A stretch of DNA of 64,000 bases. Source: Erysipelotrichaceae bacterium. GTDB taxonomy: Bacteria; Bacillota_I; Bacilli_A; Erysipelotrichales; Erysipelotrichaceae. The DNA is taken from the NCBI GenBank assembly GCA_015058845.1, contig SVBO01000001.1, positions 3,934 through 67,933 of the forward strand, given 5' to 3'. Made by a program: the position numbers and the translations under genes. Shown in pieces: positions 1-64,000 of the stretch. The notes beneath the pieces are model-generated. The model worked only from the letters and a program-made list of their open reading frames with translations. It ran no database searches and was not told where the DNA came from. Position 1 is the first letter of the stretch, and every line of letters begins with the position of its first letter.

Positions 1-981
1 TAGATTATATGGTCTTTCCCCTTCCTTACGACCATCGATATGTCTAGAATAATTCTCGATACCAGGACAGATCCCGAATTCTCTCAATGATTCTAAGTCA
101 TATCGAACACGTTGTCCTAAACGTTCTTCTTCTAATGGTTTACCTTCCTTGGCAAAGTAAGCAAGTCTTTCTTTTAACTCTTCCTCGATCGTTTCACAAG
201 CTCTTAGTACAACACTCTTACTATTCGCATATCCATTGGCAGGATATACTACATAGACGGAATACGCTTCCTTAACGACTCCTGTTAATGGATCTACTTC
301 CGTAATACGTTCGATCTCATCGCCAAATAACTCTACTCTCAAAATCGTAGCATCCGTATGACCAAACCCTATCTCGATCACATCTCCACGTGCTCTGAAG
401 GTACCTCTCTTTAGATCGATATCATTTCGTGAATATTGTCTTTCTACAAGTTTGCGCATTAGGTCTTCTCGAGAGATCTCCTCTCCTACGCGGATCGTGA
501 AGAACATGTTGTGATATTCAGTTGGGTTAGAGGAACCATAGATACATGCTACAGACGCAATAATGATCGTATCTCTTCTTTCTAATACAGAGTTCATAGC
601 TGCCATTCTTAGCATATCTAATTCCTCATTAGTAGTAGCATTCTTATCGATATACGTATCTGTCTTAGGTAGATAGGCTTCTGGTTGGTAGTAGTCAAAA
701 TTAGAGACAAAGTATTCTACTCGATTATGCGGAAAGAATTCTTTGAATTCACTGTATAACTGTCCTGCTAGTGTCTTATTATGTACGAATACTAAGGTAG
801 GCTTATTGACTCTAGCGATCACATTACTGATCGTGAAGGTTTTACCTGTTCCTGTAGCTCCTAGTAATACTTGGACATGTTTGTTATCTTTGACACCTTG
901 TACTAATTTCTCGATTGCTTGTGGTTGATCGCCTGTTGGTTTATAAGGTGCCACTAGTTGGAATAATCTCTCTTCACTCAT
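1..981 (-). CDS. uvrB: excinuclease ABC subunit B, N-terminal part (gene runs off left edge)
   Basis: Absent from the ORF track because it is truncated. My minus-strand translation from the ATG at 981 gives MSEERLFQLVAPYKPTGDQPQAIEKLVQGV..LLGATGTGKTFT..FDYYQPEAYLPKTDTYIDK, typical of UvrB. ATGA overlap with the stop of the upstream gene. Confidence 0.9.
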   Translation of the reverse strand, partial: MSEERLFQLVAPYKPTGDQPQAIEKLVQGVKDNKHVQVLLGATGTGKTFTISNVIARVNKPTLVFVHNKTLAGQLYSEFKEFFPHNRVEYFVSNFDYYQPEAYLPKTDTYIDKNATTNEELDMLRMAAMNSVLERRDTIIIASVACIYGSSNPTEYHNMFFTIRVGEEISREDLMRKLVERQYSRNDIDLKRGTFRARGDVIEIGFGHTDATILRVELFGDEIERITEVDPLTGVVKEAYSVYVVYPANGYANSKSVVLRACETIEEELKERLAYFAKEGKPLEEERLGQRVRYDLESLREFGICPGIENYSRHIDGRKEGERPYNL

Positions 982-2459
982 TCTTTGATCCACTCCAATG
1001 CTTTCTTCATTTGAAGATCATGTTCTTCTCTCTTAGCAAACCAATTACGGAAATTCGCTGCTACGATCTCTTGGTATGTTGTATTATCTAAGATACCATC
1101 TATCTCTAAATTATGATCCTTTTCAAAATTCTTTAAAGCAGTTTCAGTATCCTTAGAGAAATATCCATCTTGGCGATCTACACTATATCCTAGATAGTCT
1201 AACATCTCTTGTGTTAATACTGTATAAGAACTAACAGAATCATATCCATATTTCTCATTCTCTTTTAATGTAACTGCATTCTTGTATACATCTTCATTCT
1301 CTACATAGATATCTGGTTGGATCCCTGTTCCATTGATCGTATTTCCATTTGTTGTTAACCATTCAGCAGTAGTATATCTTAGAATACTACCATCTCCCAT
1401 TACAAGTGGTACTTGCATAGTACCTTTTCCATAAGTAGTAGTACCAATAACTGTAGCTCCTAATCCTTCTTGTAGAGCTGCTGTGAGTACTTCTGCTGCT
1501 GAGGCTGTACTTCCATTGACTAATACTGCGATCTTTGAGAATGTATATGGATCTTTATTAGTGGATACATCCTTATCGATCTTACCATCTCTATAACTCT
1601 TCTGAATGATCACTGTACCCTTTGGTAGTAAATAATTCCCAATAGTCACTAATGAGGATAAATATCCACCTGTATCATCTCTAAGATCTACGATCAAGTT
1701 CTTGATCCCTAAGATCTCCATCTTAACTAATTGTGTTGCTACTTCAGAAGCTGTAGAATCAGCAAATGAAGAGATAGTTAATACAGCTGTCTTATCATCT
1801 ACTTGTTTCATATACACAGTAGCTTGTACCATAGCTCTAGTCATTTCTAGAGTCAATTCTTTCCCATCACGTAATACCGTAATAGCCACTCTAGTACCTT
1901 CCTCACCACGTACCATAGATACTACTTCATCCGAAGTATGTCCCTTGACACTCACACCATCTACCGCAATGATCTCATCTTTCGTCTTTAATCCCCCTAC
2001 TTCAGCAGGAGAAGATGGATATACCTTATCCACCATAAAGATATCATTCACATGGAAGATCGAGCAACCTACGCCACTTAACGTACCACTTAAGGAATCT
2101 GTGAAATCAGTCGCCTCATCTAAAGTCATATAAGAAGTATGTAAGTCTACCTCGCTCATCATCATGCCATTGATCGCTCCTTCGATCAACTCTTGTTCTA
2201 GGTTCTCTACATTTTTCCCGAAGTACCATTGATTCTTCATTACACTATATGCCTTATGAAATAGATCTAAGTGTTCATCACCATAAGTAATAGTAGAAGA
2301 TACTCTTGGGATCATGCCACTACTTACGATCCCTAATAGGAAACAGACTACGCCTGTGGCAATGAAGCCTAGTACTAAGCGTTTACGTCTTTTCTCGCTA
2401 GCGATCTCATCTGGCCATTTGTGTCTTTCTAGTTTATATATTACTGAACGTTTACTCAT
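978..2459 (-). CDS. S41 family C-terminal processing peptidase with N-terminal TM anchor, PDZ domain and C-terminal PG-binding-like repeat
   Basis: 493-aa ORF. PDZ-like GLKTKDEIIAVDG, S41 core LRDDTGGYL and VNGSTASAAEV, C-terminal LDYLGY..DG.F motif. Confidence 0.85.
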   Translation of the reverse strand: MSKRSVIYKLERHKWPDEIASEKRRKRLVLGFIATGVVCFLLGIVSSGMIPRVSSTITYGDEHLDLFHKAYSVMKNQWYFGKNVENLEQELIEGAINGMMMSEVDLHTSYMTLDEATDFTDSLSGTLSGVGCSIFHVNDIFMVDKVYPSSPAEVGGLKTKDEIIAVDGVSVKGHTSDEVVSMVRGEEGTRVAITVLRDGKELTLEMTRAMVQATVYMKQVDDKTAVLTISSFADSTASEVATQLVKMEILGIKNLIVDLRDDTGGYLSSLVTIGNYLLPKGTVIIQKSYRDGKIDKDVSTNKDPYTFSKIAVLVNGSTASAAEVLTAALQEGLGATVIGTTTYGKGTMQVPLVMGDGSILRYTTAEWLTTNGNTINGTGIQPDIYVENEDVYKNAVTLKENEKYGYDSVSSYTVLTQEMLDYLGYSVDRQDGYFSKDTETALKNFEKDHNLEIDGILDNTTYQEIVAANFRNWFAKREEHDLQMKKALEWIKE

Positions 2460-2620
2460 TGTTATTTCTCCATTCTACTTATATATTGCTTCTTTTCTAT
2501 AGAATAAGTCTATAGATATTCTTTCAAATTATACCATACATTATATCTTAGGTTAACTAAAAGATGGTACTTCCTATGTATTAATAATAGTAGATGTAGT
2601 ATTCTAGGAAATTAGTAAAT

Positions 2621-2638
2621 GGCAGGGTGATCCCTGCC
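2621..2638 (-). terminator. hairpin ggcaggg-tgat-ccctgcc downstream of the 2658..3368 gene
   Basis: 7-bp GC-rich stem with 4-nt loop, then a moderately T-rich tract on the minus strand. Confidence 0.5.
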
Positions 2639-2657
2639 ATTGGTATATGCCTTATAT

Positions 2658-3368
2658 TTAAATGTTACGAATAGCTGTATAGATCTTATGAGCAGTTTGC
2701 TCTATAAAGTCTTCATACTCTTGGATAGAGAAGAAGTATCCACTTCCTTTGATATCTCTCCACTCTTCATATTCCTTCAACATGATCGGGATCTTTCTAG
2801 TAATAGCTCCTGTAGGAAAGAAATCTATATAGTCTGGGAAACTTGTAGTAGTGGGTAAGAGTGTGTTATAGCTACATTGAGGATGATCTTGAATATACTG
2901 ATTCTCTAACTCAATGATATCCGCATAGATATTCCATCTACCAAAAACTTCTTTTAAAGTATCGAATGTTTCAGGATATCCTTCGATCTTCTTAGCCATT
3001 TCTGGATCTGTTTTAATTCTCTTGAAACATGTTTGGATACGTTTGGGATCTCTGCTGAATGCTTCATGATACATGATATCTGTGATCAAATGGGAATAAT
3101 ATCCTAGTAGATAAGAGTAATGTTCTTGGGATAAGAACTTCTGATCTTGGATATATTGTACATAGAAAGTCTCTGGATCAGATGTATCTTTCATTTCCCC
3201 TTTCATGAAATGTGTAACTTCTCTAGAGGGGATATAGGCACTCCAGTCTTCATTCTCAATATTACAATCTGGTGCTATATTTCCAATACAGAATCCTCTT
3301 TTATCTACTTCTAGTCCCATCTCTAATAGAACATCTGCAATTCTTGTATGTGTGATCCAATTAGCCAT
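2658..3368 (-). CDS. hypothetical metal-dependent hydrolase-like protein (possibly zinc phospholipase C-like fold)
   Basis: 236-aa ORF with His-rich N-terminus (WITHTRIAD) and an HLITD motif. Function not securely recognised. Confidence 0.4.
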   Translation of the reverse strand: MANWITHTRIADVLLEMGLEVDKRGFCIGNIAPDCNIENEDWSAYIPSREVTHFMKGEMKDTSDPETFYVQYIQDQKFLSQEHYSYLLGYYSHLITDIMYHEAFSRDPKRIQTCFKRIKTDPEMAKKIEGYPETFDTLKEVFGRWNIYADIIELENQYIQDHPQCSYNTLLPTTTSFPDYIDFFPTGAITRKIPIMLKEYEEWRDIKGSGYFFSIQEYEDFIEQTAHKIYTAIRNI

Positions 3369-3910
3369 TATACTCTCCTCATCATCCAGTATACATCCGC
3401 ATACGTACCATCACTATACTTCATATCATGTGGATGTGTCCCATAGATCTCGAACCCTAGACTCTTATATAACTCTACAGCCCTAGTATTCTCAGTAACT
3501 ACCTCTAATTCTATTTGCTCTAAACCCATATCCTTAGCGATCTCTAGGAGTGCTAGTACCATCTTCTTACCAATGCCCATACCTGTATACTTTTGGTATA
3601 GTGCTATTCCTAGATCCGCTTTATGTCTACATCTCTTAGGAGAATGTCCATTCAAAGAGCAATTTCCTACAAACTCTCCATCTAAGAATGCTAGTAACAT
3701 AATACTATTCTTTGCATTATTCATCATTTTGATAAAGTTTTGTTCTTGTTCTACGCTAAAGGTGATCTCATCACTCTCTTTTAGTAAATATCTAGTTTCT
3801 GAGCATGTTACTTTCAGATAGTTGATCAACATCTGAGCATCTTCTTCTCTAGCATTTCTTAGGAGTAATTCATGTCCTCTATGTTCTATACTAATATCTT
3901 GTATCTTCAT
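3368..3910 (-). CDS. GNAT family N-acetyltransferase
   Basis: 180 aa. Acetyl-CoA motif YQKYTGMGIGKKMV and C-terminal GF..YG pattern typical of RimJ/RimL-like GNATs. Confidence 0.8.
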   Translation of the reverse strand: MKIQDISIEHRGHELLLRNAREEDAQMLINYLKVTCSETRYLLKESDEITFSVEQEQNFIKMMNNAKNSIMLLAFLDGEFVGNCSLNGHSPKRCRHKADLGIALYQKYTGMGIGKKMVLALLEIAKDMGLEQIELEVVTENTRAVELYKSLGFEIYGTHPHDMKYSDGTYADVYWMMRRV

Positions 3911-3919
3911 ATCTGCCTC

Positions 3920-4405
3920 CTAGAATATATGTAATGGTGTAAATACCACATGGTCTTCTACTGCTGTTCCTGTATAAATGTGGGTAGTATGTCTACCTAT
4001 AGAGAGATAATGATCGATCATATGTTTGGCTGTAAAGGGCATGTTGAGGGATCGTATGTCATTTAATACATACCATTTCGTATCTCCTTCTTGAGAAGGT
4101 ATATCTTCTTTATACTTTAATAATTCAGCAAAGTAATAGTAATTGATACGAATCTCATCATTCACATGTCTGATACAGATGTATCGTAATTGAAGATCAG
4201 TAATATCTTGTTGTGTCATATGTAATTCTTCTTGTAATTCTCTTAAGACACAGGCTTTAGGGTCATTTACTTCCCATTCCTCAAAGTGTCCTCCTGCTGA
4301 GCCTATCCAAGAATCACTGATGACTTTCGAATTCTTTCGATATAACATCAATACTTTTCCTTGGTATTGTAGATATACTGTTGCCATGTTTCTAAGTGTA
4401 CTCAT
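3920..4405 (-). CDS. NUDIX hydrolase
   Basis: 161 aa. Nudix box GGHFEEWEVNDPKACVLRELQEEL. Confidence 0.8.
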   Translation of the reverse strand: MSTLRNMATVYLQYQGKVLMLYRKNSKVISDSWIGSAGGHFEEWEVNDPKACVLRELQEELHMTQQDITDLQLRYICIRHVNDEIRINYYYFAELLKYKEDIPSQEGDTKWYVLNDIRSLNMPFTAKHMIDHYLSIGRHTTHIYTGTAVEDHVVFTPLHIF

Positions 4406-4407
4406 AG

Positions 4408-5274
4408 CTACTCTCCTAAGAACTTCTTGATCTCTTCTATTCTCTCTAATGCTACTGCTCTACCGATCTCATAGACTACTTGTAGTGTATTAGGATCTTT
4501 CTCTACTCTACCAATAGGTAGTTTCTCATTAGGTCTAATGACATATACTTCTCCTGCTTTTTCTTTCTCTAGAATATACTGGATCGTTTCGTTATACATG
4601 ATATGTCTATTAGCCATGGCTTCTACTAACTTTGGATATTGTTTATATTTACGTTTAATGATCGGCATTAATCCGTTTGGTTCTTTGATATATCCTTGTG
4701 GTTGTGTGAGTACTACGATGTTCTTGTTATATCCTAGGGATTCAAAGTGTTTTAGTGGAATAGAATCAGCAATTCCTCCATCTAGTAGTTTCATGCCATC
4801 TATCTCTACGATCTTAGAGACGACTGGCATCGCAGATCCTGCTCTGATCCAATCTAGTCCTACTTCTACACCCTGGTCTTCAAACTTCCAGTATACTGGC
4901 TCTCCTGTTTCGATATTAGTACATGTAATATAATATTCCATAGGATCTTGTAGATATGTTTCATAGTCGAATAGGTCATGTACTAATGGTACTTCTTTGA
5001 AGCAGAATTCTGCACTGAATAGATTACCAGTCTTTAAATAAGAATAGATCCCACCATATCTCTTATCATTACAGAAACGCTTATTATATCGGATCCCTCT
5101 ACCAATTTGATGAGATTTATAATTCACACCAACACCAGCCCCTGCACTTACACCGATCGCTCCATCCAGTACGATCCCATGCTCCATCATGACATCAATG
5201 ACACCACATGTGAACATGCAACGCATAGCACCACCTTCTAATACTAACCCCTTCTTGATCATTTCCTCACGCAT
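4408..5274 (-). CDS. patatin-like phospholipase family protein
   Basis: 288 aa. Oxyanion motif LEGGAMR, nucleophile elbow GVSAGA, DGG near the C-terminal half. Confidence 0.85.
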   Translation of the reverse strand: MREEMIKKGLVLEGGAMRCMFTCGVIDVMMEHGIVLDGAIGVSAGAGVGVNYKSHQIGRGIRYNKRFCNDKRYGGIYSYLKTGNLFSAEFCFKEVPLVHDLFDYETYLQDPMEYYITCTNIETGEPVYWKFEDQGVEVGLDWIRAGSAMPVVSKIVEIDGMKLLDGGIADSIPLKHFESLGYNKNIVVLTQPQGYIKEPNGLMPIIKRKYKQYPKLVEAMANRHIMYNETIQYILEKEKAGEVYVIRPNEKLPIGRVEKDPNTLQVVYEIGRAVALERIEEIKKFLGE

Positions 5275-5353
5275 ACTAACACCTTCTTTATTTGTTATCT
5301 TTTAATATAACTGAATCAGAACTAGAATGCAAGATAAGGCTAAAGAAAGACAC

Positions 5354-5385
5354 AAAAGGTATGACTCTGTATCAAAGCCATACCT
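5354..5385 (-). terminator. intrinsic terminator after the 99-aa ORF
   Basis: aggtatg/catacct stem followed by TTTT on the minus strand. Confidence 0.5.
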
Positions 5386-5396
5386 CTTAGTTACTA

Positions 5397-5696
5397 TTAC
5401 TTTTTCTTCTCGAATCTCTTCTTACCGTTTTCGTCTACACCAAGTAAATATAATTGCCAGTCTAGAACACCAGTCATTAACTTCTCATTCTCATCAGCAG
5501 CGAATTTCTTACGCCATTCTACTAACTTTTTAAGTTGAGCAGCTTCATCTCCTCTACTGAAGTCGATATCTTGATCTTCTAAGAACTTGAAACTGATCCA
5601 AACTTCTGGTGCAACGAATAGGTCGCTGTCACCCATTACTTGATCTCTTTTTACTTTGTCTTGGTACATTTTCCAATATTGTTCTGAAACACTCAC
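5397..5696 (-). CDS. hypothetical small acidic/basic protein
   Basis: 99-aa ORF with an RBS-like aaggaggaatt upstream and its own terminator. No motif recognised. Confidence 0.5.
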   Translation of the reverse strand: MSVSEQYWKMYQDKVKRDQVMGDSDLFVAPEVWISFKFLEDQDIDFSRGDEAAQLKKLVEWRKKFAADENEKLMTGVLDWQLYLLGVDENGKKRFEKKK

Positions 5697-5760
5697 GCTA
5701 AATTCCTCCTTATATGCGTATATATTGTAAACTTGTTCTTATATTCTTACAAGTTTAAAT

Positions 5761-7224
5761 TTACAAACTATAAGACTTACCTACCTTTACATTCCATATT
5801 TCTAATGGATTATAACGACAAGGTGCCTTGTAATTCTTTTTGTTACAAGTCGTTGTAAGACCTGCACTACCCCAACCAAGACCAAAGTCAAATTGACCTT
5901 TGTTAGAGAATTCCTCGATCACATCTACTAATGGAGTCGTACCAAAGTAGAATACCTCGATATGAGAATGTGGACCAGAGGAGTTACCAGAAGATCCGAC
6001 TTCTCCGATCTGTGTTCCTTGAAGTACTGTTACCGCCTTACCATCTTTACTAGGCCATTCGATATACTTACTAACACCCTTTGCCATATGACCGATCTTC
6101 ACAGCATATGTCTTACCATCGACCACCATCGCTAGTACCACATGGTTACCAGCTCCAGCACTACCAGGAGTACCACACCAGTTACCTAGTCCTCCATAAG
6201 TTGGACATCTATCACTCATGAATAATACTACTGAGTTAGCAGGGGCATAGACTGGTGTACCTACATTAGCAGCAAAGTCTGTTCCTAGATGTGGACACTT
6301 ATTGGCTCCAGCACTACAGAAAGAAGCTGGATAATAGAAAGAACCTGCACTGATATAGAAGTTATCTACTGGATAGATCCATCCTGTAGATGGAGTCAGA
6401 GTTCTTAGACTTGATAAGTCTGATACAGCTCTCTTGATCTCTGATAAGTTTTGAGCAGCTTGTTGTTGCTGTGCCTCGATCTCAGCCGCTTTTAAATTAT
6501 ATTCAGCAAGCAATGCTTGTTGTGTATTCTGTGTACTTACTAGAGAACTCTTTTGTTTCTCTAAGTCAGTCTTTTGATTCTGTGCTGTTTCTTTTTGTTT
6601 CACTAAGATATCTCTATCTTTTACTAATAAAGCCTTTTGTTCTTCTAACTTCTTGATCTGTTCCTTATCATAGCTAGTAATACTATTTACACCCTCTACA
6701 CGACGGATCAAGTCTACAAAGTCTGTAGCCCCCATAATGAAATCAGCAAAGGCATTGACTTGAATGATCGATTGGATCGCTTCCATTCTAGCTCTGATCC
6801 CCTCATCCGTAGAAGCAATATCCTCTTCTCTATCTTGGATCTGTTTCTCTAATAATGCAATATTCGTTTCCAATGTTGCGATAGACTTAGTAGTAGAGGT
6901 AATAGAAGTATTCTTTTGCTTGATCTGATTAGATAGACTATTCAAAGCAGATTGTAACTTAGAAATATCTTTCTTCACATTATTCAGATCCTGTGTAATA
7001 CTCTCTAACTCCTTAGCAGCTGCATCACTTTGATCTGACATATACGCATAGAAAGCATCACACACTTCCTCATCCTCTTCACTTAGATCCATAGCAGTAC
7101 AATAGTTATAATAATATTCCTCTTCCCCATCAAACATCGATACTGCTGTCACATTTACAGAAGGAACGATACAGAAAGTAAGAATCGCTAATAATACACA
7201 TAGTATCTTCTTCACACTCTTCAT
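5761..7224 (-). CDS. secreted coiled-coil M23 (LytM-type) peptidoglycan metalloendopeptidase, probable FtsEX partner
   Basis: 487 aa. Signal/TM at the N-terminus, then ~250 aa of heptad-rich Q/K/E/L sequence. C-terminal M23 motifs HLGTDFAA and SSGPHSHIEV (HxxxD and HxH present). Directly downstream of ftsX. Confidence 0.85.
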   Translation of the reverse strand: MKSVKKILCVLLAILTFCIVPSVNVTAVSMFDGEEEYYYNYCTAMDLSEEDEEVCDAFYAYMSDQSDAAAKELESITQDLNNVKKDISKLQSALNSLSNQIKQKNTSITSTTKSIATLETNIALLEKQIQDREEDIASTDEGIRARMEAIQSIIQVNAFADFIMGATDFVDLIRRVEGVNSITSYDKEQIKKLEEQKALLVKDRDILVKQKETAQNQKTDLEKQKSSLVSTQNTQQALLAEYNLKAAEIEAQQQQAAQNLSEIKRAVSDLSSLRTLTPSTGWIYPVDNFYISAGSFYYPASFCSAGANKCPHLGTDFAANVGTPVYAPANSVVLFMSDRCPTYGGLGNWCGTPGSAGAGNHVVLAMVVDGKTYAVKIGHMAKGVSKYIEWPSKDGKAVTVLQGTQIGEVGSSGNSSGPHSHIEVFYFGTTPLVDVIEEFSNKGQFDFGLGWGSAGLTTTCNKKNYKAPCRYNPLEIWNVKVGKSYSL

Positions 7225-7225
7225 A

Positions 7226-8134
7226 CTATCTCCTCCACCATAGTAAACGAGACACGGAAATATAACTTCCGATCAAGCCTACCATAACACCAATAAATGC
7301 TAGAAGACCAGATAGTTGATACACAAATGGATCTACAGCGATCAATGGGAACATCTCACTGAAGAAGACTCCATTGAATGCATTGTATAAGAATCCATAA
7401 CCAAAGATCGTGATCAGAATTGGGAATAAGGCTCCTAGAAGGCCAATGAACATACCCTCAATTAAGAATGGAGTACGAATAAACCCATTACTAGCTCCAA
7501 CTAATCGCATAATAGCGATCTCATCTTTACGAGCAGTGATCGTTAATTTGATCGTATTAGAGATCAGGAAGATCGCTAATGCTGAAAGACATAGTACAAA
7601 GATCAAACCACCACTACGGATCGCATTGAATGCATCCATCATAGCCAATACATTCGTACCACCATATAAAGCAGACTCAATACCAGGGATCTTAGTAATA
7701 TCTTGCGTAACACGCTCGATCTCATCCCCATCATCTACCTCAACAATGAAAGCTCTCTTTAAAGGATTAGCCTCCCCACGATAACTCTCAAATAACTCAC
7801 CATGTTCTCCATATACCTCAATAAAAGCATCTAACTCTGCATCCTTATCAGAATAAGTCACCTCAGATACATTCGCGATCTTCTCTACCGCCTCTTGTAA
7901 AGAAGGGATCTTGCTCTCTTCGATCACATCCTCGATCTGTACATGGATCTTAGTATCAGACTCCATATTCTTGGTAAATGCTGAGATATTCATTGCAAAC
8001 ACTGTAAATACAGCGATCAATACTAATGTAACCGTAACAGCTGATACAGAAGAAAGCGTCATTGCGATATTACGTAATAGGCCATGGTATGCCTCTTTAA
8101 AATGTCTTGGAATATCATGTAAGAAATTACTCAC
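7226..8134 (-). CDS. ftsX: cell division permease-like protein FtsX
   Basis: 302 aa. One TM, an extracellular domain, then three TM segments. Overlaps ftsE by 8 nt. Confidence 0.9.
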   Translation of the reverse strand: MSNFLHDIPRHFKEAYHGLLRNIAMTLSSVSAVTVTLVLIAVFTVFAMNISAFTKNMESDTKIHVQIEDVIEESKIPSLQEAVEKIANVSEVTYSDKDAELDAFIEVYGEHGELFESYRGEANPLKRAFIVEVDDGDEIERVTQDITKIPGIESALYGGTNVLAMMDAFNAIRSGGLIFVLCLSALAIFLISNTIKLTITARKDEIAIMRLVGASNGFIRTPFLIEGMFIGLLGALFPILITIFGYGFLYNAFNGVFFSEMFPLIAVDPFVYQLSGLLAFIGVMVGLIGSYISVSRLLWWRR

Positions 8135-8816
8135 GAGACAAATATCCTCCTTCCATAAGATCTGCTACAACAAAACCATTATCTAATAAGATCGTACGTT
8201 TCTTATACTTTTCGACTAACGCCTTATCATGCGTTACCATCAAGATCGTAGTCTTTTCTTCTTTATTGATACGCTCTAACAAACGAATGATCTCTTCACT
8301 CTTTTCTGGGTCTAAGTTACCAGTAGGTTCATCTGCGATCAATACCTTAGGTTTATTAGCAATCGCTCTACCGATCGCAACACGTTGTTGTTGACCTCCT
8401 GAGATCTGCTCAGGGAATGCTTTTGCTTTATCCTCTAGATCTACTAACTTCAAGACTTCACGTACTCTTTGACGAATATATAATGTAGGTTTACTTACTA
8501 CCTCTAGTGCAAAGGCAATATTCTCGAATACTGTTTTCTTAGGCAATAGTCTAAAGTCTTGATAGACTACCCCTACATTACGACGAAAATAAGGGATCTT
8601 ACGATTAGGGATCTTCACTAGATCGATCCCTGCTACATTGACTCTACCCTTACTAGGAGCTTCTTCTCCACTTAAGATCTTGATCAAAGTAGATTTCCCA
8701 CATCCAGTAGATCCAATGATATATACGAATTCCCCTTCGTTGATGTATAAACTAACTCCATTTAGAGCCTTAGTTCCCGTTTTATAGACTTTTGAAACAT
8801 TTTCAAGTTTGATCAT
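8127..8816 (-). CDS. ftsE: cell division ATP-binding protein FtsE
   Basis: Walker A GSTGCGKST, signature ISGGQQQR, Walker B LIADEPTGNLD. Start moved to the MIKLENV ATG at 8816, which has GGAGG 9 nt upstream; the track ORF starts at 8840. Confidence 0.9.
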   Translation of the reverse strand: MIKLENVSKVYKTGTKALNGVSLYINEGEFVYIIGSTGCGKSTLIKILSGEEAPSKGRVNVAGIDLVKIPNRKIPYFRRNVGVVYQDFRLLPKKTVFENIAFALEVVSKPTLYIRQRVREVLKLVDLEDKAKAFPEQISGGQQQRVAIGRAIANKPKVLIADEPTGNLDPEKSEEIIRLLERINKEEKTTILMVTHDKALVEKYKKRTILLDNGFVVADLMEGGYLSRE

Positions 8817-9012
8817 GATACGTTTCCTCCAGTGTAACACTCTTAATTATAACATAGTTCGACATATTATTTATACCCATATTTTACCAATTATTCTCTA
8901 CTTTATATGGAATCTGTGAAAAGTATTGGTATGATCTACCTTTTCAATTATTAATTCTTTTCAGATCTTTCAAAATCTTATAGAATATAGGTATAGAAAT
9001 TAGGTGATAGGT

Positions 9013-9423
9013 ATGAAGATCGTTGTGATAGATGGTCAAGGTGGTAGAATTGGTAAGATGATCATTGAGGAGATCAGTGATATGGTGATAGGACATGAGG
9101 TAGTGGCTATTGGTACGAATGCGCTTGCTACTTCATCTATGATCAAAGGGGGTGCTACACTAGCGGCTACTGGGGAGAATCCTGTAGTAGTGAATGTGAG
9201 AGATGCGGATGTTGTGATCGGTCCGATCGGGATCATTGTAGCTGATTCTTTGTTAGGAGAGGTTACAGAGAAGATGGCTGTGGCTGTGGCTTCTAGTAAG
9301 GCTAAGAAGATCTTAGTGCCTATTTCTAAGTGTAATCAAGTGGTTGTAGGTGTACAGGAACTTCCTTTAAGTAAATATATTGAACTAGTAAGAGAACAAT
9401 TGAAAAGAGAGCTAGGTCTTTAG
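9013..9423 (+). CDS. DUF3842-like small protein (MKIVVIDGQGGRIG family)
   Basis: N-terminus MKIVVIDGQGGRIGK matches my memory of the DUF3842 family. The ATG at 9013 is preceded by AGGTGA. Confidence 0.6.
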   Translation: MKIVVIDGQGGRIGKMIIEEISDMVIGHEVVAIGTNALATSSMIKGGATLAATGENPVVVNVRDADVVIGPIGIIVADSLLGEVTEKMAVAVASSKAKKILVPISKCNQVVVGVQELPLSKYIELVREQLKRELGL

Positions 9424-9439
9424 ACTTAGCTCTCTTACT

Positions 9440-9943
9440 TTACATCACTCTAGCCTTCTGTAGTAATCTCACTACCAAAGGTACCAAGATCAATTGCAAG
9501 ATAATACCTGGGATCGCATTCGTGAAGCCACTAGCAACGAATGCCGCTAATGTCATCTCTCCATATAATATAGCCTGTACACATCCCCATACGATCCTAC
9601 CTAGGATCATAGCACTGATCAAGGAAATATACACTCCTACGATATTTTTACTGACTTTACTATAAATAACACCTGTTACAAAGCCATAGGTAGCTAGTTC
9701 AAATGCCATGGGAATAGCGGTAGCCATAGGGGGCATGGTGAAGATCATACTTCTCAGTATAGGTGTGATAGCGCCTACGATAGCACCATAAGGTCCTCCT
9801 AATACAAAGCCACTGATCAGTACTGGAATATGCATAGGTAATAACATACTTCCTATTTGAGGTACTTGGCCTGTGATGAATGGCATGATGATACCAAGTG
9901 CTATAAATAAAGCAGATAATGTGATCTTCTTAGTGTGTGTCAT
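9440..9943 (-). CDS. ECF transporter S (substrate-capture) component, substrate unknown
   Basis: 167 aa with about 5-6 TM helices and Gly/Pro-rich helices typical of ECF S units. Confidence 0.6.
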   Translation of the reverse strand: MTHTKKITLSALFIALGIIMPFITGQVPQIGSMLLPMHIPVLISGFVLGGPYGAIVGAITPILRSMIFTMPPMATAIPMAFELATYGFVTGVIYSKVSKNIVGVYISLISAMILGRIVWGCVQAILYGEMTLAAFVASGFTNAIPGIILQLILVPLVVRLLQKARVM

Positions 9944-9971
9944 AGTATACCTCCTGAAATAAAGAAAACGC

Positions 9972-10010
9972 CAAAAAGAATGTCTATAGACACCTTCATG
10001 GCGTTACATA
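9972..10010 (-). terminator. terminator hairpin between the XRE/TPR gene and the ECF S gene
   Basis: Minus strand reads AACGCCA..TGTCTATAGACA..TGGCGTT followed by TTTCTTTATTT. Confidence 0.45.
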
Positions 10011-10053
10011 ACCTTCATGGTCAAATTACAAATATAGTATATGCAATATATCC

Positions 10054-11064
10054 CTACTTGTCAATTCTTTCGATATTTCCCTTGATCTCGCTCACTAACT
10101 CACCCTTAGTCATATTCCATTCTTCCTTCAGTAATACTAACTCTCTCTCCCAAGTCTTAATAGCCATCTCTGTATTCCCAAGATTCTTGTATAAATACGC
10201 AATACAAGATAGTGGATCGATATATCTAGGTCTAGGCGCTATCTCATGGGCCTTCTCATAGATCTCGATAGCCTCTAGATACGCATGATTACTTGCATAG
10301 CGATTCGCTACTGACATCAAGATCTTCCAGCTATCTGTATATTTCTCCACTAGTTCGATATACTTAGCTTTCACTGCTTCAAAGCCTACTTTTCGCTCTT
10401 CGATCCATACATAATAGAATGGATATAGTTCTTGGTCAGGTCCTTCTTCTAGTATCTTAATAGCTTCAGCAAAGCGATGATCTTCGATCAGGTTATCTAG
10501 TAAGAATAGTTTAGTTCTTTGTAGTGTGGGATCTGCTTTCAACATTGTTTGTAATTCCTGGATCAATTTCGAATGATTACTGATATTCCAATCACTGATA
10601 TGTCCATGAGAAGCATTACTTAAAGTACATAGATCATTCTTATTATCAGGGTTCAGACGTAATGCTTCGATGGCATAATGGATGGCCTTCTCATTGAGTT
10701 TACAGGCTTGGTAGTGATACAAGTCTGCAAGTGTAGAATGGGCTCTATAATTCCTAGGATCTTGCCTGATCTCATTTGCTAGAAACTCTTCACTATGCTG
10801 AAAGAACTCGAATGTCATGACAGTCTCATTCTCGATCATTCTATCGATCCTTTCATATTCTAGGTCTACTGGATATTCGAATAATTCATCGATCGTGATC
10901 CCGAAGTGTGAGGCTATGGCTGGTAATTGTTGGATATCTGGTTGAGAGGTGTTACTTTCCCATTTACTGATTGCTTGGGGAGTCACGTGTAAGACTTCTG
11001 CTAATTCACTTTGGGAGAGTGCTTTGTGGGTACGTAATTGTTTGATCTTATTTCCTATATTCAT
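10054..11064 (-). CDS. XRE-family HTH regulator with C-terminal TPR repeats
   Basis: N-terminus IKQLRTHKALSQSELAEVLHVTPQAISKWE (Cro/C1 HTH). TPR-like A..Y..A repeats in the remainder. Confidence 0.8.
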   Translation of the reverse strand: MNIGNKIKQLRTHKALSQSELAEVLHVTPQAISKWESNTSQPDIQQLPAIASHFGITIDELFEYPVDLEYERIDRMIENETVMTFEFFQHSEEFLANEIRQDPRNYRAHSTLADLYHYQACKLNEKAIHYAIEALRLNPDNKNDLCTLSNASHGHISDWNISNHSKLIQELQTMLKADPTLQRTKLFLLDNLIEDHRFAEAIKILEEGPDQELYPFYYVWIEERKVGFEAVKAKYIELVEKYTDSWKILMSVANRYASNHAYLEAIEIYEKAHEIAPRPRYIDPLSCIAYLYKNLGNTEMAIKTWERELVLLKEEWNMTKGELVSEIKGNIERIDK

Positions 11065-11182
11065 ATGGATACCTCCTATCGGTCAGAAGCGCGCATTTCT
11101 AGACACTTTCATTATAAGAGATTGTTTGTTAACTCACAATTGAATTTAGGTTTAGTAAATGAAACTAATGGTTGGGAGGAAT

Positions 11183-11206
11183 AGAAAAGGTCTGTAAACA
11201 GACCTT
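11183..11206 (-). terminator. intrinsic terminator of the 11205..12611 gene
   Basis: aaggtctg-taaa-cagacctt, followed by TTTTC on the minus strand. Confidence 0.6.
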
Positions 11207-12611
11207 AGAATAACATATGCGATAATAGGGCTATGATCGGTAATGTTACGATCGTTCTCTCTAAGAAGATCAGGAATAGATCTTTTAAAGATACAGGGAT
11301 CTTACTTCCCATGATGATACTACCGATCTCAGACATATAGATCAATTGTGTTACACTCGTAGTAGCTACTACAAATCTAGTGAGATCACTTTCTATAGAA
11401 CTAGCGATCACACTGGGTAAGAACATATCGGCAAAACCTACGACTACTGTTTGACTGGCTGCTGTAGCTTCTGGGATCTGTAGTAGGTTATATAAGGGAA
11501 TGAATGGTATACCTAGTATTTGGAATATGGGGGTGTATTCGGCTATGATTAGAGCTATTGTTCCCAAGGCCATAATGACTGGTAATGTACCAAACCACAT
11601 TTCTACTACGTTCTCTATGCCTTCTTGAAAGAATTCTTTGATAGTAGGGGCGTGTTCTACTTTGGCTAAGGCTAGAGATAGTCCATATTGCCATGAATTC
11701 ATACCTTCTGGAATATCTTCTCTGTGAGATACTTCTGTGTAGTATGTATCTGGGATATGAGAGAGAGGAGGTAGTTTCGGTACTATCACTGCTGCAATGA
11801 TCCCTGCAAAGGATACGATGCCATAGAATGGTAGGAACATGTGTTCTAGTCTTACTTGGGAGAGTACTACTAGGCTGAATGTGATACTGACTGCTGAGAA
11901 AGTAGTAGCGATCACGATGGCTTCACGTTTGGAATAGAAGCCTTCTTCATATTGTTTACTAGTGAGTAATACACCAATAGACCCATCTCCTAACCAAGAG
12001 GCTACACAATCTAGTGCACTTCTTCCTGGTAGGTGAAAGAGGGGTCTCATGAGGAAGATCATTTGTGCGCCGAAGAAGTCTAGTAGGCCATAGTTTAGCA
12101 GTAAAGCTAATAACATACCCGCTAATAAGAATACACATACTAGGATCGGTAATAGGTCATGGATCACTAGACCCCCTGTTAGCTCACCGATCAGGAACTG
12201 TGGTCCGACTTGGAAGTAGATCATGTTTACTAAGATAAAGCCTAGTATACGTACATAGAACCAGAAGCCTTGGATCGAGAATAGTTGTGAGAACTTAGGA
12301 TATTTCTGTAGGTATGGGATGCTTATGGTCTTATGGATCAGGGTAAGGATAGTACTGATAGAGATGAGTGCCCAGATGATCGTTGTACTATGTGTTCCCA
12401 TTAGGTCTTTTAGTAGGTTAGCAAGAACTGCGATAGAGATGGTTAGGGTGTTGTTGTATGTGATAGGAGTGATGAATAGTAGCATACCGATCAGGGATGG
12501 TATAAGGAATGTGTATAGTCTTTTGTCTTGTAGTATTTTCATGTGCTTTGGTATGCTCCTTTCTATTAGATGGTAAGAGTTTATTGTATTATTTTTATGG
12601 GTATTTTTCAA
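11205..12611 (-). CDS. polytopic membrane protein, nucleoside-recognition (Gate)/YjiH-like
   Basis: 468 aa with more than 10 TM segments. Family call is from general resemblance only, and the start codon is uncertain. Confidence 0.5.
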   Translation of the reverse strand: MKNTHKNNTINSYHLIERSIPKHMKILQDKRLYTFLIPSLIGMLLFITPITYNNTLTISIAVLANLLKDLMGTHSTTIIWALISISTILTLIHKTISIPYLQKYPKFSQLFSIQGFWFYVRILGFILVNMIYFQVGPQFLIGELTGGLVIHDLLPILVCVFLLAGMLLALLLNYGLLDFFGAQMIFLMRPLFHLPGRSALDCVASWLGDGSIGVLLTSKQYEEGFYSKREAIVIATTFSAVSITFSLVVLSQVRLEHMFLPFYGIVSFAGIIAAVIVPKLPPLSHIPDTYYTEVSHREDIPEGMNSWQYGLSLALAKVEHAPTIKEFFQEGIENVVEMWFGTLPVIMALGTIALIIAEYTPIFQILGIPFIPLYNLLQIPEATAASQTVVVGFADMFLPSVIASSIESDLTRFVVATTSVTQLIYMSEIGSIIMGSKIPVSLKDLFLIFLERTIVTLPIIALLSHMLF

Positions 12612-12753
12612 TACTTTGTCTTGATATAGTGTGTGTAGATATTGGAAGTGTATTAAATAAGATCCTGTAATTATAGTGTTTGAATATAAATATTATATTT
12701 TTATTTTTGTATTTTATAAGTGTAATATTACTATGTATTATTGAGATAGATTG

Positions 12754-12762
12754 TGTTATAAT
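12754..12762 (+). promoter_or_regulatory. extended -10 (TGtTATAAT) candidate promoter for the small toxin mRNA
   Basis: TGTTATAAT at 12754-12762. The -35 is weak. Confidence 0.4.
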
Positions 12763-12805
12763 ATTTAGGCATCTCTTTGTTTATACAGCAAAGGAGGTGA
12801 ATGCT

Positions 12806-12901
12806 GTGAAAAAGGTGTTGTATGCTATACTCTCTTCTGTCATCGCTGATATTATCGCATTCTTGATATGTCAGAAACTCGATGAGGAAGAGGGGGAGTA
12901 A
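12806..12901 (+). CDS. Fst/Ldr-like type I toxin candidate (31 aa)
   Basis: GTG at 12806 lies 8 nt after AAAGGAGG. Peptide (M/V)KKVLYAILSSVIADIIAFLICQKLDEEEGE has one hydrophobic helix plus an acidic tail, comparable to E. faecalis Fst ..ISRVLDEEDDSRK. Followed by a bidirectional terminator. Confidence 0.6.
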   Translation: MKKVLYAILSSVIADIIAFLICQKLDEEEGE

Positions 12902-12923
12902 GACATGGTTTACTCGAAGCATG

Positions 12924-12953
12924 AAAAAAGAGAGGATGCGCCCTCTCTTTTTT
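12924..12953. terminator. bidirectional intrinsic terminator shared by convergent toxin mRNA and antisense RNA
   Basis: AAAAAAGAGAGG-atgcgc-CCTCTCTTTTTT, with an A-tract on the left and a T-tract on the right. Confidence 0.75.
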
Positions 12954-12986
12954 CTTTCTGTGAAATGTGTTGTATGCAATTAACAC
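12924..12986 (-). ncRNA. candidate antitoxin sRNA (RNA II-like), about 60 nt
   Basis: Minus-strand extended -10 TGGTATACT (plus 12993-13001), giving a predicted start near 12986. The transcript contains GCATACAACAC and TTTCACAG, complementary to the toxin start-codon region. It ends at the shared terminator. Confidence 0.5.
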
Positions 12987-13091
12987 ACTAATAGTATACC
13001 ATATTATTCGAAAATGTACATTGTTTTTTCTTGTTTTCATTCCGTTATTGATCTGTTAACAAGTAAATAATGCACAGCAATTATATATTCC

Positions 13092-13943
13092 CTACTTTCC
13101 GATCACCTTAGGCTTATACATCATCTCATTTACAGCATAAATAGTTACGAAAGCATCAGGATCAGTCTTCTGAATAAACGTCATCAACTTTCCATACTCA
13201 TGCTTATCAACGATCGCAACGATCTCTACATGCTGCTCATCTGAATAAGCACCATAAGAGTGATACTTAGTAGCCCCACTATGTAACTCATTCAAAATGA
13301 AATCTAAGATCTCCTCTTGCTTACGAGACAAAATACACACCTTTCTCTTGATCGTAGAACCAAAGATAAAATGATCCAACACAACACCACTAATATAGGT
13401 ACAGATCACACTAAGCACCACTGTCTTCTTATCAAATACTAATGCTGAACATAAAGCTACTGCCATACCTGATAAAGCGATGGCTCTGCCTAATTCCATA
13501 TGTAGATACTTATTCATGATCTTAGCTACGATATCTAATCCACCTGAAGAAGCATTACGATTGAATAATACAGCCATACCTACACTAGAGAATCCAATAT
13601 AAGTAATAGCATCTAAGAATTGATCATTTAGAATAGATACATTATTAGGATATATTCTCTCTAATACACCTAAAGTAACTGGAATAAGAAGTGCACTATA
13701 TACAGTCTTGATCCCAAACTCTTTCCCGATCAATATAAAGCCAATAGCTAATAATACAACATTCATCATCATAGATAATGTTGAGACTGGTAAAGATACG
13801 ATATTAGACATAACTTGTGCTAAGCTTGTTACACTTCCTACAGAAACATGGCTTGGTAATAAGAAGAAATATATTGCTATTGCTATTGAGATAGCTGCTA
13901 ATGTAATGACTAAGAAATCAGTGATTTTTCCTTTGGTGATCAT
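13092..13943 (-). CDS. YitT family membrane protein (DUF2179 C-terminal domain)
   Basis: 283 aa with 5 TM segments plus a soluble C-terminal domain. Paralogue of the 35949..36812 gene. Confidence 0.75.
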   Translation of the reverse strand: MITKGKITDFLVITLAAISIAIAIYFFLLPSHVSVGSVTSLAQVMSNIVSLPVSTLSMMMNVVLLAIGFILIGKEFGIKTVYSALLIPVTLGVLERIYPNNVSILNDQFLDAITYIGFSSVGMAVLFNRNASSGGLDIVAKIMNKYLHMELGRAIALSGMAVALCSALVFDKKTVVLSVICTYISGVVLDHFIFGSTIKRKVCILSRKQEEILDFILNELHSGATKYHSYGAYSDEQHVEIVAIVDKHEYGKLMTFIQKTDPDAFVTIYAVNEMMYKPKVIGK

Positions 13944-14028
13944 ATGTATTTCAATCCTTTCTTAAAAATATTCTGCTGTATATTTTACTCTTTTGTAAAC
14001 ATAATGCAATCATTATTTCTAGAAATTT

Positions 14029-14817
14029 CTATTCCATGAATTGGATGATACAAGATAGTGTCATCTCTTCCTTATTCTGATCATGATCATCCTTGACTTC
14101 TAAGGAATACTTAATACCACTATGTTCTAAACAAACACATAGGAATAAGATAAAGATCCCTATATCTAATAGATTCTGATATGTTACCTTCTCAATGGGC
14201 ATGATGCCTCTTTTACCAGGTTTCTGATATCGATAGACTAATAATCTATTCTCTTCTTCTTTGACAAACCATGGTTGTGTATTACAAGAACTAGGGGCAA
14301 AGCGTACTATATTGGCTATATCTAGATACTGATCTCCTTGCCAGATCTCTTCTAGTAATTTGCGTTTGGCTTTAAACATATCTACTCTAAACTTATTACT
14401 TGGTACCTTGCCGATAGCGATCATAGTCACGAAGTCTAAGCCATGATAGATACTTTCTTCTGTCTTACCGATCCCGAACCATAATGCACCTATATCTTGA
14501 GATGCTAGATATAGATCTAATTGTTCACATAAGAAACCAATATTCTGTAGATAATTACTCTTCTTCTCACTATATACCAAGATACAGTATTCTTGTCCTC
14601 TGCTACATGTAGTTAGTTCATTCTCTACGATCCGTATCTCTACTTTGATATCTTCTATTAGTGGTTTGAATGTAGAGAATACCGTTTGGATCTCTTCTAG
14701 TTCTTCTGGTGTGATCTGATACTTTTCTTTGTATAATTCTTTAGTCTTTAGATCTTTGAATAGATGGAAAGATTTTCTCTTAAAGATCATTTCATACATT
14801 GTTTCACTATATCTCAT
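14029..14817 (-). CDS. nitroreductase family protein
   Basis: 262 aa. RFAPSSCNTQPW motif typical of FMN nitroreductases. Confidence 0.75.
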   Translation of the reverse strand: MRYSETMYEMIFKRKSFHLFKDLKTKELYKEKYQITPEELEEIQTVFSTFKPLIEDIKVEIRIVENELTTCSRGQEYCILVYSEKKSNYLQNIGFLCEQLDLYLASQDIGALWFGIGKTEESIYHGLDFVTMIAIGKVPSNKFRVDMFKAKRKLLEEIWQGDQYLDIANIVRFAPSSCNTQPWFVKEEENRLLVYRYQKPGKRGIMPIEKVTYQNLLDIGIFILFLCVCLEHSGIKYSLEVKDDHDQNKEEMTLSCIIQFME

Positions 14818-14926
14818 ATGTATTCCTTCTTTCTAACTATAGACTAAAGTAATTTAAAATTATATTCAAGTACATGATAATCTATTTGTTAGATACTTAA
14901 TACGATATGATAATTTCTATCTATGA

Positions 14927-14944
14927 TCAATGATCGATCATTGA
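14927..14944. promoter_or_regulatory. perfect 18-bp palindrome TCAATGATCGATCATTGA, possible operator
   Basis: Seen directly; lies about 110 bp upstream of the nitroreductase start. Confidence 0.3.
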
Positions 14945-14964
14945 AATATAAACTGAGAGAATAC

Positions 14965-14992
14965 AAAAAAGCCTTTATTGAAAAGGCTTTTT
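14965..14992. terminator. bidirectional terminator AAAAAGCCTTT-attg-AAAAGGCTTTTT
   Basis: Stem-loop flanked by A and T runs. Lies downstream of the 15054..15512 gene on the minus strand. Confidence 0.7.
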
Positions 14993-15053
14993 CTGAATAT
15001 ACTTCTGTTTTTACTTACATAAGTTTACTACCTCAAGGAATGGATCCATGGGT

Positions 15054-15512
15054 CTAGTATTTACTTATGTAAGCTTTGATCGTATGGAGTTTCTTCTCTT
15101 GATAAGTATTGGAACTAACGATATCTTTATCCTTTATAAATCTTCTACATCCACAACTTCTAGTAGAACCTTGCGTTAGATTCGTATAACTAACAATTGA
15201 ATTATTCCCACAATCACACTTGCACTCCCAATATGTCACACCATTCTTTCTCTCAGAAAACTTAGTTACAACAAGTTTACCAAATCTCTGCCCACTAATA
15301 TCTATAAACTTATTTCCATTTATTTCAATATATGTATAAGGCGATTTCTGTATTAAATATAACTCTTTTCTTGTTTTCTCAACTATTTTTCCGCAGTCAG
15401 ATCGGCATTTCCATATAATATTTCTATTCTTTCGTTTGTCAGTAGGCTCTAATACAGTTAGATCCCCAAATTTCATACCGACAATAGATCGTTTATTACT
15501 TACCATTTTCAC
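15054..15512 (-). CDS. hypothetical protein with two tandem Cys-rich (zinc-ribbon-like) repeats
   Basis: Repeat 1 is GMKFGDLTVLEP..IWKCRSDCGK. Repeat 2 is GQRFGKLVVTKF..YWECKCDCGN..GSTRSCGC. Confidence 0.6.
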   Translation of the reverse strand: MKMVSNKRSIVGMKFGDLTVLEPTDKRKNRNIIWKCRSDCGKIVEKTRKELYLIQKSPYTYIEINGNKFIDISGQRFGKLVVTKFSERKNGVTYWECKCDCGNNSIVSYTNLTQGSTRSCGCRRFIKDKDIVSSNTYQEKKLHTIKAYISKY

Positions 15513-15548
15513 AGAAATGCATCAAAATTCTATAATACACTTCTATAA

Positions 15549-17783
15549 TTACTTAACGATATAACGTAATGCTCTAGTTGTAGTATCTACTACTTCAAAT
15601 CCACTTGGAAGAGTTAGAGTAGAACCATCACTTAATACGATATCTTTTAATGGGAATAAGTATGAATCTGTACCATCACTGATTCTCATGTATGCAAGAT
15701 ATGAACCAGTAGCCATTCTTGTAGCTGCTGTATTACCTACATAATTATTGATATCTGTATTAGAGAATGTAACTGTATAGTTAGCATAATCTAGCTTATA
15801 TGCTCCATTACCTGTAGCTGTCATGTTCTTATTTAACCATGTGTTATATACTGGTGTTACTTGCTTACGATATGCTTTTGCCATTGAGTAATCTTCTTCA
15901 TTTACGAAGATAATTTCTCTCCAGATAGAGTTTTCGTTATCTAGGTTAGCATTAGCCTTAAACATATATCCATCTACTGTAATAGAACCATTAGCTGTAG
16001 AGATATTAGTTACACGTGAGTTTGTATATACTGGTAATTGGAAGTCAGCATAATCACTTAGATCTGTGTTATTTACTGGTTCTTCTACTTTTGTATATAC
16101 TGCTGTGATTGTAGTAGCTGTTCTAATATTTTCACCATCATGATCCCATTCACCTACATATCCTTCTTTTTCAGGTACTTCTGGCATTCTAATATCTGCA
16201 CCCTTAGTGACTCTATATGTTCTCCATACTTTACCGTCTACGATGAATTCTACAGTTGATTTAGGAGCTTCTTTTTCAGTTACATAGAAGTTACCATTAG
16301 CATTTTTATTGACTTCGTAACCAGATGGAATGAAAGAATTAATATTAGCATTTGTTGGTTCAGTATTAGATTTTGATGGATCAAATCCAATGAATGTACC
16401 ACCATATACTTCAATGCTAGCAGTACCAGCTAAAGCACTACCATCATATAGATTTAATGTAAAGTTACGGTCATTACTACTAAACCAACCATCATTGATA
16501 ACTACTTTTGCAGAATTAATGTTTTCTCCACCAGCATAGATCAATTCAGCACCAGTTGTATTAGTTACGTTTGGATCAACGCTATCTGTATTGAAGAATT
16601 TACCATCTTTAATAGTTACTTTTCCTTCATTTGCCCATACAGCGATTGTACCATTGCCATCAGAAGTAGTTGCATCAATAGCACCTAAACCATTTGAAGA
16701 ATCATTGATTGATAAGTTAGCACCTTCTACAACTTTTAATACTGCTTTGCTAACCGATTTGTCCCAACTATTATCAACAGACAATGTTTTACCATTTAAA
16801 TCTAATGTTACATCTTTATCTACAATTAAAGTTTTCGATAAAGCAATATTGCTATTAAGAGTAATTTTTCCGCCTTCAGTTACTGAAGTAATCGCATCTT
16901 GTAACGATCCATAGTGATTATCATCAAATTTAACACGATCAACAACGTACTCTTCAATCGAAGTCTCTTTTCCATTAACATCGATAGCCTTAGAATTTAC
17001 AATTTCAAGATCAGACTTACCATCTAACCATGTAGTTGCACCATTATCAACAAGTGTAACATTAGCAATTTTAGTCTTGCCCCAAAAATTAGCACCCGCA
17101 TAACCACTTTGTTTATTTTCAAATCTTGTTCCATCAATTGTTAATAGGGAAATTGATGCAGCAAAAGCATTAAACCCATCAATACTACCACCATTGATTA
17201 CTACTTTACCTGAACCACTATCATAGTGAATACCATAAACACCACCAGAGATTTCACAATTCTCATATGTGTGAACTCCATTTACACGACCCCAACGAGT
17301 AACATTTTTTGTAGTCATAAGTAAAGAATCTTTAATTGTAAGGTTCTTTGCTTCTGGTTTGATAAGTGGACTAGCTGTACCTGTTATGTAACAGTTTTCA
17401 ATCGTAATGTTATCACCACCGAAAACTGAAGATTGAACCGCATCTTCTAAAACAAGGTTTTTAAGTGTGATTGTATTGCCGTTTGTTTCGATTTTACTAA
17501 CCTTTGTTGTAGGTTCGCCATTAGTATTTGTCATACCTTCAATAGTAAGGTTTCCCTTTGTGATTTTTGGCATTTCTACAACACTGGCAGAAATTAACTG
17601 GATTACATCACCTTCATCTGCAGCATTGATTGCAGATTCTACTGTATCATATTCAATTCCAGTATCCACAATTTTAGCTACATTTTCATTACTTTCGGCA
17701 GCAACTTCCACTGTAGGCATTACTCCAATAACCATAGCAAGAGCAACTACTACAGATAATAATCCTTTGAATAATTTATTCAT
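15549..17783 (-). CDS. secreted/surface protein with right-handed beta-helix-like repeats and a Listeria-Bacteroides-type repeat
   Basis: 744 aa. Signal peptide MNKLFKGLLSVVVALAMVIGVMP. Repeated N/G/T-rich beta-helix-like segments. FIVDGKVWRTYRVTKGADIRMPEVPEKEGYVGEW resembles the Flg_new/InlB B-repeat. No LPXTG. Confidence 0.75.
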   Translation of the reverse strand: MNKLFKGLLSVVVALAMVIGVMPTVEVAAESNENVAKIVDTGIEYDTVESAINAADEGDVIQLISASVVEMPKITKGNLTIEGMTNTNGEPTTKVSKIETNGNTITLKNLVLEDAVQSSVFGGDNITIENCYITGTASPLIKPEAKNLTIKDSLLMTTKNVTRWGRVNGVHTYENCEISGGVYGIHYDSGSGKVVINGGSIDGFNAFAASISLLTIDGTRFENKQSGYAGANFWGKTKIANVTLVDNGATTWLDGKSDLEIVNSKAIDVNGKETSIEEYVVDRVKFDDNHYGSLQDAITSVTEGGKITLNSNIALSKTLIVDKDVTLDLNGKTLSVDNSWDKSVSKAVLKVVEGANLSINDSSNGLGAIDATTSDGNGTIAVWANEGKVTIKDGKFFNTDSVDPNVTNTTGAELIYAGGENINSAKVVINDGWFSSNDRNFTLNLYDGSALAGTASIEVYGGTFIGFDPSKSNTEPTNANINSFIPSGYEVNKNANGNFYVTEKEAPKSTVEFIVDGKVWRTYRVTKGADIRMPEVPEKEGYVGEWDHDGENIRTATTITAVYTKVEEPVNNTDLSDYADFQLPVYTNSRVTNISTANGSITVDGYMFKANANLDNENSIWREIIFVNEEDYSMAKAYRKQVTPVYNTWLNKNMTATGNGAYKLDYANYTVTFSNTDINNYVGNTAATRMATGSYLAYMRISDGTDSYLFPLKDIVLSDGSTLTLPSGFEVVDTTTRALRYIVK

Positions 17784-17883
17784 TTTCTTCCTCCTTTTGT
17801 ATATTTACTTCGATAACTCTTTTCCCGGTATAACGATATTATCCGGAACTATTACAGACTGGATACCTTCAACTTAAGAATAT

Positions 17884-17976
17884 TCATACTAACCAGTTCT
17901 GTAATACTAAGCAGCAACAAACTAGAAGATCTGTTATAACTATCTTTAGAATGTTCTGCTGTTTTTCTTCCTCCAT
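17884..17976 (-). CDS. possible 30-aa leader ORF MEEEKQQNILKIVITDLLVCCCLVLQNWLV
   Basis: ATG at 17976 lies 4 nt after AAAGGGGG. Sits in the 220-nt leader between IR-A and the surface protein gene. Too short for the ORF track. Confidence 0.25.
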   Translation of the reverse strand: MEEEKQQNILKIVITDLLVCCCLVLQNWLV

Positions 17977-18005
17977 AGCACCCCCTTTGTTTTATACAAA
18001 CATAC

Positions 18006-18035
18006 TTCACAACATAATAATCATTATGTTGTGAA
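18006..18035. repeat. IR-A: lox-like site TTCACAACATAAT-AATC-ATTATGTTGTGAA
   Basis: 13-bp inverted arms around the asymmetric 4-nt centre AATC. Confidence 0.8.
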
Positions 18036-18214
18036 ATAGATTTAGTTTATATGATTGCTTTATAAATCAGCACCAGAATCAACCAAAAAAACACATGAGA
18101 AAAAAAGCTCTCTGACTCTTTGTAAAAAAAGTAACAGAGGGCTTACTTGTGTTGTTTGTAATTTTTATATTTGATACATCATATATCGATTTTTACCTAT
18201 AATTGTAATTCATC

Positions 18215-18243
18215 TTGAATTATATATGTTTTAAGAGTAAAAT
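18215..18243 (+). promoter_or_regulatory. candidate sigma-A promoter TTGAAT-N17-TAAAAT inside the putative invertible segment
   Basis: The hexamers currently point away from the surface protein gene and would point toward it after inversion. The context is AT-rich, so it could be chance. Confidence 0.3.
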
Positions 18244-18266
18244 TAAAAAGTACAGATCAATACCTT

Positions 18267-18292
18267 TACCACATAATGATTATTATGTGGTA
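18267..18292. repeat. IR-B: lox-like site TACCACATAAT-GATT-ATTATGTGGTA, inverted relative to IR-A
   Basis: Its reverse complement shares an 18-nt perfect core ACATAATAATCATTATGT with IR-A (22/24 overall). Ends 4 nt from the recombinase stop codon. Confidence 0.8.
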
Positions 18293-18295
18293 TTT

Positions 18296-19135
18296 TTATA
18301 TGACTAATCCTAATTTTTCAATTTTTCGACGATGTTCAGTGCAAGTTGTCATTATATATATTCTTGTTGTTTCTATATTACTGTGACCAAGAATATCAGC
18401 TAGCTTTGCTATATCTTTTTCGATTGTATAAAATGTTCTAGCAAAGAGTTTACGTAAATTGTGAGGGAATACTTTTGATGCTGCCACATGCGCTTTTTGA
18501 TATAGTTTTTTCATCTGAGACCATATATTGCTACGATCAAGTGGGTTGCCATTACGGGTTATGAATATACATCCCTTACCTATACGTTTCTTCAATGCGA
18601 AAGTTAGTAATCTTTTTCTTAAAGAAGATGGTACTAAGATTGTACGTATTTTACCTTTTAATCTGATTTCTATTTCTCCATTTTTTATAGCTTCTACTGT
18701 GAAGTATTTCAGTTCAGATACTCTAATACCAGTACTACAGATCGTTTGAAGTATCAAGGACAACTGATCATTATTATTTGCTGCTGAAAGTAAGCGCATA
18801 TATTCTGATTTGGTAAGTTCCTTGCTTTCTGAACAATAGGTTTGCTTTTGCACTCTAAGACTTTTCACAACGCAATCAGGTAAACTAATAAATTTTAAAA
18901 ATGAATTGACAGATGCTAGCATTGAATTAATAGAACGAATTGCATACTTGTTTGCCTCCAAATGTCTCTTGTATTCAACCACAAGCACTTTAGTAATAGG
19001 TATGTTATAAGCGTATTCAATAAAAGCTTTTACATCACGTCTGTACTTTTCTATTGTCGCTTTACTTTTCTCCTCTAATGCAAGAAAAGCACAAAAATCG
19101 TTTAAATCATGGTATGTTACTGTTTTTTCTTCCAT
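18296..19135 (-). CDS. tyrosine site-specific recombinase (XerC/D-integrase family)
   Basis: Catalytic pattern GIRVSEL (R), HNLRKLF (HxxR), LGHS (H), TRIY (Y). Start set at MEEKTV (19135), preceded by AAAGGAG; the track ORF starts at 19210. Confidence 0.9.
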   Translation of the reverse strand: MEEKTVTYHDLNDFCAFLALEEKSKATIEKYRRDVKAFIEYAYNIPITKVLVVEYKRHLEANKYAIRSINSMLASVNSFLKFISLPDCVVKSLRVQKQTYCSESKELTKSEYMRLLSAANNNDQLSLILQTICSTGIRVSELKYFTVEAIKNGEIEIRLKGKIRTILVPSSLRKRLLTFALKKRIGKGCIFITRNGNPLDRSNIWSQMKKLYQKAHVAASKVFPHNLRKLFARTFYTIEKDIAKLADILGHSNIETTRIYIMTTCTEHRRKIEKLGLVI

Positions 19136-19261
19136 ATTCGAGCTCCTTTGTTCTAGTATATTATTCCCCTTTTTAAAACAAAAAAGCATTAAAATTACAA
19201 TATAACTCAAAAGTTATGAATAGCTTGTAATTTACAATGCGGAAATATCAAATATAAATGC

Positions 19262-19295
19262 AAAAAAGAGCAATCATCTGTGAATTGCTCTTTTT
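19262..19295. terminator. bidirectional terminator downstream of purC
   Basis: AAAAAAGAGCAAT-catctgtga-ATTGCTCTTTTT. Confidence 0.7.
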
Positions 19296-19379
19296 CTGTT
19301 ATTCTATGCACAATCCATTTTTATGAACTGTTTATTTCTATATATGCCACCTAATACACAGTAGCTTTCATTAATACGA

Positions 19380-20063
19380 TTAACGATTAAGAATAAGTTC
19401 AGTTAACTTAACAGGATCTACGATCACTCCATCCTTGTAAACACGCATATTACCAGAAGCGATCTCATCGATTAAAATTACTTCATCATTGTTATAACCA
19501 AACTCAAACTTGATATCCCAAAGTTGAAGACCAATAGAAGCAAGATCATCAGCCACGATCTTAGTGATCTTTAATGTTTGTTCCTTCATGCTCTTGAACA
19601 TTTCTTCACTCATAACACCTAGAGCAGCTAATCCCTCAGAAGTAACTAGAGGATCTCCCTTAGCATCATTCTTGAATGTACATTCAACATATCCACCTTC
19701 TAATGGAGTACCATCAGCAATATATTCCCCATAACGACGAACAAAGCTACCAGTAGCTACTAAACGGCAAATAACCTCTAGACCATGACCAAATACTGTA
19801 GCAGGTAATACTTCCATAGTAGCCTCTTCAATATTAGCAGAAACATAGTGAGTCTTGATACCAGCTTGCTTTAATAATTCAAAATAGTGGATAGAAGTCT
19901 TTAGATTCTCACGACCGATACCCTCGATAGTAAGACCAACAGTATTCTCACCTGGATCAAATACACCATCTTTACCAGTGCAATCATCCTTGAATTTTAG
20001 TAACACATTCCCATTCTCTAAGCTATAAACATCTTTTGTTTTTCCTTCGTAGATCTTCTTCAT
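19380..20063 (-). CDS. purC: phosphoribosylaminoimidazole-succinocarboxamide synthase
   Basis: [13 protein letters not shown].. N-terminus typical of PurC. GAGGAGG RBS before the ATG at 20063. Confidence 0.9.
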
Positions 20064-20160
20064 GAAAACTCCTCCTCGAATTTTACGTAAATAATTTAAC
20101 ACACCATCTAAAATCTTACAATACATTAAATAAAAAAACTTATTTATGCCCTAAATATCA

Positions 20161-20190
20161 TTGAAATAAATACATGAAATAAGATATAAT
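20161..20190 (+). promoter_or_regulatory. promoter TTGAAA-N18-TATAAT of the fhs-pur operon
   Basis: Near-consensus hexamers immediately upstream of the riboswitch. Confidence 0.6.
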
Positions 20191-20196
20191 ATATAC

Positions 20197-20268
20197 GGTT
20201 ATACAACTGACGGATAAGTGGAATCAACCACATGAAGTATAATCTGTAAAGAGTCGACCGTCTGGGCT
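20197..20268 (+). ncRNA. ZTP (pfl motif) riboswitch aptamer
   Basis: P1 GGTTATAC/GTATAATC. ACTGACGG..AAGTGGAATCAACCAC hairpin. 3' element CGACCGTCTGGGC matches the conserved CCGCCUGGGC. The pseudoknot pair GACGG/CCGTC covaries relative to the consensus GGCG/CGCC. Upstream of fhs and purH, the classical ZTP regulon. Confidence 0.75.
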
Positions 20269-20306
20269 AAAAAGAGGGTCAGACGTACGCTCTTTTTTGT
20301 TTTTTA
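20269..20306 (+). terminator. riboswitch expression-platform terminator
   Basis: AAAAAGAGGG-tcagacgta-CGCTCTTTTTTGTTTTTT. GGTCAGACG can alternatively pair with the CGTCTG of the aptamer 3' element. Confidence 0.65.
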
Positions 20307-20335
20307 TTTCACATAAGAAAAGGAGAAAAAGAACA

Positions 20336-22006
20336 ATGTTAACAGATGTGGAAATTGCTCAAAGCACTATTATGAATCCGATCAAGGAGATCGCAGCTAA
20401 GGTTGGACTTACAGAGGATGATCTAGAATTGTATGGTAAATACAAAGCTAAGATCTCTATGGAAACTATCCAAAACCTACAAGCTAAGAAAGATGGTAAA
20501 TTGATCTTAGTCACAGCGATCAACCCTACTAGCGCAGGAGAAGGTAAGACTACTACTATGATCGGTCTATCTCAAGGATTGAATGCACTAGGAAAGAATG
20601 CAGTTGTAGCTATGCGTGAACCAAGCTTAGGACCATGCTTTGGTGTTAAGGGTGGTGCCGCTGGAGGCGGTTATGCGCAAGTAGTACCAATGGAAGATAT
20701 CAACTTACACTTTACAGGAGATATCCATGCTATCACAGCAGCTAATAACTTAATTGCTGCTATGTTAGATAACTCTATCCATCAAGGTAATCCATTAAAT
20801 ATCGATACTCGTCAGATCGTATGGAAGAGATGTGTAGACTTAAATGACCGTGCTCTTCGTTATATTACTTGTGGTCTTGGTGGTAAGACAAATGGTGTTC
20901 CTAGAGAAGATGGTTTCGATATCACTGTAGCTAGTGAAGTTATGGCTATCTTATGTCTTGCTACTTCTTTAGAAGACTTAAAGGAAAGAGCTGGTCGTAT
21001 GATCGTGGCTTATACTTATGATGGTAAGCCTGTAACTGTAAATGATATTCAAGCTACTGGTGCTGTAACATTATTATTAAAGGATGCTATCAAGCCAAAT
21101 ATGGTACAAACATTAGACCATAATCCAGTATTAGTACATGGTGGTCCATTCGCTAATATCGCTCATGGATGTAACTCAGTAATCGCTACTAAGCTTGCAT
21201 TAAAGCTTGGGGATTATGCTATTACTGAAGCTGGTTTCGGTGCTGACCTTGGTGCTCAAAAGTTCTTAGATATCAAGTGCCGTCAAGCTGGATTAAAACC
21301 AGATGCAGTAGTGATCGTTGCTACAGTACGTGCATTAAAGATGCATGGTGGTGTTGCTAAGAAAGATCTTGGTGTTGAGAACCTAGAAGCTTTACGTGCT
21401 GGTATTGGTAACTTAGAAAAGCATATCGAGAATATTGCTAAGTATGGTCTACCAAGTGTCGTTGCTATCAATGCTTTCCCTACAGATACTCCAGCTGAAT
21501 TAGAATTATTACGTGAGATCTGTGCTAGCAAGGGTGTTGAAGTTGCTCTTAGTGAAGTTTGGGCTAAGGGTGCTGAAGGTGGTAAGGAATTAGCACAAAA
21601 GGTTATTGAAACATTAGAAACAAAGGAATCTAATTTCCATTGTTTATATGAATTAGAAAATCCTATCGCAGATAAGATCAAGACAATCGCTACTGAGATC
21701 TATGGAGCTGATGATGTGATCTTCTCTAAGAAGGTTGTAAATAAGATGAAGAAGTTAGAAGAACAAGGATTTGGGGATCTTCCTATCTGTATTGCTAAGA
21801 CTCAATACTCATTATCAGATGATCCTACATTACTTGGTCGTCCAACTGGCTTCAAAGTAAGTATCAATGATTTGATCGTTAATGCAGGAGCTGGTTTCGT
21901 AGTTGCGATCAGCGGTGACATTATGCGTATGCCAGGTCTACCAAAGGTTCCAGCTGCTGTAAATATGGATATTGATTCTAGTGGTAAGATCACTGGATTA
22001 TTCTAG
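20336..22006 (+). CDS. fhs: formate-tetrahydrofolate ligase
   Basis: MLTDVEIAQ.., [11 protein letters not shown]-loop, ~556 aa. Start at 20336 after AAAGGAG; the track extension overlaps the terminator. Confidence 0.92.
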
Positions 22007-22016
22007 GAGGGTACAA

Positions 22017-22505
22017 ATGAGAGTTGCAATTGTTATGGGTTCAACTAGTGACTTAAGCAAAGTAGAGAGCGCTGTTGACATTTTAAAAAACTATGGTGTG
22101 AAGGTAGACGTTAGATGTCTATCTGCACATCGTGCACATGAAGCTTTATCAGAGTTCATTGATGAGGCAAATCACAATGGAACAGAAGTGTTCATTGCTG
22201 CTGCAGGAATGGCTGCCGCTCTACCAGGGGTAGTTGCTTCACAAACTGTTTTACCTGTAATCGGGGTTCCTATTGCCGGTAGTCAATTGGATGGTATGGA
22301 TGCATTATTCTCTATCGTTCAAATGCCTCCAGGGATCCCTGTTGCAACTGTTTCTATAAATGGCAGTAAGAATGCTGCTTATCTAGCATTACAGATCATG
22401 TCTGTAAAGCATGAAGATATTAAAGAAAAGCTATGGCAGCATCGTGAAGAAATGAAACAAGCTGCTGAGAAAGCAAATCAAGAAATGATCGAAAAGTTCA
22501 ATTAG
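22017..22505 (+). CDS. purE: 5-(carboxyamino)imidazole ribonucleotide mutase / AIR carboxylase catalytic subunit
   Basis: MRVAIVMGSTSD, SAHR, AGMAAALPGVVA..PVIGVP motifs. AGGAGG RBS. Confidence 0.9.
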   Translation: MRVAIVMGSTSDLSKVESAVDILKNYGVKVDVRCLSAHRAHEALSEFIDEANHNGTEVFIAAAGMAAALPGVVASQTVLPVIGVPIAGSQLDGMDALFSIVQMPPGIPVATVSINGSKNAAYLALQIMSVKHEDIKEKLWQHREEMKQAAEKANQEMIEKFN

Positions 22506-22522
22506 AGAGGAGAAGAATAGTC

Positions 22523-23551
22523 ATGATGGATTACAAGAAAGCAGGAGTCGATATCGAGGCTGGTTATCAATCAGTAGAATTGATGAAGAAGTATGTTAAA
22601 GAAACTTATCGTAAGGAAGTATTAGGAGGCCTTGGTGGTTTCGCTGGTGCATTTAGTTTAAGTGCTATCAAAGATATGGAAGAACCAGTATTATTATCTG
22701 GTACTGATGGTTGTGGTACTAAAGTCAAACTAGCATTCGTTATGGATAAGCATGATACTATCGGTATCGATGCAGTAGCTATGTGTGTAAATGATATCGC
22801 TTGTTCTGGAGGAGAACCACTATTCTTCTTAGATTATATCGCATGTGGTAAGAACTATCCTGAAAAGATCGCTACGATCGTTAAGGGTGTTGCTGAGGGT
22901 TGTAAGCAATCTGAATGTGCTCTAGTAGGTGGAGAAACTGCTGAACATCCAGGTCTAATGCCTGTAGATGATTATGACTTAGCTGGTTTTGCTGTGGGTG
23001 TTGTTGATAAGAAAGATATTATCGATGGTTCTAACATCCAAGCCAATGATGTACTAGTAGGTATTGCTTCTAGTGGTGTGCATAGTAATGGATTCTCATT
23101 AGTTCGTAAGGTATTTGAAATGACTAAGGAATCTTTAGATACTTACTATGATGCTTTAGGTAGAACTCTTGGTGAGGCTTTAATTGAACCAACTCGTATT
23201 TATGTTAAGGCATTAAAGAATGTTAAGAATGCAGGTGTTACTATTAAGGGATGCAGTCATATTACTGGTGGTGGATTCTATGAGAATGTTCCACGTATGC
23301 TTCCTGAAAATAGAAGAGCTGTTATTAATAAGAATAGTTATGAAGTTCCAGCTATCTTCAAGATGATCGCTGAGAATGGTAATGTGGCTGAAGAGATGAT
23401 GTATAATACATTCAATATGGGTCTTGGTATGGTCATTGCTTTAGATCCTAAGGATGTAGATGCTGCTATGGAGGCTATTAGAGCTGCTGGCGATACTTGC
23501 TATGTAGTAGGTCATATCGTTGAGGGAGATAAGGGCGTGGATCTATGCTAA
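22523..23551 (+). CDS. purM: phosphoribosylformylglycinamidine cyclo-ligase (AIR synthetase)
   Basis: YKKAGVDIEAG.., GTDGCGTK, DYIA motifs. Confidence 0.92.
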   Translation: MMDYKKAGVDIEAGYQSVELMKKYVKETYRKEVLGGLGGFAGAFSLSAIKDMEEPVLLSGTDGCGTKVKLAFVMDKHDTIGIDAVAMCVNDIACSGGEPLFFLDYIACGKNYPEKIATIVKGVAEGCKQSECALVGGETAEHPGLMPVDDYDLAGFAVGVVDKKDIIDGSNIQANDVLVGIASSGVHSNGFSLVRKVFEMTKESLDTYYDALGRTLGEALIEPTRIYVKALKNVKNAGVTIKGCSHITGGGFYENVPRMLPENRRAVINKNSYEVPAIFKMIAENGNVAEEMMYNTFNMGLGMVIALDPKDVDAAMEAIRAAGDTCYVVGHIVEGDKGVDLC

Positions 23552-24138
23552 GATTTGCGGTATTTGTTTCTGGTGGTGGAACTAACTTACAAGCATTGAT
23601 CGATGCTGTACAAGAAGGTACTATCAATGGTGAGATCGGTCTAGTTGTTTCTAATCGTAAGGCTGCTTATGGTCTAGAAAGAGCTAGAAATGCTGGTATC
23701 AAAGCGGAATGTATCAAAGATGAAGATCTATTGATCCAAAGACTAGCAGAAGAAAAGATCGACTTCATCGTACTAGCTGGATATCTAGCTATTATTTCAG
23801 AGAGATTGATCTCTCTATATCCAAATAAGATCATGAACATCCATCCATCTTTGATCCCATCATTCTGTGGACCAGGATACTATGGCATCCATGTTCATGA
23901 GAAAGTATTAGCAAGAGGTGTTAAGGTCTCTGGTGCTACTGTTCACTTTGTAAGTGAGGTAGTAGACGGAGGACCTATCATCTTACAAAAAGCTGTAGAT
24001 ATTGTAGAGTGTGAAACAGCAGAAGAGATCCAAACAAAGATCTTACATGAGGCAGAGCATACAATTCTACCTGAGGCTGTTAGATTATATTGTAATGGTA
24101 AAGTAAAAGTCGAAAATGAAAGGGTACATATTCTATGA
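23545..24138 (+). CDS. purN: phosphoribosylglycinamide formyltransferase
   Basis: FAVFVSGGGTNLQALID, NIHPSLIP, GATVHFV motifs. Confidence 0.92.
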   Translation: MLRFAVFVSGGGTNLQALIDAVQEGTINGEIGLVVSNRKAAYGLERARNAGIKAECIKDEDLLIQRLAEEKIDFIVLAGYLAIISERLISLYPNKIMNIHPSLIPSFCGPGYYGIHVHEKVLARGVKVSGATVHFVSEVVDGGPIILQKAVDIVECETAEEIQTKILHEAEHTILPEAVRLYCNGKVKVENERVHIL

Positions 24139-25658
24139 AAAGAGCATTAGTTTCTGTAACAAATAAAGAAGGTATTGTTGAATTTTGTAAAGGTTTAGAG
24201 AACTTAGGATTCGAGATCATCTCTACTGGTGGTACATTAAAGAAATTAGTAGAGAATGGTATCAAGGCTATCGCTATCGATGATGTAACAGGATTCCCTG
24301 AGATGTTAGATGGTCGTGTTAAGACTCTTCATCCATTCGTTCATGGTGGTCTATTATTCAGACGTGATCTTGAAGAACATGTTAAGACTGTTAATGAACA
24401 TGGTATCAAGCCTATTGATCTAGTATGTGTTAATTTATATGAATTTGAAAAGGCTTTAAAGGCTAATAAGCCTATGGAAGATATGATCGAGAATATCGAT
24501 ATTGGTGGTCCTTCTATGATCAGAAGTGCTGCTAAGAACTTCAAGGATGTATTGATCGTAACTGATGTGAATGATTATGGTAAGGTATTAGAAGCTATTG
24601 CTAATAATACTGATGATTATAACTTTAGATTAAATCTTGCTTATAAGGCATACAGTACTACTGGTGCTTATGATGCAATGATCTCTCGTTACTTTGCAAG
24701 TGTTGTGGGTGATGACTTCCCTGATCTATTAAATATTTCTTTAAAGAAGGTAGAACACTTACGTTATGGTGAAAATAGTCAACAAGCTGCTAATAAGTAT
24801 GAGGATCCATTCGTACAACATTCTCTATTAGATTATGAGCAATTACACGGTAAAGAGATCTCTTTTAATAATGTAAATGACTTATATGGTGCAGTGGCTG
24901 TTGTAAGAGAATTCAAGGATCAGATCGTTACTGCTGCTATCAAGCACTCTACTCCATGTGGTGTAGCTATTGGAGAAACAGGATATGATTCTTATATGAA
25001 GGCATATAACGCTGACCCTCAATCAATCTTTGGTGGTATCGTTGCTGTTAACTATAAGGTAGATGAAGCAACTGCTATTGAAATGAATAAGATCTTCTTA
25101 GAGATCGTAGCTGCTCCAGACTTTGATGATGCTGCATTAGAAGTATTAAAACAAAAGAAGAACTTACGTATCTTGAAGTTAACTAACTTACAAGCAAATG
25201 AAGCTAAGTATGATATTAAGTACTTAGAAGGTAAGGTATTAGTACAAGAATTAAATACTAAGATGATCGATGATATGAAGGTCGTTACAAATGCTCAACC
25301 TACACAAGCTCAATTATCTGATATGGAGTTTGGTATGAAGGTTGTTAAGTATGTTAAGTCTAATGCGATCTGTATCGTTAAGAATGGTGTAACATTAGCT
25401 ATTGGTGGTGGACAAACTTCTCGTGTTTGGGCATTAGAGAATGCGATCCACAATAACCAAGATAAAGATTTCAATGGAGCTGTTCTAGCAAGTGATGCAT
25501 TCTTCCCATTCAATGACTGTGTTAAGACTGCTGCTGATGCTGGTATCAGTGCTATCGTACAACCTGGTGGTAGTGTACGTGACCAAGATTCTATTGATTT
25601 ATGTAATGAGCGAAATATCCCAATGGTATTTACTGGATATAGACATTTCAGACATTAG
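24135..25658 (+). CDS. purH: bifunctional AICAR transformylase / IMP cyclohydrolase
   Basis: MKRALVSVTNKEG..STGGT, GRVKTLHP, C-terminal RHFRH. Confidence 0.95.
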   Translation: MKRALVSVTNKEGIVEFCKGLENLGFEIISTGGTLKKLVENGIKAIAIDDVTGFPEMLDGRVKTLHPFVHGGLLFRRDLEEHVKTVNEHGIKPIDLVCVNLYEFEKALKANKPMEDMIENIDIGGPSMIRSAAKNFKDVLIVTDVNDYGKVLEAIANNTDDYNFRLNLAYKAYSTTGAYDAMISRYFASVVGDDFPDLLNISLKKVEHLRYGENSQQAANKYEDPFVQHSLLDYEQLHGKEISFNNVNDLYGAVAVVREFKDQIVTAAIKHSTPCGVAIGETGYDSYMKAYNADPQSIFGGIVAVNYKVDEATAIEMNKIFLEIVAAPDFDDAALEVLKQKKNLRILKLTNLQANEAKYDIKYLEGKVLVQELNTKMIDDMKVVTNAQPTQAQLSDMEFGMKVVKYVKSNAICIVKNGVTLAIGGGQTSRVWALENAIHNNQDKDFNGAVLASDAFFPFNDCVKTAADAGISAIVQPGGSVRDQDSIDLCNERNIPMVFTGYRHFRH

Positions 25659-25667
25659 GAGGAACAT

Positions 25668-26918
25668 ATGAAGGTATTAGTGATTGGTAGTGGTGGTCGT
25701 GAACATGCGATTGCATATGCGTTAAATAAAAGTTCAAAAGTTAGCGAGATTCATGCTATTCCAGGAAATCCTGGAATAGCTAAGATTGGTACTTGCCACA
25801 GTGGCAGTGTAGAAGATCTAGAGGGCATTTTAGCATTTGTAGAGAGTCATGCCATCGACTTCACTGTTATCGGTCCCGAGGTACCTTTATGTATGGGGTT
25901 AGCAGACTTATTGGAGTCTAAGGGACATAAAGTATTTGGGCCTCAAAAGTTTGCTGCTACTCTAGAGGGAAGCAAAGCCTTTTCTAAAGACTTCATGATC
26001 CGTCATAATATTCCTACTGCTGCTTATAAGGAAGTTAAGACATATGAGGAAGCTGTTGAGGCTCTTAAGGATTTCAATTATCCTGTGGTAGTAAAGGCTG
26101 ATGGTCTAGCTGCTGGTAAGGGTGTTGTGATCTGTGAAGATGAGAAGATGGCGAAAGATACTCTATGGGATATGATGGAGAATAAGTGCTTAAAGGATGC
26201 TGGTGATGTAGTAGTATTAGAAGAATTCTTAACTGGATTTGAATGTTCACTACTATGTTTCTGTGATGGTAATACGATCGTACCTATGGTAAGTGCGAAA
26301 GACCATAAACAGATTTATGAGAATAACCAAGGTCCTAATACTGGTGGTATGGGTACAGTATCTCCTAACCCATTCCTAGGGGATATGGATGAGGTATTCA
26401 AAACAGATATCCTAGAACCATTCATGGCAGGTCTAAAGAAAGACAACATGGATTATCGTGGAGTAGTATTCATCGGTCTTATGATCGAGAATAATAAAGC
26501 AAAAGTATTAGAGTTCAATGTACGTTTCGGAGATCCTGAAACACAATCTATCTTACTAAGATTAGACACTGATCTATTCGATATCATGTATGCAGTCGCT
26601 ACTCGTACATTAGATCAAGTAAAAGTAAACTGGAAGAAGGAACAAGTTGCTTGTGTTGTTCTAGCAAGTAATGGTTACCCAGGTTCTTATGAGAAAGGTA
26701 AAGTGATCACTGGTCTAGATCAGACAAAGGATGATATCATTATCTTCCATGCTGGTACTAAGGAAGTAGATGGTAATATCGTTACAAATGGTGGTCGTGT
26801 ATTGAATATCTGTGCTTTAGGTGAGAATTTAGATGAAGCATTAGCTAAGGTATATGAAGCTATTGAAGTAGTAGACTTTGATGGTAAGACATATAGAAGA
26901 GATATTGGTCGTAATTAG
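25668..26918 (+). CDS. purD: phosphoribosylamine-glycine ligase
   Basis: MKVLVIGSGGREHA.., ATP-grasp, GGRVL near the C-terminus. Confidence 0.95.
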   Translation: MKVLVIGSGGREHAIAYALNKSSKVSEIHAIPGNPGIAKIGTCHSGSVEDLEGILAFVESHAIDFTVIGPEVPLCMGLADLLESKGHKVFGPQKFAATLEGSKAFSKDFMIRHNIPTAAYKEVKTYEEAVEALKDFNYPVVVKADGLAAGKGVVICEDEKMAKDTLWDMMENKCLKDAGDVVVLEEFLTGFECSLLCFCDGNTIVPMVSAKDHKQIYENNQGPNTGGMGTVSPNPFLGDMDEVFKTDILEPFMAGLKKDNMDYRGVVFIGLMIENNKAKVLEFNVRFGDPETQSILLRLDTDLFDIMYAVATRTLDQVKVNWKKEQVACVVLASNGYPGSYEKGKVITGLDQTKDDIIIFHAGTKEVDGNIVTNGGRVLNICALGENLDEALAKVYEAIEVVDFDGKTYRRDIGRN

Positions 26919-26927
26919 GAGGGTAAA

Positions 26928-29900
26928 ATGAGCAGAGTATATCGTGTATTCGTAGAGAAGAGAGAAGATTTCGCTGTTGAAGCTCGTGAGATCTTAGAGA
27001 ACTTAAGAACACAATTAAAATTAGGAAATTTAAAGAATCTTCAAGTAGTGAACCGTTATGATGTACAAGGAATCAGTGAAGAAGTACTAAATCAAGGAAT
27101 CAGCACTATTCTAAGTGAACCAATGGTAGATGATGTAACACTTGAAGATTATCCAAGTGAAGGTCGTCATGTATTTGCGATCGAATATTTACCTGGCCAA
27201 TATGACCAAAGAGCAGATGCTTGTGAGCAATGCTTCCAATTATTAACAGGGGAAAAGAACGTTAAGGTCAAATGTGCTAGATTGATCGTTCTAGAAGGTG
27301 ATCTAAGTGAAGAAGAGATCGTTGCTATTCAGAAGTATATGATCAACCCAGTTGACCAACGTCTAGCTAGCCTTGAGAAAGTTGACGACTTAACAGATGG
27401 AGAAGTAAAGATCGATCTTGTGCCTGTGATCACAGGATTCATTGATTTCTCTGAAGAAGAATTAAAGTCATTCTTGAAGTCTAATGGAATGGCTATGAAC
27501 TTAGATGACTTAAAGGTTACACAAGAATACTACAGAGATGAGGAACATCGTGATCCTACTGAAACTGAATTAAAGGTTCTTGATACATATTGGTCTGACC
27601 ACTGTCGTCATACTACTTTCGGAACTATTATTACTGATCTAGAAATTGAAAATGGAACATTCAAGGAAATCTTAGAAAAGGATGTTCAAGATTATATTAC
27701 AAGCCGTCACGTAGTATATGGTATCGAGACTAAGCGTCCATTAACATTAATGGATCTAGCTACGATCTCTATGAAAGAACTTCGTAAGACTGGTTACTTA
27801 GATGACCTAGAAGTAAGTGAAGAGATCAATGCTTGTTCTGTAGAAGTGAAGATCCAAACTAGTGAAGGTGAAGAAGACTGGTTATTAATGTTCAAGAATG
27901 AGACTCATAACCATCCGACAGAGATCGAACCATTCGGTGGTGCTGCTACATGTTTAGGTGGTGCTATTCGTGACCCATTATCAGGTAGAGCATATGTATA
28001 TCAATCTATGCGTATTACGGGTGCTGGGGATCCTAGAAAGTCTTTAGATGAGACTTTAAAGGGTAAACTTCCTCAAAGAAAGCTTTGTCAAGAAGCTGCT
28101 CATGGTTTCTCTAGTTATGGTAACCAAATTGGTCTAACTACTGGATATGTACATGAGATCTATGATGAGGGATATGTTGCTAAGCGTATGGAAGTAGGGG
28201 CTGTTGTAGCAGCTGCTCCAAAAGAACAAGTTAAGCGTCTTGAACCATTAAATGGTCATATCGTATTATTGATCGGTGGTAGAACTGGTCGTGATGGTAT
28301 TGGTGGAGCTACTGGTTCTTCTAAGTCACATGAACTAGAAACTACTACTACTGCAGGGGCTGAAGTTCAAAAGGGTAACCCTGTAGAAGAAAGAAAGATC
28401 CAACGTTTATTCAGAAACAAGGCAGTATCTGAAAAGATCGTTCGTTGTAATGACTTTGGTGCTGGTGGTGTTTGTGTTGCTGTTGGTGAATTAGCAGATG
28501 GTCTAGAGATCCAACTAGATGCTGTATTAAAGAAATATGAAGGTCTTACTGGTACTGAGTTAGCTATCTCTGAGTCTCAAGAGAGAATGGCTATCGTGAT
28601 CGATGCTAAGGATGAAGCTATGATCAAGCAAGCTTGTCAAGATGAGAACTTAGAAGTAGTTAAGATCGCTACTGTGACTGATAAGAACCGTTTAACAATG
28701 TCTTATTTAGGACAAACGATCGTAGATATCGACCGTAACTTCTTAAATATGAATGGTGCTAGTCGTTACCAAAACGTAAGAATCGAATTACCTAACTTCG
28801 ATAAGACTCCATTTGATGTAGAAGAACAAACAGACTTCACAGCTACTTCTAAAGAAGTATTAAGCCGTCTATCTGTATGTTCTCAAAAGGGTCTAGTAGA
28901 ACGTTTCGACTCTTCAATCGGTAATGCTACTGTATTATCTCCTTATGGTGGTAAGACATTCCGTACTGAGACAGAAGGTATGGCAGCATTATTACCAGTA
29001 TTAGGTAAAGAAACAACTACATGTTCATTAATGAGTTATGGGTATAACCCAGTAATCTCTAAATGGTCTCCATACCATGGTAGTATCTATGCTGTAGTAG
29101 AATCTGTAGCGAAGATCGTAGCTATGGGTGGTGATTACCATACAATCCGCTTCTCTTTCCAAGAGTACTTCGAGAAGTTATTAGATAATCCTACTAAGTG
29201 GGGTAAACCATATGCTGCATTATTAGGTGCTTATCGTGCTCAATCTGCTCTTAAGTTACCTTCTATCGGTGGTAAGGACTCTATGTCTGGTTCATTCGAA
29301 GAATTGAACGTTCCACCTACATTGATCTCATTTGCGATTACTGCTAGTGATGTAGCGAATGTGATCTCTCCAGAGTTAAAGAGTGTTGGTCATACATTAG
29401 TAGAGATCGAATTACCAAAAGATGCTTACCATGTATATGACTTTGATGCTCTACAAGCTCAATATGATTATGTATCTTCTCTAATGAGAGAAAAGAAAGT
29501 ATATAGTGCTTATACTGTCAAAGATGGTGGTGTTATTGAAGCTATTTACAAGATGGCATTCGGTAATAACATTGGTGTTAAGTTAAATGACGACTTATCA
29601 CTAGAATCTTTAGTAGCTAAGAACTATGGTAATATTATTATTGAAGTAGAAGATGATTCTGTAGTAACTGCAGAAAATACTCGTATCATTGGTCATACTG
29701 TAGAAGAAGCATGTGTATCTTATAAGGGTACTTGCGTATGCTTAGAGGAAGCTTATCAAGCACATAGTGCCGTTCTTGATGAAGTATATCCAACAACTGC
29801 AGTAGCTCCAACAACAGATGTGAAAGTACAAGATTGTCATGAACGCTCTACTCTAAAGGCTGCTAAGAAGTATGATGAAGTGAAAGTAGTCATTCCTGTA

Positions 29901-30680
29901 TTCCCAGGTACTAACTGTGAATATGATTCTAAGCGTGCGTTTGAGAAAGCTGGTGCTACAGTACAATTAGTATTGATCCGTAATAAGACTGAAGAAGATA
30001 TCAAGAAGTCTGTAGATGAATTAGAAGCAGCTATCAAGACTGCTCAGATCGTTATGCTTCCTGGTGGATTCTCTGCTGGTGATGAACCAGAGGGTTCTGG
30101 TAAGTTCATTGCTACTGTATTAAGAAATCCTAAGTTAAATGCTGCTATTACTGATCTATTAGAGAATCGTGATGGTTTAATGATTGGTATTTGTAATGGT
30201 TTCCAAGCATTGATCAAACTTGGTCTATTACCTTACAATGCTATTAAAGAAATGGATAAGAATGATCCAACATTAACATTCAATACGATTGGTCGTCACG
30301 TATCTCAAATGGTAACAACACGTATCGCATCTGTTAAGTCTCCATGGTTAGCAAATGTTAACGTAGGAGATATCCATGTAGTACCAGTATCACATGGTGA
30401 AGGTCGTTTCGTGGCTAATCCTGAGGTATTAGAAGACTTATTCAAGAATGGTCAAGTGATCACGCAATATGTGGATGAGAACTTACAACCTACTATGAAG
30501 TCACCATATAATCCAAATGGATCTATGATGGCTATTGAGGGTATCGTATCTAAGAATGGTCGTGTTCTTGGTAAGATGGCTCATAGTGAACGTCAAGGCG
30601 ATAATCGTAATATGAACATCTATGGTGAGATGGATCAATTATTATTCGAAGCTGGCGTTAAGTATTTCAAAGGAGAATAA
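26928..30680 (+). CDS. purL: phosphoribosylformylglycinamidine synthase, single-chain (PurS/PurL/PurQ fused) form
   Basis: 1250 aa. WSDHCRHTTF, NHPTEIEPFGGAATC, C-terminal glutaminase GICNGFQ and HSER. Confidence 0.92.
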   Translation: MSRVYRVFVEKREDFAVEAREILENLRTQLKLGNLKNLQVVNRYDVQGISEEVLNQGISTILSEPMVDDVTLEDYPSEGRHVFAIEYLPGQYDQRADACEQCFQLLTGEKNVKVKCARLIVLEGDLSEEEIVAIQKYMINPVDQRLASLEKVDDLTDGEVKIDLVPVITGFIDFSEEELKSFLKSNGMAMNLDDLKVTQEYYRDEEHRDPTETELKVLDTYWSDHCRHTTFGTIITDLEIENGTFKEILEKDVQDYITSRHVVYGIETKRPLTLMDLATISMKELRKTGYLDDLEVSEEINACSVEVKIQTSEGEEDWLLMFKNETHNHPTEIEPFGGAATCLGGAIRDPLSGRAYVYQSMRITGAGDPRKSLDETLKGKLPQRKLCQEAAHGFSSYGNQIGLTTGYVHEIYDEGYVAKRMEVGAVVAAAPKEQVKRLEPLNGHIVLLIGGRTGRDGIGGATGSSKSHELETTTTAGAEVQKGNPVEERKIQRLFRNKAVSEKIVRCNDFGAGGVCVAVGELADGLEIQLDAVLKKYEGLTGTELAISESQERMAIVIDAKDEAMIKQACQDENLEVVKIATVTDKNRLTMSYLGQTIVDIDRNFLNMNGASRYQNVRIELPNFDKTPFDVEEQTDFTATSKEVLSRLSVCSQKGLVERFDSSIGNATVLSPYGGKTFRTETEGMAALLPVLGKETTTCSLMSYGYNPVISKWSPYHGSIYAVVESVAKIVAMGGDYHTIRFSFQEYFEKLLDNPTKWGKPYAALLGAYRAQSALKLPSIGGKDSMSGSFEELNVPPTLISFAITASDVANVISPELKSVGHTLVEIELPKDAYHVYDFDALQAQYDYVSSLMREKKVYSAYTVKDGGVIEAIYKMAFGNNIGVKLNDDLSLESLVAKNYGNIIIEVEDDSVVTAENTRIIGHTVEEACVSYKGTCVCLEEAYQAHSAVLDEVYPTTAVAPTTDVKVQDCHERSTLKAAKKYDEVKVVIPVFPGTNCEYDSKRAFEKAGATVQLVLIRNKTEEDIKKSVDELEAAIKTAQIVMLPGGFSAGDEPEGSGKFIATVLRNPKLNAAITDLLENRDGLMIGICNGFQALIKLGLLPYNAIKEMDKNDPTLTFNTIGRHVSQMVTTRIASVKSPWLANVNVGDIHVVPVSHGEGRFVANPEVLEDLFKNGQVITQYVDENLQPTMKSPYNPNGSMMAIEGIVSKNGRVLGKMAHSERQGDNRNMNIYGEMDQLLFEAGVKYFKGE

Positions 30681-30737
30681 CAAATAGAGAATAGCAAGTT
30701 TTCTTGCTATTCCCTGTCATTTTTAGGAGGATAAATT

Positions 30738-32156
30738 ATGAGTGGCTTTTTTGGTGTCGTTTCTAAAACAGACTGTGTCATGGATCTATTCTTTGGAGTA
30801 GACTACCATTCACATCTTGGTACTAAGCGTGGTGGTCTTGCTGTCTATGATGATAGTGAGGATGGATTCCATCGCAGTATCCACAATATCGAGAATACAC
30901 CATTCCGTACTAAATTCGAGTACGATATCGAACATTTCAAAGGGAAAGCTGGTGTCGGCTGTATCTCTGACAGTGAACCACAACCATTATTAGTACAATC
31001 TAAACTAGGTTCATTTGCTATTACTACAGTGGGAAGGATCAATAACCTAGATGAACTAAGAAAAGAATGTTTCAACAATGGACATGTGCATTTCTTAGAA
31101 ATGAGCAAGGGAAAAGTAAACCCTACTGAATTAGTAGCAGCCTTGATCAATCAAAAGGATACGATCGTAGAAGGTATCACATATGCGCAAGAAATGATCA
31201 AAGGATCTATGAGTATCTTATTACTATTCCCAGATCATATTATTGCAGCTAGAGACAAATTAGGAAGAACTCCTATCATTTTGGGTAAAAAAGAAGGTGC
31301 ACATTGCGCAACATTTGAAAGTTCAGCATATCTTAATCTAGGATACCATTATGTATGTGACCTAGGACCAGGAGAAATCGTTTCTATCACAACTGATGAT
31401 GTTACTCAATTAAAAGAACCTGGCACAGAAATGCGTATGTGTTCATTCTTGTGGACATATTTCGGATATCCTACTGCCACATATGAAGGTATCAACGTAG
31501 AATCTATGCGTTATCGTAGTGGCGAGATGCTAAGATCTCGTGATGATGTTGAGGTAGATACAGTGGCTGGTGTACCTGATTCTGGTGTACCACATGCTAT
31601 TGGGTATTCTAATAAGTCTGGGTATCCATATACTAGACCATTCATTAAGTATACACCAACATGGCCACGTTCATTTATGCCATCTAGTCAACAACAACGT
31701 AATTTGATCGCTCGTATGAAGTTGATTCCAGTACAAGAATTGATCAAAGACCAACGTCTATTATTGATCGATGACTCTATCGTACGTGGTACTCAATTAA
31801 GAGAAACATCTGATTTCTTATATGAATCTGGTGCTAAGGAAGTACACGTAAGACCTGCATGTCCACCGATCATGTTTGGTTGTAAATACTTGAACTTCTC
31901 TCGTTCTGTATCTGAAATGGATCTAATTGCTCGTAGAGTGATTGCTGAATTAGAAGGTACTGAAGAGATCTCTAGTGAAGTTCTACAACAATATATCGAT
32001 CCAGAGAATGAGAAGTATCAAAAGATGGTAGAAGTGATCCGTGACCGTATGCACTTCACATCTTTAAAATATCAACGTAGAGATGATCTAGTGAAAGCTA
32101 TTGGTATTGATCCATGTAAGCTTTGCACATATTGCTTTGATGGGAAAGACGAATAA
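30738..32156 (+). CDS. amidophosphoribosyltransferase homologue lacking the N-terminal Cys nucleophile (Ser2)
   Basis: 472 aa. PRTase motif LLLIDDSIVRGTQL. Cys residues positioned like Fe-S ligands (MCSF.., FGCKY, CKLCTYC). N-terminus is MSGFFGV where PurF has (M)CG[IV]xG. An in-frame TAA two codons upstream excludes a propeptide. Confidence 0.7.
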   Translation: MSGFFGVVSKTDCVMDLFFGVDYHSHLGTKRGGLAVYDDSEDGFHRSIHNIENTPFRTKFEYDIEHFKGKAGVGCISDSEPQPLLVQSKLGSFAITTVGRINNLDELRKECFNNGHVHFLEMSKGKVNPTELVAALINQKDTIVEGITYAQEMIKGSMSILLLFPDHIIAARDKLGRTPIILGKKEGAHCATFESSAYLNLGYHYVCDLGPGEIVSITTDDVTQLKEPGTEMRMCSFLWTYFGYPTATYEGINVESMRYRSGEMLRSRDDVEVDTVAGVPDSGVPHAIGYSNKSGYPYTRPFIKYTPTWPRSFMPSSQQQRNLIARMKLIPVQELIKDQRLLLIDDSIVRGTQLRETSDFLYESGAKEVHVRPACPPIMFGCKYLNFSRSVSEMDLIARRVIAELEGTEEISSEVLQQYIDPENEKYQKMVEVIRDRMHFTSLKYQRRDDLVKAIGIDPCKLCTYCFDGKDE

Positions 32157-32176
32157 CTAAATAGGAGGATATAGCT

Positions 32177-34249
32177 ATGAATGATCTATTGAATCAATAC
32201 GGCTGTTATACTTTCAATGATGAGGTCATGAGAGAGAGACTACCTAAGTCTACTTACAAAGCTTTCCATGAAGCTCTAGAGAAAGGTGAGCCATTATCTA
32301 AAGAAATCGCTGCTGCTATTGCGAATGCAATGAAGATCTGGGCTATTGAGAAAGGGGCAACACACTTTACTCACTGGTTCACACCATTAACTGGACTTTC
32401 AGCAGAGAAGCATGATGCTTTCCTAGAACCTGATGGAGATCGTGCTGTATTAGAATTTAGTGGTAAACTATTACGTAAAGGGGAGCCAGATGCTTCTAGT
32501 TTCCCTAGTGGTGGTATTAGAAGTACTTTCGAAGCACGTGGATATACTTCTTGGGACTGTACTTCTAGTGCATTCGTAAAGGATGGTTCTTTATATATCC
32601 CAACATTATTCTGTTCTTATACTGGAGAAGCATTAGATAACAAGACTCCATTATTGAAATCTTGTGATGCTTTATCCAAAGAAGCTGTACGTTTATGTAA
32701 GCTATTAGGTATGGAAGGTGTAACTAAGGTCACTTCTTATGTAGGTAGTGAGCAAGAATACTTCTTAGTAGCTGATGAATACTATCAAAAGAGAATCGAC
32801 TTAAAGTTAACTGGACGTACATTATTTGGAGCCAATGCTCCTAAGGGTCAAGAACTAGATGACCATTACTTTGGTAGTCTAAAACGCAAAGTAGCTGCTT
32901 TCATGAAGGAACTAGACCAAGAGTTATGGAAGTTCGGTATCCCGTCTAAGACTAAACACAATGAAGCTGCTCCTGCTCAACATGAGTTAGCTTGTGTATA
33001 TCGTGAAGTAAATATTACAGCAGATAACAACCAGTTACTAATGCAGTTAATGCAAGATATTGCTAAGAAACATGGTCTTCGCTGTCTATTACATGAGAAA
33101 CCATTCAGTGGTATCAATGGATCTGGTAAGCATAATAACTGGTCTGTAGTGACTAATACTGGTGTAAACCTATTCCTACCTGGTAGAGAAGCGATCAAGA
33201 ACTTACCATTCTTAGCAGCTCTAGCATGTGTCGTTAAGGGTGTAGATGAATATGCAGACTTATTACGCTTAAGTACAGCGTGTGTCGGAAATGATCATCG
33301 TCTAGGAGGTCATGAAGCACCACCAGCGATCGTATCTATGTTCTTAGGAAATGAACTAGATGCTGTGATCGAATCTATCGTAGAAGATAAAGCATTACAA
33401 GATCTTCAAAGAAAACGCTTCTTAACAGGTGTATCTGTGATCCCTGATTTTGCTATGGATAACACAGATCGTAACCGTACATCTCCATTCGCATTCACTG
33501 GTAATAAGTTTGAATTTAGAGGACTTGGTTCTTCTCAATCTATTGCGGGTGTAAATACTACATTGAATAGTATCTTAGCTATTGAAATGCGTAAGATGGC
33601 AGATGAGATCGAGAGTGGTAAGACTCCTATCGAAGTGATCCGTTCTTTCTTAAAGGATCATCAACGTATTATCTTTAGTGGAGATGGGTATTCCACTAAA
33701 TGGGAAGAAGAAGCAGAGAGAAGAGGTCTACCTCATCGTAAGAATAGTGTAGATGCTATCGCATGTCTACGTGATCCTAAGATGTATGGATTATTCATTG
33801 ATCTTGGGGTTTATTCTCAAACAGAGATCGATGCTCGTTATGATATTAAGTTAGAGAACTATTGTAAGTGTATCAAGTTAGAAGCTTCTACTGCTTTAAA
33901 GATGGCTAGAAATGAGATCTATCCAGCTTGTATCAAGTATCTGAATCAATTAGCTGGTACTGCAGATAACTTAGAAGATGTTGGTGTAGATTATGAGTTC
34001 TTGAAAGATGATATCAAGGATCTTGCTGCATTGCTTAAGAAGATCAAGAAGGCTATCGTTCAACTAGATAATGCTATCAATAAGGCACATGCGTATAACG
34101 GTGATCCATTCAAGAAAGCTGTATTATATCGTGATAAGGTAGTAGTAGCTATGGATCGTCTTCGTAAGTTAGTAGATGAAGCTGAGACTATGGTAGATGA
34201 GGCGTATTGGCCAATTCCTACTTATATCGATCTATTATTTGGAATCTAA
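32177..34249 (+). CDS. glnN: glutamine synthetase type III
   Basis: 690 aa. N-terminal FNDEVMRERLPK..THFTHWF and central NGSGKHNNWS typical of GSIII. 20-nt gap after the purF-like gene with its own AGGAGG. Confidence 0.85.
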   Translation: MNDLLNQYGCYTFNDEVMRERLPKSTYKAFHEALEKGEPLSKEIAAAIANAMKIWAIEKGATHFTHWFTPLTGLSAEKHDAFLEPDGDRAVLEFSGKLLRKGEPDASSFPSGGIRSTFEARGYTSWDCTSSAFVKDGSLYIPTLFCSYTGEALDNKTPLLKSCDALSKEAVRLCKLLGMEGVTKVTSYVGSEQEYFLVADEYYQKRIDLKLTGRTLFGANAPKGQELDDHYFGSLKRKVAAFMKELDQELWKFGIPSKTKHNEAAPAQHELACVYREVNITADNNQLLMQLMQDIAKKHGLRCLLHEKPFSGINGSGKHNNWSVVTNTGVNLFLPGREAIKNLPFLAALACVVKGVDEYADLLRLSTACVGNDHRLGGHEAPPAIVSMFLGNELDAVIESIVEDKALQDLQRKRFLTGVSVIPDFAMDNTDRNRTSPFAFTGNKFEFRGLGSSQSIAGVNTTLNSILAIEMRKMADEIESGKTPIEVIRSFLKDHQRIIFSGDGYSTKWEEEAERRGLPHRKNSVDAIACLRDPKMYGLFIDLGVYSQTEIDARYDIKLENYCKCIKLEASTALKMARNEIYPACIKYLNQLAGTADNLEDVGVDYEFLKDDIKDLAALLKKIKKAIVQLDNAINKAHAYNGDPFKKAVLYRDKVVVAMDRLRKLVDEAETMVDEAYWPIPTYIDLLFGI

Positions 34250-34259
34250 TATAAACGAC

Positions 34260-34285
34260 AAAGGGAATGATCACTCATTCCCTTT
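34260..34285. terminator. bidirectional terminator AAAGGGAATGA-tcac-TCATTCCCTTT
   Basis: Perfect 11-bp stem between the convergent glnN and HAD genes. Confidence 0.75.
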
Positions 34286-35113
34286 CTTATTATACGCAAT
34301 GATCCAATCGATCGCCTCAGCCACACTATCTACCACATGGGCAGCATGATTCTTCACATACTCTTCCCCATGACTCAAAGCAAAACTATGTATAACTTCA
34401 CTAAACATCGAAGCATCATTATAACTATCCCCGATCACAGCGATCTCTTCTCTCTTGATACCATGCTCTATTAAACATTGAATAAACGTACCCTTACTAG
34501 CCCTCTGATTCGTGATCTCTAGATATGTAGGATTACTACGTGTGATCGTATATTTCTCCCCAAATCGACTCGTAATGATCTTCTCTAATTCAATATTGTA
34601 CGTAGGATCATAGGAAATCAGTGAGAACTTTCCAAAGTTCGTATCTGGATACTCTTGTAGATATTCTTTAATTTCTAATTCTGAAGTAGAACTACATCCT
34701 AAAACCTTAGACTCCTTGACCATACGAAAGTATGGTTCCTTTTGATTGGTGTAATAGATTCGTTTATCCCATAGATCCTGCAATTGAATGTTGTCATAAT
34801 ACTTGATCAAAGGTTCTACAAATGCTAGTAACTCCTTGATCTCACTAGCAGGTATCCCATGCTCTTGGATCATACCATTATGATATACGGCAGCTCCATT
34901 TAAACCAGCTCCCCAGATATCATCACTGAAATGATACATCTCATATAACTTGATCGGATAGGTAACAGAACGACCTGTAGCTGGAATAATATGGATCCCA
35001 TGTTCCTTAGCTCTCTTAATACCTTCTTTATTGACTTCAGATAGATCTAAGATACTTTCCCCATGCCCATGAAGTAATGTACCATCTAGATCAGATACTA
35101 GATATCGGATCAT
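34271..35113 (-). CDS. Cof-type HAD-IIB phosphatase
   Basis: SDLDGTLL motif I, ATGR, GDSYNDASMF motif IV. Confidence 0.85.
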   Translation of the reverse strand: MIRYLVSDLDGTLLHGHGESILDLSEVNKEGIKRAKEHGIHIIPATGRSVTYPIKLYEMYHFSDDIWGAGLNGAAVYHNGMIQEHGIPASEIKELLAFVEPLIKYYDNIQLQDLWDKRIYYTNQKEPYFRMVKESKVLGCSSTSELEIKEYLQEYPDTNFGKFSLISYDPTYNIELEKIITSRFGEKYTITRSNPTYLEITNQRASKGTFIQCLIEHGIKREEIAVIGDSYNDASMFSEVIHSFALSHGEEYVKNHAAHVVDSVAEAIDWIIAYNKKGNE

Positions 35114-35946
35114 ACAGTTTTCTCCTTATATTCATACTTATAACAACTCTCTACTACCCTAAATCCTACTGCCCGATATGCATCATTACTTATAGGATTC
35201 ATGGTATCTACATATAGCGTTACAAACTTATCCCCTTGTTGTAGTAATCTCTCACATACCCTAGATATCATACTCTTACAATATCCCATACCACGATACT
35301 TAGGCTTAGTATACACAGCACTAATACACTTACCCTTCTCTACATGTCTAGGAGTCATACACATAGATACTATTCTCCCCTCATCTAATAAGATATAAGC
35401 ATCATTTCTCTCTACACATGTTCTTATCTTATCTAGCGCTAATTCTCTTCCTGGAGCATCTCCTAGAGCCTCTAAAGCAAAGTCTATATACATTGTTGCT
35501 AGTTCTTCAATATGTTCACTACTAGCATACTGTAAGACTCCTAGATCTTTAAGCCTATTTACCTCAGTCAAGACCATGATATCCATAGATTCACTTAAAT
35601 ACATATTCTTATTATGTAATAGAAACCCATCTACGATCCCTTTGGAAGCACTGATCCCTGTGATCTTGATACCCTGTTCTCTCACATACATAGCGATCTC
35701 TTCTCCGACCCTCATCTCTTCCTCATCACTACTCTTACCACTTCTAGTGACTAGCATAGCAAAGGGTGGACAGTTACATATAAAGTAACGATGTTCTCTT
35801 TCACACACTGCAAATAGTACCCCTTCTTCAGGAGTACTTATTACTCTATTTAAGTTACTTATCATAAGCTGATGAACAGCCTCATTCTCTAATAACTCTG
35901 TATAATATTGGGTATAGAATTCTCTAGCACTATATATAGTGATCAT
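35110..35946 (-). CDS. GNAT family acetyltransferase (two-domain)
   Basis: 278 aa. C-terminal YRGMGYCKSMISRVCE acetyl-CoA motif. Confidence 0.65.
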   Translation of the reverse strand: MITIYSAREFYTQYYTELLENEAVHQLMISNLNRVISTPEEGVLFAVCEREHRYFICNCPPFAMLVTRSGKSSDEEEMRVGEEIAMYVREQGIKITGISASKGIVDGFLLHNKNMYLSESMDIMVLTEVNRLKDLGVLQYASSEHIEELATMYIDFALEALGDAPGRELALDKIRTCVERNDAYILLDEGRIVSMCMTPRHVEKGKCISAVYTKPKYRGMGYCKSMISRVCERLLQQGDKFVTLYVDTMNPISNDAYRAVGFRVVESCYKYEYKEKTV

Positions 35947-35948
35947 AT

Positions 35949-36812
35949 TTATACACCAGAATGGAAACTGAAACCATTTCCTTTTACTTCTCTTGTATCT
36001 GTAATGATCATGAAGGCATCTGGATCGATCTCATGGATCCCTTCATTTAGTAGTGGATATTGACTCTTATCAATGACTACCAAGATCATAGTTCTTTCCT
36101 CGTTCTTATATCCCCCATATACATTGAATAAAGTACAACCACGATCTAATTGCTTATCAATGAAACATCTTACTTCCTCTACCTTAGAAGTAATGATCTG
36201 AATACTCTTAGCTTCTTGTGCCCCTAACATCAAGATAGCATTGATCGTATAAGAACTTGTTACTACGGATAATAGACCCACTAGAACACTTTCAACATTA
36301 TAGGAATATAGACCTAATAAGATCGTTAGCGCATCTACGACTAACACCCACTTAGATACTTCGATATGCGTATATTTTGCTAAGATCAATGGTGGTACAT
36401 CCATCCCCCCTGTAGAAGCATTAGCTCTAAATACCATACCAATACCAAAACCTGCTAATACACCACCATATAAAGAAGCTAGCATGTGATCTGTAGTAAG
36501 TGGTGCTATCCCTGATAAGATCCCAATGAATACGGGATAGATCGCTGAGCTGATACATGTCTTTACAGCAAATTCTTTTCCTAATACTAACCATCCTAAT
36601 AAGAAGCATCCAATTACTAAGATATTGATCACTAGCTCTTGATCTAGATGAAAGATAGGATATAAGGCTACCGCAATACCTGCTACTCCCCCTGATAAGA
36701 TATCGTTTGGTAGAATGAATGCTTGTACAGAATATGCTAGGATAAAGTTACCTACAATGATCGTAACTATATCTTGCAACATCTTTAATAGATCCCCTTT
36801 TCTAAACTTCAT
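35949..36812 (-). CDS. YitT family membrane protein (DUF2179)
   Basis: 287 aa. Same architecture as the 13092..13943 gene. Confidence 0.75.
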   Translation of the reverse strand: MKFRKGDLLKMLQDIVTIIVGNFILAYSVQAFILPNDILSGGVAGIAVALYPIFHLDQELVINILVIGCFLLGWLVLGKEFAVKTCISSAIYPVFIGILSGIAPLTTDHMLASLYGGVLAGFGIGMVFRANASTGGMDVPPLILAKYTHIEVSKWVLVVDALTILLGLYSYNVESVLVGLLSVVTSSYTINAILMLGAQEAKSIQIITSKVEEVRCFIDKQLDRGCTLFNVYGGYKNEERTMILVVIDKSQYPLLNEGIHEIDPDAFMIITDTREVKGNGFSFHSGV

Positions 36813-36892
36813 TGTATATCCCTCCCATTTATTTCCATATTATTGTACCTTATTTCCTCATTCTTGGGAATAACCAAGAATCTAATACTTAA

Positions 36893-36926
36893 GAAAAGAC
36901 CTGGGTAAATTTCTTTACCTAGGTCT
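36893..36926 (-). terminator. terminator of prfB
   Basis: AGACCTGGGTAAA-tttc-TTTACCTAGGTCT, followed by a T-run on the minus strand. Confidence 0.65.
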
Positions 36927-36933
36927 ATTATCA

Positions 36934-38032
36934 TTAGATCTGTTTCTTTAAATACTCATAGATAAAGCCATCAATAGCTCCATCCATCACACTATCCACA
37001 TTCCCTACTTCATAATTCGTACGATGATCCTTTACCATCGTATATGGACAGAATACATAAGAACGGATCTGGCTTCCCCATTCGATCGCCTTTTGCTCTC
37101 CTTTGATAGCAGCTAACTTAGCTTCTTGTTCTTCAATATGTCTTTGATATAACTTAGACTTCAACATATTCAAACAACGCTCTCTATTCTGGATCTGACT
37201 TCTTTCTGTTTGACAAGTCACTGTAATGCCAGTAGGAATATGAGTCATACGTACAGCAGAGTCTGTCTTATTGACATGTTGTCCACCAGCTCCACTAGCT
37301 CTCATTGTATCTACTTGAAGATCTTTATCCTCGATCACGATCTCGATATCATCCTGGAACTCTGGCATAACATCTACAGAGGCAAAGGAAGTATGTCTTC
37401 TTCCTCCACTATCAAATGGCGAAATACGTACTAATCTATGCACACCCTTCTCTGCTTTCATATAGCCATACGCAAAGGGACCATCTATCAGAATAGACAC
37501 AGACTTGATACCAGCCTCTTCTCCTTCTTGATAGTCTAATACCTTTACCTTAAAACCATGACGCTCTCCATATCTAGAATACATACGGAATAACATCTCT
37601 GCCCAGTCTTGACTCTCTGTGCCTCCAGCTCCTGGATGGATCTCTAGGATCGCATTGCTTCTATCATATGGATGAGACAGTAATACACGTAACTCAAAGG
37701 CTTCAAACTCTTGGGCTCCCTTACGATAATCTTCTTCTAGAATATCTAATAGATCAGCATCAAAGGAATCCTTTACCATCTCATACGTATCTGCTAATTC
37801 ACTATAATGCCTATCCAAAGACTCATACATACTACATAACTCTTTTAAAGCATTACACTCATCAATGACCTTCTTAGCCCCACGTTGATCTCCCCAGAAC
37901 CCATCTTCTAATTGCATTTGTTCTAGCTTATGGATCTGTTCCTTCTTGCTAGGCAAGTCAAAGTGAATCACCCAACTGTTGAAGTTTATCGCGTGTTGAT
38001 TCGATACCTTGTTTAATTTCGAATAATTCCAT
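36934..38032 (-). CDS. prfB: peptide chain release factor 2, requires programmed +1 frameshift at CTT TGA C (37963..37957)
   Basis: Frame 0 from the ATG at 38032 gives [24 protein letters not shown] then TGA. The +1 frame continues DLPSKKEQ.. into the 345-aa track ORF, which carries SPF and GGQHVNKT motifs. Confidence 0.92.
37957..37972 (-). promoter_or_regulatory. RF2 recoding site: SD-like GGTGAT, 3-nt spacer, CTT TGA C
   Basis: Minus strand reads GGGTGATTCACTTTGAC. Confidence 0.85.
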
Positions 38033-40390
38033 CTAGTTTTCCTCGTCTTTATACTTTTCTACAAAGCGTAGCTTCATACAATAGTTTACTACTTCCGCAG
38101 AAATATTAGCCATCATATCTTCAAACATCTTGAAACCTTCAGAGATATAAGCTTGTAATGGTGAACCAGTTGCATATCCACGTAAATGGATACCTTCTCT
38201 TAACTTACTCATCATATCGATATGATCGATCCAGTTACGGTCTAATAACTTCAATACAACTACCTTTTCAAATGGTAAGTATTTCTCACGATATGGTTCG
38301 ATCTTAGCTTCATATAGATCCCAGATAGCCTTAACGACCTTTTCTTCCACATCCTTGACATCCATGTCTGTATAAGCAGCTGGATCTAGTACATTTTCTG
38401 GTAAATTCAATAAACTTAATGACTTATTTAATTCCTCAATATCTACGACAGGAGTCTTTGGTGCATAGTCTGTACAACGTGCTACATATCCACCGATCAC
38501 ACGATCGAACATATCTTTCACAAGTGTATGTGCTTCTGGATGTTCTAGGATATAGTTACGTTGCTTGTAGATAACTTCACGTTGTTGACGTAATACATCA
38601 TCATAGTCTAATAATGTCTTACGCATATCGAAGTGGTTTCCTTCTACTCTCTTTTGAGCAGAAGCGATTGACTTAGTTACCATCTTAGATTCGATAGCTT
38701 GATCTCCTAATTGATCAAAGATACCTTGGATCTTCTCTGAACCGAAACGGATCATGATCTCATCTTGTAAAGATACATAGAAACGTGAGTACCCTACATC
38801 CCCTTGACGACCAGAACGTCCACGTAATTGGTTATCAATACGACGTGATTCATGTCTTTCACTACCTAGTACTGCTAGACCACCTAGTTCAACAACCCCT
38901 TCTCCTAACTTGATATCGGTACCACGACCTGCCATGTTAGTTGCGATAGTGACAGCATTCTTTTGACCTGCCTTAGCAATGATCTCTGCTTCTCTAGCAT
39001 GGTTCTTAGCATTTAATACTTCATGACGTACCTTTACAGCAGTCAACATCTTACTTAATAATTCACTTGTTTCTACAGCAATAGTACCTACTAATACTGG
39101 TTGTCCCTTACGATGACATTCTAGTACTTCATTAACTAATGCTTTATACTTAGCAGCCTTTGTACCATATACAGCATCTGGATAATCGATACGAGCAACA
39201 GGCATATTCGTAGGAATCTCGAATACACGCATGTTATAGATAGATTGGAATTCTTCTTCCTCTGTCTTAGCAGTACCAGTCATACCTGCTAGTTTATTAT
39301 ATAAACGGAAATAGTTTTGGTATGTGATCGTTGCTAGTGTAGAAGTTTCTTGTTTGATAGTTACGCCTTCTTTAGCTTCTAATGCTTGGTGTAATCCATC
39401 TGAATAAGCACGTCCTTTCATTAGACGTCCTGTGAATTGGTCTACGATGATGATCTCGTTGTCTTGTACTACATATTCCACATCTTTTGCCATGATGTAG
39501 TTTGCTTTTAAGGCTTGGTTGATGTGGTGTACTAATTGCGTATTAGCTAGATCATATAGGTTATTGACCTTGAACCCTTTCTCAGCCTTAGCAACACCTT
39601 GTTCTGTTAAAGAGATCGTCTTAGTCTTAATATCGATCTCGAAGTCTTCTCCTTCTTTGATAGCCTTAGCAAATTGATCTGCTGCACGATATAGATTAGC
39701 AGTTTGCTTTTGTCCACCAGAAATAATAAGAGGTGTTCTAGATTCATCGATCAAGATAGAGTCAACTTCATCGACGATCGCATAGTTTAAAGGACGCATA
39801 ACACGTTCTTCTACACTAGTTACCATATTATCACGTAAGTAGTCGAAACCTACTTCTGAGTTAGTTGTATACATAATATCGCATTCATATACTGCACGTT
39901 TTTGCTTAGCAGATAAGGCACGCATATTTACCCCTACAGTAAGTCCTAAGAACTTATGTACAGCTCCCATCAACTCTGCACCTACAGATACTAAGTATTC
40001 ATTGACTGTTACGATATGAACACCCTTACCACTTAACGCATTTAAATACGCAGGAAGAACAGATGTTAGTGTCTTACCTTCACCAGTCTTCATCTCTGCG
40101 ATATCGCCTTCATGTAGCACGACAGCACCCATTAATTGTACAAAGAATGGGAACTCCCCGCGTACACGATAACACGCTTCACGTGCTACTGCAAATGCTT
40201 CTACCATGATATCATCTTCTGTAGCTCCATTTGCTAGACGTTCTCTAAATTCTACTGTTTTATGTTTTAATTCCTCATCGCTCAATGCTCTAACTTGATC
40301 CTTAAGAGCATCTACTAAATGGGCTTTTGCTTCTACTTTCTTCAATAACTTTTTATCGACTTGTAGTAATTGGTCAAAGATTGTAGCCAT
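38033..40390 (-). CDS. secA: preprotein translocase ATPase SecA (785 aa, no C-terminal zinc-binding tail)
   Basis: [29 protein letters not shown] motifs. Its stop TAG directly abuts the prfB ATG. Confidence 0.95.
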
Positions 40391-40466
40391 ATTGAATCTC
40401 CTTTATATACATAATACACTATATCTATTATATTTTATCAGTTTTTCATTTTTTTGCAAGGAATAT

Positions 40467-40489
40467 AAAAAGAGGCAACTGCCTCTTTT
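40467..40489 (-). terminator. terminator after the csp gene
   Basis: AGAGGC-aact-GCCTCT with flanking A/T runs. Confidence 0.65.
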
Positions 40490-40492
40490 ATG

Positions 40493-40690
40493 CTAGAGTT
40501 TCACAATGTTGCGAGCTTGTAGTCCGCGTTCTGTCTCAACTAATTCGAATTCTACTTGAACATCAGCTTCGATTGTCTTATAGCCTTCCATTACTAATTG
40601 AGAATAGTGGAAGAATACATCTTTACCATCTTCTAACTTGATAAAGCCATATCCCTTCTCTTGATTAAACATTTTGATTTTTCCTGTCAT
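40493..40690 (-). CDS. cold-shock protein (CspA family)
   Basis: 65 aa. KGYGFI and VFFHYS RNP motifs. Confidence 0.92.
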   Translation of the reverse strand: MTGKIKMFNQEKGYGFIKLEDGKDVFFHYSQLVMEGYKTIEADVQVEFELVETERGLQARNIVKL

Positions 40691-40738
40691 GCAATTATCC
40701 TAATACCTTTCTTTAAAACGTGGAATACCACGAGAGAT

Positions 40739-40767
40739 ATTATAGCATCTTACAAACTATTACGCAA
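40739..40767 (-). promoter_or_regulatory. promoter TTGCGT-N17-TATAAT for the downstream csp gene
   Basis: Read on the minus strand between the two csp genes. Confidence 0.55.
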
Positions 40768-40795
40768 GATTATAATCGCCGCACACTCTAAACCT

Positions 40796-40993
40796 TTAAA
40801 CCTTTACGACATTGCGCGCTTGTGGACCACGTTCGTTTACGATTAGATCGAATTCTACTACTTGTCCTTCTTCTAGTGTCTTATATCCCATTTGATGGAT
40901 CTGTGAATAATGAACGAAAATGTCATTTCCACCTTCCTGTGAGATAAAGCCAAAGCCTTTTTCAGCGTTAAACCATTTTACTTTGCCCTGCAT
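40796..40993 (-). CDS. cold-shock protein (CspA family), tandem paralogue
   Basis: 65 aa. KGFGFI and VFVHYS. Confidence 0.92.
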
Positions 40994-41064
40994 ACTGGTA
41001 ATTCTCCTTTCACTTCATCTACAGTATACTTGCTATACTATAACTAATCAAAACAATTCACTCG

Positions 41065-41691
41065 TCAAAGTTCGACACCCCTTTTCTCCTCATTATACAA
41101 ACATACTAATAACTCTACATCTACTAACTCTAATAACTCTCTAGCAGCTTCTAAGGTAGCCCCACTACTCATAACATCATCTACCAAAACGACCTTCTTA
41201 TTTCTAAGAGTATTCTTTAGTTCCTCATCCACACCTAGTCTTTCTCTTACATGGACTCGGTCTTGTTTCGTATACTTAGATTGTTTATAACGTACTTTCT
41301 TATATAGGGGATATACTTCATTTCGGGTAATATTCTCAAAGAGTACGGGTAAGTGTTTGAATCCTCTCTCCTCATCATCTTCTCTGTGGGAGGGCATATA
41401 CACAAAGGTATGATCTTTGAATCTCTTATGTAGTGCTTGACGGATCTTGGGGTGGATCAGTAGGTCTTTATACCATTTCTCTCCATTACCTTTCAATGAG
41501 ATCAATTGTCCCATATTCTCTTCATTATAAGTATGTAGATAATACAAAGGATAGCCTTTATACTCACTCACATGGATCTCTTCATATGCCTTCTGTAAAC
41601 AATGCTTGCAGAATGGTACACTTCTTACAAATAGTCCTAATACACTTGGATAGAACTTCCCACACTGTACACATCGATCATCCATGGGCAT
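41065..41691 (-). CDS. comFC: ComF family protein (ComFC, PRTase-like)
   Basis: N-terminal CxxC zinc finger and C-terminal VVLVDDVMSSGATL. Overlaps comFA. Confidence 0.8.
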   Translation of the reverse strand: MPMDDRCVQCGKFYPSVLGLFVRSVPFCKHCLQKAYEEIHVSEYKGYPLYYLHTYNEENMGQLISLKGNGEKWYKDLLIHPKIRQALHKRFKDHTFVYMPSHREDDEERGFKHLPVLFENITRNEVYPLYKKVRYKQSKYTKQDRVHVRERLGVDEELKNTLRNKKVVLVDDVMSSGATLEAARELLELVDVELLVCLYNEEKRGVEL

Positions 41692-42829
41692 TCATCTCCT
41701 GTAGTCTATTGATCGCCTTCTCGACATTCTCACTTCTCTTAGTACACAAGAATACACAATCTCCTTCCCTAGCTTCTACCTTTCTACCTACTCTACCACT
41801 GATCTGGATCAAAGAGGCTAGAGAGAATACTGGATGATCTGCTTGGAGTACTATGACTTGAACATCACTAATGGTAATCCCTCGTTCCATCACTGTAGTA
41901 CATACTATGATCTGATACTTATGAGACTTCATTTCTCTGTTATAGTATTCTCTATTGGTACTTTGGGATGTGAGTACTAATACACTAGGGCAATAGTATT
42001 TCAGTAGTCTTCCTAATTGATATGCTTTCTGAATACTCGGTACGAATAATAAGGTAGTCTTATGAGAATGTTGGTGTAAGAAGTCTAGCATATGGAGATA
42101 GAGATACCAGTTATATCCGATCTTCACTTCTGGTATACATAACTTTCCCTTATGGAATCTTTCAAAGAGCGTAACTAACTTCATCTTCCCTTGTTCACAT
42201 GTTTCTAACATTTCATCACTAGGAGTGGCAGTGAGATATACCTTATTCCCCTTACAAGCAAAGTGTACTAGACTCTCTAACAAAGGATCTCCTCTGAAAG
42301 GAAAGGCATCTACCTCATCTACGATCAATACACCGAATACCTTCTCATACCGAAATAATTGATGTGTCGTACAGATGACGAGATCTGCATCAATGTTATC
42401 ATGATGTTCTCCATATACAGCGATCACACTCTTTCGACTATATGCTTCCTTGAATCTTTGTTGCAGTTCGATCACTACCTCCTTTCTAGGAATCGCTATA
42501 CCGACCTTTATATGCTGCTTCATACAGTACGTGATCAGAGGCATGACCATTTCTGTTTTCCCAGCACCACAGGCAGCATAGACTAATACATCTTGTTTCT
42601 CTTGGATTCCTGCAATGATCTCTATAGAAGCTATTTGTTGTTTCTGACTTAGACTATAGGATAGTTCATAGTCACTATCCTCACTACTTGGAAAGTGCCA
42701 TATACGAGTAGAGAGTGGAGCATCTACATAGAATCTACCCATCTTCTTACAAGCTTCACAGTAGTATCCTTTACTAGTCTTATGAAACTCTTTCGTGTTT
42801 CCACATCTACGACAGTATAGTTCTTCCAT
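41678..42829 (-). CDS. comFA: DEAD/DEAH-box helicase ComFA-like, with N-terminal zinc finger
   Basis: CRRCGN..CEAC. Walker A ACGAGKTE, DEVD box, motif VI SGRVGR. Confidence 0.8.
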   Translation of the reverse strand: MEELYCRRCGNTKEFHKTSKGYYCEACKKMGRFYVDAPLSTRIWHFPSSEDSDYELSYSLSQKQQIASIEIIAGIQEKQDVLVYAACGAGKTEMVMPLITYCMKQHIKVGIAIPRKEVVIELQQRFKEAYSRKSVIAVYGEHHDNIDADLVICTTHQLFRYEKVFGVLIVDEVDAFPFRGDPLLESLVHFACKGNKVYLTATPSDEMLETCEQGKMKLVTLFERFHKGKLCIPEVKIGYNWYLYLHMLDFLHQHSHKTTLLFVPSIQKAYQLGRLLKYYCPSVLVLTSQSTNREYYNREMKSHKYQIIVCTTVMERGITISDVQVIVLQADHPVFSLASLIQISGRVGRKVEAREGDCVFLCTKRSENVEKAINRLQEMNAHG

Positions 42830-42985
42830 TTTGATCCTCCACTTTATTATTATAAATAGTTTGAGAAATGGGCATGAGTTTCTTATATTTCTTGAAAAGT
42901 TCAGATATAACGAATTATTTCTAAATTTTATTTAGATATATGATAAGTATTTGAGGATTAGAAAAGGAGAAAGCTATGCTCTCTC

Positions 42986-43840
42986 CTAGTCCATATCGAT
43001 TCTCTTAATGTATTGTAGTACGATACAACCGATCCCCATGTGAGCTCCAATAATAGAAGTTAACTGTCTATATAATACCTCATTACGAGGGAACTCTGTA
43101 CGTACTCTTCTTAAGAAATACCTACCAGACTCATCATCTGCTACATGTCCCACAGTCAACAAATAATCATCCGTGATCTCTTGTTTCACCATCTTAGCAA
43201 TACACTCTTCCATAGCCTTCTGCATCGTATACGCATGAGCAAACGAATCTAGTCTACCCTCAGTACTCTTATTTAAATATAATATCGGTTTGATCTTCAA
43301 TAACTCTCCCACAGTAGCCCAAGCAGAAGAGATCTTACCACCTCTGACCATATGATTCAGATCATTCATAATGATCATCGTACAATTATCTAAGATCGCA
43401 CCCTGTAAACGCTCCTTGACCTCTTCCACACTCTTCCCATCATCAAATAATGTCTTAGCACTCTGTACTAAATATAACTGATTAGAGAATGCAGAATAAC
43501 ACTCAATATACTCTAACGGAATACCCACTTTCTCACTTGCCTGTAGCATAGCAGAAAGAATATTCGTAAGTGAATTACAGATAGGTACTGCAAAGATCAT
43601 ATCATACTCTTCTTTTAATGTCGTAAATAGACTCTCGATCTTCTCCATCGGTGGCAAAGTGATCTCCACTCTCTCACCACTCGCTAATAGTCTATACACT
43701 TCATCATTCGTGATCGTTTCGCCTTCCAACTCAACAGAAGCACTTGTCTTTACTTGTAAAGGTAATACATAGATACCCGTATCTAGACCCTGTTCCAAGC
43801 TCATTCCACTTCCGCTGTCTGTTACCACAGCCACACGCAT
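42986..43840 (-). CDS. DegV family fatty-acid-binding protein
   Basis: MRVAVVTDSGSG.. N-terminus, 284 aa. Confidence 0.85.
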   Translation of the reverse strand: MRVAVVTDSGSGMSLEQGLDTGIYVLPLQVKTSASVELEGETITNDEVYRLLASGERVEITLPPMEKIESLFTTLKEEYDMIFAVPICNSLTNILSAMLQASEKVGIPLEYIECYSAFSNQLYLVQSAKTLFDDGKSVEEVKERLQGAILDNCTMIIMNDLNHMVRGGKISSAWATVGELLKIKPILYLNKSTEGRLDSFAHAYTMQKAMEECIAKMVKQEITDDYLLTVGHVADDESGRYFLRRVRTEFPRNEVLYRQLTSIIGAHMGIGCIVLQYIKRIDMD

Positions 43841-44033
43841 AAATGAGGATCCCTCCTATATCTGATAAAATAGCTAGTATCATATACTAGTTATCTAAGT
43901 ATATATTATCCGTTTTATACAGAAATTGCAATAGTGAGTAAAGTTTCTACTACATTTCACATCACTATTCCATAATTAGACTTATCAAGAGTCAAAAAGC
44001 ATGGTAAAATGAGGGAAAATAGGAGGTATGCTT

Positions 44034-44645
44034 ATGTATCGTATCGCGCAGGAATATATAAGAACTATGGAGATAGAGAAGTCTAAGTTCATCACTTATA
44101 CTAAGAAAGTGTTCTCTGAAGAAGAAGCGAAAGCCTACTTAGCAAGCATTCGTAAAGAACATCCTAATGCTACACATCATTGCTATGCCTTCGTGATCGG
44201 TCCTAATCATGAGCAACAAAGATCTAATGATGATGGAGAGCCTTCTGGTACAGCAGGAGTGCCTATGTTAGAGGCTCTTAGACTCTCTGGGATCCATGAT
44301 TGTATCGTAGTGACGGTGCGATACTTTGGGGGTATCAAGCTAGGGGCTGGTGGACTTGTGCGTGCCTATTCTAGTAGTGTGTCTTTGTGTTTACAAGAGG
44401 CTCCTAAGGTAGTTATGTGTGAGATGTTGGAATATACGATCTCCTTTGGGTATGAGTGGATCAATAAGATCGATTATCTATTACAGAATAAAAACGCCAT
44501 TCTCTTATCTAAAGAGTATGACGTGAATGTTACTTATAAGTTTGCTTTAAGTGATGATTCTATCGAATTACAATTACGTGAATTAAGTAGTGGTACTCTA
44601 CAAGTACCTCCTCCTATCAAAACTGTGATCGAGAAGCCTCTATAA
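44034..44645 (+). CDS. YigZ/IMPACT family protein (UPF0029)
   Basis: IEKSKFI.., ATHHCYAF, DDGEPSGTAG, RYFGGIKLGAGGL motifs. The ATG at 44034 is better spaced from AGGAGG than the one at 44028. Confidence 0.85.
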   Translation: MYRIAQEYIRTMEIEKSKFITYTKKVFSEEEAKAYLASIRKEHPNATHHCYAFVIGPNHEQQRSNDDGEPSGTAGVPMLEALRLSGIHDCIVVTVRYFGGIKLGAGGLVRAYSSSVSLCLQEAPKVVMCEMLEYTISFGYEWINKIDYLLQNKNAILLSKEYDVNVTYKFALSDDSIELQLRELSSGTLQVPPPIKTVIEKPL

Positions 44646-45428
44646 CTTCCATAACTCACTCATAGAGATAAAGCTAATATGATCGGCATGTTTCTTAGCC
44701 ATGAGTCTTTGTTCCTTAATGTTCCCTTGATGGACTTGTGTTAGAAGCGTACGATCCAGCATATATTGTACATATAATACTTTCTTGATCAGGAACCATG
44801 TGACAATGGTTCCTTTTATAATTTCTTCTTTACGATCTCTATCCCCCGTGATCTGATCACTCACACTACCTCTGATCTCTTCAGACCATTCCACAACACG
44901 CTCTTCAAATGCCTCATAATTTGGAAACAAACTACTATCTAATCTTCTTTGTACACTACCACACTTCTGATCCTTAGCAAAAAGGGATTCTATCACATCT
45001 TTCAAATGTTCTCTATCACAAGATACTAATGCATTACGATGTTCATTCAATAAGCCCATAGGTTCACTGATACAGAAGTATAAGGCCTTAGTGCGGATAT
45101 ATTCCTCTGCTAGGATCACTGCTCTTTCTTCTCCCTTAGCAGTATATCCATATAGGATATACGGATAGTACAAGGCCTTCTCTTTGATCTTGAAAGCATC
45201 TTTATATCGAATGATCTTATTAGTCACTACCTCATCATTGATATCTAGTCTTAACCCCACTATGATCTTGATACTAGGATCTATCTCAACGATCTCCTCT
45301 AGTACCTCTTTCCATTTCATACTCAGATCTTCTGCCATACTAACATAATCTTCTAGATAGCCATTGAATTCCATATGATCTTTACATGTACTCAATACTT
45401 CACACAGTTCCATATACGATCCCACCAT
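44640..45428 (-). CDS. hypothetical protein
   Basis: 262-aa ORF, native-like composition, no motif recognised. Its 3' end overlaps the convergent yigZ by 6 nt. Confidence 0.5.
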   Translation of the reverse strand: MVGSYMELCEVLSTCKDHMEFNGYLEDYVSMAEDLSMKWKEVLEEIVEIDPSIKIIVGLRLDINDEVVTNKIIRYKDAFKIKEKALYYPYILYGYTAKGEERAVILAEEYIRTKALYFCISEPMGLLNEHRNALVSCDREHLKDVIESLFAKDQKCGSVQRRLDSSLFPNYEAFEERVVEWSEEIRGSVSDQITGDRDRKEEIIKGTIVTWFLIKKVLYVQYMLDRTLLTQVHQGNIKEQRLMAKKHADHISFISMSELWKL

Positions 45429-45606
45429 TCTTATTATCTTTATACTATATTTTGAAAGGAATTAAAATACTTTAGTATGAATTTTCGTAATTCTTATTCT
45501 TTGTTGTATGGATAGTAGTTTGTCTTGTTTGGGAATTTGTTTAAAAAGCATAGAAAGTTATGGGGTGTTGTGCTATAATTTACTTGAAGAAGAGGAGGAT
45601 GTATGT

Positions 45607-45930
45607 ATGAAATTAATACTTGCGATCGTATCTGATGATGATTGTACTGAGGTTTCTTCCTCACTGACAAAGAATAAGTTCTCTGTGACTCGCTTAGCGA
45701 CTACAGGTGGCTTCTTGAAATCTGGTAACTCTACTCTGATTTGTGGTGTGGATGATGAACATGTAGACACAGTTATTTCTATTATCAGTGCTAACTCTCG
45801 TAAGAGAACGCAGATCGTTCCTTCTAGTAGTTCATTTGATCTAGGACGTTATGGTTCTTATCCAATTGAAGTTACTGTGGGTGGCGCTACGATCTTCGTG
45901 CTTGATGTAGAACAATTCATTAAGGTATAA
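45607..45930 (+). CDS. darA: cyclic-di-AMP receptor PII-like protein (DarA/PstA, YaaQ family)
   Basis: MKLILAIVSDDD..FSVTRLATTGGFLKSGNSTL..VGGATIFVL closely parallels B. subtilis YaaQ. AGGAGG precedes the ATG at 45607. Confidence 0.85.
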   Translation: MKLILAIVSDDDCTEVSSSLTKNKFSVTRLATTGGFLKSGNSTLICGVDDEHVDTVISIISANSRKRTQIVPSSSSFDLGRYGSYPIEVTVGGATIFVLDVEQFIKV

Positions 45931-45937
45931 GTACTTG

Positions 45938-45963
45938 AGCAGGCTATGGCCTGCTTTTTATTT
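45938..45963 (+). terminator. terminator after darA
   Basis: AGCAGGC-tatg-GCCTGCT followed by TTTTTATTTT. Confidence 0.75.
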
Positions 45964-46080
45964 TCAATACACATTTCTCTTATATCTCTAGTACTACTAT
46001 TCTTCTATAGAACTTTGTTAATTCTCTAGAATTCGACTATCCTCTCATTCATACTAGTACTATGACAGGAGGTATAATCC

Positions 46081-47265
46081 ATGGAGAAGAGCTATATTGG
46101 AGCTTATATACAACATTATCGTAAGAAAAGGAATATGACACAGAGTGAACTAGCCCAAGGCTATTGTGTACGCCAAACACTCTCTAAGATCGAGAAGGGA
46201 ATAGATGGTGTTGCTTGGAATGATTACCTCTCTTTGCTAGAGCATCTTCATCTTACATACCTAGACATCGATAGAACCATCCTCTATCAACACCTAGAAA
46301 CACTCTATCAAGTCTATCTAAATGACCAAGACCTACGACCACACTTTCAAACACTATATACCCACTTACATCTAGAAGATATCTTACATCAAGAGTATCA
46401 TGCTGCCTTACAAGTCTTATATACCTACTACATAGACCATAAGTCGATCCATATAGATATCCAAGAAACATTACTCTCTCAAAGGAATATGTATCCATTC
46501 CCATTACGTTATCTAATCAACCATATGGTATACCAATTACAAAGTATATATCTAAGTGATCGTAAACTTGAGAAATATGCCCTCAAACATACTCTATTCA
46601 CACCCCAGGAACCACTCTCTATCCGCAACCAGATTCCTCTTCTTATTTCCTTAAAGAGGTACCTAGAAGCCTATGAGATCACCCAAGAACTATATACCCA
46701 TACTACACATTATACACTACAACTAGAAGCCCTACGCTATACCCTAGTACTCTATGATCTGATCCAACCTGTATTCTCTTATACACCGATCCATAGGATC
46801 GAAGAGTTCTTACTTACTCATCGTAATGATCTAACTAGTAAACAGATCTGTGATACCTACTATCAAATAGGTACTATATTACTGAATAATCATGATTATC
46901 CCTATGCATATACCTGTTTCAAGAATTGCCATGAAGTATCTCCATCCTTACTATCCACAGTCATACTAATGAATTACATAGCATTACATAAGAATACCCA
47001 ACTACCCTTCATCACACTCCCTACCCATACCCTTAAGACCCATTCTCTTTATACTACTCTATACCAATACTTTGCCTATAAACAAAGATTACTCACTGCC
47101 AAGGTAAATACCTTATTACTCTATAATGGATTAGAAACATATCTAATGAATCATATTCTTGATCTTTCGATCCAGGATCGTTTGTTACATAGTATTATTC
47201 AAGAAGAGATACGGGTCGTATACCATCATACTAAGAATTCGAAATTGTTACCTGTATTAGGATAG
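46081..47265 (+). CDS. XRE-family HTH regulator with long helical-repeat (TPR/RRNPP-like) C-terminal domain
   Basis: N-terminus IQHYRKKRNMTQSELAQGYCVRQTLSKIEKG. The remainder is His/Tyr/Thr/Leu/Gln-rich helical sequence. Confidence 0.7.
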   Translation: MEKSYIGAYIQHYRKKRNMTQSELAQGYCVRQTLSKIEKGIDGVAWNDYLSLLEHLHLTYLDIDRTILYQHLETLYQVYLNDQDLRPHFQTLYTHLHLEDILHQEYHAALQVLYTYYIDHKSIHIDIQETLLSQRNMYPFPLRYLINHMVYQLQSIYLSDRKLEKYALKHTLFTPQEPLSIRNQIPLLISLKRYLEAYEITQELYTHTTHYTLQLEALRYTLVLYDLIQPVFSYTPIHRIEEFLLTHRNDLTSKQICDTYYQIGTILLNNHDYPYAYTCFKNCHEVSPSLLSTVILMNYIALHKNTQLPFITLPTHTLKTHSLYTTLYQYFAYKQRLLTAKVNTLLLYNGLETYLMNHILDLSIQDRLLHSIIQEEIRVVYHHTKNSKLLPVLG

Positions 47266-47339
47266 ATTTGTATATTTATACGATACAAGTCTTATATGTA
47301 TGTATTCTTTGTGGTATGATTAAGCAAAGAGGTAGCCTT

Positions 47340-50036
47340 ATGATCGAGAAACTATATATAGCAGACACGTACTTACACACATCCCTACAGAAACGATTCA
47401 TTAAAGAGAATCAGAATAGACCCATCTGCGGTATCCGTATGATGGACTTTTCAACTTTCTTAGCACAATATACTACCCTCACTACATCTTCTATTGAAGC
47501 CTATGCGCATATGTATCATACCTTTCAAGACGTGAAAGGGAATATGTTCTCTCCACTATTATCAAATCTTTCCTTCATCAAGGAGATCTATTCTTTATAT
47601 GAGACATTACAATTAAATGATACGCACTACACAGAACTCCCTAGTGAGAAGAGATCCTACCAAGCATTACGTGAATTATTCTCTTTGGTAGAGGGGGTGT
47701 CTACTCGTGGAGAAGCTATGAGAGAAGCCTATGAGAATATATGTAAGCAAGAGGATTTCTCACATGTAGTATTCGTGAATTATATGTATAAGAATACTTT
47801 AGAGAAGAAGATCTATGAGGAGATGCTCTCTAAAGGAGCACAAGTACTGAATACTTCTATAGTACCTTCCCATGTACGCTATCACTTTGCACTGAATAAA
47901 CGTTTAGAATGTGAGAGTATTGCACAGGAAATAGTGGAATTAGTAAATAGTGGTGTGTCATTAGAAGACATTGGGATCATGGTCAGTGATCCGAAAGAGT
48001 ACCAAGATGTACTCACTTTCGTCATGCGAAGATATAATATTCCGATCTATCTACCAAGAAGTAATGTGTCTTCTCCAGTATTAGACTTCTTACAAGTATT
48101 CTTTAAATATTATGCTAAGAGTGATATCTCTACCTTTACTGCACTGGTGAATAATGCTTTCTTAAATATCCCTAATGTAGATAGACTAGTATCTTATATT
48201 CAAACATTACATCTAGCATACGAAGATCTATTTATACCATTCGATCATCACTCTCGTATTGAGGGAACAGAGTTATTAAGTAAAGATAATGTAGCCTTAC
48301 TGAAAGTCTATGAAGATAGTGCTAAGGAAGCGCAACAGATCTATACAACATTCTTAGATACTATCGATCCTACTACTTGCTCAACACTACTTACTACCCT
48401 ACATGAATATATAAGTTCTCGTAAAGAGGAATTAAATGAGGAAGAGATAGAATTAGTCAATCGTTTATACCAAACATTCTATCCTCATATTAGTACACTA
48501 GATACTCTTCCATTAAGTATCAGTACACAATTGATCCTAGATCATCTAAGTAACCTCTCTGTACACACAGAACACTATTCCCATACAATTACGATCTCTG
48601 ATCTAACTACTCCTCCATTACCTGTTAAGTATGGTTTCTTAGTAGGTGTACATCAGAAGACATATCCTGCTTTCCATAGTCTAAGTGGATTACTGAATGA
48701 GGAATTAGTAGAGATCTTACCTAATTTCTTACCATTATCTCAAAGATATGATGCTCATATGCATAGAGTAGAAAATGCTGTTAGATTTGCTGATACTCTT
48801 GTGATCTCTTATCCACAGTCTAACTATGAAGGTAAGACGAATGAACCATCGCTAGAGTTAGAGGGAGTATTCCATATCAAAGAAGCAGTCTTCTTCCCTG
48901 TACAAGAGAATAATGATTCTTATGTTCGTAAGTATAAACTAGATCGTAGCCTTGCTAGAGATATCTTCTTCAGGGATGGTATGATCAAGGGTTCTATCTC
49001 ATCCTTTGAACGTTTCTTTAAGTGTCCATATTCCTATTTCTTAAAGAGTGGTCTAAAGATCAAGGATCTATTCTCTTTTGATATTGCTTCTGCTCAGATC
49101 GGTACACTTCAACATGCTTTCTTTGAGGAAATGATCAAGGAAAAGGGGAAAAACTATACCACTACATTACCAGAAGAAACACAGGCATTCTTAGATCAAA
49201 AGTATCAGGAATATCTAGATACCTACCCAAGAGAGAAGATCTCTATTGAAACATGTAAGAAACAAATCAAGATCAATCTCCATAAATCACTAGAAACACT
49301 TGCCTTGATAGAAGAACACACTAGTTTCTACCCTACACTACAAGAATATCGATTCAGTGAAGATATTCTTACCCATAGAGGTATTATTCTACATTTAAAT
49401 GGTATTATCGATAGAGTAGATGAGATCCCACAAGGTGCACGTGTAATTGATTATAAGAGCAGTGATCGTTCCTTTAAACGAGAAAAGTTTGAGACAGGAG
49501 AATCTCTTCAACTAGTCACTTATGCTTATATCGTATCCGAAGTCTTACGTAAGAATGTATTCGGGATCTATTATTTCTCTATGCGTAGTAAAGATACGGA
49601 ACAGATCGCATCTAAAGTAGCTAGACCAAGGTACTCTAAGAAGTTAGAACAATATGAGATCACTACTCCTACCTTAGAAGAGATCGTTGAAACTAAGAAT
49701 CATAATAAGTTAACTGGACAAACATTCGTAAATTCTCCAAGTGATCTTACTATGTTAGATGATACTTACGGAGATTGGATCAGTGATATTAAGTCTGGTA
49801 CTAAGAAAGAAATAGCGGAGGGGATTGTGGCTAAGGTAAGTAAGCCTTTTGATTATGAAGATGCGAAAGAGCAATTAGTCATGATCTATCAATATCTGAT
49901 CGATTCTTTATTCTTGGCGGATATTGATTGTAAGCCTGTAGAAGGCGCTTGTACATATTGTGAATATAGTTCTATTTGTATGTTTAGAGGAGAATATAGT
50001 GAAAGAGATAGAATCGTGAATGGGGAGGTGGAATAA
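47340..50036 (+). CDS. addB: helicase-exonuclease AddAB subunit B (RexB-type, no Walker A seen)
   Basis: About 898 aa. C-terminal nuclease/Fe-S module with FFKCPYSYF, IIDRVD, VIDYKS and CKPVEGACTYCEYSSIC. Immediately precedes addA, with an ATAATG overlap. Confidence 0.85.
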   Translation: MIEKLYIADTYLHTSLQKRFIKENQNRPICGIRMMDFSTFLAQYTTLTTSSIEAYAHMYHTFQDVKGNMFSPLLSNLSFIKEIYSLYETLQLNDTHYTELPSEKRSYQALRELFSLVEGVSTRGEAMREAYENICKQEDFSHVVFVNYMYKNTLEKKIYEEMLSKGAQVLNTSIVPSHVRYHFALNKRLECESIAQEIVELVNSGVSLEDIGIMVSDPKEYQDVLTFVMRRYNIPIYLPRSNVSSPVLDFLQVFFKYYAKSDISTFTALVNNAFLNIPNVDRLVSYIQTLHLAYEDLFIPFDHHSRIEGTELLSKDNVALLKVYEDSAKEAQQIYTTFLDTIDPTTCSTLLTTLHEYISSRKEELNEEEIELVNRLYQTFYPHISTLDTLPLSISTQLILDHLSNLSVHTEHYSHTITISDLTTPPLPVKYGFLVGVHQKTYPAFHSLSGLLNEELVEILPNFLPLSQRYDAHMHRVENAVRFADTLVISYPQSNYEGKTNEPSLELEGVFHIKEAVFFPVQENNDSYVRKYKLDRSLARDIFFRDGMIKGSISSFERFFKCPYSYFLKSGLKIKDLFSFDIASAQIGTLQHAFFEEMIKEKGKNYTTTLPEETQAFLDQKYQEYLDTYPREKISIETCKKQIKINLHKSLETLALIEEHTSFYPTLQEYRFSEDILTHRGIILHLNGIIDRVDEIPQGARVIDYKSSDRSFKREKFETGESLQLVTYAYIVSEVLRKNVFGIYYFSMRSKDTEQIASKVARPRYSKKLEQYEITTPTLEEIVETKNHNKLTGQTFVNSPSDLTMLDDTYGDWISDIKSGTKKEIAEGIVAKVSKPFDYEDAKEQLVMIYQYLIDSLFLADIDCKPVEGACTYCEYSSICMFRGEYSERDRIVNGEVE

Positions 50037-53000
50037 TGGCATTTACAAGTGAGCAATTACAAGCAATACACTCTACTGGTAAGAATATAACAGTAGCTGC
50101 CTCTGCGGGTAGTGGTAAGACTACTGTATTAGTAGAACGTATTATGAAACGTGTTATGCAAGATCATATCCCCCTAGATCGCTTTCTAGCTATGACATTT
50201 ACAGAAGCAGCTGCCTCAGAGATGAAGAGCAGACTATTCGATCGTTTGACTAAGACCATGAAAGAACAACCAGAGAATGCAGAGTATTGCAAAGCACAAT
50301 TAGTATTACTAAGTAAAGCACAGATCTCTACGATCCATTCTTTCTGTTTAAGTGTGATCAAAGAGAATTATGCGTATATTGGGATGGATATCCAAAGAGT
50401 CAATACGATCATTTCATTAGAAGAAGAACAACATTACTTCCAGAAAGCTTTCCAAGATACAGTCAAGTACTATGAAGCAGAAGAATACTTTCCTTATCTA
50501 AAGGCTTATTTCTCAGATAAGGTATATGATACCTCTACACTATATAAAGAAGTACAAGAGATCGCTAAGGTGTTACGAGAAGTAAACTATGAGGAATACT
50601 ATACACAAGCTATGCAGACCTATACAGTTCGTAGTGTATCTGATCTACCTAAGATGATCAAGAAGGCATTATTCTCTTATTTACTAGATCATATAGATTA
50701 TCTTAGAGAATGTATCGATCTATTGATCCAGTTCAGCGAGGAACCAGAGAAGTTATATACTAAGAAGAACTACTTAGTACAAATGGAAGATGCCTGTGTG
50801 AAAGAAGACTATTCCTTATTCTTAGTGCTATTCCACGGCTTTACACAAGTCGTATTTCCTCCTACTAGTGAGGAAGTCTTCAAGAGTAAACAAAAGGAAC
50901 TACGCTCTATAGAAGATTCTTTATTAAGCATCTTATTCAATGAATCCCAAGTGATCAGTGATCTACATGCTCAATGGCCATTAGTATCTCTATTACTACA
51001 AATGAGTCATTACTATAATCAAAGAATAGAGTATTACAAACAAGAAGCTAGTTTCATGGACTTTGATGATATGGAACATCTAGCCTATAAGATCTTATCA
51101 AATTATCCTGAAGTAGCGCAGATCTATCAACAACGATACATAGATATCTTAGTAGATGAGTATCAAGACTCCTCTACCCTACAAGATAAGATCTTATCTT
51201 ATATCACTACAGGAGATAATATCTTTAGAGTAGGAGATGTGAAGCAATCGATCTATAGCTTCAGAAATGCGATACCAGAGTTACTACAAGGCTATGTAGA
51301 TAGACCTAGTGAAAAGGATGAAGTTATCTTCTTACGACATAACTTCCGTTCTAATTCTCAGATCATTGACTTTGTGAATGGTGCTTTCTATAACTTCATG
51401 AACCTCTCTACTATGAATAGCAACTTCCATGATGAAGATGTTGCTTTAGTAGGGATGGAGAGTCAGGAAACAAATACTACTTGTATCGACTATCATGTAT
51501 TACTCAATGATTTAAAGAAGAATGAGTTATTGGAAGATATGGATACCTCTCGTATTCGTGCTGAGTATATTGCAGATGAGATCATTGCTATTAAGCAAAG
51601 GGATAAGTGTAAGTGGAGCGACTTTGTAGTATTAGTACGTAATAATGAACGTAAGATCGACCTTAAGAGAGCCTTTACAAAACGGGGTGTACCTAACTTC
51701 ATTGATAGTAAAGAAGGCTTCTATAAGTCTACTTCAGTAACTATAGTCACCTCCTTTATCCAATGGGTAGTATCTCCCGATGTAGACAATTACTTTGCAG
51801 CAGTAGCTCTATCTCCTTTCTATCAACTCACTGATAACGATCTAGCTAAGATCACATTACGAAAAAGAGAATTAGGATGTAGTTCTTACTATGAGTATGC
51901 CTTAACGCAAGAGCATCCTGTGTTATCTAAGATGATAGAGGATCTAGGGGTGTTACAAAGTATGCTTTCTCTACGAGATATATTGTTATATATGTATAAT
52001 GTGAGTCATTACTATGATACGTATACGACACATGGAGATCGTACGAATCTAGATGCCTTGTTAGAGAAGGCTTGTTTATATGAGAGTACGCATAGTGATG
52101 GGTTAGAAGGATTTGCTAGTTTCATTACTTCTCTAAAGGATTTCAAGAGTGCTGAGGCCTTGTCTATCAATACAAAGGAAGATGTAGTTCGTGTAATGAC
52201 TGTACATCAATCTAAGGGATTACAGTTCTCTTATGTATTCTATTGGGGTAAGGAACAAGCAAATTATATGTTACGTAATGGTGTATTGAAGAACTCTGAA
52301 TTAGGAATCTTCTTAGATCATCGTGATCAAGTATACCAAGTAAGTCGTAAGAGTTTACTAAGAAGTGTATGTTCTCATATCCAAACGAAGAAAAGCGTAG
52401 AGGAAGAGATCCGTGTGATCTACGTAGCCTTAACTCGCCCTAAACAAAAACTGATCATGACTACGATGTTAACAAATGAGCAATTCGAACTACTTCGATC
52501 TTCTCCTATTAGTACGTATGAACTTCTTAAGGGAGAGTGTTATGGTAAGTGGTTGTTACATCAGGCTTATCAGATGGATCAAATCAGGATCAAGAGTGTA
52601 TCTACTTTACAAATGAATTCTGCAGGTAGGATCCACCCTACTCAAAGATATACAATCACTCCTCTACCAGAATATCCACACACACCACTTACTCAAAAGC
52701 CATCAGTTCATACCCCTAAGCTACACTCTCTACAACAAGAGAAGGCTATGCAGTTAGGTACGATGTTACATAGAATGCTAGAGATCATAGACTTTACTCG
52801 TACATATACGCAAGAGGATCTGAAGGCACTAGCAGCAAGAGAATTCCAAGATCATCCATTATGTAGTAAATTGAAGTATAGTGCTGTATTAAAGTTTATA
52901 GAGCATGATCTTACACAGAGTTTTAAAGATATGGAAATCTTTAAAGAATATCCATTCTATGATATGACGGATGGGCAATTGGTACATGGTGTAATCGACT

Positions 53001-53191
53001 TATTAGTAAGAAGTAATGATCATATTTATATCGTAGATTATAAGAGTGATATTTCTACAGATGAGGAATTAGTTTCGATGTATACTTCTCAGTTGATGTA
53101 CTATAAGCAGATTATCGAGAAGATATATCCAAAGACTCCTATTACTGTATATATCTATTCTACCCATAGTAATAAGTACATTGAGATCTAG
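50036..53191 (+). CDS. addA: helicase-exonuclease AddAB subunit A (UvrD-like helicase plus PD-(D/E)XK nuclease)
   Basis: AASAGSGKTTVLVER, VDEYQDS, TVHQSKGLQF motifs. C-terminal GVIDLLV..IVDYKSD. Confidence 0.92.
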   Translation: MAFTSEQLQAIHSTGKNITVAASAGSGKTTVLVERIMKRVMQDHIPLDRFLAMTFTEAAASEMKSRLFDRLTKTMKEQPENAEYCKAQLVLLSKAQISTIHSFCLSVIKENYAYIGMDIQRVNTIISLEEEQHYFQKAFQDTVKYYEAEEYFPYLKAYFSDKVYDTSTLYKEVQEIAKVLREVNYEEYYTQAMQTYTVRSVSDLPKMIKKALFSYLLDHIDYLRECIDLLIQFSEEPEKLYTKKNYLVQMEDACVKEDYSLFLVLFHGFTQVVFPPTSEEVFKSKQKELRSIEDSLLSILFNESQVISDLHAQWPLVSLLLQMSHYYNQRIEYYKQEASFMDFDDMEHLAYKILSNYPEVAQIYQQRYIDILVDEYQDSSTLQDKILSYITTGDNIFRVGDVKQSIYSFRNAIPELLQGYVDRPSEKDEVIFLRHNFRSNSQIIDFVNGAFYNFMNLSTMNSNFHDEDVALVGMESQETNTTCIDYHVLLNDLKKNELLEDMDTSRIRAEYIADEIIAIKQRDKCKWSDFVVLVRNNERKIDLKRAFTKRGVPNFIDSKEGFYKSTSVTIVTSFIQWVVSPDVDNYFAAVALSPFYQLTDNDLAKITLRKRELGCSSYYEYALTQEHPVLSKMIEDLGVLQSMLSLRDILLYMYNVSHYYDTYTTHGDRTNLDALLEKACLYESTHSDGLEGFASFITSLKDFKSAEALSINTKEDVVRVMTVHQSKGLQFSYVFYWGKEQANYMLRNGVLKNSELGIFLDHRDQVYQVSRKSLLRSVCSHIQTKKSVEEEIRVIYVALTRPKQKLIMTTMLTNEQFELLRSSPISTYELLKGECYGKWLLHQAYQMDQIRIKSVSTLQMNSAGRIHPTQRYTITPLPEYPHTPLTQKPSVHTPKLHSLQQEKAMQLGTMLHRMLEIIDFTRTYTQEDLKALAAREFQDHPLCSKLKYSAVLKFIEHDLTQSFKDMEIFKEYPFYDMTDGQLVHGVIDLLVRSNDHIYIVDYKSDISTDEELVSMYTSQLMYYKQIIEKIYPKTPITVYIYSTHSNKYIEI

Positions 53192-53201
53192 GAGGGATAG
53201 T

Positions 53202-53681
53202 ATGCCTATTGAACAAAAATTAAGAGTATTAAAGAAGATCGCTAGTGCATTTGAGAGAGCACATATTACATGGGCCGTTGGTGCTTCTGTTCTACTGTAC
53301 TTCAAGGAGATCGTACCTAGTTTCAATGACCTTGATCTATTGATCCATATGAAGGATATCGAGAAAGCTAAGAAGATCTTATTACAGATGGGTATCTTGA
53401 AGCCATCTCAAGAGAATACTAACTTCAAGACTAAGGTATTCTTAGAATTTGTAGTAGATGCAGTAGAAGTAGATGTGATCGGAGGCTTTGCGATCGTTCA
53501 TGATGGTATATGTCATGATTGTTCTTTGTTAGAAGAGCAGATCATGGAATATGTCGAACTACAAGGACATCAGATCCCTTTGCAATCCATCGAGTTATGG
53601 AAACAATATTACTACTGGATGGGAAGAGAGAAAAAGGTAAATATCATTGAGGAAGCGTTGCACCGAAATAGTGCGGAATAG
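53202..53681 (+). CDS. nucleotidyltransferase-fold protein
   Basis: WAVGASVLL..FNDLDLLI resembles the G[SG]-x-DxD minimal NTase motif. AGGAGGG RBS before 53202. Confidence 0.55.
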   Translation: MPIEQKLRVLKKIASAFERAHITWAVGASVLLYFKEIVPSFNDLDLLIHMKDIEKAKKILLQMGILKPSQENTNFKTKVFLEFVVDAVEVDVIGGFAIVHDGICHDCSLLEEQIMEYVELQGHQIPLQSIELWKQYYYWMGREKKVNIIEEALHRNSAE

Positions 53682-53739
53682 TTGGTAGATGCACTTTCCC
53701 TATTTCGCTATACTAAGAGTGTAAAGGAGAGAATATAAT

Positions 53740-54102
53740 ATGGTTCCTAGAAATAATACATTATTACTTGCTGTTGTTAGTTTTGTTATCTGGCTCTTAC
53801 TAGTTATCCTATTCATTGCCTTCATGGTACTTGTAGTACGAGCATTACTGAAATATCTTAGAGGAAATGAGAAACATCATGAGAACACGATCCTTAAGAA
53901 ATCATTAGGAGAAGTGATCAAGGTACATCGTACACAGTGTAATATGACACAAGAATTCGTAGCAGAATATATGGGTGTTACCAGACAAACGATCAGTAAA
54001 TGGGAAACAGGTATCAATGAACCTAGTACCTCTAATCTACTAAGGTTAGCCAAACTATTCCATGTGCCTGCTGAAGATCTTCTGAAGGAGATCAAGGCTT
54101 AA
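53740..54102 (+). CDS. membrane-anchored XRE-family HTH protein
   Basis: N-terminal TM LLLAVVSFVIWLLLVILFIAFMVLVV, then IKVHRTQCNMTQEFVAEYMGVTRQTISKWE. Confidence 0.7.
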   Translation: MVPRNNTLLLAVVSFVIWLLLVILFIAFMVLVVRALLKYLRGNEKHHENTILKKSLGEVIKVHRTQCNMTQEFVAEYMGVTRQTISKWETGINEPSTSNLLRLAKLFHVPAEDLLKEIKA

Positions 54103-54117
54103 TATAGGAGAGATACT

Positions 54118-54636
54118 ATGAAGCTTATATACAAAGAGATCGTGATCCATACTGCTACCCATGATGATGCAGAGATACTTACCACTTGGTGGAATGATGG
54201 TTCTATTATGGAACATGCTGGTTTCCCACTTGGTATTGGTACTACTGTAGAGATGGTAAAAGAACAATTACTAGATACCTCTAAAGTACGCCTAATGATC
54301 GAATATGAGAGTATTCCTATTGGAGAGATGTGTTATATTCCTATAGATGATACTACCGTAGAGATCGGGATCAAGATCTGTGATCAAGCATATCAAAACA
54401 GAGGTCTTGGGAAAGTGATCTTAAGTATGTTGATCAAACATTTATTCGATATCGGATATCAAAGGATCATTCTAGATACTATGTTAAGCAATACTCGTGC
54501 ACAACACGTATATGAATCCCTAGGCTTTATACGCACTGCTATCCACTATGATAGTTGGAAAGATCAATTAGGGATACTTAGATCTAGTGTGGACTATGCA
54601 TTGAGTCCTGAGCATTTCAAGAATTATATGAAGTAA
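54118..54636 (+). CDS. GNAT family N-acetyltransferase
   Basis: 172 aa. QNRGLGKVILSMLI acetyl-CoA motif. Confidence 0.8.
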   Translation: MKLIYKEIVIHTATHDDAEILTTWWNDGSIMEHAGFPLGIGTTVEMVKEQLLDTSKVRLMIEYESIPIGEMCYIPIDDTTVEIGIKICDQAYQNRGLGKVILSMLIKHLFDIGYQRIILDTMLSNTRAQHVYESLGFIRTAIHYDSWKDQLGILRSSVDYALSPEHFKNYMK

Positions 54637-54690
54637 TGTAAAAGATGGTACATATCGTAATGATATATACCATCTTCTTTTCTTATATTC

Positions 54691-55878
54691 TTACTTAGTA
54701 GCTTCGTCAAACTCTGCTTTGATCTTAGCCATTTGCGCTGGATCACAGATCAGATCACATGCCACATATGCAATAGCCTTACTAGCATTTAGAAGAGCCT
54801 TCTTACCCTCTTCACTAATAGTAGCAGCAGCTAACTCCTTAGAGTGACCAGTTACACAACTATCAGCGATCTTGATACCCCCTTGAATAGTAGGACATAC
54901 ATAACTCACACTACCTACATCCGTAGAACCACCGCCCACTTCATTCACAGGCTCGATATTCTCTACACCAAGTAGTTCATACTTTTCCTTAAGCATATCT
55001 GCTAGACCATAGTTTACAAGAGTATCTTCGTAAGGACATTCATAGATACTAGTCTTGAAAGTAGTACCAGTGGCTTCACATGCACCCTTAGCACAATTGA
55101 TAGCCTTCTCTGTTACTTCTAACGCATACTTCATAGTAGGAGCTCTGAAGTAATATTCTAAACTAGCATATGCTGGAATTACATTTGCAGCCTTTCCACC
55201 ATCTTTCAATACACCATGGATAAATGTTTGAGGTTCTACGAATTGTCTTAATAGATTGATCTGTACATATGTCATAACAGCAGCATCTAATGCAGAAGCC
55301 CCATCTTGTGGATGACATGCATGGGCATTCTTACCAAAGAATTCAAACTTCACTGGATTTAAAGCATTAGACTTTCCACCAAGACCATTCTTAGTACCAG
55401 GATGTACCATCAATGCCACATCGATATCCTTAAAGACACCAGCCTTTACCATCTCTACCTTACCACCAAAGTTTTCTTCCCCTGGAGTACCTACTACCTT
55501 GATCGTACCACCGATCTCATCGATAATAGCCTTAAGGCCCTCACCAGCAGCAATCCCAATACCAGCGATCAGATTATGACCACAACCATGTCCTACCTCA
55601 GGTAACGCATCATATTCACACATGAAACCAATAGTAGGTCCTTCTTTCGCTGACTTATACGTAGCTACGAAGTCTGTTTCCACAGCAAGCCCAGTCTCTA
55701 CCTCAAACCCAGCATTCTTTAAATATTCTACTAATAACTTTTGACTCTCATATTCCACAAAACCTAATTCTGGATGATCATACATTGCTTTGACCATTCC
55801 CATATAATCATCTACATGTGTATCAATAGTATTTGAAATTACTTCATAATTCGCATTCATAATCATATTTCCTTTCAT
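54691..55878 (-). CDS. M20 family amidohydrolase (M20D/AbgB-like)
   Basis: HGCGHNL metal motif and GTPGEE. Three clustered ATGs (55878, 55866, 55860), so the true start is uncertain. Confidence 0.8.
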   Translation of the reverse strand: MKGNMIMNANYEVISNTIDTHVDDYMGMVKAMYDHPELGFVEYESQKLLVEYLKNAGFEVETGLAVETDFVATYKSAKEGPTIGFMCEYDALPEVGHGCGHNLIAGIGIAAGEGLKAIIDEIGGTIKVVGTPGEENFGGKVEMVKAGVFKDIDVALMVHPGTKNGLGGKSNALNPVKFEFFGKNAHACHPQDGASALDAAVMTYVQINLLRQFVEPQTFIHGVLKDGGKAANVIPAYASLEYYFRAPTMKYALEVTEKAINCAKGACEATGTTFKTSIYECPYEDTLVNYGLADMLKEKYELLGVENIEPVNEVGGGSTDVGSVSYVCPTIQGGIKIADSCVTGHSKELAAATISEEGKKALLNASKAIAYVACDLICDPAQMAKIKAEFDEATK

Positions 55879-55912
55879 TTACTTTTAAGAAAAGAAGTAG
55901 TTGAACTACTTC

Positions 55913-56806
55913 TTAGTAACCATAGATTTCAGCAGTTAGATCAAATGGTAATAAAGCTTCTGCTTCATCATTCCATACATCTAATTGACATCTACCATCT
56001 TCTTTAACTTCCTTAGCTTCAGTAATAACTTTATTAACGATCTCGATCAATGACTCATTATCAGCATCCTTAGCAAATACAGCACACATTTGATCATACT
56101 TATTCTCAGGGTCTAGGTTAAAACTATCACCAGGTAGTAATACGATACCATCGTTAGCGTTCATAGCAGCAGCACCTTGTGTAGAAGTGATAACATATGC
56201 ATCGATACCACCTGTAGCAAGTTCAAGAGCTAGGATAGTGTTATCGCCAATAGAAACGATATTACTTGTATCAGTTAAATGAGATGCCATTTCGTATTGG
56301 ATAGAACCTAATTGTGCACCAATAGTTAAATTAGCAGCCTTGATATCATCTAAAGATTGATACTTACTTGCATCTTCCTTACGTACCATTAAACCTTGCC
56401 ATTCATCATCAGCAGTTTGTGCATAACTCTCAGAGAATTCTACTGTAGCCGCTCTTGTTTCAGTCCAAGCAAATCCAGATAGACCAAAGTCAGCTAGACC
56501 AGATTGTACTTCACTGATAACGTTATTAAACTCTACAGCAGAGATCTTTAATTCTACACCAATCTCTTCTGCTACAGCTTGTGCTAAGAAAATATCTGTA
56601 CCCACGATAGTTTGTTGACCATCTTGTAATACATAGAATTCATTTGGAGCAAAGTCAGGAGATGTAGCTAGAGTAATATATCCCTTCTCTTGGATTTGTT
56701 CTAGAACACTCTTAGGTGTTGTATCTGTATTGTTATTGCTATTACCACAACCAGTTAATCCTAATACCATAGCAAGTACTGCTACCATGCTTAATATTTT
56801 TTTCAT
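55913..56806 (-). CDS. amino-acid ABC transporter substrate-binding lipoprotein
   Basis: Lipobox LGLTGCGN and a family-3 SBP-like body. Confidence 0.8.
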   Translation of the reverse strand: MKKILSMVAVLAMVLGLTGCGNSNNNTDTTPKSVLEQIQEKGYITLATSPDFAPNEFYVLQDGQQTIVGTDIFLAQAVAEEIGVELKISAVEFNNVISEVQSGLADFGLSGFAWTETRAATVEFSESYAQTADDEWQGLMVRKEDASKYQSLDDIKAANLTIGAQLGSIQYEMASHLTDTSNIVSIGDNTILALELATGGIDAYVITSTQGAAAMNANDGIVLLPGDSFNLDPENKYDQMCAVFAKDADNESLIEIVNKVITEAKEVKEDGRCQLDVWNDEAEALLPFDLTAEIYGY

Positions 56807-56825
56807 ATTTCTTTACCTCTTTCTA

Positions 56826-57560
56826 TTAATACATTACTTTATCTAAGAACTCTTTCGTTCTTGCTTCTTTTGGATGATTGAAGATATCATCTGCACTACC
56901 TTCTTCTAAGATGATACCATTGTCAATGAACATAACACGAGTAGCTACTTCTTTCGCAAAGCCCATTTCATGTGTTACGATCACTGTAGTCATACCTGAC
57001 TTAGCTAGATCCTTGATAACCAATAATACTTCCTTAACCATTTCTGGGTCAAGCGCACTAGTAGGTTCATCGAATAACATTACATCTGGTTCCATAGCTA
57101 GTGCACGAGCGATCGCTACACGTTGCTTTTGTCCACCAGATAATGTATTGGGATACACATCTTTCTTTTCTAATAATCCAACCTTCTTTAATAATTCAAC
57201 AGCCTTCTTTTCGGCCTCTTCCTTAGAAAGACCCTTCACTTGGATCGGTGCTAATGTGATGTTCTCTAGAACAGTCATATTAGGGAATAGATTGAAGTGT
57301 TGGAATACCATTCCAATGTGTTCTCTTACCTTATTAATGTTGAAGTTCTTGTCATCCCTTGTAGTCAGGTTCTGACCCTTAAAGATCACTTCTCCACTAG
57401 TAGGTTCTTCTAACAAGTTCAAGCATCGTAAGAAGGTTGATTTACCAGAACCAGAAGCTCCGATAACTGCAACCACTTCACCTTGTTGAATCTCAGTAGT
57501 AATGCCATTAAGAACTTTTAATTTACCAAAATGTTTATGTAAGTTTACTGTCTTAAGCAT
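56826..57560 (-). CDS. amino-acid ABC transporter ATP-binding protein
   Basis: [35 protein letters not shown] motifs (GlnQ/ArtP-like). Confidence 0.9.
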
Positions 57561-58251
57561 TGTTCAACTTCCTTTCTAGGATCCCTAATAATCCAGTTAA
57601 TGTTGTTGTCATGATCAAGTAGATCACTGCGATCACGATCAATGGTTCAAATTGACGATATGTCAATGATTGAATGATCTTTTGAGTATACATTACATCG
57701 AAGATCCCTAGTGTAGATACTAGTGAAGACTCCTTGATCATCATAATGAATTCGTTACCAAGAGTTGGTAAGATCGTCTTGATCGCTTGCGGTAGAATAA
57801 CAAAACGCATTGTTTGTTTCGCATCTAATCCAAGAGATCTAGCTGCTTCTGTTTGTCCCTTATCGATAGAATCTAAACCAGCTCTGAAGATCTCACATAC
57901 ATAAGCGCCAGAGTTGATACCAAGGGCAAGTACACATCCTGTTAACTTTCCATCTGGATCAAGATATGGAATTGCTGGAATAGGAACACCAATTGCTGGT
58001 AGACCATAACGGATCAACATTAGTTGTAATAAGATCGGTGTACCACGAATGATTTGTGTATACAGAGTAGCTAGTAAGTTAAAGATCTTATACTTAGATC
58101 TCTTACCCAGTGTTGCTACGAAACCTATGACACATCCTAGTAATACTGTGATCATAGATAGTTTCAATGTCATCCATGCACCTTCTATGAAGTAATTCAT
58201 ATAAGGAAGCATTGTTGTGAAGTCTATTTGAATTGCTAATAGTGTATTCAT
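57553..58251 (-). CDS. amino-acid ABC transporter permease (His/Glu/Gln/Arg family)
   Basis: EAARSLG EAA loop. Start set at MNTLLAIQ (58251) after AAAGGAGAGG; the track extension runs through the T-box leader. Confidence 0.85.
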
Positions 58252-58267
58252 CGTATCCTCTCCTTTG

Positions 58268-58500
58268 TATAAAATAAAAATCTCCTGACGATCTGCCAGG
58301 AGACGAATATACCGCGTTACCACTCCGATTGATGATAGTTGACCTATCATCCTCTCTCTCTATTAAGGCTAGCCACCTGATATCCTACTACTTTCAGATA
58401 TCCCCCTCCAAAGTGCGCTTCATTTAGAACATCAGTACCGATCTTCCACCAACATCGGCTCGCTATACCCTATTTCTAACTACTCTCTTCTTCCATGGGT
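58268..58500 (-). ncRNA. T-box leader (tRNA-sensing riboswitch), specifier probably CGC (Arg)
   Basis: Minus strand shows GAAGAAGAGAGTAG (stem I base/K-turn region). The TTAGAA..TTCTAA helix is followed by ATGAAGCGCA. T-box sequence AATCGGAGTGGTAACGCGG. Terminator TCTCCTG..CAGGAGATTTTTATTTT. Confidence 0.75.
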
Positions 58501-58524
58501 TTACATATTTAATTTTATGATTTT

Positions 58525-58552
58525 ATTATACTCACTCCAAATTATTTGTCAA
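58525..58552 (-). promoter_or_regulatory. promoter TTGACA-N16-TATAAT driving the T-box leader
   Basis: Consensus hexamers read on the minus strand. Confidence 0.65.
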
Positions 58553-58580
58553 TCACTTTCTATGTAGTTGTTTCAGGAAT

Positions 58581-58602
58581 TTCATGAAAATATTTTCATG
58601 AA
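58581..58602. promoter_or_regulatory. perfect 22-bp palindrome TTCATGAAAATATTTTCATGAA, ARG-box-like
   Basis: Lies 29 bp upstream of the -35. The core TGAAAatatTTTCA resembles the ArgR/AhrC box TGAATwwwwATTCA. Confidence 0.35.
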
Positions 58603-58610
58603 GTTACAAA

Positions 58611-58637
58611 AGAAAAGTACTGCTATATAGCAGTACT
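58611..58637 (-). terminator. terminator of prs
   Basis: AGTACTGC-tatata-GCAGTACT followed by a T-run on the minus strand. Confidence 0.65.
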
Positions 58638-58642
58638 CGGTC

Positions 58643-59596
58643 TTAGTCTTGGAACATTTCGTAAACGATGCTCATTGACTTCTTAGTTTCGATATATTCA
58701 ATAGTCTTAGCTAACATTGGTGCGATAGAAAGAACTGTGATCTTATCTAACTTCTTTTCTTCTGGTAGAGGAATTGTATTAGTAATTACTACTTCCTTGA
58801 TCATAGGATTGCTTAATCTTTCGATAGCAGGTCCAGAGAAGATACCATGTGTACATGCGAAGTAGATATCCTTAGCCCCTTCATCCTTTAATAATTGAAT
58901 ACCAGCCATTAATGTACCAGCAGTATCACACATGTCATCGATAATGATAACATCAGTACCCTTAACTTCACCAATGATATTCATAGCTTGTGCTTCATTT
59001 GGACGTAATCTTCTCTTATCAATGATAGCTAGTGGAACTCCACCTAAAGCATCACATAACTTTCTAGCACGTACCACACCACCATGGTCTGGAGATACTA
59101 CAGTTACATTCTCTAGTTGCTTAGAGCGGAAATATTGAGAGATCATTGAACTAGCAGTCATGTCATCAATAGGAATATTGAAGAAACCTTGAATTTGAGC
59201 GGCATGTAGATCTACTGTAACAACACGGTTAGCACCAGCTGTTTCTAATAATGAAGCTACTAGTTTAGCTGTGATTGGTTGTCTAGGAGCTGCCTTACGG
59301 TCTTGACGAGCATAACCGAAGTATGGTGTGATGACTGTGATTTCACCAGCAGATGCACGTTTACATGCATCGATACAGATCAATGTTTCCATTAAGTTAC
59401 TAGAAACTGGATTACATGTAGATTGTACGATATACACGTGCTTACCACGTACAGTAGCACCGATCTCTACCATGATCTCACCATCTGCAAAGTGTTTAAC
59501 AACACATGGGAATGGTTCACAATCTAAAATGTCACAAATTTCCTTTACTAAATCCTTTGAAGCATTTAAGCCTAAAACTGCAAAATCCTTGTTCAT
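58643..59596 (-). CDS. prs: ribose-phosphate pyrophosphokinase
   Basis: GYARQDRK and DLHA motifs. PRPP loop IIIDDMCDTAGT. Confidence 0.95.
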   Translation of the reverse strand: MNKDFAVLGLNASKDLVKEICDILDCEPFPCVVKHFADGEIMVEIGATVRGKHVYIVQSTCNPVSSNLMETLICIDACKRASAGEITVITPYFGYARQDRKAAPRQPITAKLVASLLETAGANRVVTVDLHAAQIQGFFNIPIDDMTASSMISQYFRSKQLENVTVVSPDHGGVVRARKLCDALGGVPLAIIDKRRLRPNEAQAMNIIGEVKGTDVIIIDDMCDTAGTLMAGIQLLKDEGAKDIYFACTHGIFSGPAIERLSNPMIKEVVITNTIPLPEEKKLDKITVLSIAPMLAKTIEYIETKKSMSIVYEMFQD

Positions 59597-59611
59597 AATC
59601 CCTTCTCCTTC

Positions 59612-60286
59612 TTAGTCTTTGTTCTTTAAAATGTATCTAATACCGTACCCTTCTTTATTGACCTGCTTAGCACGAGCGATCCCCATGTCCTCACTAGGAA
59701 CATCCTGCGTGATCGTAGAACCAGCAGCAAGTACAGCATAGTCACCAATAGTAACAGGTGCGATCAAGTTTACGTTACAACCAATGAATGTGTTGTTACC
59801 GATCACCGTACGGAACTTATTCTTTCCATCATAGTTTGCAGTAACACAACCACAACCAAAGTTGCACTTCTCACCAACATCCGCATCTCCTAAATATGTT
59901 AGATGAGCACACTTACTACCATCCCCAAAATTGACCTTCTTCATCTCAACAAAGTTTCCAATACGAACATTATTACCGATCTTACAATGTTCTCTAATAT
60001 GAGACATAGGTCCAATAGTAGTATCATGACCCACTTCAGAATTAATGATCCAAGAGCTCTCGATCTTCGTATTCTCACCAATCGTAGAATTCAAGATCTT
60101 ACTATTTGCTCCGATCATACATCCATTCTTCAGGATCGAATTACCTTCAATAAAACAATTAGGATAGATCACAACATTCTCCTCGATCACTACTGACTCA
60201 TCAATATACGTAGTCATAGGATCTAAGATCTTAACACCTTTCTCTATCCATTTTGAATTGATCAAATCTTTATTTACAGTATTCAT
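59612..60286 (-). CDS. stand-alone left-handed beta-helix acetyltransferase equal to the C-terminal half of GlmU
   Basis: 224 aa starting at the GlmU linker. TANYDGKNKFRTVIGNNTFIGCNVNLIAPVTIG..ARAKQVNKEGY parallels the B. subtilis GcaD C-terminus. Sits in the glmU slot between ispE and prs. No uridyltransferase domain, and only 50 nt separate it from ispE. Confidence 0.75.
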   Translation of the reverse strand: MNTVNKDLINSKWIEKGVKILDPMTTYIDESVVIEENVVIYPNCFIEGNSILKNGCMIGANSKILNSTIGENTKIESSWIINSEVGHDTTIGPMSHIREHCKIGNNVRIGNFVEMKKVNFGDGSKCAHLTYLGDADVGEKCNFGCGCVTANYDGKNKFRTVIGNNTFIGCNVNLIAPVTIGDYAVLAAGSTITQDVPSEDMGIARAKQVNKEGYGIRYILKNKD

Positions 60287-60336
60287 ATATCATACCCCAA
60301 TCTATTTTACCAAATATACTATTAAAAGAAAATCCA

Positions 60337-61176
60337 TTATTCGCTAATAATTTTTGTTTTTTGAACAAATTCCTTACTATTTCTAAAGTATAGCATCGCT
60401 CTATCTATCACATCCATGCTCTTACAAAGCCCAAATACACAAGAACCACTACCAGACATCAAACAATGATCAAAGCCTAGTTCTACTAAAGTATTCTTGA
60501 TCTCTTGTATTTTGGGTACTAATCGTAGAGCACTTTGTTCTAAAGAATTTCCTAATACAAAGTCATCCCTTCCCTGTTGGATAGCATTCATAATACCATT
60601 AATATCAGGATGATCACATAAGCTAAGATCTAATGTTTCATAGGCTTCCTTAGTACTTACCCCCTCTTGTGGTTTCACAAGGAATACATGATAGTCTTGT
60701 AAAGCCTTAGGAGAGAAAGGAGTCAATGTCTCACCGATCCCTTCTACCTTCATAGCCTGATTCATAACACAGAATGGTACATCCGCTCCGATCTCCACAG
60801 AAGCTAATGCTACTTCCTCTAGCGGATCAGTGCCATACTCTTTCCAAAGATAACGGATCACAGCCCCAGCATCACTACTTCCACCGCCAAGACCTGCTTG
60901 ATGAGGAATTACTTTGTGTAGATGGAAATGATATTGCTCTTGGATCTGGTATCTTCTCTGCATAAATCGATATGCCTTCATCACCAGATTGCTCTCATCC
61001 ACAGGGATCCCCTCTACATCACATGTCATATACGTATCACAAGTACAAAAAGAGATCTCTAACTCATCTCCAAACTCCACAGGAACCATAATGCTCTCTA
61101 GTATATGATACCCATCTTCTCTTCTACTCTTCACATGTAAAGAGAGATTGATCTTCGCATTTGCTACTACCTTCAT
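60337..61176 (-). CDS. ispE: 4-diphosphocytidyl-2-C-methyl-D-erythritol kinase
   Basis: AKINLSLHV and PHQAGLGGGSSDAGA (GHMP motif). The ATG at 61176 lies just after the rsmA stop; alternative starts at 61191 and 61197. Confidence 0.88.
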   Translation of the reverse strand: MKVVANAKINLSLHVKSRREDGYHILESIMVPVEFGDELEISFCTCDTYMTCDVEGIPVDESNLVMKAYRFMQRRYQIQEQYHFHLHKVIPHQAGLGGGSSDAGAVIRYLWKEYGTDPLEEVALASVEIGADVPFCVMNQAMKVEGIGETLTPFSPKALQDYHVFLVKPQEGVSTKEAYETLDLSLCDHPDINGIMNAIQQGRDDFVLGNSLEQSALRLVPKIQEIKNTLVELGFDHCLMSGSGSCVFGLCKSMDVIDRAMLYFRNSKEFVQKTKIISE

Positions 61177-61177
61177 A

Positions 61178-62032
61178 TTACTTACCTTCATACACACGAT
61201 ATAGAGTCAAGAACTCAGCTAGTGACATACTCTCTGCTCTACGAGAAGGTTCGATCCCTGCTTCTTGTAACTGTCTACTTGCTTCTTCTTTATTTCCTAA
61301 GAACTTTCCATAGTTATTTAGAATAGTCTTACGTCTTTGATCGAAACAAGCCTTTACAACCTGGAAGAAACGCTCTCTAGAAGCCACTTCCTCAATATGC
61401 TCTCTTTGTACGAATTGGATCACAGCAGAGTCTACATTTGGTTTAGGTTCAAAGACTGTGCGTGGTACTTTCATCACTACAGATACCTCATATAGATATT
61501 GAGTAATAACACTTAGTGCATTGTAATCCTTCGTACTTGGTTTGGCAGCAAAGCGATCTGCTACTTCTTTCTGCATCATTACGGTAATGCGATCGATCTT
61601 AGCATTACTTTCAAAGATGTGGAATAAGATCGGTGTTGTGATGTAGTATGGTAAGTTGGCAGATAACATTACATTTCTATATTGTTCTCTTAGTTTTCCT
61701 ACGATACTTGCTACATCGACTGTTAAGAAGTCTTGAAAGATCACTTCTTTGTTATCATATTGTGCTAGCGAATAGGCTAACACTTCTTCTAATCTCTCAT
61801 CCACCTCAAATGCTACGACCTTACCTGCACGCATAGCTAATTGCTCAGTCAAAGCTCCGATCCCCGGTCCGATCTCGATCACTGCATCTTCTTTAGTCAC
61901 TTGAGATGCCTCTGCGATCTTTCTTACGATCCCTGGTTCTGTAATGAAGTTTTGACCAAACATCTTCTTGGTATGTAGATCAAATGTTTCCATGATCTCT
62001 TTGGTTCTTGCTACTGTTGCGATCTCTTTCAT
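61178..62032 (-). CDS. rsmA: 16S rRNA (adenine1518/1519-N6)-dimethyltransferase
   Basis: FGQNFI and VIEIGPGIGALT SAM motifs, NLPYYITTPI. Confidence 0.95.
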   Translation of the reverse strand: MKEIATVARTKEIMETFDLHTKKMFGQNFITEPGIVRKIAEASQVTKEDAVIEIGPGIGALTEQLAMRAGKVVAFEVDERLEEVLAYSLAQYDNKEVIFQDFLTVDVASIVGKLREQYRNVMLSANLPYYITTPILFHIFESNAKIDRITVMMQKEVADRFAAKPSTKDYNALSVITQYLYEVSVVMKVPRTVFEPKPNVDSAVIQFVQREHIEEVASRERFFQVVKACFDQRRKTILNNYGKFLGNKEEASRQLQEAGIEPSRRAESMSLAEFLTLYRVYEGK

Positions 62033-62574
62033 TACTCATTCTCCTTACATACTTCATATAATTCCTCATAACTGATCCCTAATAGATTCAGTCTTGCTAC
62101 TAATGTCTTCGCATTACATTTCCCAATATGGAAATGATCTGCTACTTTTTGTCTGTTTATAGTACTATTTGCCCCTGTTAATCGTAGTGCTACTAACATA
62201 TCCATAGTGATCTGTTCACTTGGAACCTCTTGGAATGTAACACATTTCTCTAGAGCTTCTAATAAGTCTTCTCTATTAGCATGTTCGATACCTACCTTAT
62301 GATTTCCTAGGGCTTTACTTTTCTCTAGGAAGGCATTCTTACAACCTGGAATAGTGTGATTAATGATAGAGCGGATCCTTTCTCCTGGATAATCAGGATC
62401 TGTAAAGATGATCACGCCACGTTTTTGTTTAGCTTCAGCAATATACCCTAGGATCTCTCGACTAATGGCAGAGCCCCCTGTTTCGATCGTATCTACTTCA
62501 AAATATTGTTTCAACACTGCACTATCATGTCTTCCTTCTACTACGATCACTTCTTTAAATTTCATAGTTATCAC
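62032..62574 (-). CDS. rnmV: ribonuclease M5 (Toprim)
   Basis: VIVVEGRHD, IIFTDPDYPGERIR. Conserved position upstream of rsmA. Start either the GTG at 62574 or the ATG at 62565. Confidence 0.88.
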   Translation of the reverse strand: MITMKFKEVIVVEGRHDSAVLKQYFEVDTIETGGSAISREILGYIAEAKQKRGVIIFTDPDYPGERIRSIINHTIPGCKNAFLEKSKALGNHKVGIEHANREDLLEALEKCVTFQEVPSEQITMDMLVALRLTGANSTINRQKVADHFHIGKCNAKTLVARLNLLGISYEELYEVCKENE

Positions 62575-62679
62575 TACTCCCTATTTATATAGTATACCAA
62601 ATTTCAATGGACACTGAAAGAGCAAACAAACATATTCCCAGAAAGCAATTAAAAAGCTTGGCATCTACCAAGCTCTCTC

Positions 62680-63525
62680 TTACAGTTTACAACTATATCC
62701 TTTTTTCTTATACACAAGTCCACCTAAACGCACGATCTCTGCTAGTGGAGTTCTCTTGGATACTGACTTAACATTCTTATTGACCCAGTCCTCACTACCA
62801 ATATAGAAATCCAAACGATTATTCTTGATCGCTCCCCCACGGTCTAAGACGATCGCATAGAATGGTTCATTAGGAGTTAATCCTTCTCCAGAATAATTAT
62901 GGTTCGAGATCTTCAAGATCGAACAGAAAGGAATACTCTTATCTGCCGCTACGATATAATACCCTTCCCAAGTGATGCCTTGTTTCCATGTACCATCTGC
63001 TTGCATAACACCCTTATTCACATCCATCTTGATACCAATAGCAGTATTACCTACACCCGTATATTCTCCTCTACAACCCTCACAATCTACTCCATAACGA
63101 GAGAAACTAGGATTGAAGAATGTACCTTGTTCTACTTTCGCACCAAACTGACGAATACGGGGAGAAGAAGGAACTAATAAGTCTTCTCCTAAGATATGTG
63201 TCTTACTTAATTCATTACCTTCATAATCATATACAACATTGTAATACTTGATCTCCTTTTCAGGAGAACCTGAATCAATTTCCTTCGCTATCCAACTCTT
63301 CTCACCACTTGCTAGAGGAGTCTCTTTCTTAGTATATATAGTCTTTTGCTCAGAAAGAATCGTTTCCTCTGCTACTCTTTCCACTACCACTTCTTCCATA
63401 GTTTCTGGTAGTGCTGTGAATCTTTGCGTCAATACGATCGTATTGGCTTGTTGGCCGTTGATACTGCAAGAACATAGCAATAATGAATACATCATAATTT
63501 GTAATATTCTACATTTTTTCTTCAT
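62680..63525 (-). CDS. YabE-like lipoprotein with C-terminal 3D (MltA-like double-psi barrel) domain
   Basis: MKKKCRILQIMMYSLLLCSCS lipobox. C-terminal IVAAD..ILKI..YAIVLDRGGAI..LDFY. Occupies the yabE position between tatD and rnmV. AGGAGG precedes the ATG at 63525. Confidence 0.75.
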   Translation of the reverse strand: MKKKCRILQIMMYSLLLCSCSINGQQANTIVLTQRFTALPETMEEVVVERVAEETILSEQKTIYTKKETPLASGEKSWIAKEIDSGSPEKEIKYYNVVYDYEGNELSKTHILGEDLLVPSSPRIRQFGAKVEQGTFFNPSFSRYGVDCEGCRGEYTGVGNTAIGIKMDVNKGVMQADGTWKQGITWEGYYIVAADKSIPFCSILKISNHNYSGEGLTPNEPFYAIVLDRGGAIKNNRLDFYIGSEDWVNKNVKSVSKRTPLAEIVRLGGLVYKKKGYSCKL

Positions 63526-63592
63526 TTTGCTACCTCCTTTCATACAACGTGCTATATGATAACACATTTAGTAGGATTTGTCCAATTTCTCT

Positions 63593-64000
63593 TTACAAGC
63601 TGAATAAATCACAGGCATTTTTACTGGTAATAGCTTCCAGTTCTTGATACTCGATCCCCCTTAATCTAGCAATTTCTTCGGCTACTAACTTAACATAATA
63701 TGGATAATTTACCTTACCACGATAAGGATGTGGTGTTAGGTATGGGCAATCTGTTTCTACCAATAGTTTGTCACTTGGTACGGCTACAGCCACTTCCTTG
63801 GGTACTCTAGCATTCTTGAATGTGACAGGTCCTGCTAGGGAGATATAGAAGCCTTGTTTGATGAATTCTGCTGCCATTTCTGCTGATCCACTATAACAGT
63901 GCATAACGCCTTTGACAGGTGTGTAATTGGCTGTGATGTCATATGTATCCATTAGGGCATCACGACTGTGAATGATGATGGGTAGATCATGTCTTCTCGC
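63593..64000 (-). CDS. TatD family hydrolase (YabD), C-terminal part; gene runs off right edge
   Basis: The frame stays open to the window edge: ..ARRHDLPIIIHSRDALMDTYDI.. then GVMHCYSGS, ETDCPYLTP. Confidence 0.88.
   Translation of the reverse strand, partial: ARRHDLPIIIHSRDALMDTYDITANYTPVKGVMHCYSGSAEMAAEFIKQGFYISLAGPVTFKNARVPKEVAVAVPSDKLLVETDCPYLTPHPYRGKVNYPYYVKLVAEEIARLRGIEYQELEAITSKNACDLFSL

Follow-up and report, generated by a model that had tools for sequence, protein, structure and literature searches.

Over-representation of GATC with matching depletion of GATT and AATC in a 64-kb stretch of an uncultured Erysipelotrichales genome

The stretch of DNA analysed here (64,000 nt, hereafter the window) comes from an uncultured ruminant-gut Erysipelotrichales MAG and comprises native chromosomal DNA and one foreign island. 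In the first native part (1..14900) every gene is GATC-rich and GATT/AATC-poor; the gene at 7226-8134, for instance, has 20 GATC vs. 3 GATT+AATC, with 19 G-ATC and neither G-ATT nor A-ATC (hyphens within motifs mark codon boundaries). The island (15000..19300, minus strand, GC 32-34%) carries ORFs of 152 aa (15054-15512) and 744 aa (15549-17783), for neither of which family hits were found, and a tyrosine integrase (18296-19210) in which integrase domains were identified; a search for att repeats found none. It is followed by purC (minus strand) and an fhs-pur-glnA(III) block (plus strand) at 19380..34249, which are native and biased, with conversion less complete (G-ATC 101 vs. G-ATT+A-ATC 28) than in the remaining native genes (402 vs. 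42). The last native part (34271..64000), also biased, has the genes secA, prfB, addAB, comF-like genes, ABC transporters, prs, ispE and ksgA, and loci L001 and L090 are 100% identical to it.

Regarding tetranucleotide composition, the window contains 747 GATC vs. 218 expected from base composition (zero-order), that is one GATC per 86 bp vs. one per 294 bp, a 3.4-fold excess, and GATC ranks top of all 256 tetramers under a maximal-order Markov model (score 1.63), with GATT/AATC scoring 0.52. GATT and AATC occur 207 and 220 times, together 427 vs. 740 expected from base composition. The initial annotation had expected GATC about once per 300 bp, in agreement with the recomputed value, and a ratio of GATT+AATC to GATC of about 4:1, which is corrected to 3.4:1; two of its sample counts of GATC against GATT+AATC were reproduced (14 vs. 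3 and 8 vs. 4), while the one given as 9 vs. 7 is 9 vs. 8. Two codon-aware nulls were applied to the 56 ORFs of the window, a shuffle of synonymous codons within each gene, under which GATC was found 719 times vs. 355 expected (ratio 2.02, z=28.5) with GATT and AATC at 0.61 and 0.44 of expectation, and a shuffle of codon order, under which the GATC ratio was 2.39. The strong over-representation of GATC and the depletion of GATT and AATC claimed at the outset were thus borne out by zero-order, Markov and codon-aware nulls alike. A codon-aware ratio near 1, or enrichment in a few genes only, had been named as grounds for refuting the claim; neither was found, because the ratios in the 56 ORFs were 2.02 and 2.39 and the bias is present in all genes except those of the island. 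GATC is spread evenly (9-37 per 2 kb), its flanks resemble background composition, and 53 of the 56 genes show the bias, which is missing only in the integrase-bearing island (~15.0-19.3 kb). This island serves as an internal control, with 8 GATC vs. 32 GATT+AATC (G-ATC 1, A-ATC 11) in its 744-aa gene and 3 vs. 10 in its integrase.

The bias towards this one tetramer is found at three independent levels, namely Ile codon pairs, Asp-Leu pairs and amino-acid choice. After G-ending codons, 88% of Ile codons are ATC, vs. 30-46% after A-, C- or T-ending ones (OR 15.7 for ATC over ATT after G), and Asp-Leu is written GAT-CTN 77 times vs. 8 times GAT-TTR; both preferences had been noticed in the initial annotation, which was wrong regarding a preference for AGA-TCT in Arg-Ser (AGA-TCT 6 vs. 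AGA-AGT 12, in a frame without enrichment). Before ATC, G is chosen over A with an OR of 11.1, and the effect is thus symmetric between both strands (OR 15.7 vs. 11.1). The ratio of TTA to TTG is 1:50 before ATC vs. 665:65 elsewhere, ATA makes up 6% after G vs. 11% overall, and G-ending codons before Ile amount to 38% vs. about 17-25% in sister lineages. At four-fold sites before ATC, G is raised about 8-fold even relative to T. G-ATC accounts for 72% of the eligible two-fold-codon X-Ile pairs, with odds shifts of 10 to over 100-fold, and no other NNY family depends on a preceding G. Asp vs. Asn before C has an OR of 1.77 (p=5e-7; 0.73 in sister lineages), GAC-C is not shifted to GAT-C, and compared with GATA, GATT is depleted 4-fold; for AATC compared with TATC the factor is about 2.5. 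The proposal of a force acting on the tetramer itself, by way of context-dependent synonymous choices, is supported.

The GATC excess depends on the mutational path, and the single-step neighbours that are depleted are those of the outer-position transition, GATT and AATC, only. In the native CDS of the window, compared with the synonymous-shuffle null, GATC was found 704 times vs. 342 expected (ratio 2.06) and GATT+AATC 337 times vs. 696 expected (0.48, z=-21), so that GATT and AATC together lack about as many copies (359) as GATC has in excess (362). The outer transversion neighbours are unchanged (GATG/CATC 1.01, GATA/TATC 0.98), the inner-position neighbours lie at 0.83-1.18, with the inner transition GGTC/GACC at 1.18, and the double product AATT is reduced to 0.68. 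The effect is confined to position 4 of the tetramer, which is position 1 on the other strand. Regarding reading frame, GATC is enriched in the window lineage in frame 3 (xxG-ATC, OR 10.4) and frame 1 (GAT-Cxx, OR 6.6), and no enrichment was detected in frame 2 (xGA-TCx, OR 0.68-0.8, not significant), in which there is no silent transition from GATT or AATC to GATC and in which synonymous Gly and Arg choices could create GATC. Many Erysipelotrichales relatives avoid GATC, and in such relatives the ORs in frames 3, 1 and 2 are 0.13, 0.28 and 0.40 (frame 2, p=6e-11); the frame-2 test therefore has power.

Synonymous third positions were compared between two strains that are 99.3% identical. Positions of the GATT/AATC type differ at 6 of 30 sites vs. 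0.76% at other A/T sites, and the G/C positions of GATC at 2 of 311 vs. 2.29% at other G/C sites; this comparison shows that the process is still active. An unconverted polymorphic site lies in secA at 39215..39218 (minus strand; codons 391-392, start codon = 1), where the window strain has GAG ATT and two other strains have GAG ATC, and polarisation with three strains shows that here the window strain has recently lost a GATC to GATT. Of the strain differences at GATC that were polarised, both are losses of this kind, and C-to-T suppression at GATC is therefore not strong. The bias is restricted to the lineage: sister lineages at 83% and 77-78% SecA identity are without it, the sister species at 83% showing either no effect or the opposite. 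The same triple signature is present in at least four other Erysipelotrichales lineages, in which the bias was gained independently, suggesting a determinant that can be gained.

Taken together, the pattern looks like the footprint of biased mismatch repair and not of selection for the GATC site. The reading preferred here is a lineage-specific, still active conversion of GATT and AATC to GATC, likeliest through a VSP-like correction of T:G to C:G at GAT[T/G], to which we give about an even chance. The change would be T to C (A to G when read on the opposite strand) and would fall on the outer position of the tetramer, where GATC has its only cytosine, with AATT reaching GATC by way of GATT or AATC. 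A context-specific mismatch correction would resolve T:G in GAT[T/G] toward C:G, and the enzyme would thereby restore deaminated GAT(m5)C; legitimate T:A pairs would also be 'corrected' whenever replication errors or recombination heteroduplexes yield T:G, and hence a one-way drive would arise. Purifying selection on proteins would restrict this drive to silent sites (xxR-ATY, and GAT-YTR for Leu) or to conservative ones (AAT-C to GAT-C, Asn to Asp). The responsible enzyme may be a Vsr-type nuclease or a Mig/TDG-type glycosylase and may be coupled to methylation of the cytosine in GATC, and, extrapolating from about 77 kb and two other strains, the bias presumably reaches across the whole genome.

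The footprint expected of VSP repair was found in the excess of the motif, in the depletion of the C-to-T product and of the double product with other neighbours unaffected, and in an effect that sits at the cytosine position and is reached only via the T-to-C or A-to-G transition. The initial suggestion of a VSP-like conversion of GATT to GATC at the cytosine is thus supported in part, through the predicted footprint (depletion to 0.48, AATT down, frame 2 unenriched). The presence of a foreign island without the bias in the same genome also supports it. Several observations count against it. If a drive acted uniformly on the DNA, noncoding sequence should show it most strongly, whereas the noncoding effect is weak: in 3.5 kb only, 8 GATC were found vs. 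9 expected and 25 GATT+AATC vs. 46 expected, and the internal OR is 2.07 (CI 1.0-4.3), while coding DNA gives 4.8 and frame-3 sites give 10-15. Furthermore, the roughly 8-fold rise of G at four-fold sites before ATC is larger than a simple transition-only HKY model predicts. Of the equilibrium models, 'drive' fitted as poorly as 'selection'. The two polarised GATC-to-GATT losses, and the candidate enzyme genes not found in the DNA searched (next paragraph), also weigh against it.

Regarding candidate enzymes, a vsr gene is of the Pfam PF03852 type, encodes a PD-(D/E)XK nuclease and usually adjoins a methyltransferase gene. No match to E. coli Vsr was found in the window, its flanks (L002/L090) or the loci of enriched relatives, the window and flanks amounting to ~77 kb or about 4% of a roughly 2 Mb genome. 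Likewise, no homolog of E. coli Dcm was detected in the window, 13 kb of flanks and related loci, and tblastn with E. coli Dam and MutH gave no match in the window, the 13 kb of flanks and 1.48 Mb of related loci. More generally, genes for a Vsr, a C5- or N6-methyltransferase, MutH or a Mig-like enzyme were not detected in the window, the flanks or the regions around secA in the other enriched lineages, the small unassigned ORFs are not Vsr-like, and the only methyltransferase-fold genes seen in the DNA searched encode the rRNA enzymes KsgA and RsmG.

Among the alternatives, a methyl-directed mismatch-repair ratchet (Elhai), in which GATC arising by replication error on the new strand is promptly methylated and a MutH- or Sau3AI-like nickase cuts the unmethylated opposite strand so that the error is fixed, is unlikely. 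GATC would here be a by-product of repair, and the methyltransferase could act on adenine or on cytosine. Such a model has been published for the GATC-containing HIP1 (PMC4390886), Mollicutes related to the group have DpnII- and Sau3AI-type systems (PMC12898733), and the ratchet, as a path-dependent mutational process, agrees with the frame-2 result; the transition-only deficit also fits it, mismatch repair handling mostly transition mismatches. However, GGTC/GACC is not depleted although the replication errors concerned are equally frequent, so that the methyltransferase would have to reject inner-position transition mismatches. No MutH-like gene was seen in the window, flanks and related loci, and Firmicutes normally use MutL nicking. 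One GATC per 86 bp is also far above the published saturation of roughly one per kb (PMC4390886).

A context-specific mutator, either a DNA deaminase acting on adenine in 5'-AATC-3' (A to I, read as G) or a side reaction of a GATC-binding methyltransferase at near-cognate sites, would leave the same path-dependent, position-specific A-to-G/T-to-C footprint and would agree with the high turnover at GATT/AATC sites. It is nevertheless improbable: a deaminase specific for single strands would cause a coding-strand asymmetry, which is absent (A-to-G OR 11 vs. T-to-C OR 16), the scarcity of differences at the G/C positions of GATC (2/311 vs. 2.29%) suggests protection as well as creation, and we know of no mutator enzyme of this kind for the context.

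Codon-pair selection at the level of translation or mRNA, favouring NNG-AUC and disfavouring NNA-AUC and NNG-AUU with no involvement of DNA chemistry, is given a similarly small probability. It is consistent with the concentration of the effect in one reading frame (506 vs. 171 expected), with the much weaker effect in noncoding DNA and with the lesser conversion of the fhs-pur block, which is possibly less expressed. Against it, a second frame is affected as well (GAT-CTN vs. GAT-TTR, OR 6.6), as is the Asp-vs-Asn choice before C, the two 'avoided' words are reverse complements and equally affected, and GATT/AATC is depleted in noncoding DNA too. In addition, dependence on a preceding G is unique to Ile among NNY families, sister species at 83% SecA identity show nothing or the opposite, and the codon-pair biases known to us are far smaller than the effects seen here (10 to over 100).

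Selection against GATT and AATC, for instance as a nuclease target or near-cognate site, with GATC rising as the nearest synonymous escape, is very improbable; it would account for depletion in coding and noncoding DNA without a rise of noncoding GATC, but the other escapes (GATA/TATC, GATG/CATC) have gained nothing, AATT is reduced although AT-biased mutation would make it the easiest escape, ATA is rarer after G than overall, and G-ending codons before Ile have increased. Selection for GATC density as such (Dam-type methylation, SeqA-like binding, MutH-type strand discrimination or an epigenetic function), for which the large excess in nearly all genes and the well-known Dam-dependent functions of GATC in gamma-proteobacteria could speak, is rejected as scarcely credible because frame 2 is unenriched despite Gly/Arg synonymous freedom while the same test detects avoidance in relatives, which do use that freedom; the dense Dam-type methylation or MutH-type sites offered as alternatives in the initial annotation predict enrichment by any route, frame 2 included, and density selection is further at odds with the unshifted GAC-C, the deficits of GATT against GATA and AATC against TATC, the unelevated noncoding GATC and the closest relatives without any excess.

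Compared with known systems, avoidance of GATC as a restriction site (DpnII, MboI, Sau3AI or DpnI hosts) is likewise tetramer-specific, lineage-specific and brought about through synonymous choices, and is common within the same order. It has the opposite sign, GATC being 2-fold enriched here, and acts, as expected of selection, in each of the three frames and whatever the mutational route, unlike the bias in the window. In the same 56 ORFs, CCGG was found 2 times vs. 20 expected under the codon-aware null, a deficit of the kind that marks restriction-site avoidance. Helicobacter with a CCGG restriction-modification system is a rare case of an over-represented 4-bp methyltransferase/RM site, its excess being modest (Kr about 1.4-1.5), and neither a specific depletion of a deamination neighbour nor a frame analysis is reported in the portion of the study considered (PMC4687349); in the window, CCGG is almost absent.

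HIP1 (GCGATCGC) and the alternate HIPs of cyanobacteria are also over-represented GATC-containing palindromes, sporadic across lineages and hypothetically linked not to a function but to resident methyltransferases and biased mismatch repair (PMC4390886). HIP1 is 8 bp long and occurs about once per kb, unlike the bare 4-mer at one per 86 bp found here, and plain GATC is generally under-represented in HIP1 cyanobacteria (PMC4390886). The HIP1 octamer occurs once in the window, which does not show a HIP-type palindrome excess.

In the VSP repair of E. coli, the Vsr endonuclease is coupled to the cytosine-5 methyltransferase Dcm and acts at CCWGG. This repair is reportedly responsible for the CCWGG excess and the CTWGG/CTAG deficit in E. 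coli, whose footprint also includes a deficit of CCWAG. To our knowledge, no Vsr with a GATC context has been described. The present case differs in its motif (GATC instead of CCWGG), its Firmicute host, a far stronger effect (72% G-ATC, 10 to over 100-fold odds) and in that no dcm- or vsr-like gene was seen in about 77 kb of the genome. A published summary covers how Vsr works and how degenerate the specificities of the Vsr proteins of Neisseria are (PMC12907096). As in E. coli, a methylatable motif is in excess and its C-to-T product depleted, the double product is depleted as well (AATT here, CTAG in E. coli), and the effect lies at the cytosine position, the process being directional and not selected.

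The window (GC 37.0%) contains 747 GATC, 207 GATT and 220 AATC, where base composition predicts 218 GATC and 740 GATT+AATC, that is, a 3.4-fold excess of GATC and a ratio of 0.58 for GATT/AATC. Against a maximal-order Markov expectation GATC is over-represented 1.63-fold, the top value of all 256 tetramers, and GATT/AATC stands at 0.52. The gene models comprise 56 ORFs, with 91% of the window coding, and a codon-aware null in which synonymous codons were shuffled inside each gene gave 355 expected GATC in these ORFs compared to 719 observed (z=28.5), with ratios of 0.61 for GATT and 0.44 for AATC. The GATC excess and GATT/AATC deficit described in the initial annotation therefore do not vanish under the codon-aware null; the excess is present along the whole window and in 53 of the 56 genes, and the hand counts of GATC versus GATT+AATC in three samples are correct except for a single value, which is 8 and not 7.

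Regarding reading frames (hyphens denote codon boundaries), 506 sites were found in frame xxG-ATC (171 expected), 192 in GAT-Cxx (157 expected) and 21 in xGA-TCx (27 expected). The context-dependent choice of Ile codons that had been suggested is evident, ATC accounting for 88% after G-ending codons and for 30-46% after A, C or T, and a preceding G affects no NNY codon family other than Ile. Before ATC, two-fold purine-ending codons are 89-98% G-ending (AGR 62%, n=13), and TTA:TTG is 1:50, compared to 665:65 elsewhere. Asp-Leu is indeed written as GAT-CTN (77 times, GAT-TTR 8 times); the example of Arg-Ser as AGA TCT fails in the window counts. Asp is favored over Asn before a C-starting codon (odds ratio [OR] 1.77, p=5e-7; 0.73 in sister lineages), and overall Ile usage is 59% ATC versus about 29% in pooled sister lineages. 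All window genes also generally avoid TT where two codons meet: when a T-starting codon follows, 42-59% of Asp, Asn, His and Tyr codons end in C, compared to 3-19% before non-T codons (Asn before C 34%), and C-ending codons otherwise account for 5-20% in this genome, ATC and TTC excepted. An excess of GAC before TTR, considered as specific GATT avoidance, was rejected as such, since it reflects this general avoidance in all NAY codons.

All neighbors of GATC were compared with the synonymous-shuffle null in the native genes, i.e., those outside the integrase-bearing island described below. GATC was observed 704 times against 342 expected (ratio 2.06), and its outer-position transition neighbors GATT+AATC 337 times against 696 (ratio 0.48, z=-21), while the outer transversion neighbors GATA/TATC and GATG/CATC had ratios of 0.98 and 1.01, inner-position neighbors 0.83-1.18, and the double transition AATT 0.68. 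The GATT/AATC deficit (-359) equals the GATC surplus (+362). The excess arises solely via GATT/AATC to GATC, a T-to-C change at the tetramer's only cytosine.

The evidence places the bias at the DNA level: it is strand-symmetric, operates in two frames and on amino-acid choice, and is missing from the island and from sister species. GATT and AATC, reverse complements of each other, are hit about equally (OR 15.7 and 11.1). The result for noncoding DNA does not fit: in 3.5 kb (ORFs of at least 45 aa masked, island excluded) there are 8 GATC versus 9 expected, GATT+AATC is depleted (25 versus 46), and the internal OR is 2.07 (CI 1.0-4.3) versus 4.8 in coding DNA. A first estimate of 29 GATC in 5.8 kb of intergenic DNA was inflated by small genes, and the enrichment was mostly gone after masking and the further exclusion of the island. 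Other enriched lineages show a similar two-fold noncoding effect (p=0.012). This weak effect could stem from the small, functionally constrained sample, from GATC being selected against in regulatory DNA, or from a process that depends on transcription or recombination.

The foreign island at about 15.0-19.3 kb (15000-19300; GC 32-34%), which is without the host GATC bias, encodes a tyrosine integrase (18296-19210, minus strand), and its 744-aa gene has 8 GATC versus 32 GATT+AATC. The 744-aa and 152-aa ORFs of the island had no Pfam, NCBIfam or PADLOC match, and no att-like direct repeats were found flanking it. The purC / fhs-pur-glnA(III) block (19380-34249) is less fully converted, with 101 G-ATC versus 28 G-ATT+A-ATC, compared to 402 versus 42 in the other native genes; lower expression, later acquisition and stronger constraint are candidate causes. 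Two RNA elements exceed the gathering threshold of Rfam: a ZTP riboswitch (20193-20274, plus strand), which precedes the fhs/pur operon, and a T-box leader (58296-58504, minus strand), which precedes an operon for an amino-acid ABC transporter.

SecA and its surrounding 22 kb are identical to contig Ga0318466_10004418 of JGI metagenome 3300031555, and the NCBI SecA protein cluster is assigned to MAGs of Erysipelotrichales/Erysipelotrichaceae. Two further strains were recovered, L096 (GCA_017533375.1; 99.3% identity over 22 kb) and L097 (GCA_017439705.1), both as GATC-rich as the window. An alignment of the window strain with L096 shows 155 differences in 22,356 bases. At synonymous third positions, the G/C of G-ATC sites differed in 2 of 311 cases (0.64%), compared to 2.29% for other G/C positions, and the T or A of residual G-ATT / A-ATC sites in 6 of 30 (20%), compared to 0.76% for other A/T positions, which makes the few sites that remain unconverted young and short-lived. 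By three-strain parsimony, the secA GAG ATT at 39215-39218 is a recent loss from GATC. Both of the polarised events at GATC are losses, which argues that C-to-T at GATC is not strongly suppressed mutationally, and the main action of the bias may be to raise reconversion or to skew fixation in the manner of gene conversion.

The nearest other lineages by SecA identity, L088 (83%) and L086 and L087 (77-78%), are unenriched, with ATT/ATC after G of 32/3, 74/30 and 68/12, respectively, and synonymous-shuffle ratios of 0.75-0.99 for GATC and about 1.0 for GATT. CCGG is nearly absent from the window (4 in 64 kb versus 75 expected; codon shuffle 2 versus 20), absent from L096 and L097 and normal in L086 and L087, and CpG observed/expected is 0.60; the scarcity of CCGG looks like a separate, lineage-specific restriction-avoidance footprint.

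A wider survey of 80 SecA loci, taken from GTDB species representatives, shows GATC avoidance in most of the low-GC relatives; Anaerorhabdus, for example, has 0 G-ATC versus 47 G-ATT. Avoiders including L009, L010, L043, L054, L055, L066, L071, L081 and L084 strongly avoid GATC in three frames, and noncoding DNA of GATC-avoiding relatives has 16 GATC versus 41 expected, which makes GATC a contested site throughout Erysipelotrichales. A triple signature of raised GATC, lowered GATT/AATC and mildly lowered AATT was detected in the lineages L046+L039, L017, L023, L027 and L018, which lie apart in the SecA tree, each beside unbiased neighbors. Enriched genomes include CALVBC01 (E22__bin136), CALVCT01 (E21__bin185), JAILQT01 (Solobacterium sp. 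RUI365) and CADBPK01 (RUG14176). This scattered placement in the tree indicates that GATC enrichment has been repeatedly gained and lost, as expected of a mobile or easily evolved determinant. In L046 and L039 (uncultured Erysipelotrichaceae E22__bin136 and E21__bin185) few Ile codons are ATT whatever base precedes them, and an A-ending codon hardly ever stands before Ile (9/663). This suggests a three-base context (ATT to ATC / AAT to GAT) instead of a four-base one, in keeping with a variable specificity.

The likeliest cause, to which we give roughly even credence because the pattern matches the Dcm/Vsr footprint, would be an activity correcting T:G to C:G in a GAT[T/G] context. Its partner would probably be a Sau3AI-type methyltransferase producing GAT(m5)C, and either a Vsr-type nuclease or a Mig/TDG-type glycosylase could do the correcting. 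In E. coli, very-short-patch repair by Dcm/Vsr is said to shape the frequencies of CCWGG, CTWGG and CTAG. Shared with that footprint are the motif excess, the missing deamination product, the reduced double product and the position of the cytosine. The mechanism of Vsr proteins and their variable, sometimes degenerate, context specificity have been summarised (PMC12907096).

Regarding the genes for such a T:G-correcting system, E. coli Vsr, Dcm, Dam and MutH were used as tblastn queries on the window and on related loci totaling 1.48 Mb, and the one match was weak, Vsr-like and in L068, an unbiased relative. Pfam, NCBIfam and PADLOC yielded no DNA methyltransferase or nuclease candidate among previously unannotated ORFs, and no candidate enzyme gene was detected in 13 kb of flanking sequence (3.8 kb left, L002; 9.5 kb right, L090). 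The right flank (L090 1-9500) contains rsmG (gidB), parA, two parB genes and mnmE, which places the window near the replication origin. A 166-aa ORF after addA (53181-53681, plus strand, overlapping the addA end) was rejected as a Vsr; it is similar to TM1012, a putative nucleotidyltransferase (PDB 4hx0, E=1e-8). JGI metagenome loci with the Vsr motif F[VI][DH]GCFWH in AT-rich codons gave at least 120 matches, with no GATC-up/GATT-down signature among the matches listed. The Vsr-like conversion of GATT to GATC first hypothesized agrees with the footprint (path and cytosine position); as no enzyme gene was found in the window, flanks and related loci, the enzyme and the type of methylation are inferences.

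The strongest competitor is the methyl-directed mismatch-repair ratchet that Elhai put forward for the cyanobacterial HIP1, which contains GATC (PMC4390886); this ratchet is likewise path-dependent but leaves the untouched inner transition neighbors GGTC/GACC unexplained. We consider it rather improbable that the cause is an unfamiliar GATC-context base- or gene-conversion machinery unrelated to Vsr/Dcm, tied to transcribed or translated DNA and mobile enough for independent entry into at least five Erysipelotrichales lineages, although such a tie would explain why synonymous sites in coding DNA are affected 10- to >100-fold and noncoding DNA barely touched.

The idea that GATC is selected as a site, be it on DNA (dense Dam-type methylation or MutH-type sites in the initial annotation) or on mRNA, is rejected because the excess is path-limited, as seen in the neighbor ratios, in frame 2 (xGA-TCx) and in Asp codons. 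In frame 2 GATC can be formed via silent Gly/Arg choice, yet no silent transition leads to it from GATT/AATC; here the OR was 0.68 (not significant) in the window lineage, compared to 10.4 in frame 3 (xxG-ATC) and 6.6 in frame 1 (GAT-Cxx); the other enriched lineages have an OR of 1.17 in frame 2. The GATC-avoiding relatives, a positive control for DNA-level selection in this test, are depleted in all frames (OR 0.13 in frame 3, 0.28 in frame 1 and 0.40 in frame 2, where p=6e-11). Asp before C showed no shift from GAC to GAT. Equilibrium Markov models of selection on GATC and of boosted transitions, with 12 states combining four-fold codons and Ile codons, were equally poor fits, both with a log-likelihood of about -1207 compared to -1143 for the saturated model. 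A HIP1-type explanation was rejected, GCGATCGC occurring once in the window and GATC flanks being unremarkable.

If the bias is a repair-driven drive, it would be by far the strongest known rewriting of synonymous sites by a repair or modification system, having fixed the Ile codon and the third base of the preceding codon, moved overall codon usage and even tilted Asn toward Asp before C, all after divergence from a sister lineage whose SecA is 83% identical, and it would predict a novel enzyme that acts on T:G mismatches in a GATC context. The coexistence of enriched, neutral and avoiding lineages in one bacterial order offers a natural experiment on drive versus selection. The pattern also calls for caution with codon-pair and codon-usage models presuming translational causes, and as a compositional signature it is sharp enough to help in binning and in dating DNA acquired horizontally, the unconverted island being an example.

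Overrepresentation of restriction-modification or methyltransferase sites is rare. Among thousands of genomes surveyed, CCGG in Helicobacter stood out as overrepresented, with a Kr of about 1.4-1.5, and GATC was treated as an avoided site (PMC4687349). In the full-text literature searched, neither overrepresentation of GATC in Erysipelotrichales nor a Vsr with GATC context is described. Compared to these known cases, the bias of the window reads as a repair-linked oligonucleotide drive that is unusual in its motif, its strength and its clean natural contrasts.

Follow-up and report, generated by a model that had tools for sequence, protein, structure and literature searches.

The window, by which we mean the whole stretch of DNA analysed here, comprises 64 kb of a metagenome-assembled genome (MAG) of an uncultured Erysipelotrichaceae bacterium, and its sequence matches a JGI metagenome contig exactly. 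The features of the locus within it are collected in Table 1. On the minus strand the order is recombinase, site B, 231-nt segment, site A, 222-nt leader and surface gene. One flank carries purC, formate-tetrahydrofolate ligase, purE and purM, and the other carries nitroreductase-like and YitT-family genes. The G+C content of the islet made up of the recombinase and surface genes is 32–34%, versus ~38% in the surroundings. A 152-aa ORF that has no family match in Pfam or NCBIfam is possibly part of the same unit as the cargo gene, as judged solely from the spacing between the two.

Table 1. Features of the locus, with positions in the 64-kb window
Feature	Position	Strand	Details
ORF, 152 aa	15054..15512	-	starts 36 nt past the cargo gene; possibly co-transcribed
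Cargo, 744-aa secreted or surface protein	15549..17783	-	signal-peptide-like N-terminal helix, beta-rich body
Fixed leader between switch and surface gene	17784..18005	-	30-codon ORF at 17884-17976 (MEEEKQQNILKIVITDLLVCCCLVLQNWLV) with a strong RBS
Site A, distal recombination site (putative)	18006..18035		TTCACAACATAAT-AATC-ATTATGTTGTGAA; core 18012-18029; centre 18019-18022, AATC on the plus strand
Putative invertible segment	18036..18266		231 nt, 26% G+C; bounded by inverted sites A and B
Predicted intrinsic terminator	18100..18144	-	GCCCUCUG...CAGAGAGC then U7; -14.0 kcal/mol, z = -3.3; faces the surface gene now
Promoter candidate	18215..18243	+	TTGAAT-N17-TAAAAT; faces the recombinase gene now and would face the surface gene after inversion
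Site B, recombinase-proximal site (putative)	18267..18292		TACCACATAAT-GATT-ATTATGTGGTA; core 18271-18288; centre 18278-18281
Tyrosine recombinase, 279 aa, Xer-like, presumed invertase	18296..19135	-	ATG preceded by AAAGGAG (RBS)

The original prediction had read the recombinase gene as complete and as encoding the R..HxxR..H..Y pattern of tyrosine recombinases, and this is borne out. The ORF is real and matches both PF00589 Phage_integrase (2e-21, 77 bits against a cut-off of 27.1) and the N-terminal SAM-like domain PF02899 (37.3 against a cut-off of 22.3). In an alignment of 36 family members, R138, H225, R228 and H251 show no variation and conservation of Y260 is at least 90%, while K160 and K162, which are also invariant, are candidates for the catalytic Lys. 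The nearest NCBIfam models are XerA, XerD and XerC, every one of which scores under its curated cut-off (138/220, 106/330 and 102/335 relative to the equivalog cut-offs, with XerS at 45.5/267), and the nearest solved structures, 4a8e and 5hxy, are of the XerA type. The match to the FimB/E-type model NF007370 (6e-06) is far under its cut-off. By these models the recombinase is Xer-like, yet it falls outside the Xer equivalogs proper. Its family is large, with more than 8000 database proteins at E ≤ 1e-20; the top matches listed are ~65% identical and come from Lachnospiraceae, Oscillospiraceae and relatives. In the NCBI MAG the protein is annotated as 'integrase [Erysipelotrichaceae bacterium]'.

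The sequences and coordinates of the two sites were confirmed by re-reading and by a repeat search, which returns them as a 27-nt inverted repeat that is 89% complementary, with 229 nt separating the arms. The 18-nt cores are exact and lie 241 nt apart. The 64-kb window contains exactly two copies of the core, ACATAAT-N4-ATTATGT, versus none in 100 dinucleotide-preserving shuffles; the search was also run with up to 2 mismatches, and the only two sites found flank the 231 bp. The centre of site B, GATT on the plus strand and AATC in the reading direction of the recombinase, is the reverse complement of the AATC of site A. The sites are therefore mutually inverted, as had been predicted, and recombination between them would flip the 231-bp segment with no deletion. 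Site B is located ~3–4 nt from the stop codon of the recombinase and site A 222 nt ahead of the start codon of the 744-aa gene, close to the 4 and 220 nt originally given.

Both sites fit the pattern ACnACATAA/T-N4-A/TTATGTnGT, in which the slashes set off a 6-bp centre. Judged by these arms, the sites are dif-like half-sites around that centre. The E. coli dif site is GGTGCGCATAA-TGTATA-TTATGTTAAAT, and the layout is the same: arms of ~11 bp that end in CATAA and TTATG round a 6-bp centre. The sites had originally been called lox-like, with inverted arms round an asymmetric 4-nt centre. The inverted arms and the asymmetry stand, but a dif-like site together with a Xer-like recombinase is a better fit than lox, and at each site the outer pair of the centre alone carries the asymmetry. 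In the sequenced orientation each site is also a perfect extended palindrome. On the plus strand, site B forms a hairpin of −12.6 kcal/mol followed by T5, and the hairpin of site A in the sequenced state is −17.6 kcal/mol; both are terminator-like by scan. The perfect palindromy of both sites could mean that the sequenced orientation predominates. As a family rule, perfect palindromes in the OFF state hold in the window and fail across relatives, and the rule was rejected.

We surveyed 93 related loci, 13 from genomes and 80 from metagenomes, whose recombinases share 53–83% identity with the one in the window. In the genome collection, a site is found 1–43 nt past the recombinase stop codon in 13/13 loci, and all ten loci with a second site have reverse-complement centres, the second site being 250–407 nt further on. 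Among the metagenome loci, 78/80 contain a site and 61 contain at least two, and in each of these 61 there is a partner with the exact reverse-complement centre 206–317 nt away. Pooled, the two-site loci show exact reverse-complement centres in 71/71 cases, at distances of 206–407 nt. The distance from site to stop codon is 1–62 nt, the exceptions being L088 (120 nt) and L058 (380 nt). Most single-site metagenome loci lie on contigs that break off within the switch. Many contigs stop within 450 nt past the recombinase, the reason being that the contigs are short; contig ends in the switch were considered as a sign of mixed orientation and rejected, as about as many stop just upstream of the recombinase. 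One contig, L028, ends exactly where site B ends.

The centre varies from locus to locus, with 23 different centres in the metagenome set. Indeed, recombinases that are 98% identical are found with different centres that have changed in both sites (CCAC/GTGG versus CTAC/GTAG). Beyond the core, positions −3/−2 (A, C) and +19/+20 (G, T) are conserved as well, which extends the arms to ~10–11 nt, ACnACATAAT ... ATTATGTnGT. That the centres are free to vary, yet always match between partners, suggests a crossover region that is not read by the protein. Such covarying centres are not what terminators or operators would be predicted to have.

Comparing orientation in related genomes had been suggested as a check on the original prediction, and both orientations are found in two related lineages. 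In the lineage we refer to as P0083, ten assemblies carry exactly the same recombinase, which is 65% identical to that in the window, and have identical flanks. The ~256-nt segment of these assemblies is in one orientation in L003, L008, L010 and L012 and in the opposite orientation in L004–L007, L009 and L011, with the inner half-sites swapped exactly as a crossover inside the core predicts. A third site in this lineage gives rise to a 51-nt mini-segment that occurs at either end and in either orientation, so that the states are shufflon-like; it is missing in L003, L007 and L008, an absence that a deletion between sites in direct orientation would produce. Homologues occur on conjugative elements. 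The second lineage is represented by L094 and L101, whose upstream sequences match at 100%; the identity between their segments is 98% with one of them inverted and 57% in direct comparison.

The site has been catalogued before, as the repeats of inverton group 139 of the hCom2 community (Table S5, preprint 10.1101/2024.06.01.596983; Microbiome 2025;13:71, PMC11892184). The repeats of that group include ACATAAT-GATG-ATTATGTGGTAA in C. bacterium VE202-27 and ACAACATAAT-ATTA-GTTATGTTGTA in Clostridium sp. D5, and the centres -GTTA- in Coprococcus comes, -CTGC- in C. sp. ATCC 29733 and -CGAT- in Hungatella hathewayi (PMC11892184). In each of the members noted, the partner repeat has the reverse-complement centre (Table S5, PMC11892184). 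Of the 33 invertons reported for group 139, spread over 17 strains, 32 belong to Clostridia. Reads support both orientations (one culture sample, for instance, gave 102 in the forward and 254 in the reverse direction), and the group and the adjacent tyrosine invertase group 35 form the most significant inverton–invertase association in that study (PMC11892184). The present locus shares with this group the site, the reverse-complement centres, an adjacent tyrosine recombinase and a distance of ~170–240 nt between repeats; it differs in its source, an uncultured Erysipelotrichaceae MAG, whereas 32/33 catalogued members are from Clostridia isolates. Group 139 was built on repeat similarity and also includes other repeats, such as AAATCAATATTTC in Intestinimonas. 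We found no mention of a dif-like reading, of centre covariation or of an internal terminator in the text of PMC11892184, and searches of the literature on the site sequence, on SipW/TasA phase variation and on dif-like invertons returned no dedicated description.

The inversion seen in relatives and the published reads support the reading of the present locus as an inverton. Here, inversion is inferred from the related loci rather than observed directly, and every prediction of the inverton reading that sequence tools could address was borne out. On the basis of the 93 related loci, the inversion in two lineages and the group 139 reads, the locus, originally put forward as a candidate inverton, is in our view highly likely to be a promoter inverton that acts as a phase-variation switch for the surface protein.

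Within the species itself, clustering of the locus proteins yielded one informative locus, L026 (GCA_017533375), and two 1-kb contigs. L026 is the sole other readable assembly and has the same (OFF) orientation as the window, and no opposite-orientation copy of this locus turned up, in a comparison of two assemblies that is far too small to bear on a minority orientation. An exact-match scan of metagenome_contigs with the fixed flank beside site A gave no match and missed even the source contig, so this collection is uninformative on orientation in the species. The housekeeping genes of L026 are 96.5–99% identical to those of the window. At the locus, sites A and B are 100% identical between the two, compared with 88.7% for the segment between the sites, 90.1% for the recombinase gene and 75.6% for the 5' part of the surface gene. 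This pattern argues that, with the exception of the leader, the sites are under stronger constraint than all of their surroundings, consistent with purifying selection.

These data bear on the possibility of a fossil or locked switch, in which the palindromes are RNA hairpins, terminators or protein-binding sites only and no inversion occurs in the species. The shared orientation of both readable assemblies would fit this explanation, as would the perfect extended palindromes with their two terminator-like hairpins, although a minority orientation could easily be missed with a sample of two assemblies. On the other hand, the sites are fully conserved though the segment has diverged by 11%, the centres of A and B remain exact reverse complements, and an intact recombinase retains every catalytic residue. 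Moreover, the covariation between sites in every one of the 71 two-site loci would be unexplained if the centres were simply hairpin loops. We therefore consider a fossil or locked switch very unlikely.

Turning to the interior of the segment, the promoter candidate was found where it had been predicted, pointing away from the surface gene, and it occupies the same relative position as a promoter that is conserved in the relatives. Its sequence matches the consensus at 9/12 positions, and matches this good are equally frequent in shuffled sequence. In L026 the −10 box is TAGAAT, versus TAAAAT in the window. The promoters of the relatives are often closer to consensus (TTGAAT/TTGATT/TTGACA-N17-TATAAT), and the end of the −10 box is typically 36–59 nt from the site that the promoter faces. 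Of the strong promoters in the surveyed loci, 23 point toward the recombinase and 11 toward the cargo. The predicted terminator also has counterparts: a hairpin followed by a T-run is present at its position in L026, L002 and L021, and weaker equivalents are present in L013 and L017.

The leader is 99.5% identical to that of L026, whereas the neighbouring regions are 76–90% identical. This conservation is unusual, and the leader may carry signals of its own. A scan of positions 17500–18500 against Rfam gave nothing near any gathering score, which leaves a conserved leader without a known riboswitch or sRNA identity. On the cargo strand, the fixed leader yielded no consensus promoter. With the promoter directed toward the recombinase, the terminator directed toward the surface gene and no consensus promoter in the leader, the sequenced state is, as read from these elements, OFF. 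The direction of the promoter and the terminator facing the surface gene thus agree with the OFF state that had been proposed originally. When inversion is simulated, the promoter comes to lie ~25 nt upstream of a hybrid distal site, and the hairpin of the distal site, at −17.6 kcal/mol before inversion, weakens to −10.7 kcal/mol and lacks a U-tract.

We propose that a single Xer-like recombinase would bind the four half-sites (ACnACATAA / TTATGTnGT) of the two dif-like sites and exchange strands across the 6-bp central regions (T-N4-A), with cleavage at their borders. The inner 4 nt of the 6-bp centre would give each site its direction, and recombination between sites A and B would flip the 231-bp segment, which is predicted to have a promoter of the sigma-70 type close to one end and, mid-way, an intrinsic terminator that works in one direction. 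In the OFF state, the promoter would fire toward the recombinase gene and meet the hairpin and T5 of site B, and the internal terminator would stop read-through from the recombinase gene toward the cargo. In the ON state, transcription from the promoter would pass the hybrid distal site, by then weaker, and the 222-nt leader before entering the gene for the 744-aa surface protein. The predicted plus-strand junction of the inverted state would place positions 17990-18005 next to ...CAACATAATAATCATTATGTGGTAAAGGTATTG..., the junction sequence joined to 17990-18005 being ...CATTATGTGGTAAAGGTATTGATC, and a reciprocal junction would form at the other end. The positions of cleavage, the activities of the promoter and terminator and the assignment of the adjacent recombinase as the responsible enzyme are likewise predictions. 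Adjacency need not identify the responsible enzyme; in other systems, such as C. difficile RecV, the invertase acts from afar.

It is also conceivable that the segment inverts and that its main output is something other than switching a promoter ON and OFF, such as antisense transcription on the recombinase gene, or the orientation of a terminator as in cwpV. The OFF-state promoter does converge on the recombinase gene, the segment holds a one-directional terminator, the promoter match is modest, and the conserved leader might hold signals of its own. However, the promoter is family-wide, it is located at the same relative position and often near consensus (TTGACA/TTGATT-N17-TATAAT), and it is seen in both orientations. 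In addition, the leader has no promoter-like site on the cargo strand, and the hairpin and T5 of site B should halt most antisense transcripts. An output of this other kind is thus highly improbable as the main one. Least probable is a small mobile islet consisting of the recombinase gene and the surface gene, with the recombinase as its integrase and the palindromes as attachment or resolution sites: the low G+C content amid purine-synthesis genes, a divergence between strains far above that of the flanks, the public annotation as an integrase and the homologues on conjugative elements could be explained in this way, but the only two sites in 64 kb are inverted and flank 231 bp rather than the islet, homologous loci invert a short segment while their flanks stay fixed, and no tRNA or other typical integration target was found near the islet.

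The gene that the promoter inverton would control encodes the 744-aa protein that had been described as a surface protein bearing a signal peptide; the ORF is as predicted and its N-terminus is signal-peptide-like. The protein has no significant Pfam or NCBIfam match and no sequence match in the PDB, while its homologues contain SLH, Flg_new, Big_2 and Beta_helix domains. In an AF2 model (mean pLDDT of 67), residues 36–525 are beta-rich. The top fold neighbours are nearly all beta-helix proteins, each with E > 0.01, so that the beta-helix label given originally is weakly supported: it agrees with the kind of neighbour found, though none of these is significant. Between strains the cargo is 76% identical, versus 97–99% for the flanking genes, as would be expected of an exposed antigen or receptor. 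In the relatives, most genes downstream of the switch code for surface or secreted proteins, among them SipW-like S26 signal peptidases together with TasA/camelysin-like (M73) proteins, in many cases on conjugative elements, as well as BspA-type LRR, SLH/cohesin, collagen-like and choline-binding proteins. Further cargo consists of SPFH proteins and MmeI/Eco57I-type (type IIG) restriction-modification genes.

The proposed switch combines elements of several known systems. Compared with the Xer/dif systems (XerA, XerH/difH, XerS/difSL and E. coli XerCD/dif), the recombinase is most similar to XerA/XerD. Here, however, two inverted sites lie 260 bp apart, whereas dif is one site at the terminus, and the output would be promoter inversion and not chromosome dimer resolution; we know of no FtsK link for the present system. 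In E. coli fimS, an adjacent tyrosine recombinase flips a ~300-bp promoter segment to turn a surface structure on or off, and the present locus is alike in its adjacent tyrosine recombinase, short promoter segment and surface output. The fimS switch is set apart by its 9-bp repeats, its two short, directionally biased recombinases FimB and FimE, and its IHF/Lrp accessory sites. Cre/loxP and FLP/FRT share with the sites described here the inverted half-sites, an asymmetric and directional spacer and the need for identical partner spacers; they differ in having 13-bp arms, an 8-bp spacer, recombinases of another clade and unrelated sequences. The natural centre variants parallel the engineered spacer variants of lox.

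The RecV switches of C. difficile (cwpV, flgB and cmrRST) resemble the proposed switch in that a tyrosine recombinase inverts a short segment upstream of a cell-wall protein gene in a Firmicute. RecV is encoded far from its many targets, the repeats are imperfect, ~21 bp long and not dif-like, and the cwpV promoter lies outside its invertible segment. Here, by contrast, the recombinase is adjacent and the promoter candidate is inside the segment. Erysipelotrichia are relatives of Mollicutes. In the Xer1/vpma system of Mycoplasma agalactiae, a Xer-like recombinase beside surface genes likewise brings about inversions for surface variation, although several genes are shuffled there relative to one fixed promoter, whereas a promoter cassette precedes a single gene here (PMC2268961). 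In cwpV, a terminator reportedly contributes to the OFF state (PMC2784873), as we propose for the present locus.

Taken together, the locus is an additional member, from an uncultured Erysipelotrichaceae, of an inverton family already catalogued in gut Clostridia with read support, and the 744-aa surface protein is very probably phase-variable, with the assembled state being OFF. Current understanding is not overturned by this result. What is added over the catalogue is the dif-like nature of the half-sites, the covariation of the centres in a 6-bp crossover region and the layout of promoter plus terminator, which together give a mechanistic reading to a group until now catalogued by repeat similarity alone. 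They also provide a rule by which such switches can be searched for without reads: a recombinase homologue is located, then ACATAAT-N4-ATTATGT, then a partner site with the reverse-complement centre.

The centre variants suggest a natural set of orthogonal sites for engineering. It is possible, and we offer this tentatively since we hold it to be somewhat less probable than its negation, that the 4-nt centre serves as a private address, such that the invariant dif-like arms are bound and exchange takes place only between matching centres. A locus with two cassettes would be a test of the orthogonality of centres, and none was found among the loci retrieved. Across the family the cassette is placed before SipW/TasA-like fibre operons, BspA-type and SLH surface proteins and type IIG restriction-modification genes. 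If the private-address idea is true, many portable cassettes of recombinase, promoter and terminator could reside in one genome, or beside dif, without cross-recombination, and the family, in which at least 23 centres are seen, would hold dozens of mutually orthogonal natural site variants for essentially one enzyme.

Both sites that bound the putatively invertible segment are perfect extended palindromes in the sequenced state, with hairpins of -17.6 kcal/mol for the distal site A and -12.6 kcal/mol for the recombinase-proximal site B. Simulated inversion makes hybrids of both, and their hairpins weaken to -10.7 and -4.7 kcal/mol, respectively; this change from palindrome to weaker hybrid is not general among the relatives. 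We also analyzed flank composition for window positions 18267-18300 (plus strand) and the proximal sites of 52 related loci. Across these loci, the stretch that leads from the recombinase stop codon to the proximal site is rich in A on the coding strand, with a mean of 6.4 A per 12 nt, as compared to 3.4-3.6 for the other three site flanks. For transcripts exiting the segment toward the recombinase, the proximal site therefore has the form of a hairpin followed by a T-run, and may act as a stop signal that the switch itself supplies for the OFF-state promoter.

The variable 4-nt centers differ even between loci with closely similar recombinases. In two pairs of loci the recombinases are 97.5-98% identical, yet the centers differ, from CCAC to CTAC in L080/L083 and GTCG vs CAGC in L105/L106, with both sites altered together. 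Near-identical recombinases with different paired centers imply, at the level of sequence, that partner sites change rapidly in concert, perhaps via repair of the heteroduplex formed in inversion.

Comparison with L026, a sister assembly of the same species, shows that the islet containing the recombinase and surface genes (15549-19135) is divergent between these two strains. Identity is 76% for the surface gene and 90% for the recombinase, far below the 96.5-99% seen in the flanking pur genes (19380-23551), and the G+C content of the islet is lower than that of the pur genes. The high divergence together with the low G+C suggests that the islet is under diversifying selection, or that the cassette has been replaced. 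In the same pairwise comparison, identity rises to 99.5% across the leader that separates the switch from the surface gene, while the regions on either side reach 76-90%; an Rfam scan of the leader gave no match. A small ORF within the leader has a start region (17936-17974) that repeats the RBS and start of the surface gene (17756-17794) at 72% identity, and the ORF may therefore be a remnant of the 5' end of a former cargo gene. Past the other end of the surface gene, a 152-aa ORF begins after 36 nt and contains two copies of the motif G-x-x-F-G-x-L-x-V ... W-x-C-x-C-D-C-G; a family search with this ORF gave no match.

Reading frames and leader around the surface gene
Feature	Position	Strand	Remark
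Leader	17784-18005	minus	between switch and surface gene
Small 30-codon ORF MEEEKQQNILKIVITDLLVCCCLVLQNWLV	17884-17976	minus	strong RBS, inside leader
152-aa ORF	15054-15512	minus	

A 1023-nt contig from Logan run SRR28204461 (L028), encoding a recombinase >90% identical to that in the window, terminates precisely at the final base of site B (…ATTATGTGGTA). Since a 26-nt palindrome alone should not break a k=31 assembly, mixed orientation or a strain mixture is possible in this run.

The switch architecture also occurs in other forms. In ten assemblies encoding the recombinase P0083 (L003-L012, about 4840-5400), it has three sites and resides on a conjugative element marked by TraG-like ATPase, sortase and CHAP genes, with a downstream operon of SipW-like peptidase and TasA/camelysin-like genes. 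All four arrangements of the promoter segment and a 51-nt mini-segment are represented, along with deletion variants that have lost the mini-segment. Pusillibacter faecalis pMM59_01 (NZ_AP023421.1, about 430260-430965) offers a further case: a recombinase homologue there is more distant (48% identity) and is followed by an 18-nt inverted repeat of a different sequence (GACAAAAACAACATTTCG ... CGAAATGTTGTTTTTGTC), whose copies are separated by about 250 nt and lie upstream of the gene for an SLH-domain protein. Judged by its sequence, this locus is a recurrence of the switch architecture with another site type.

Finally, the genes downstream in L029-L108 show that the cargo includes more than surface proteins. 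Several cassettes precede MmeI/Eco57I-type restriction-modification, SPFH/Band-7 or DUF4379 zinc-finger genes, which suggests that some cassettes make defense functions phase-variable.
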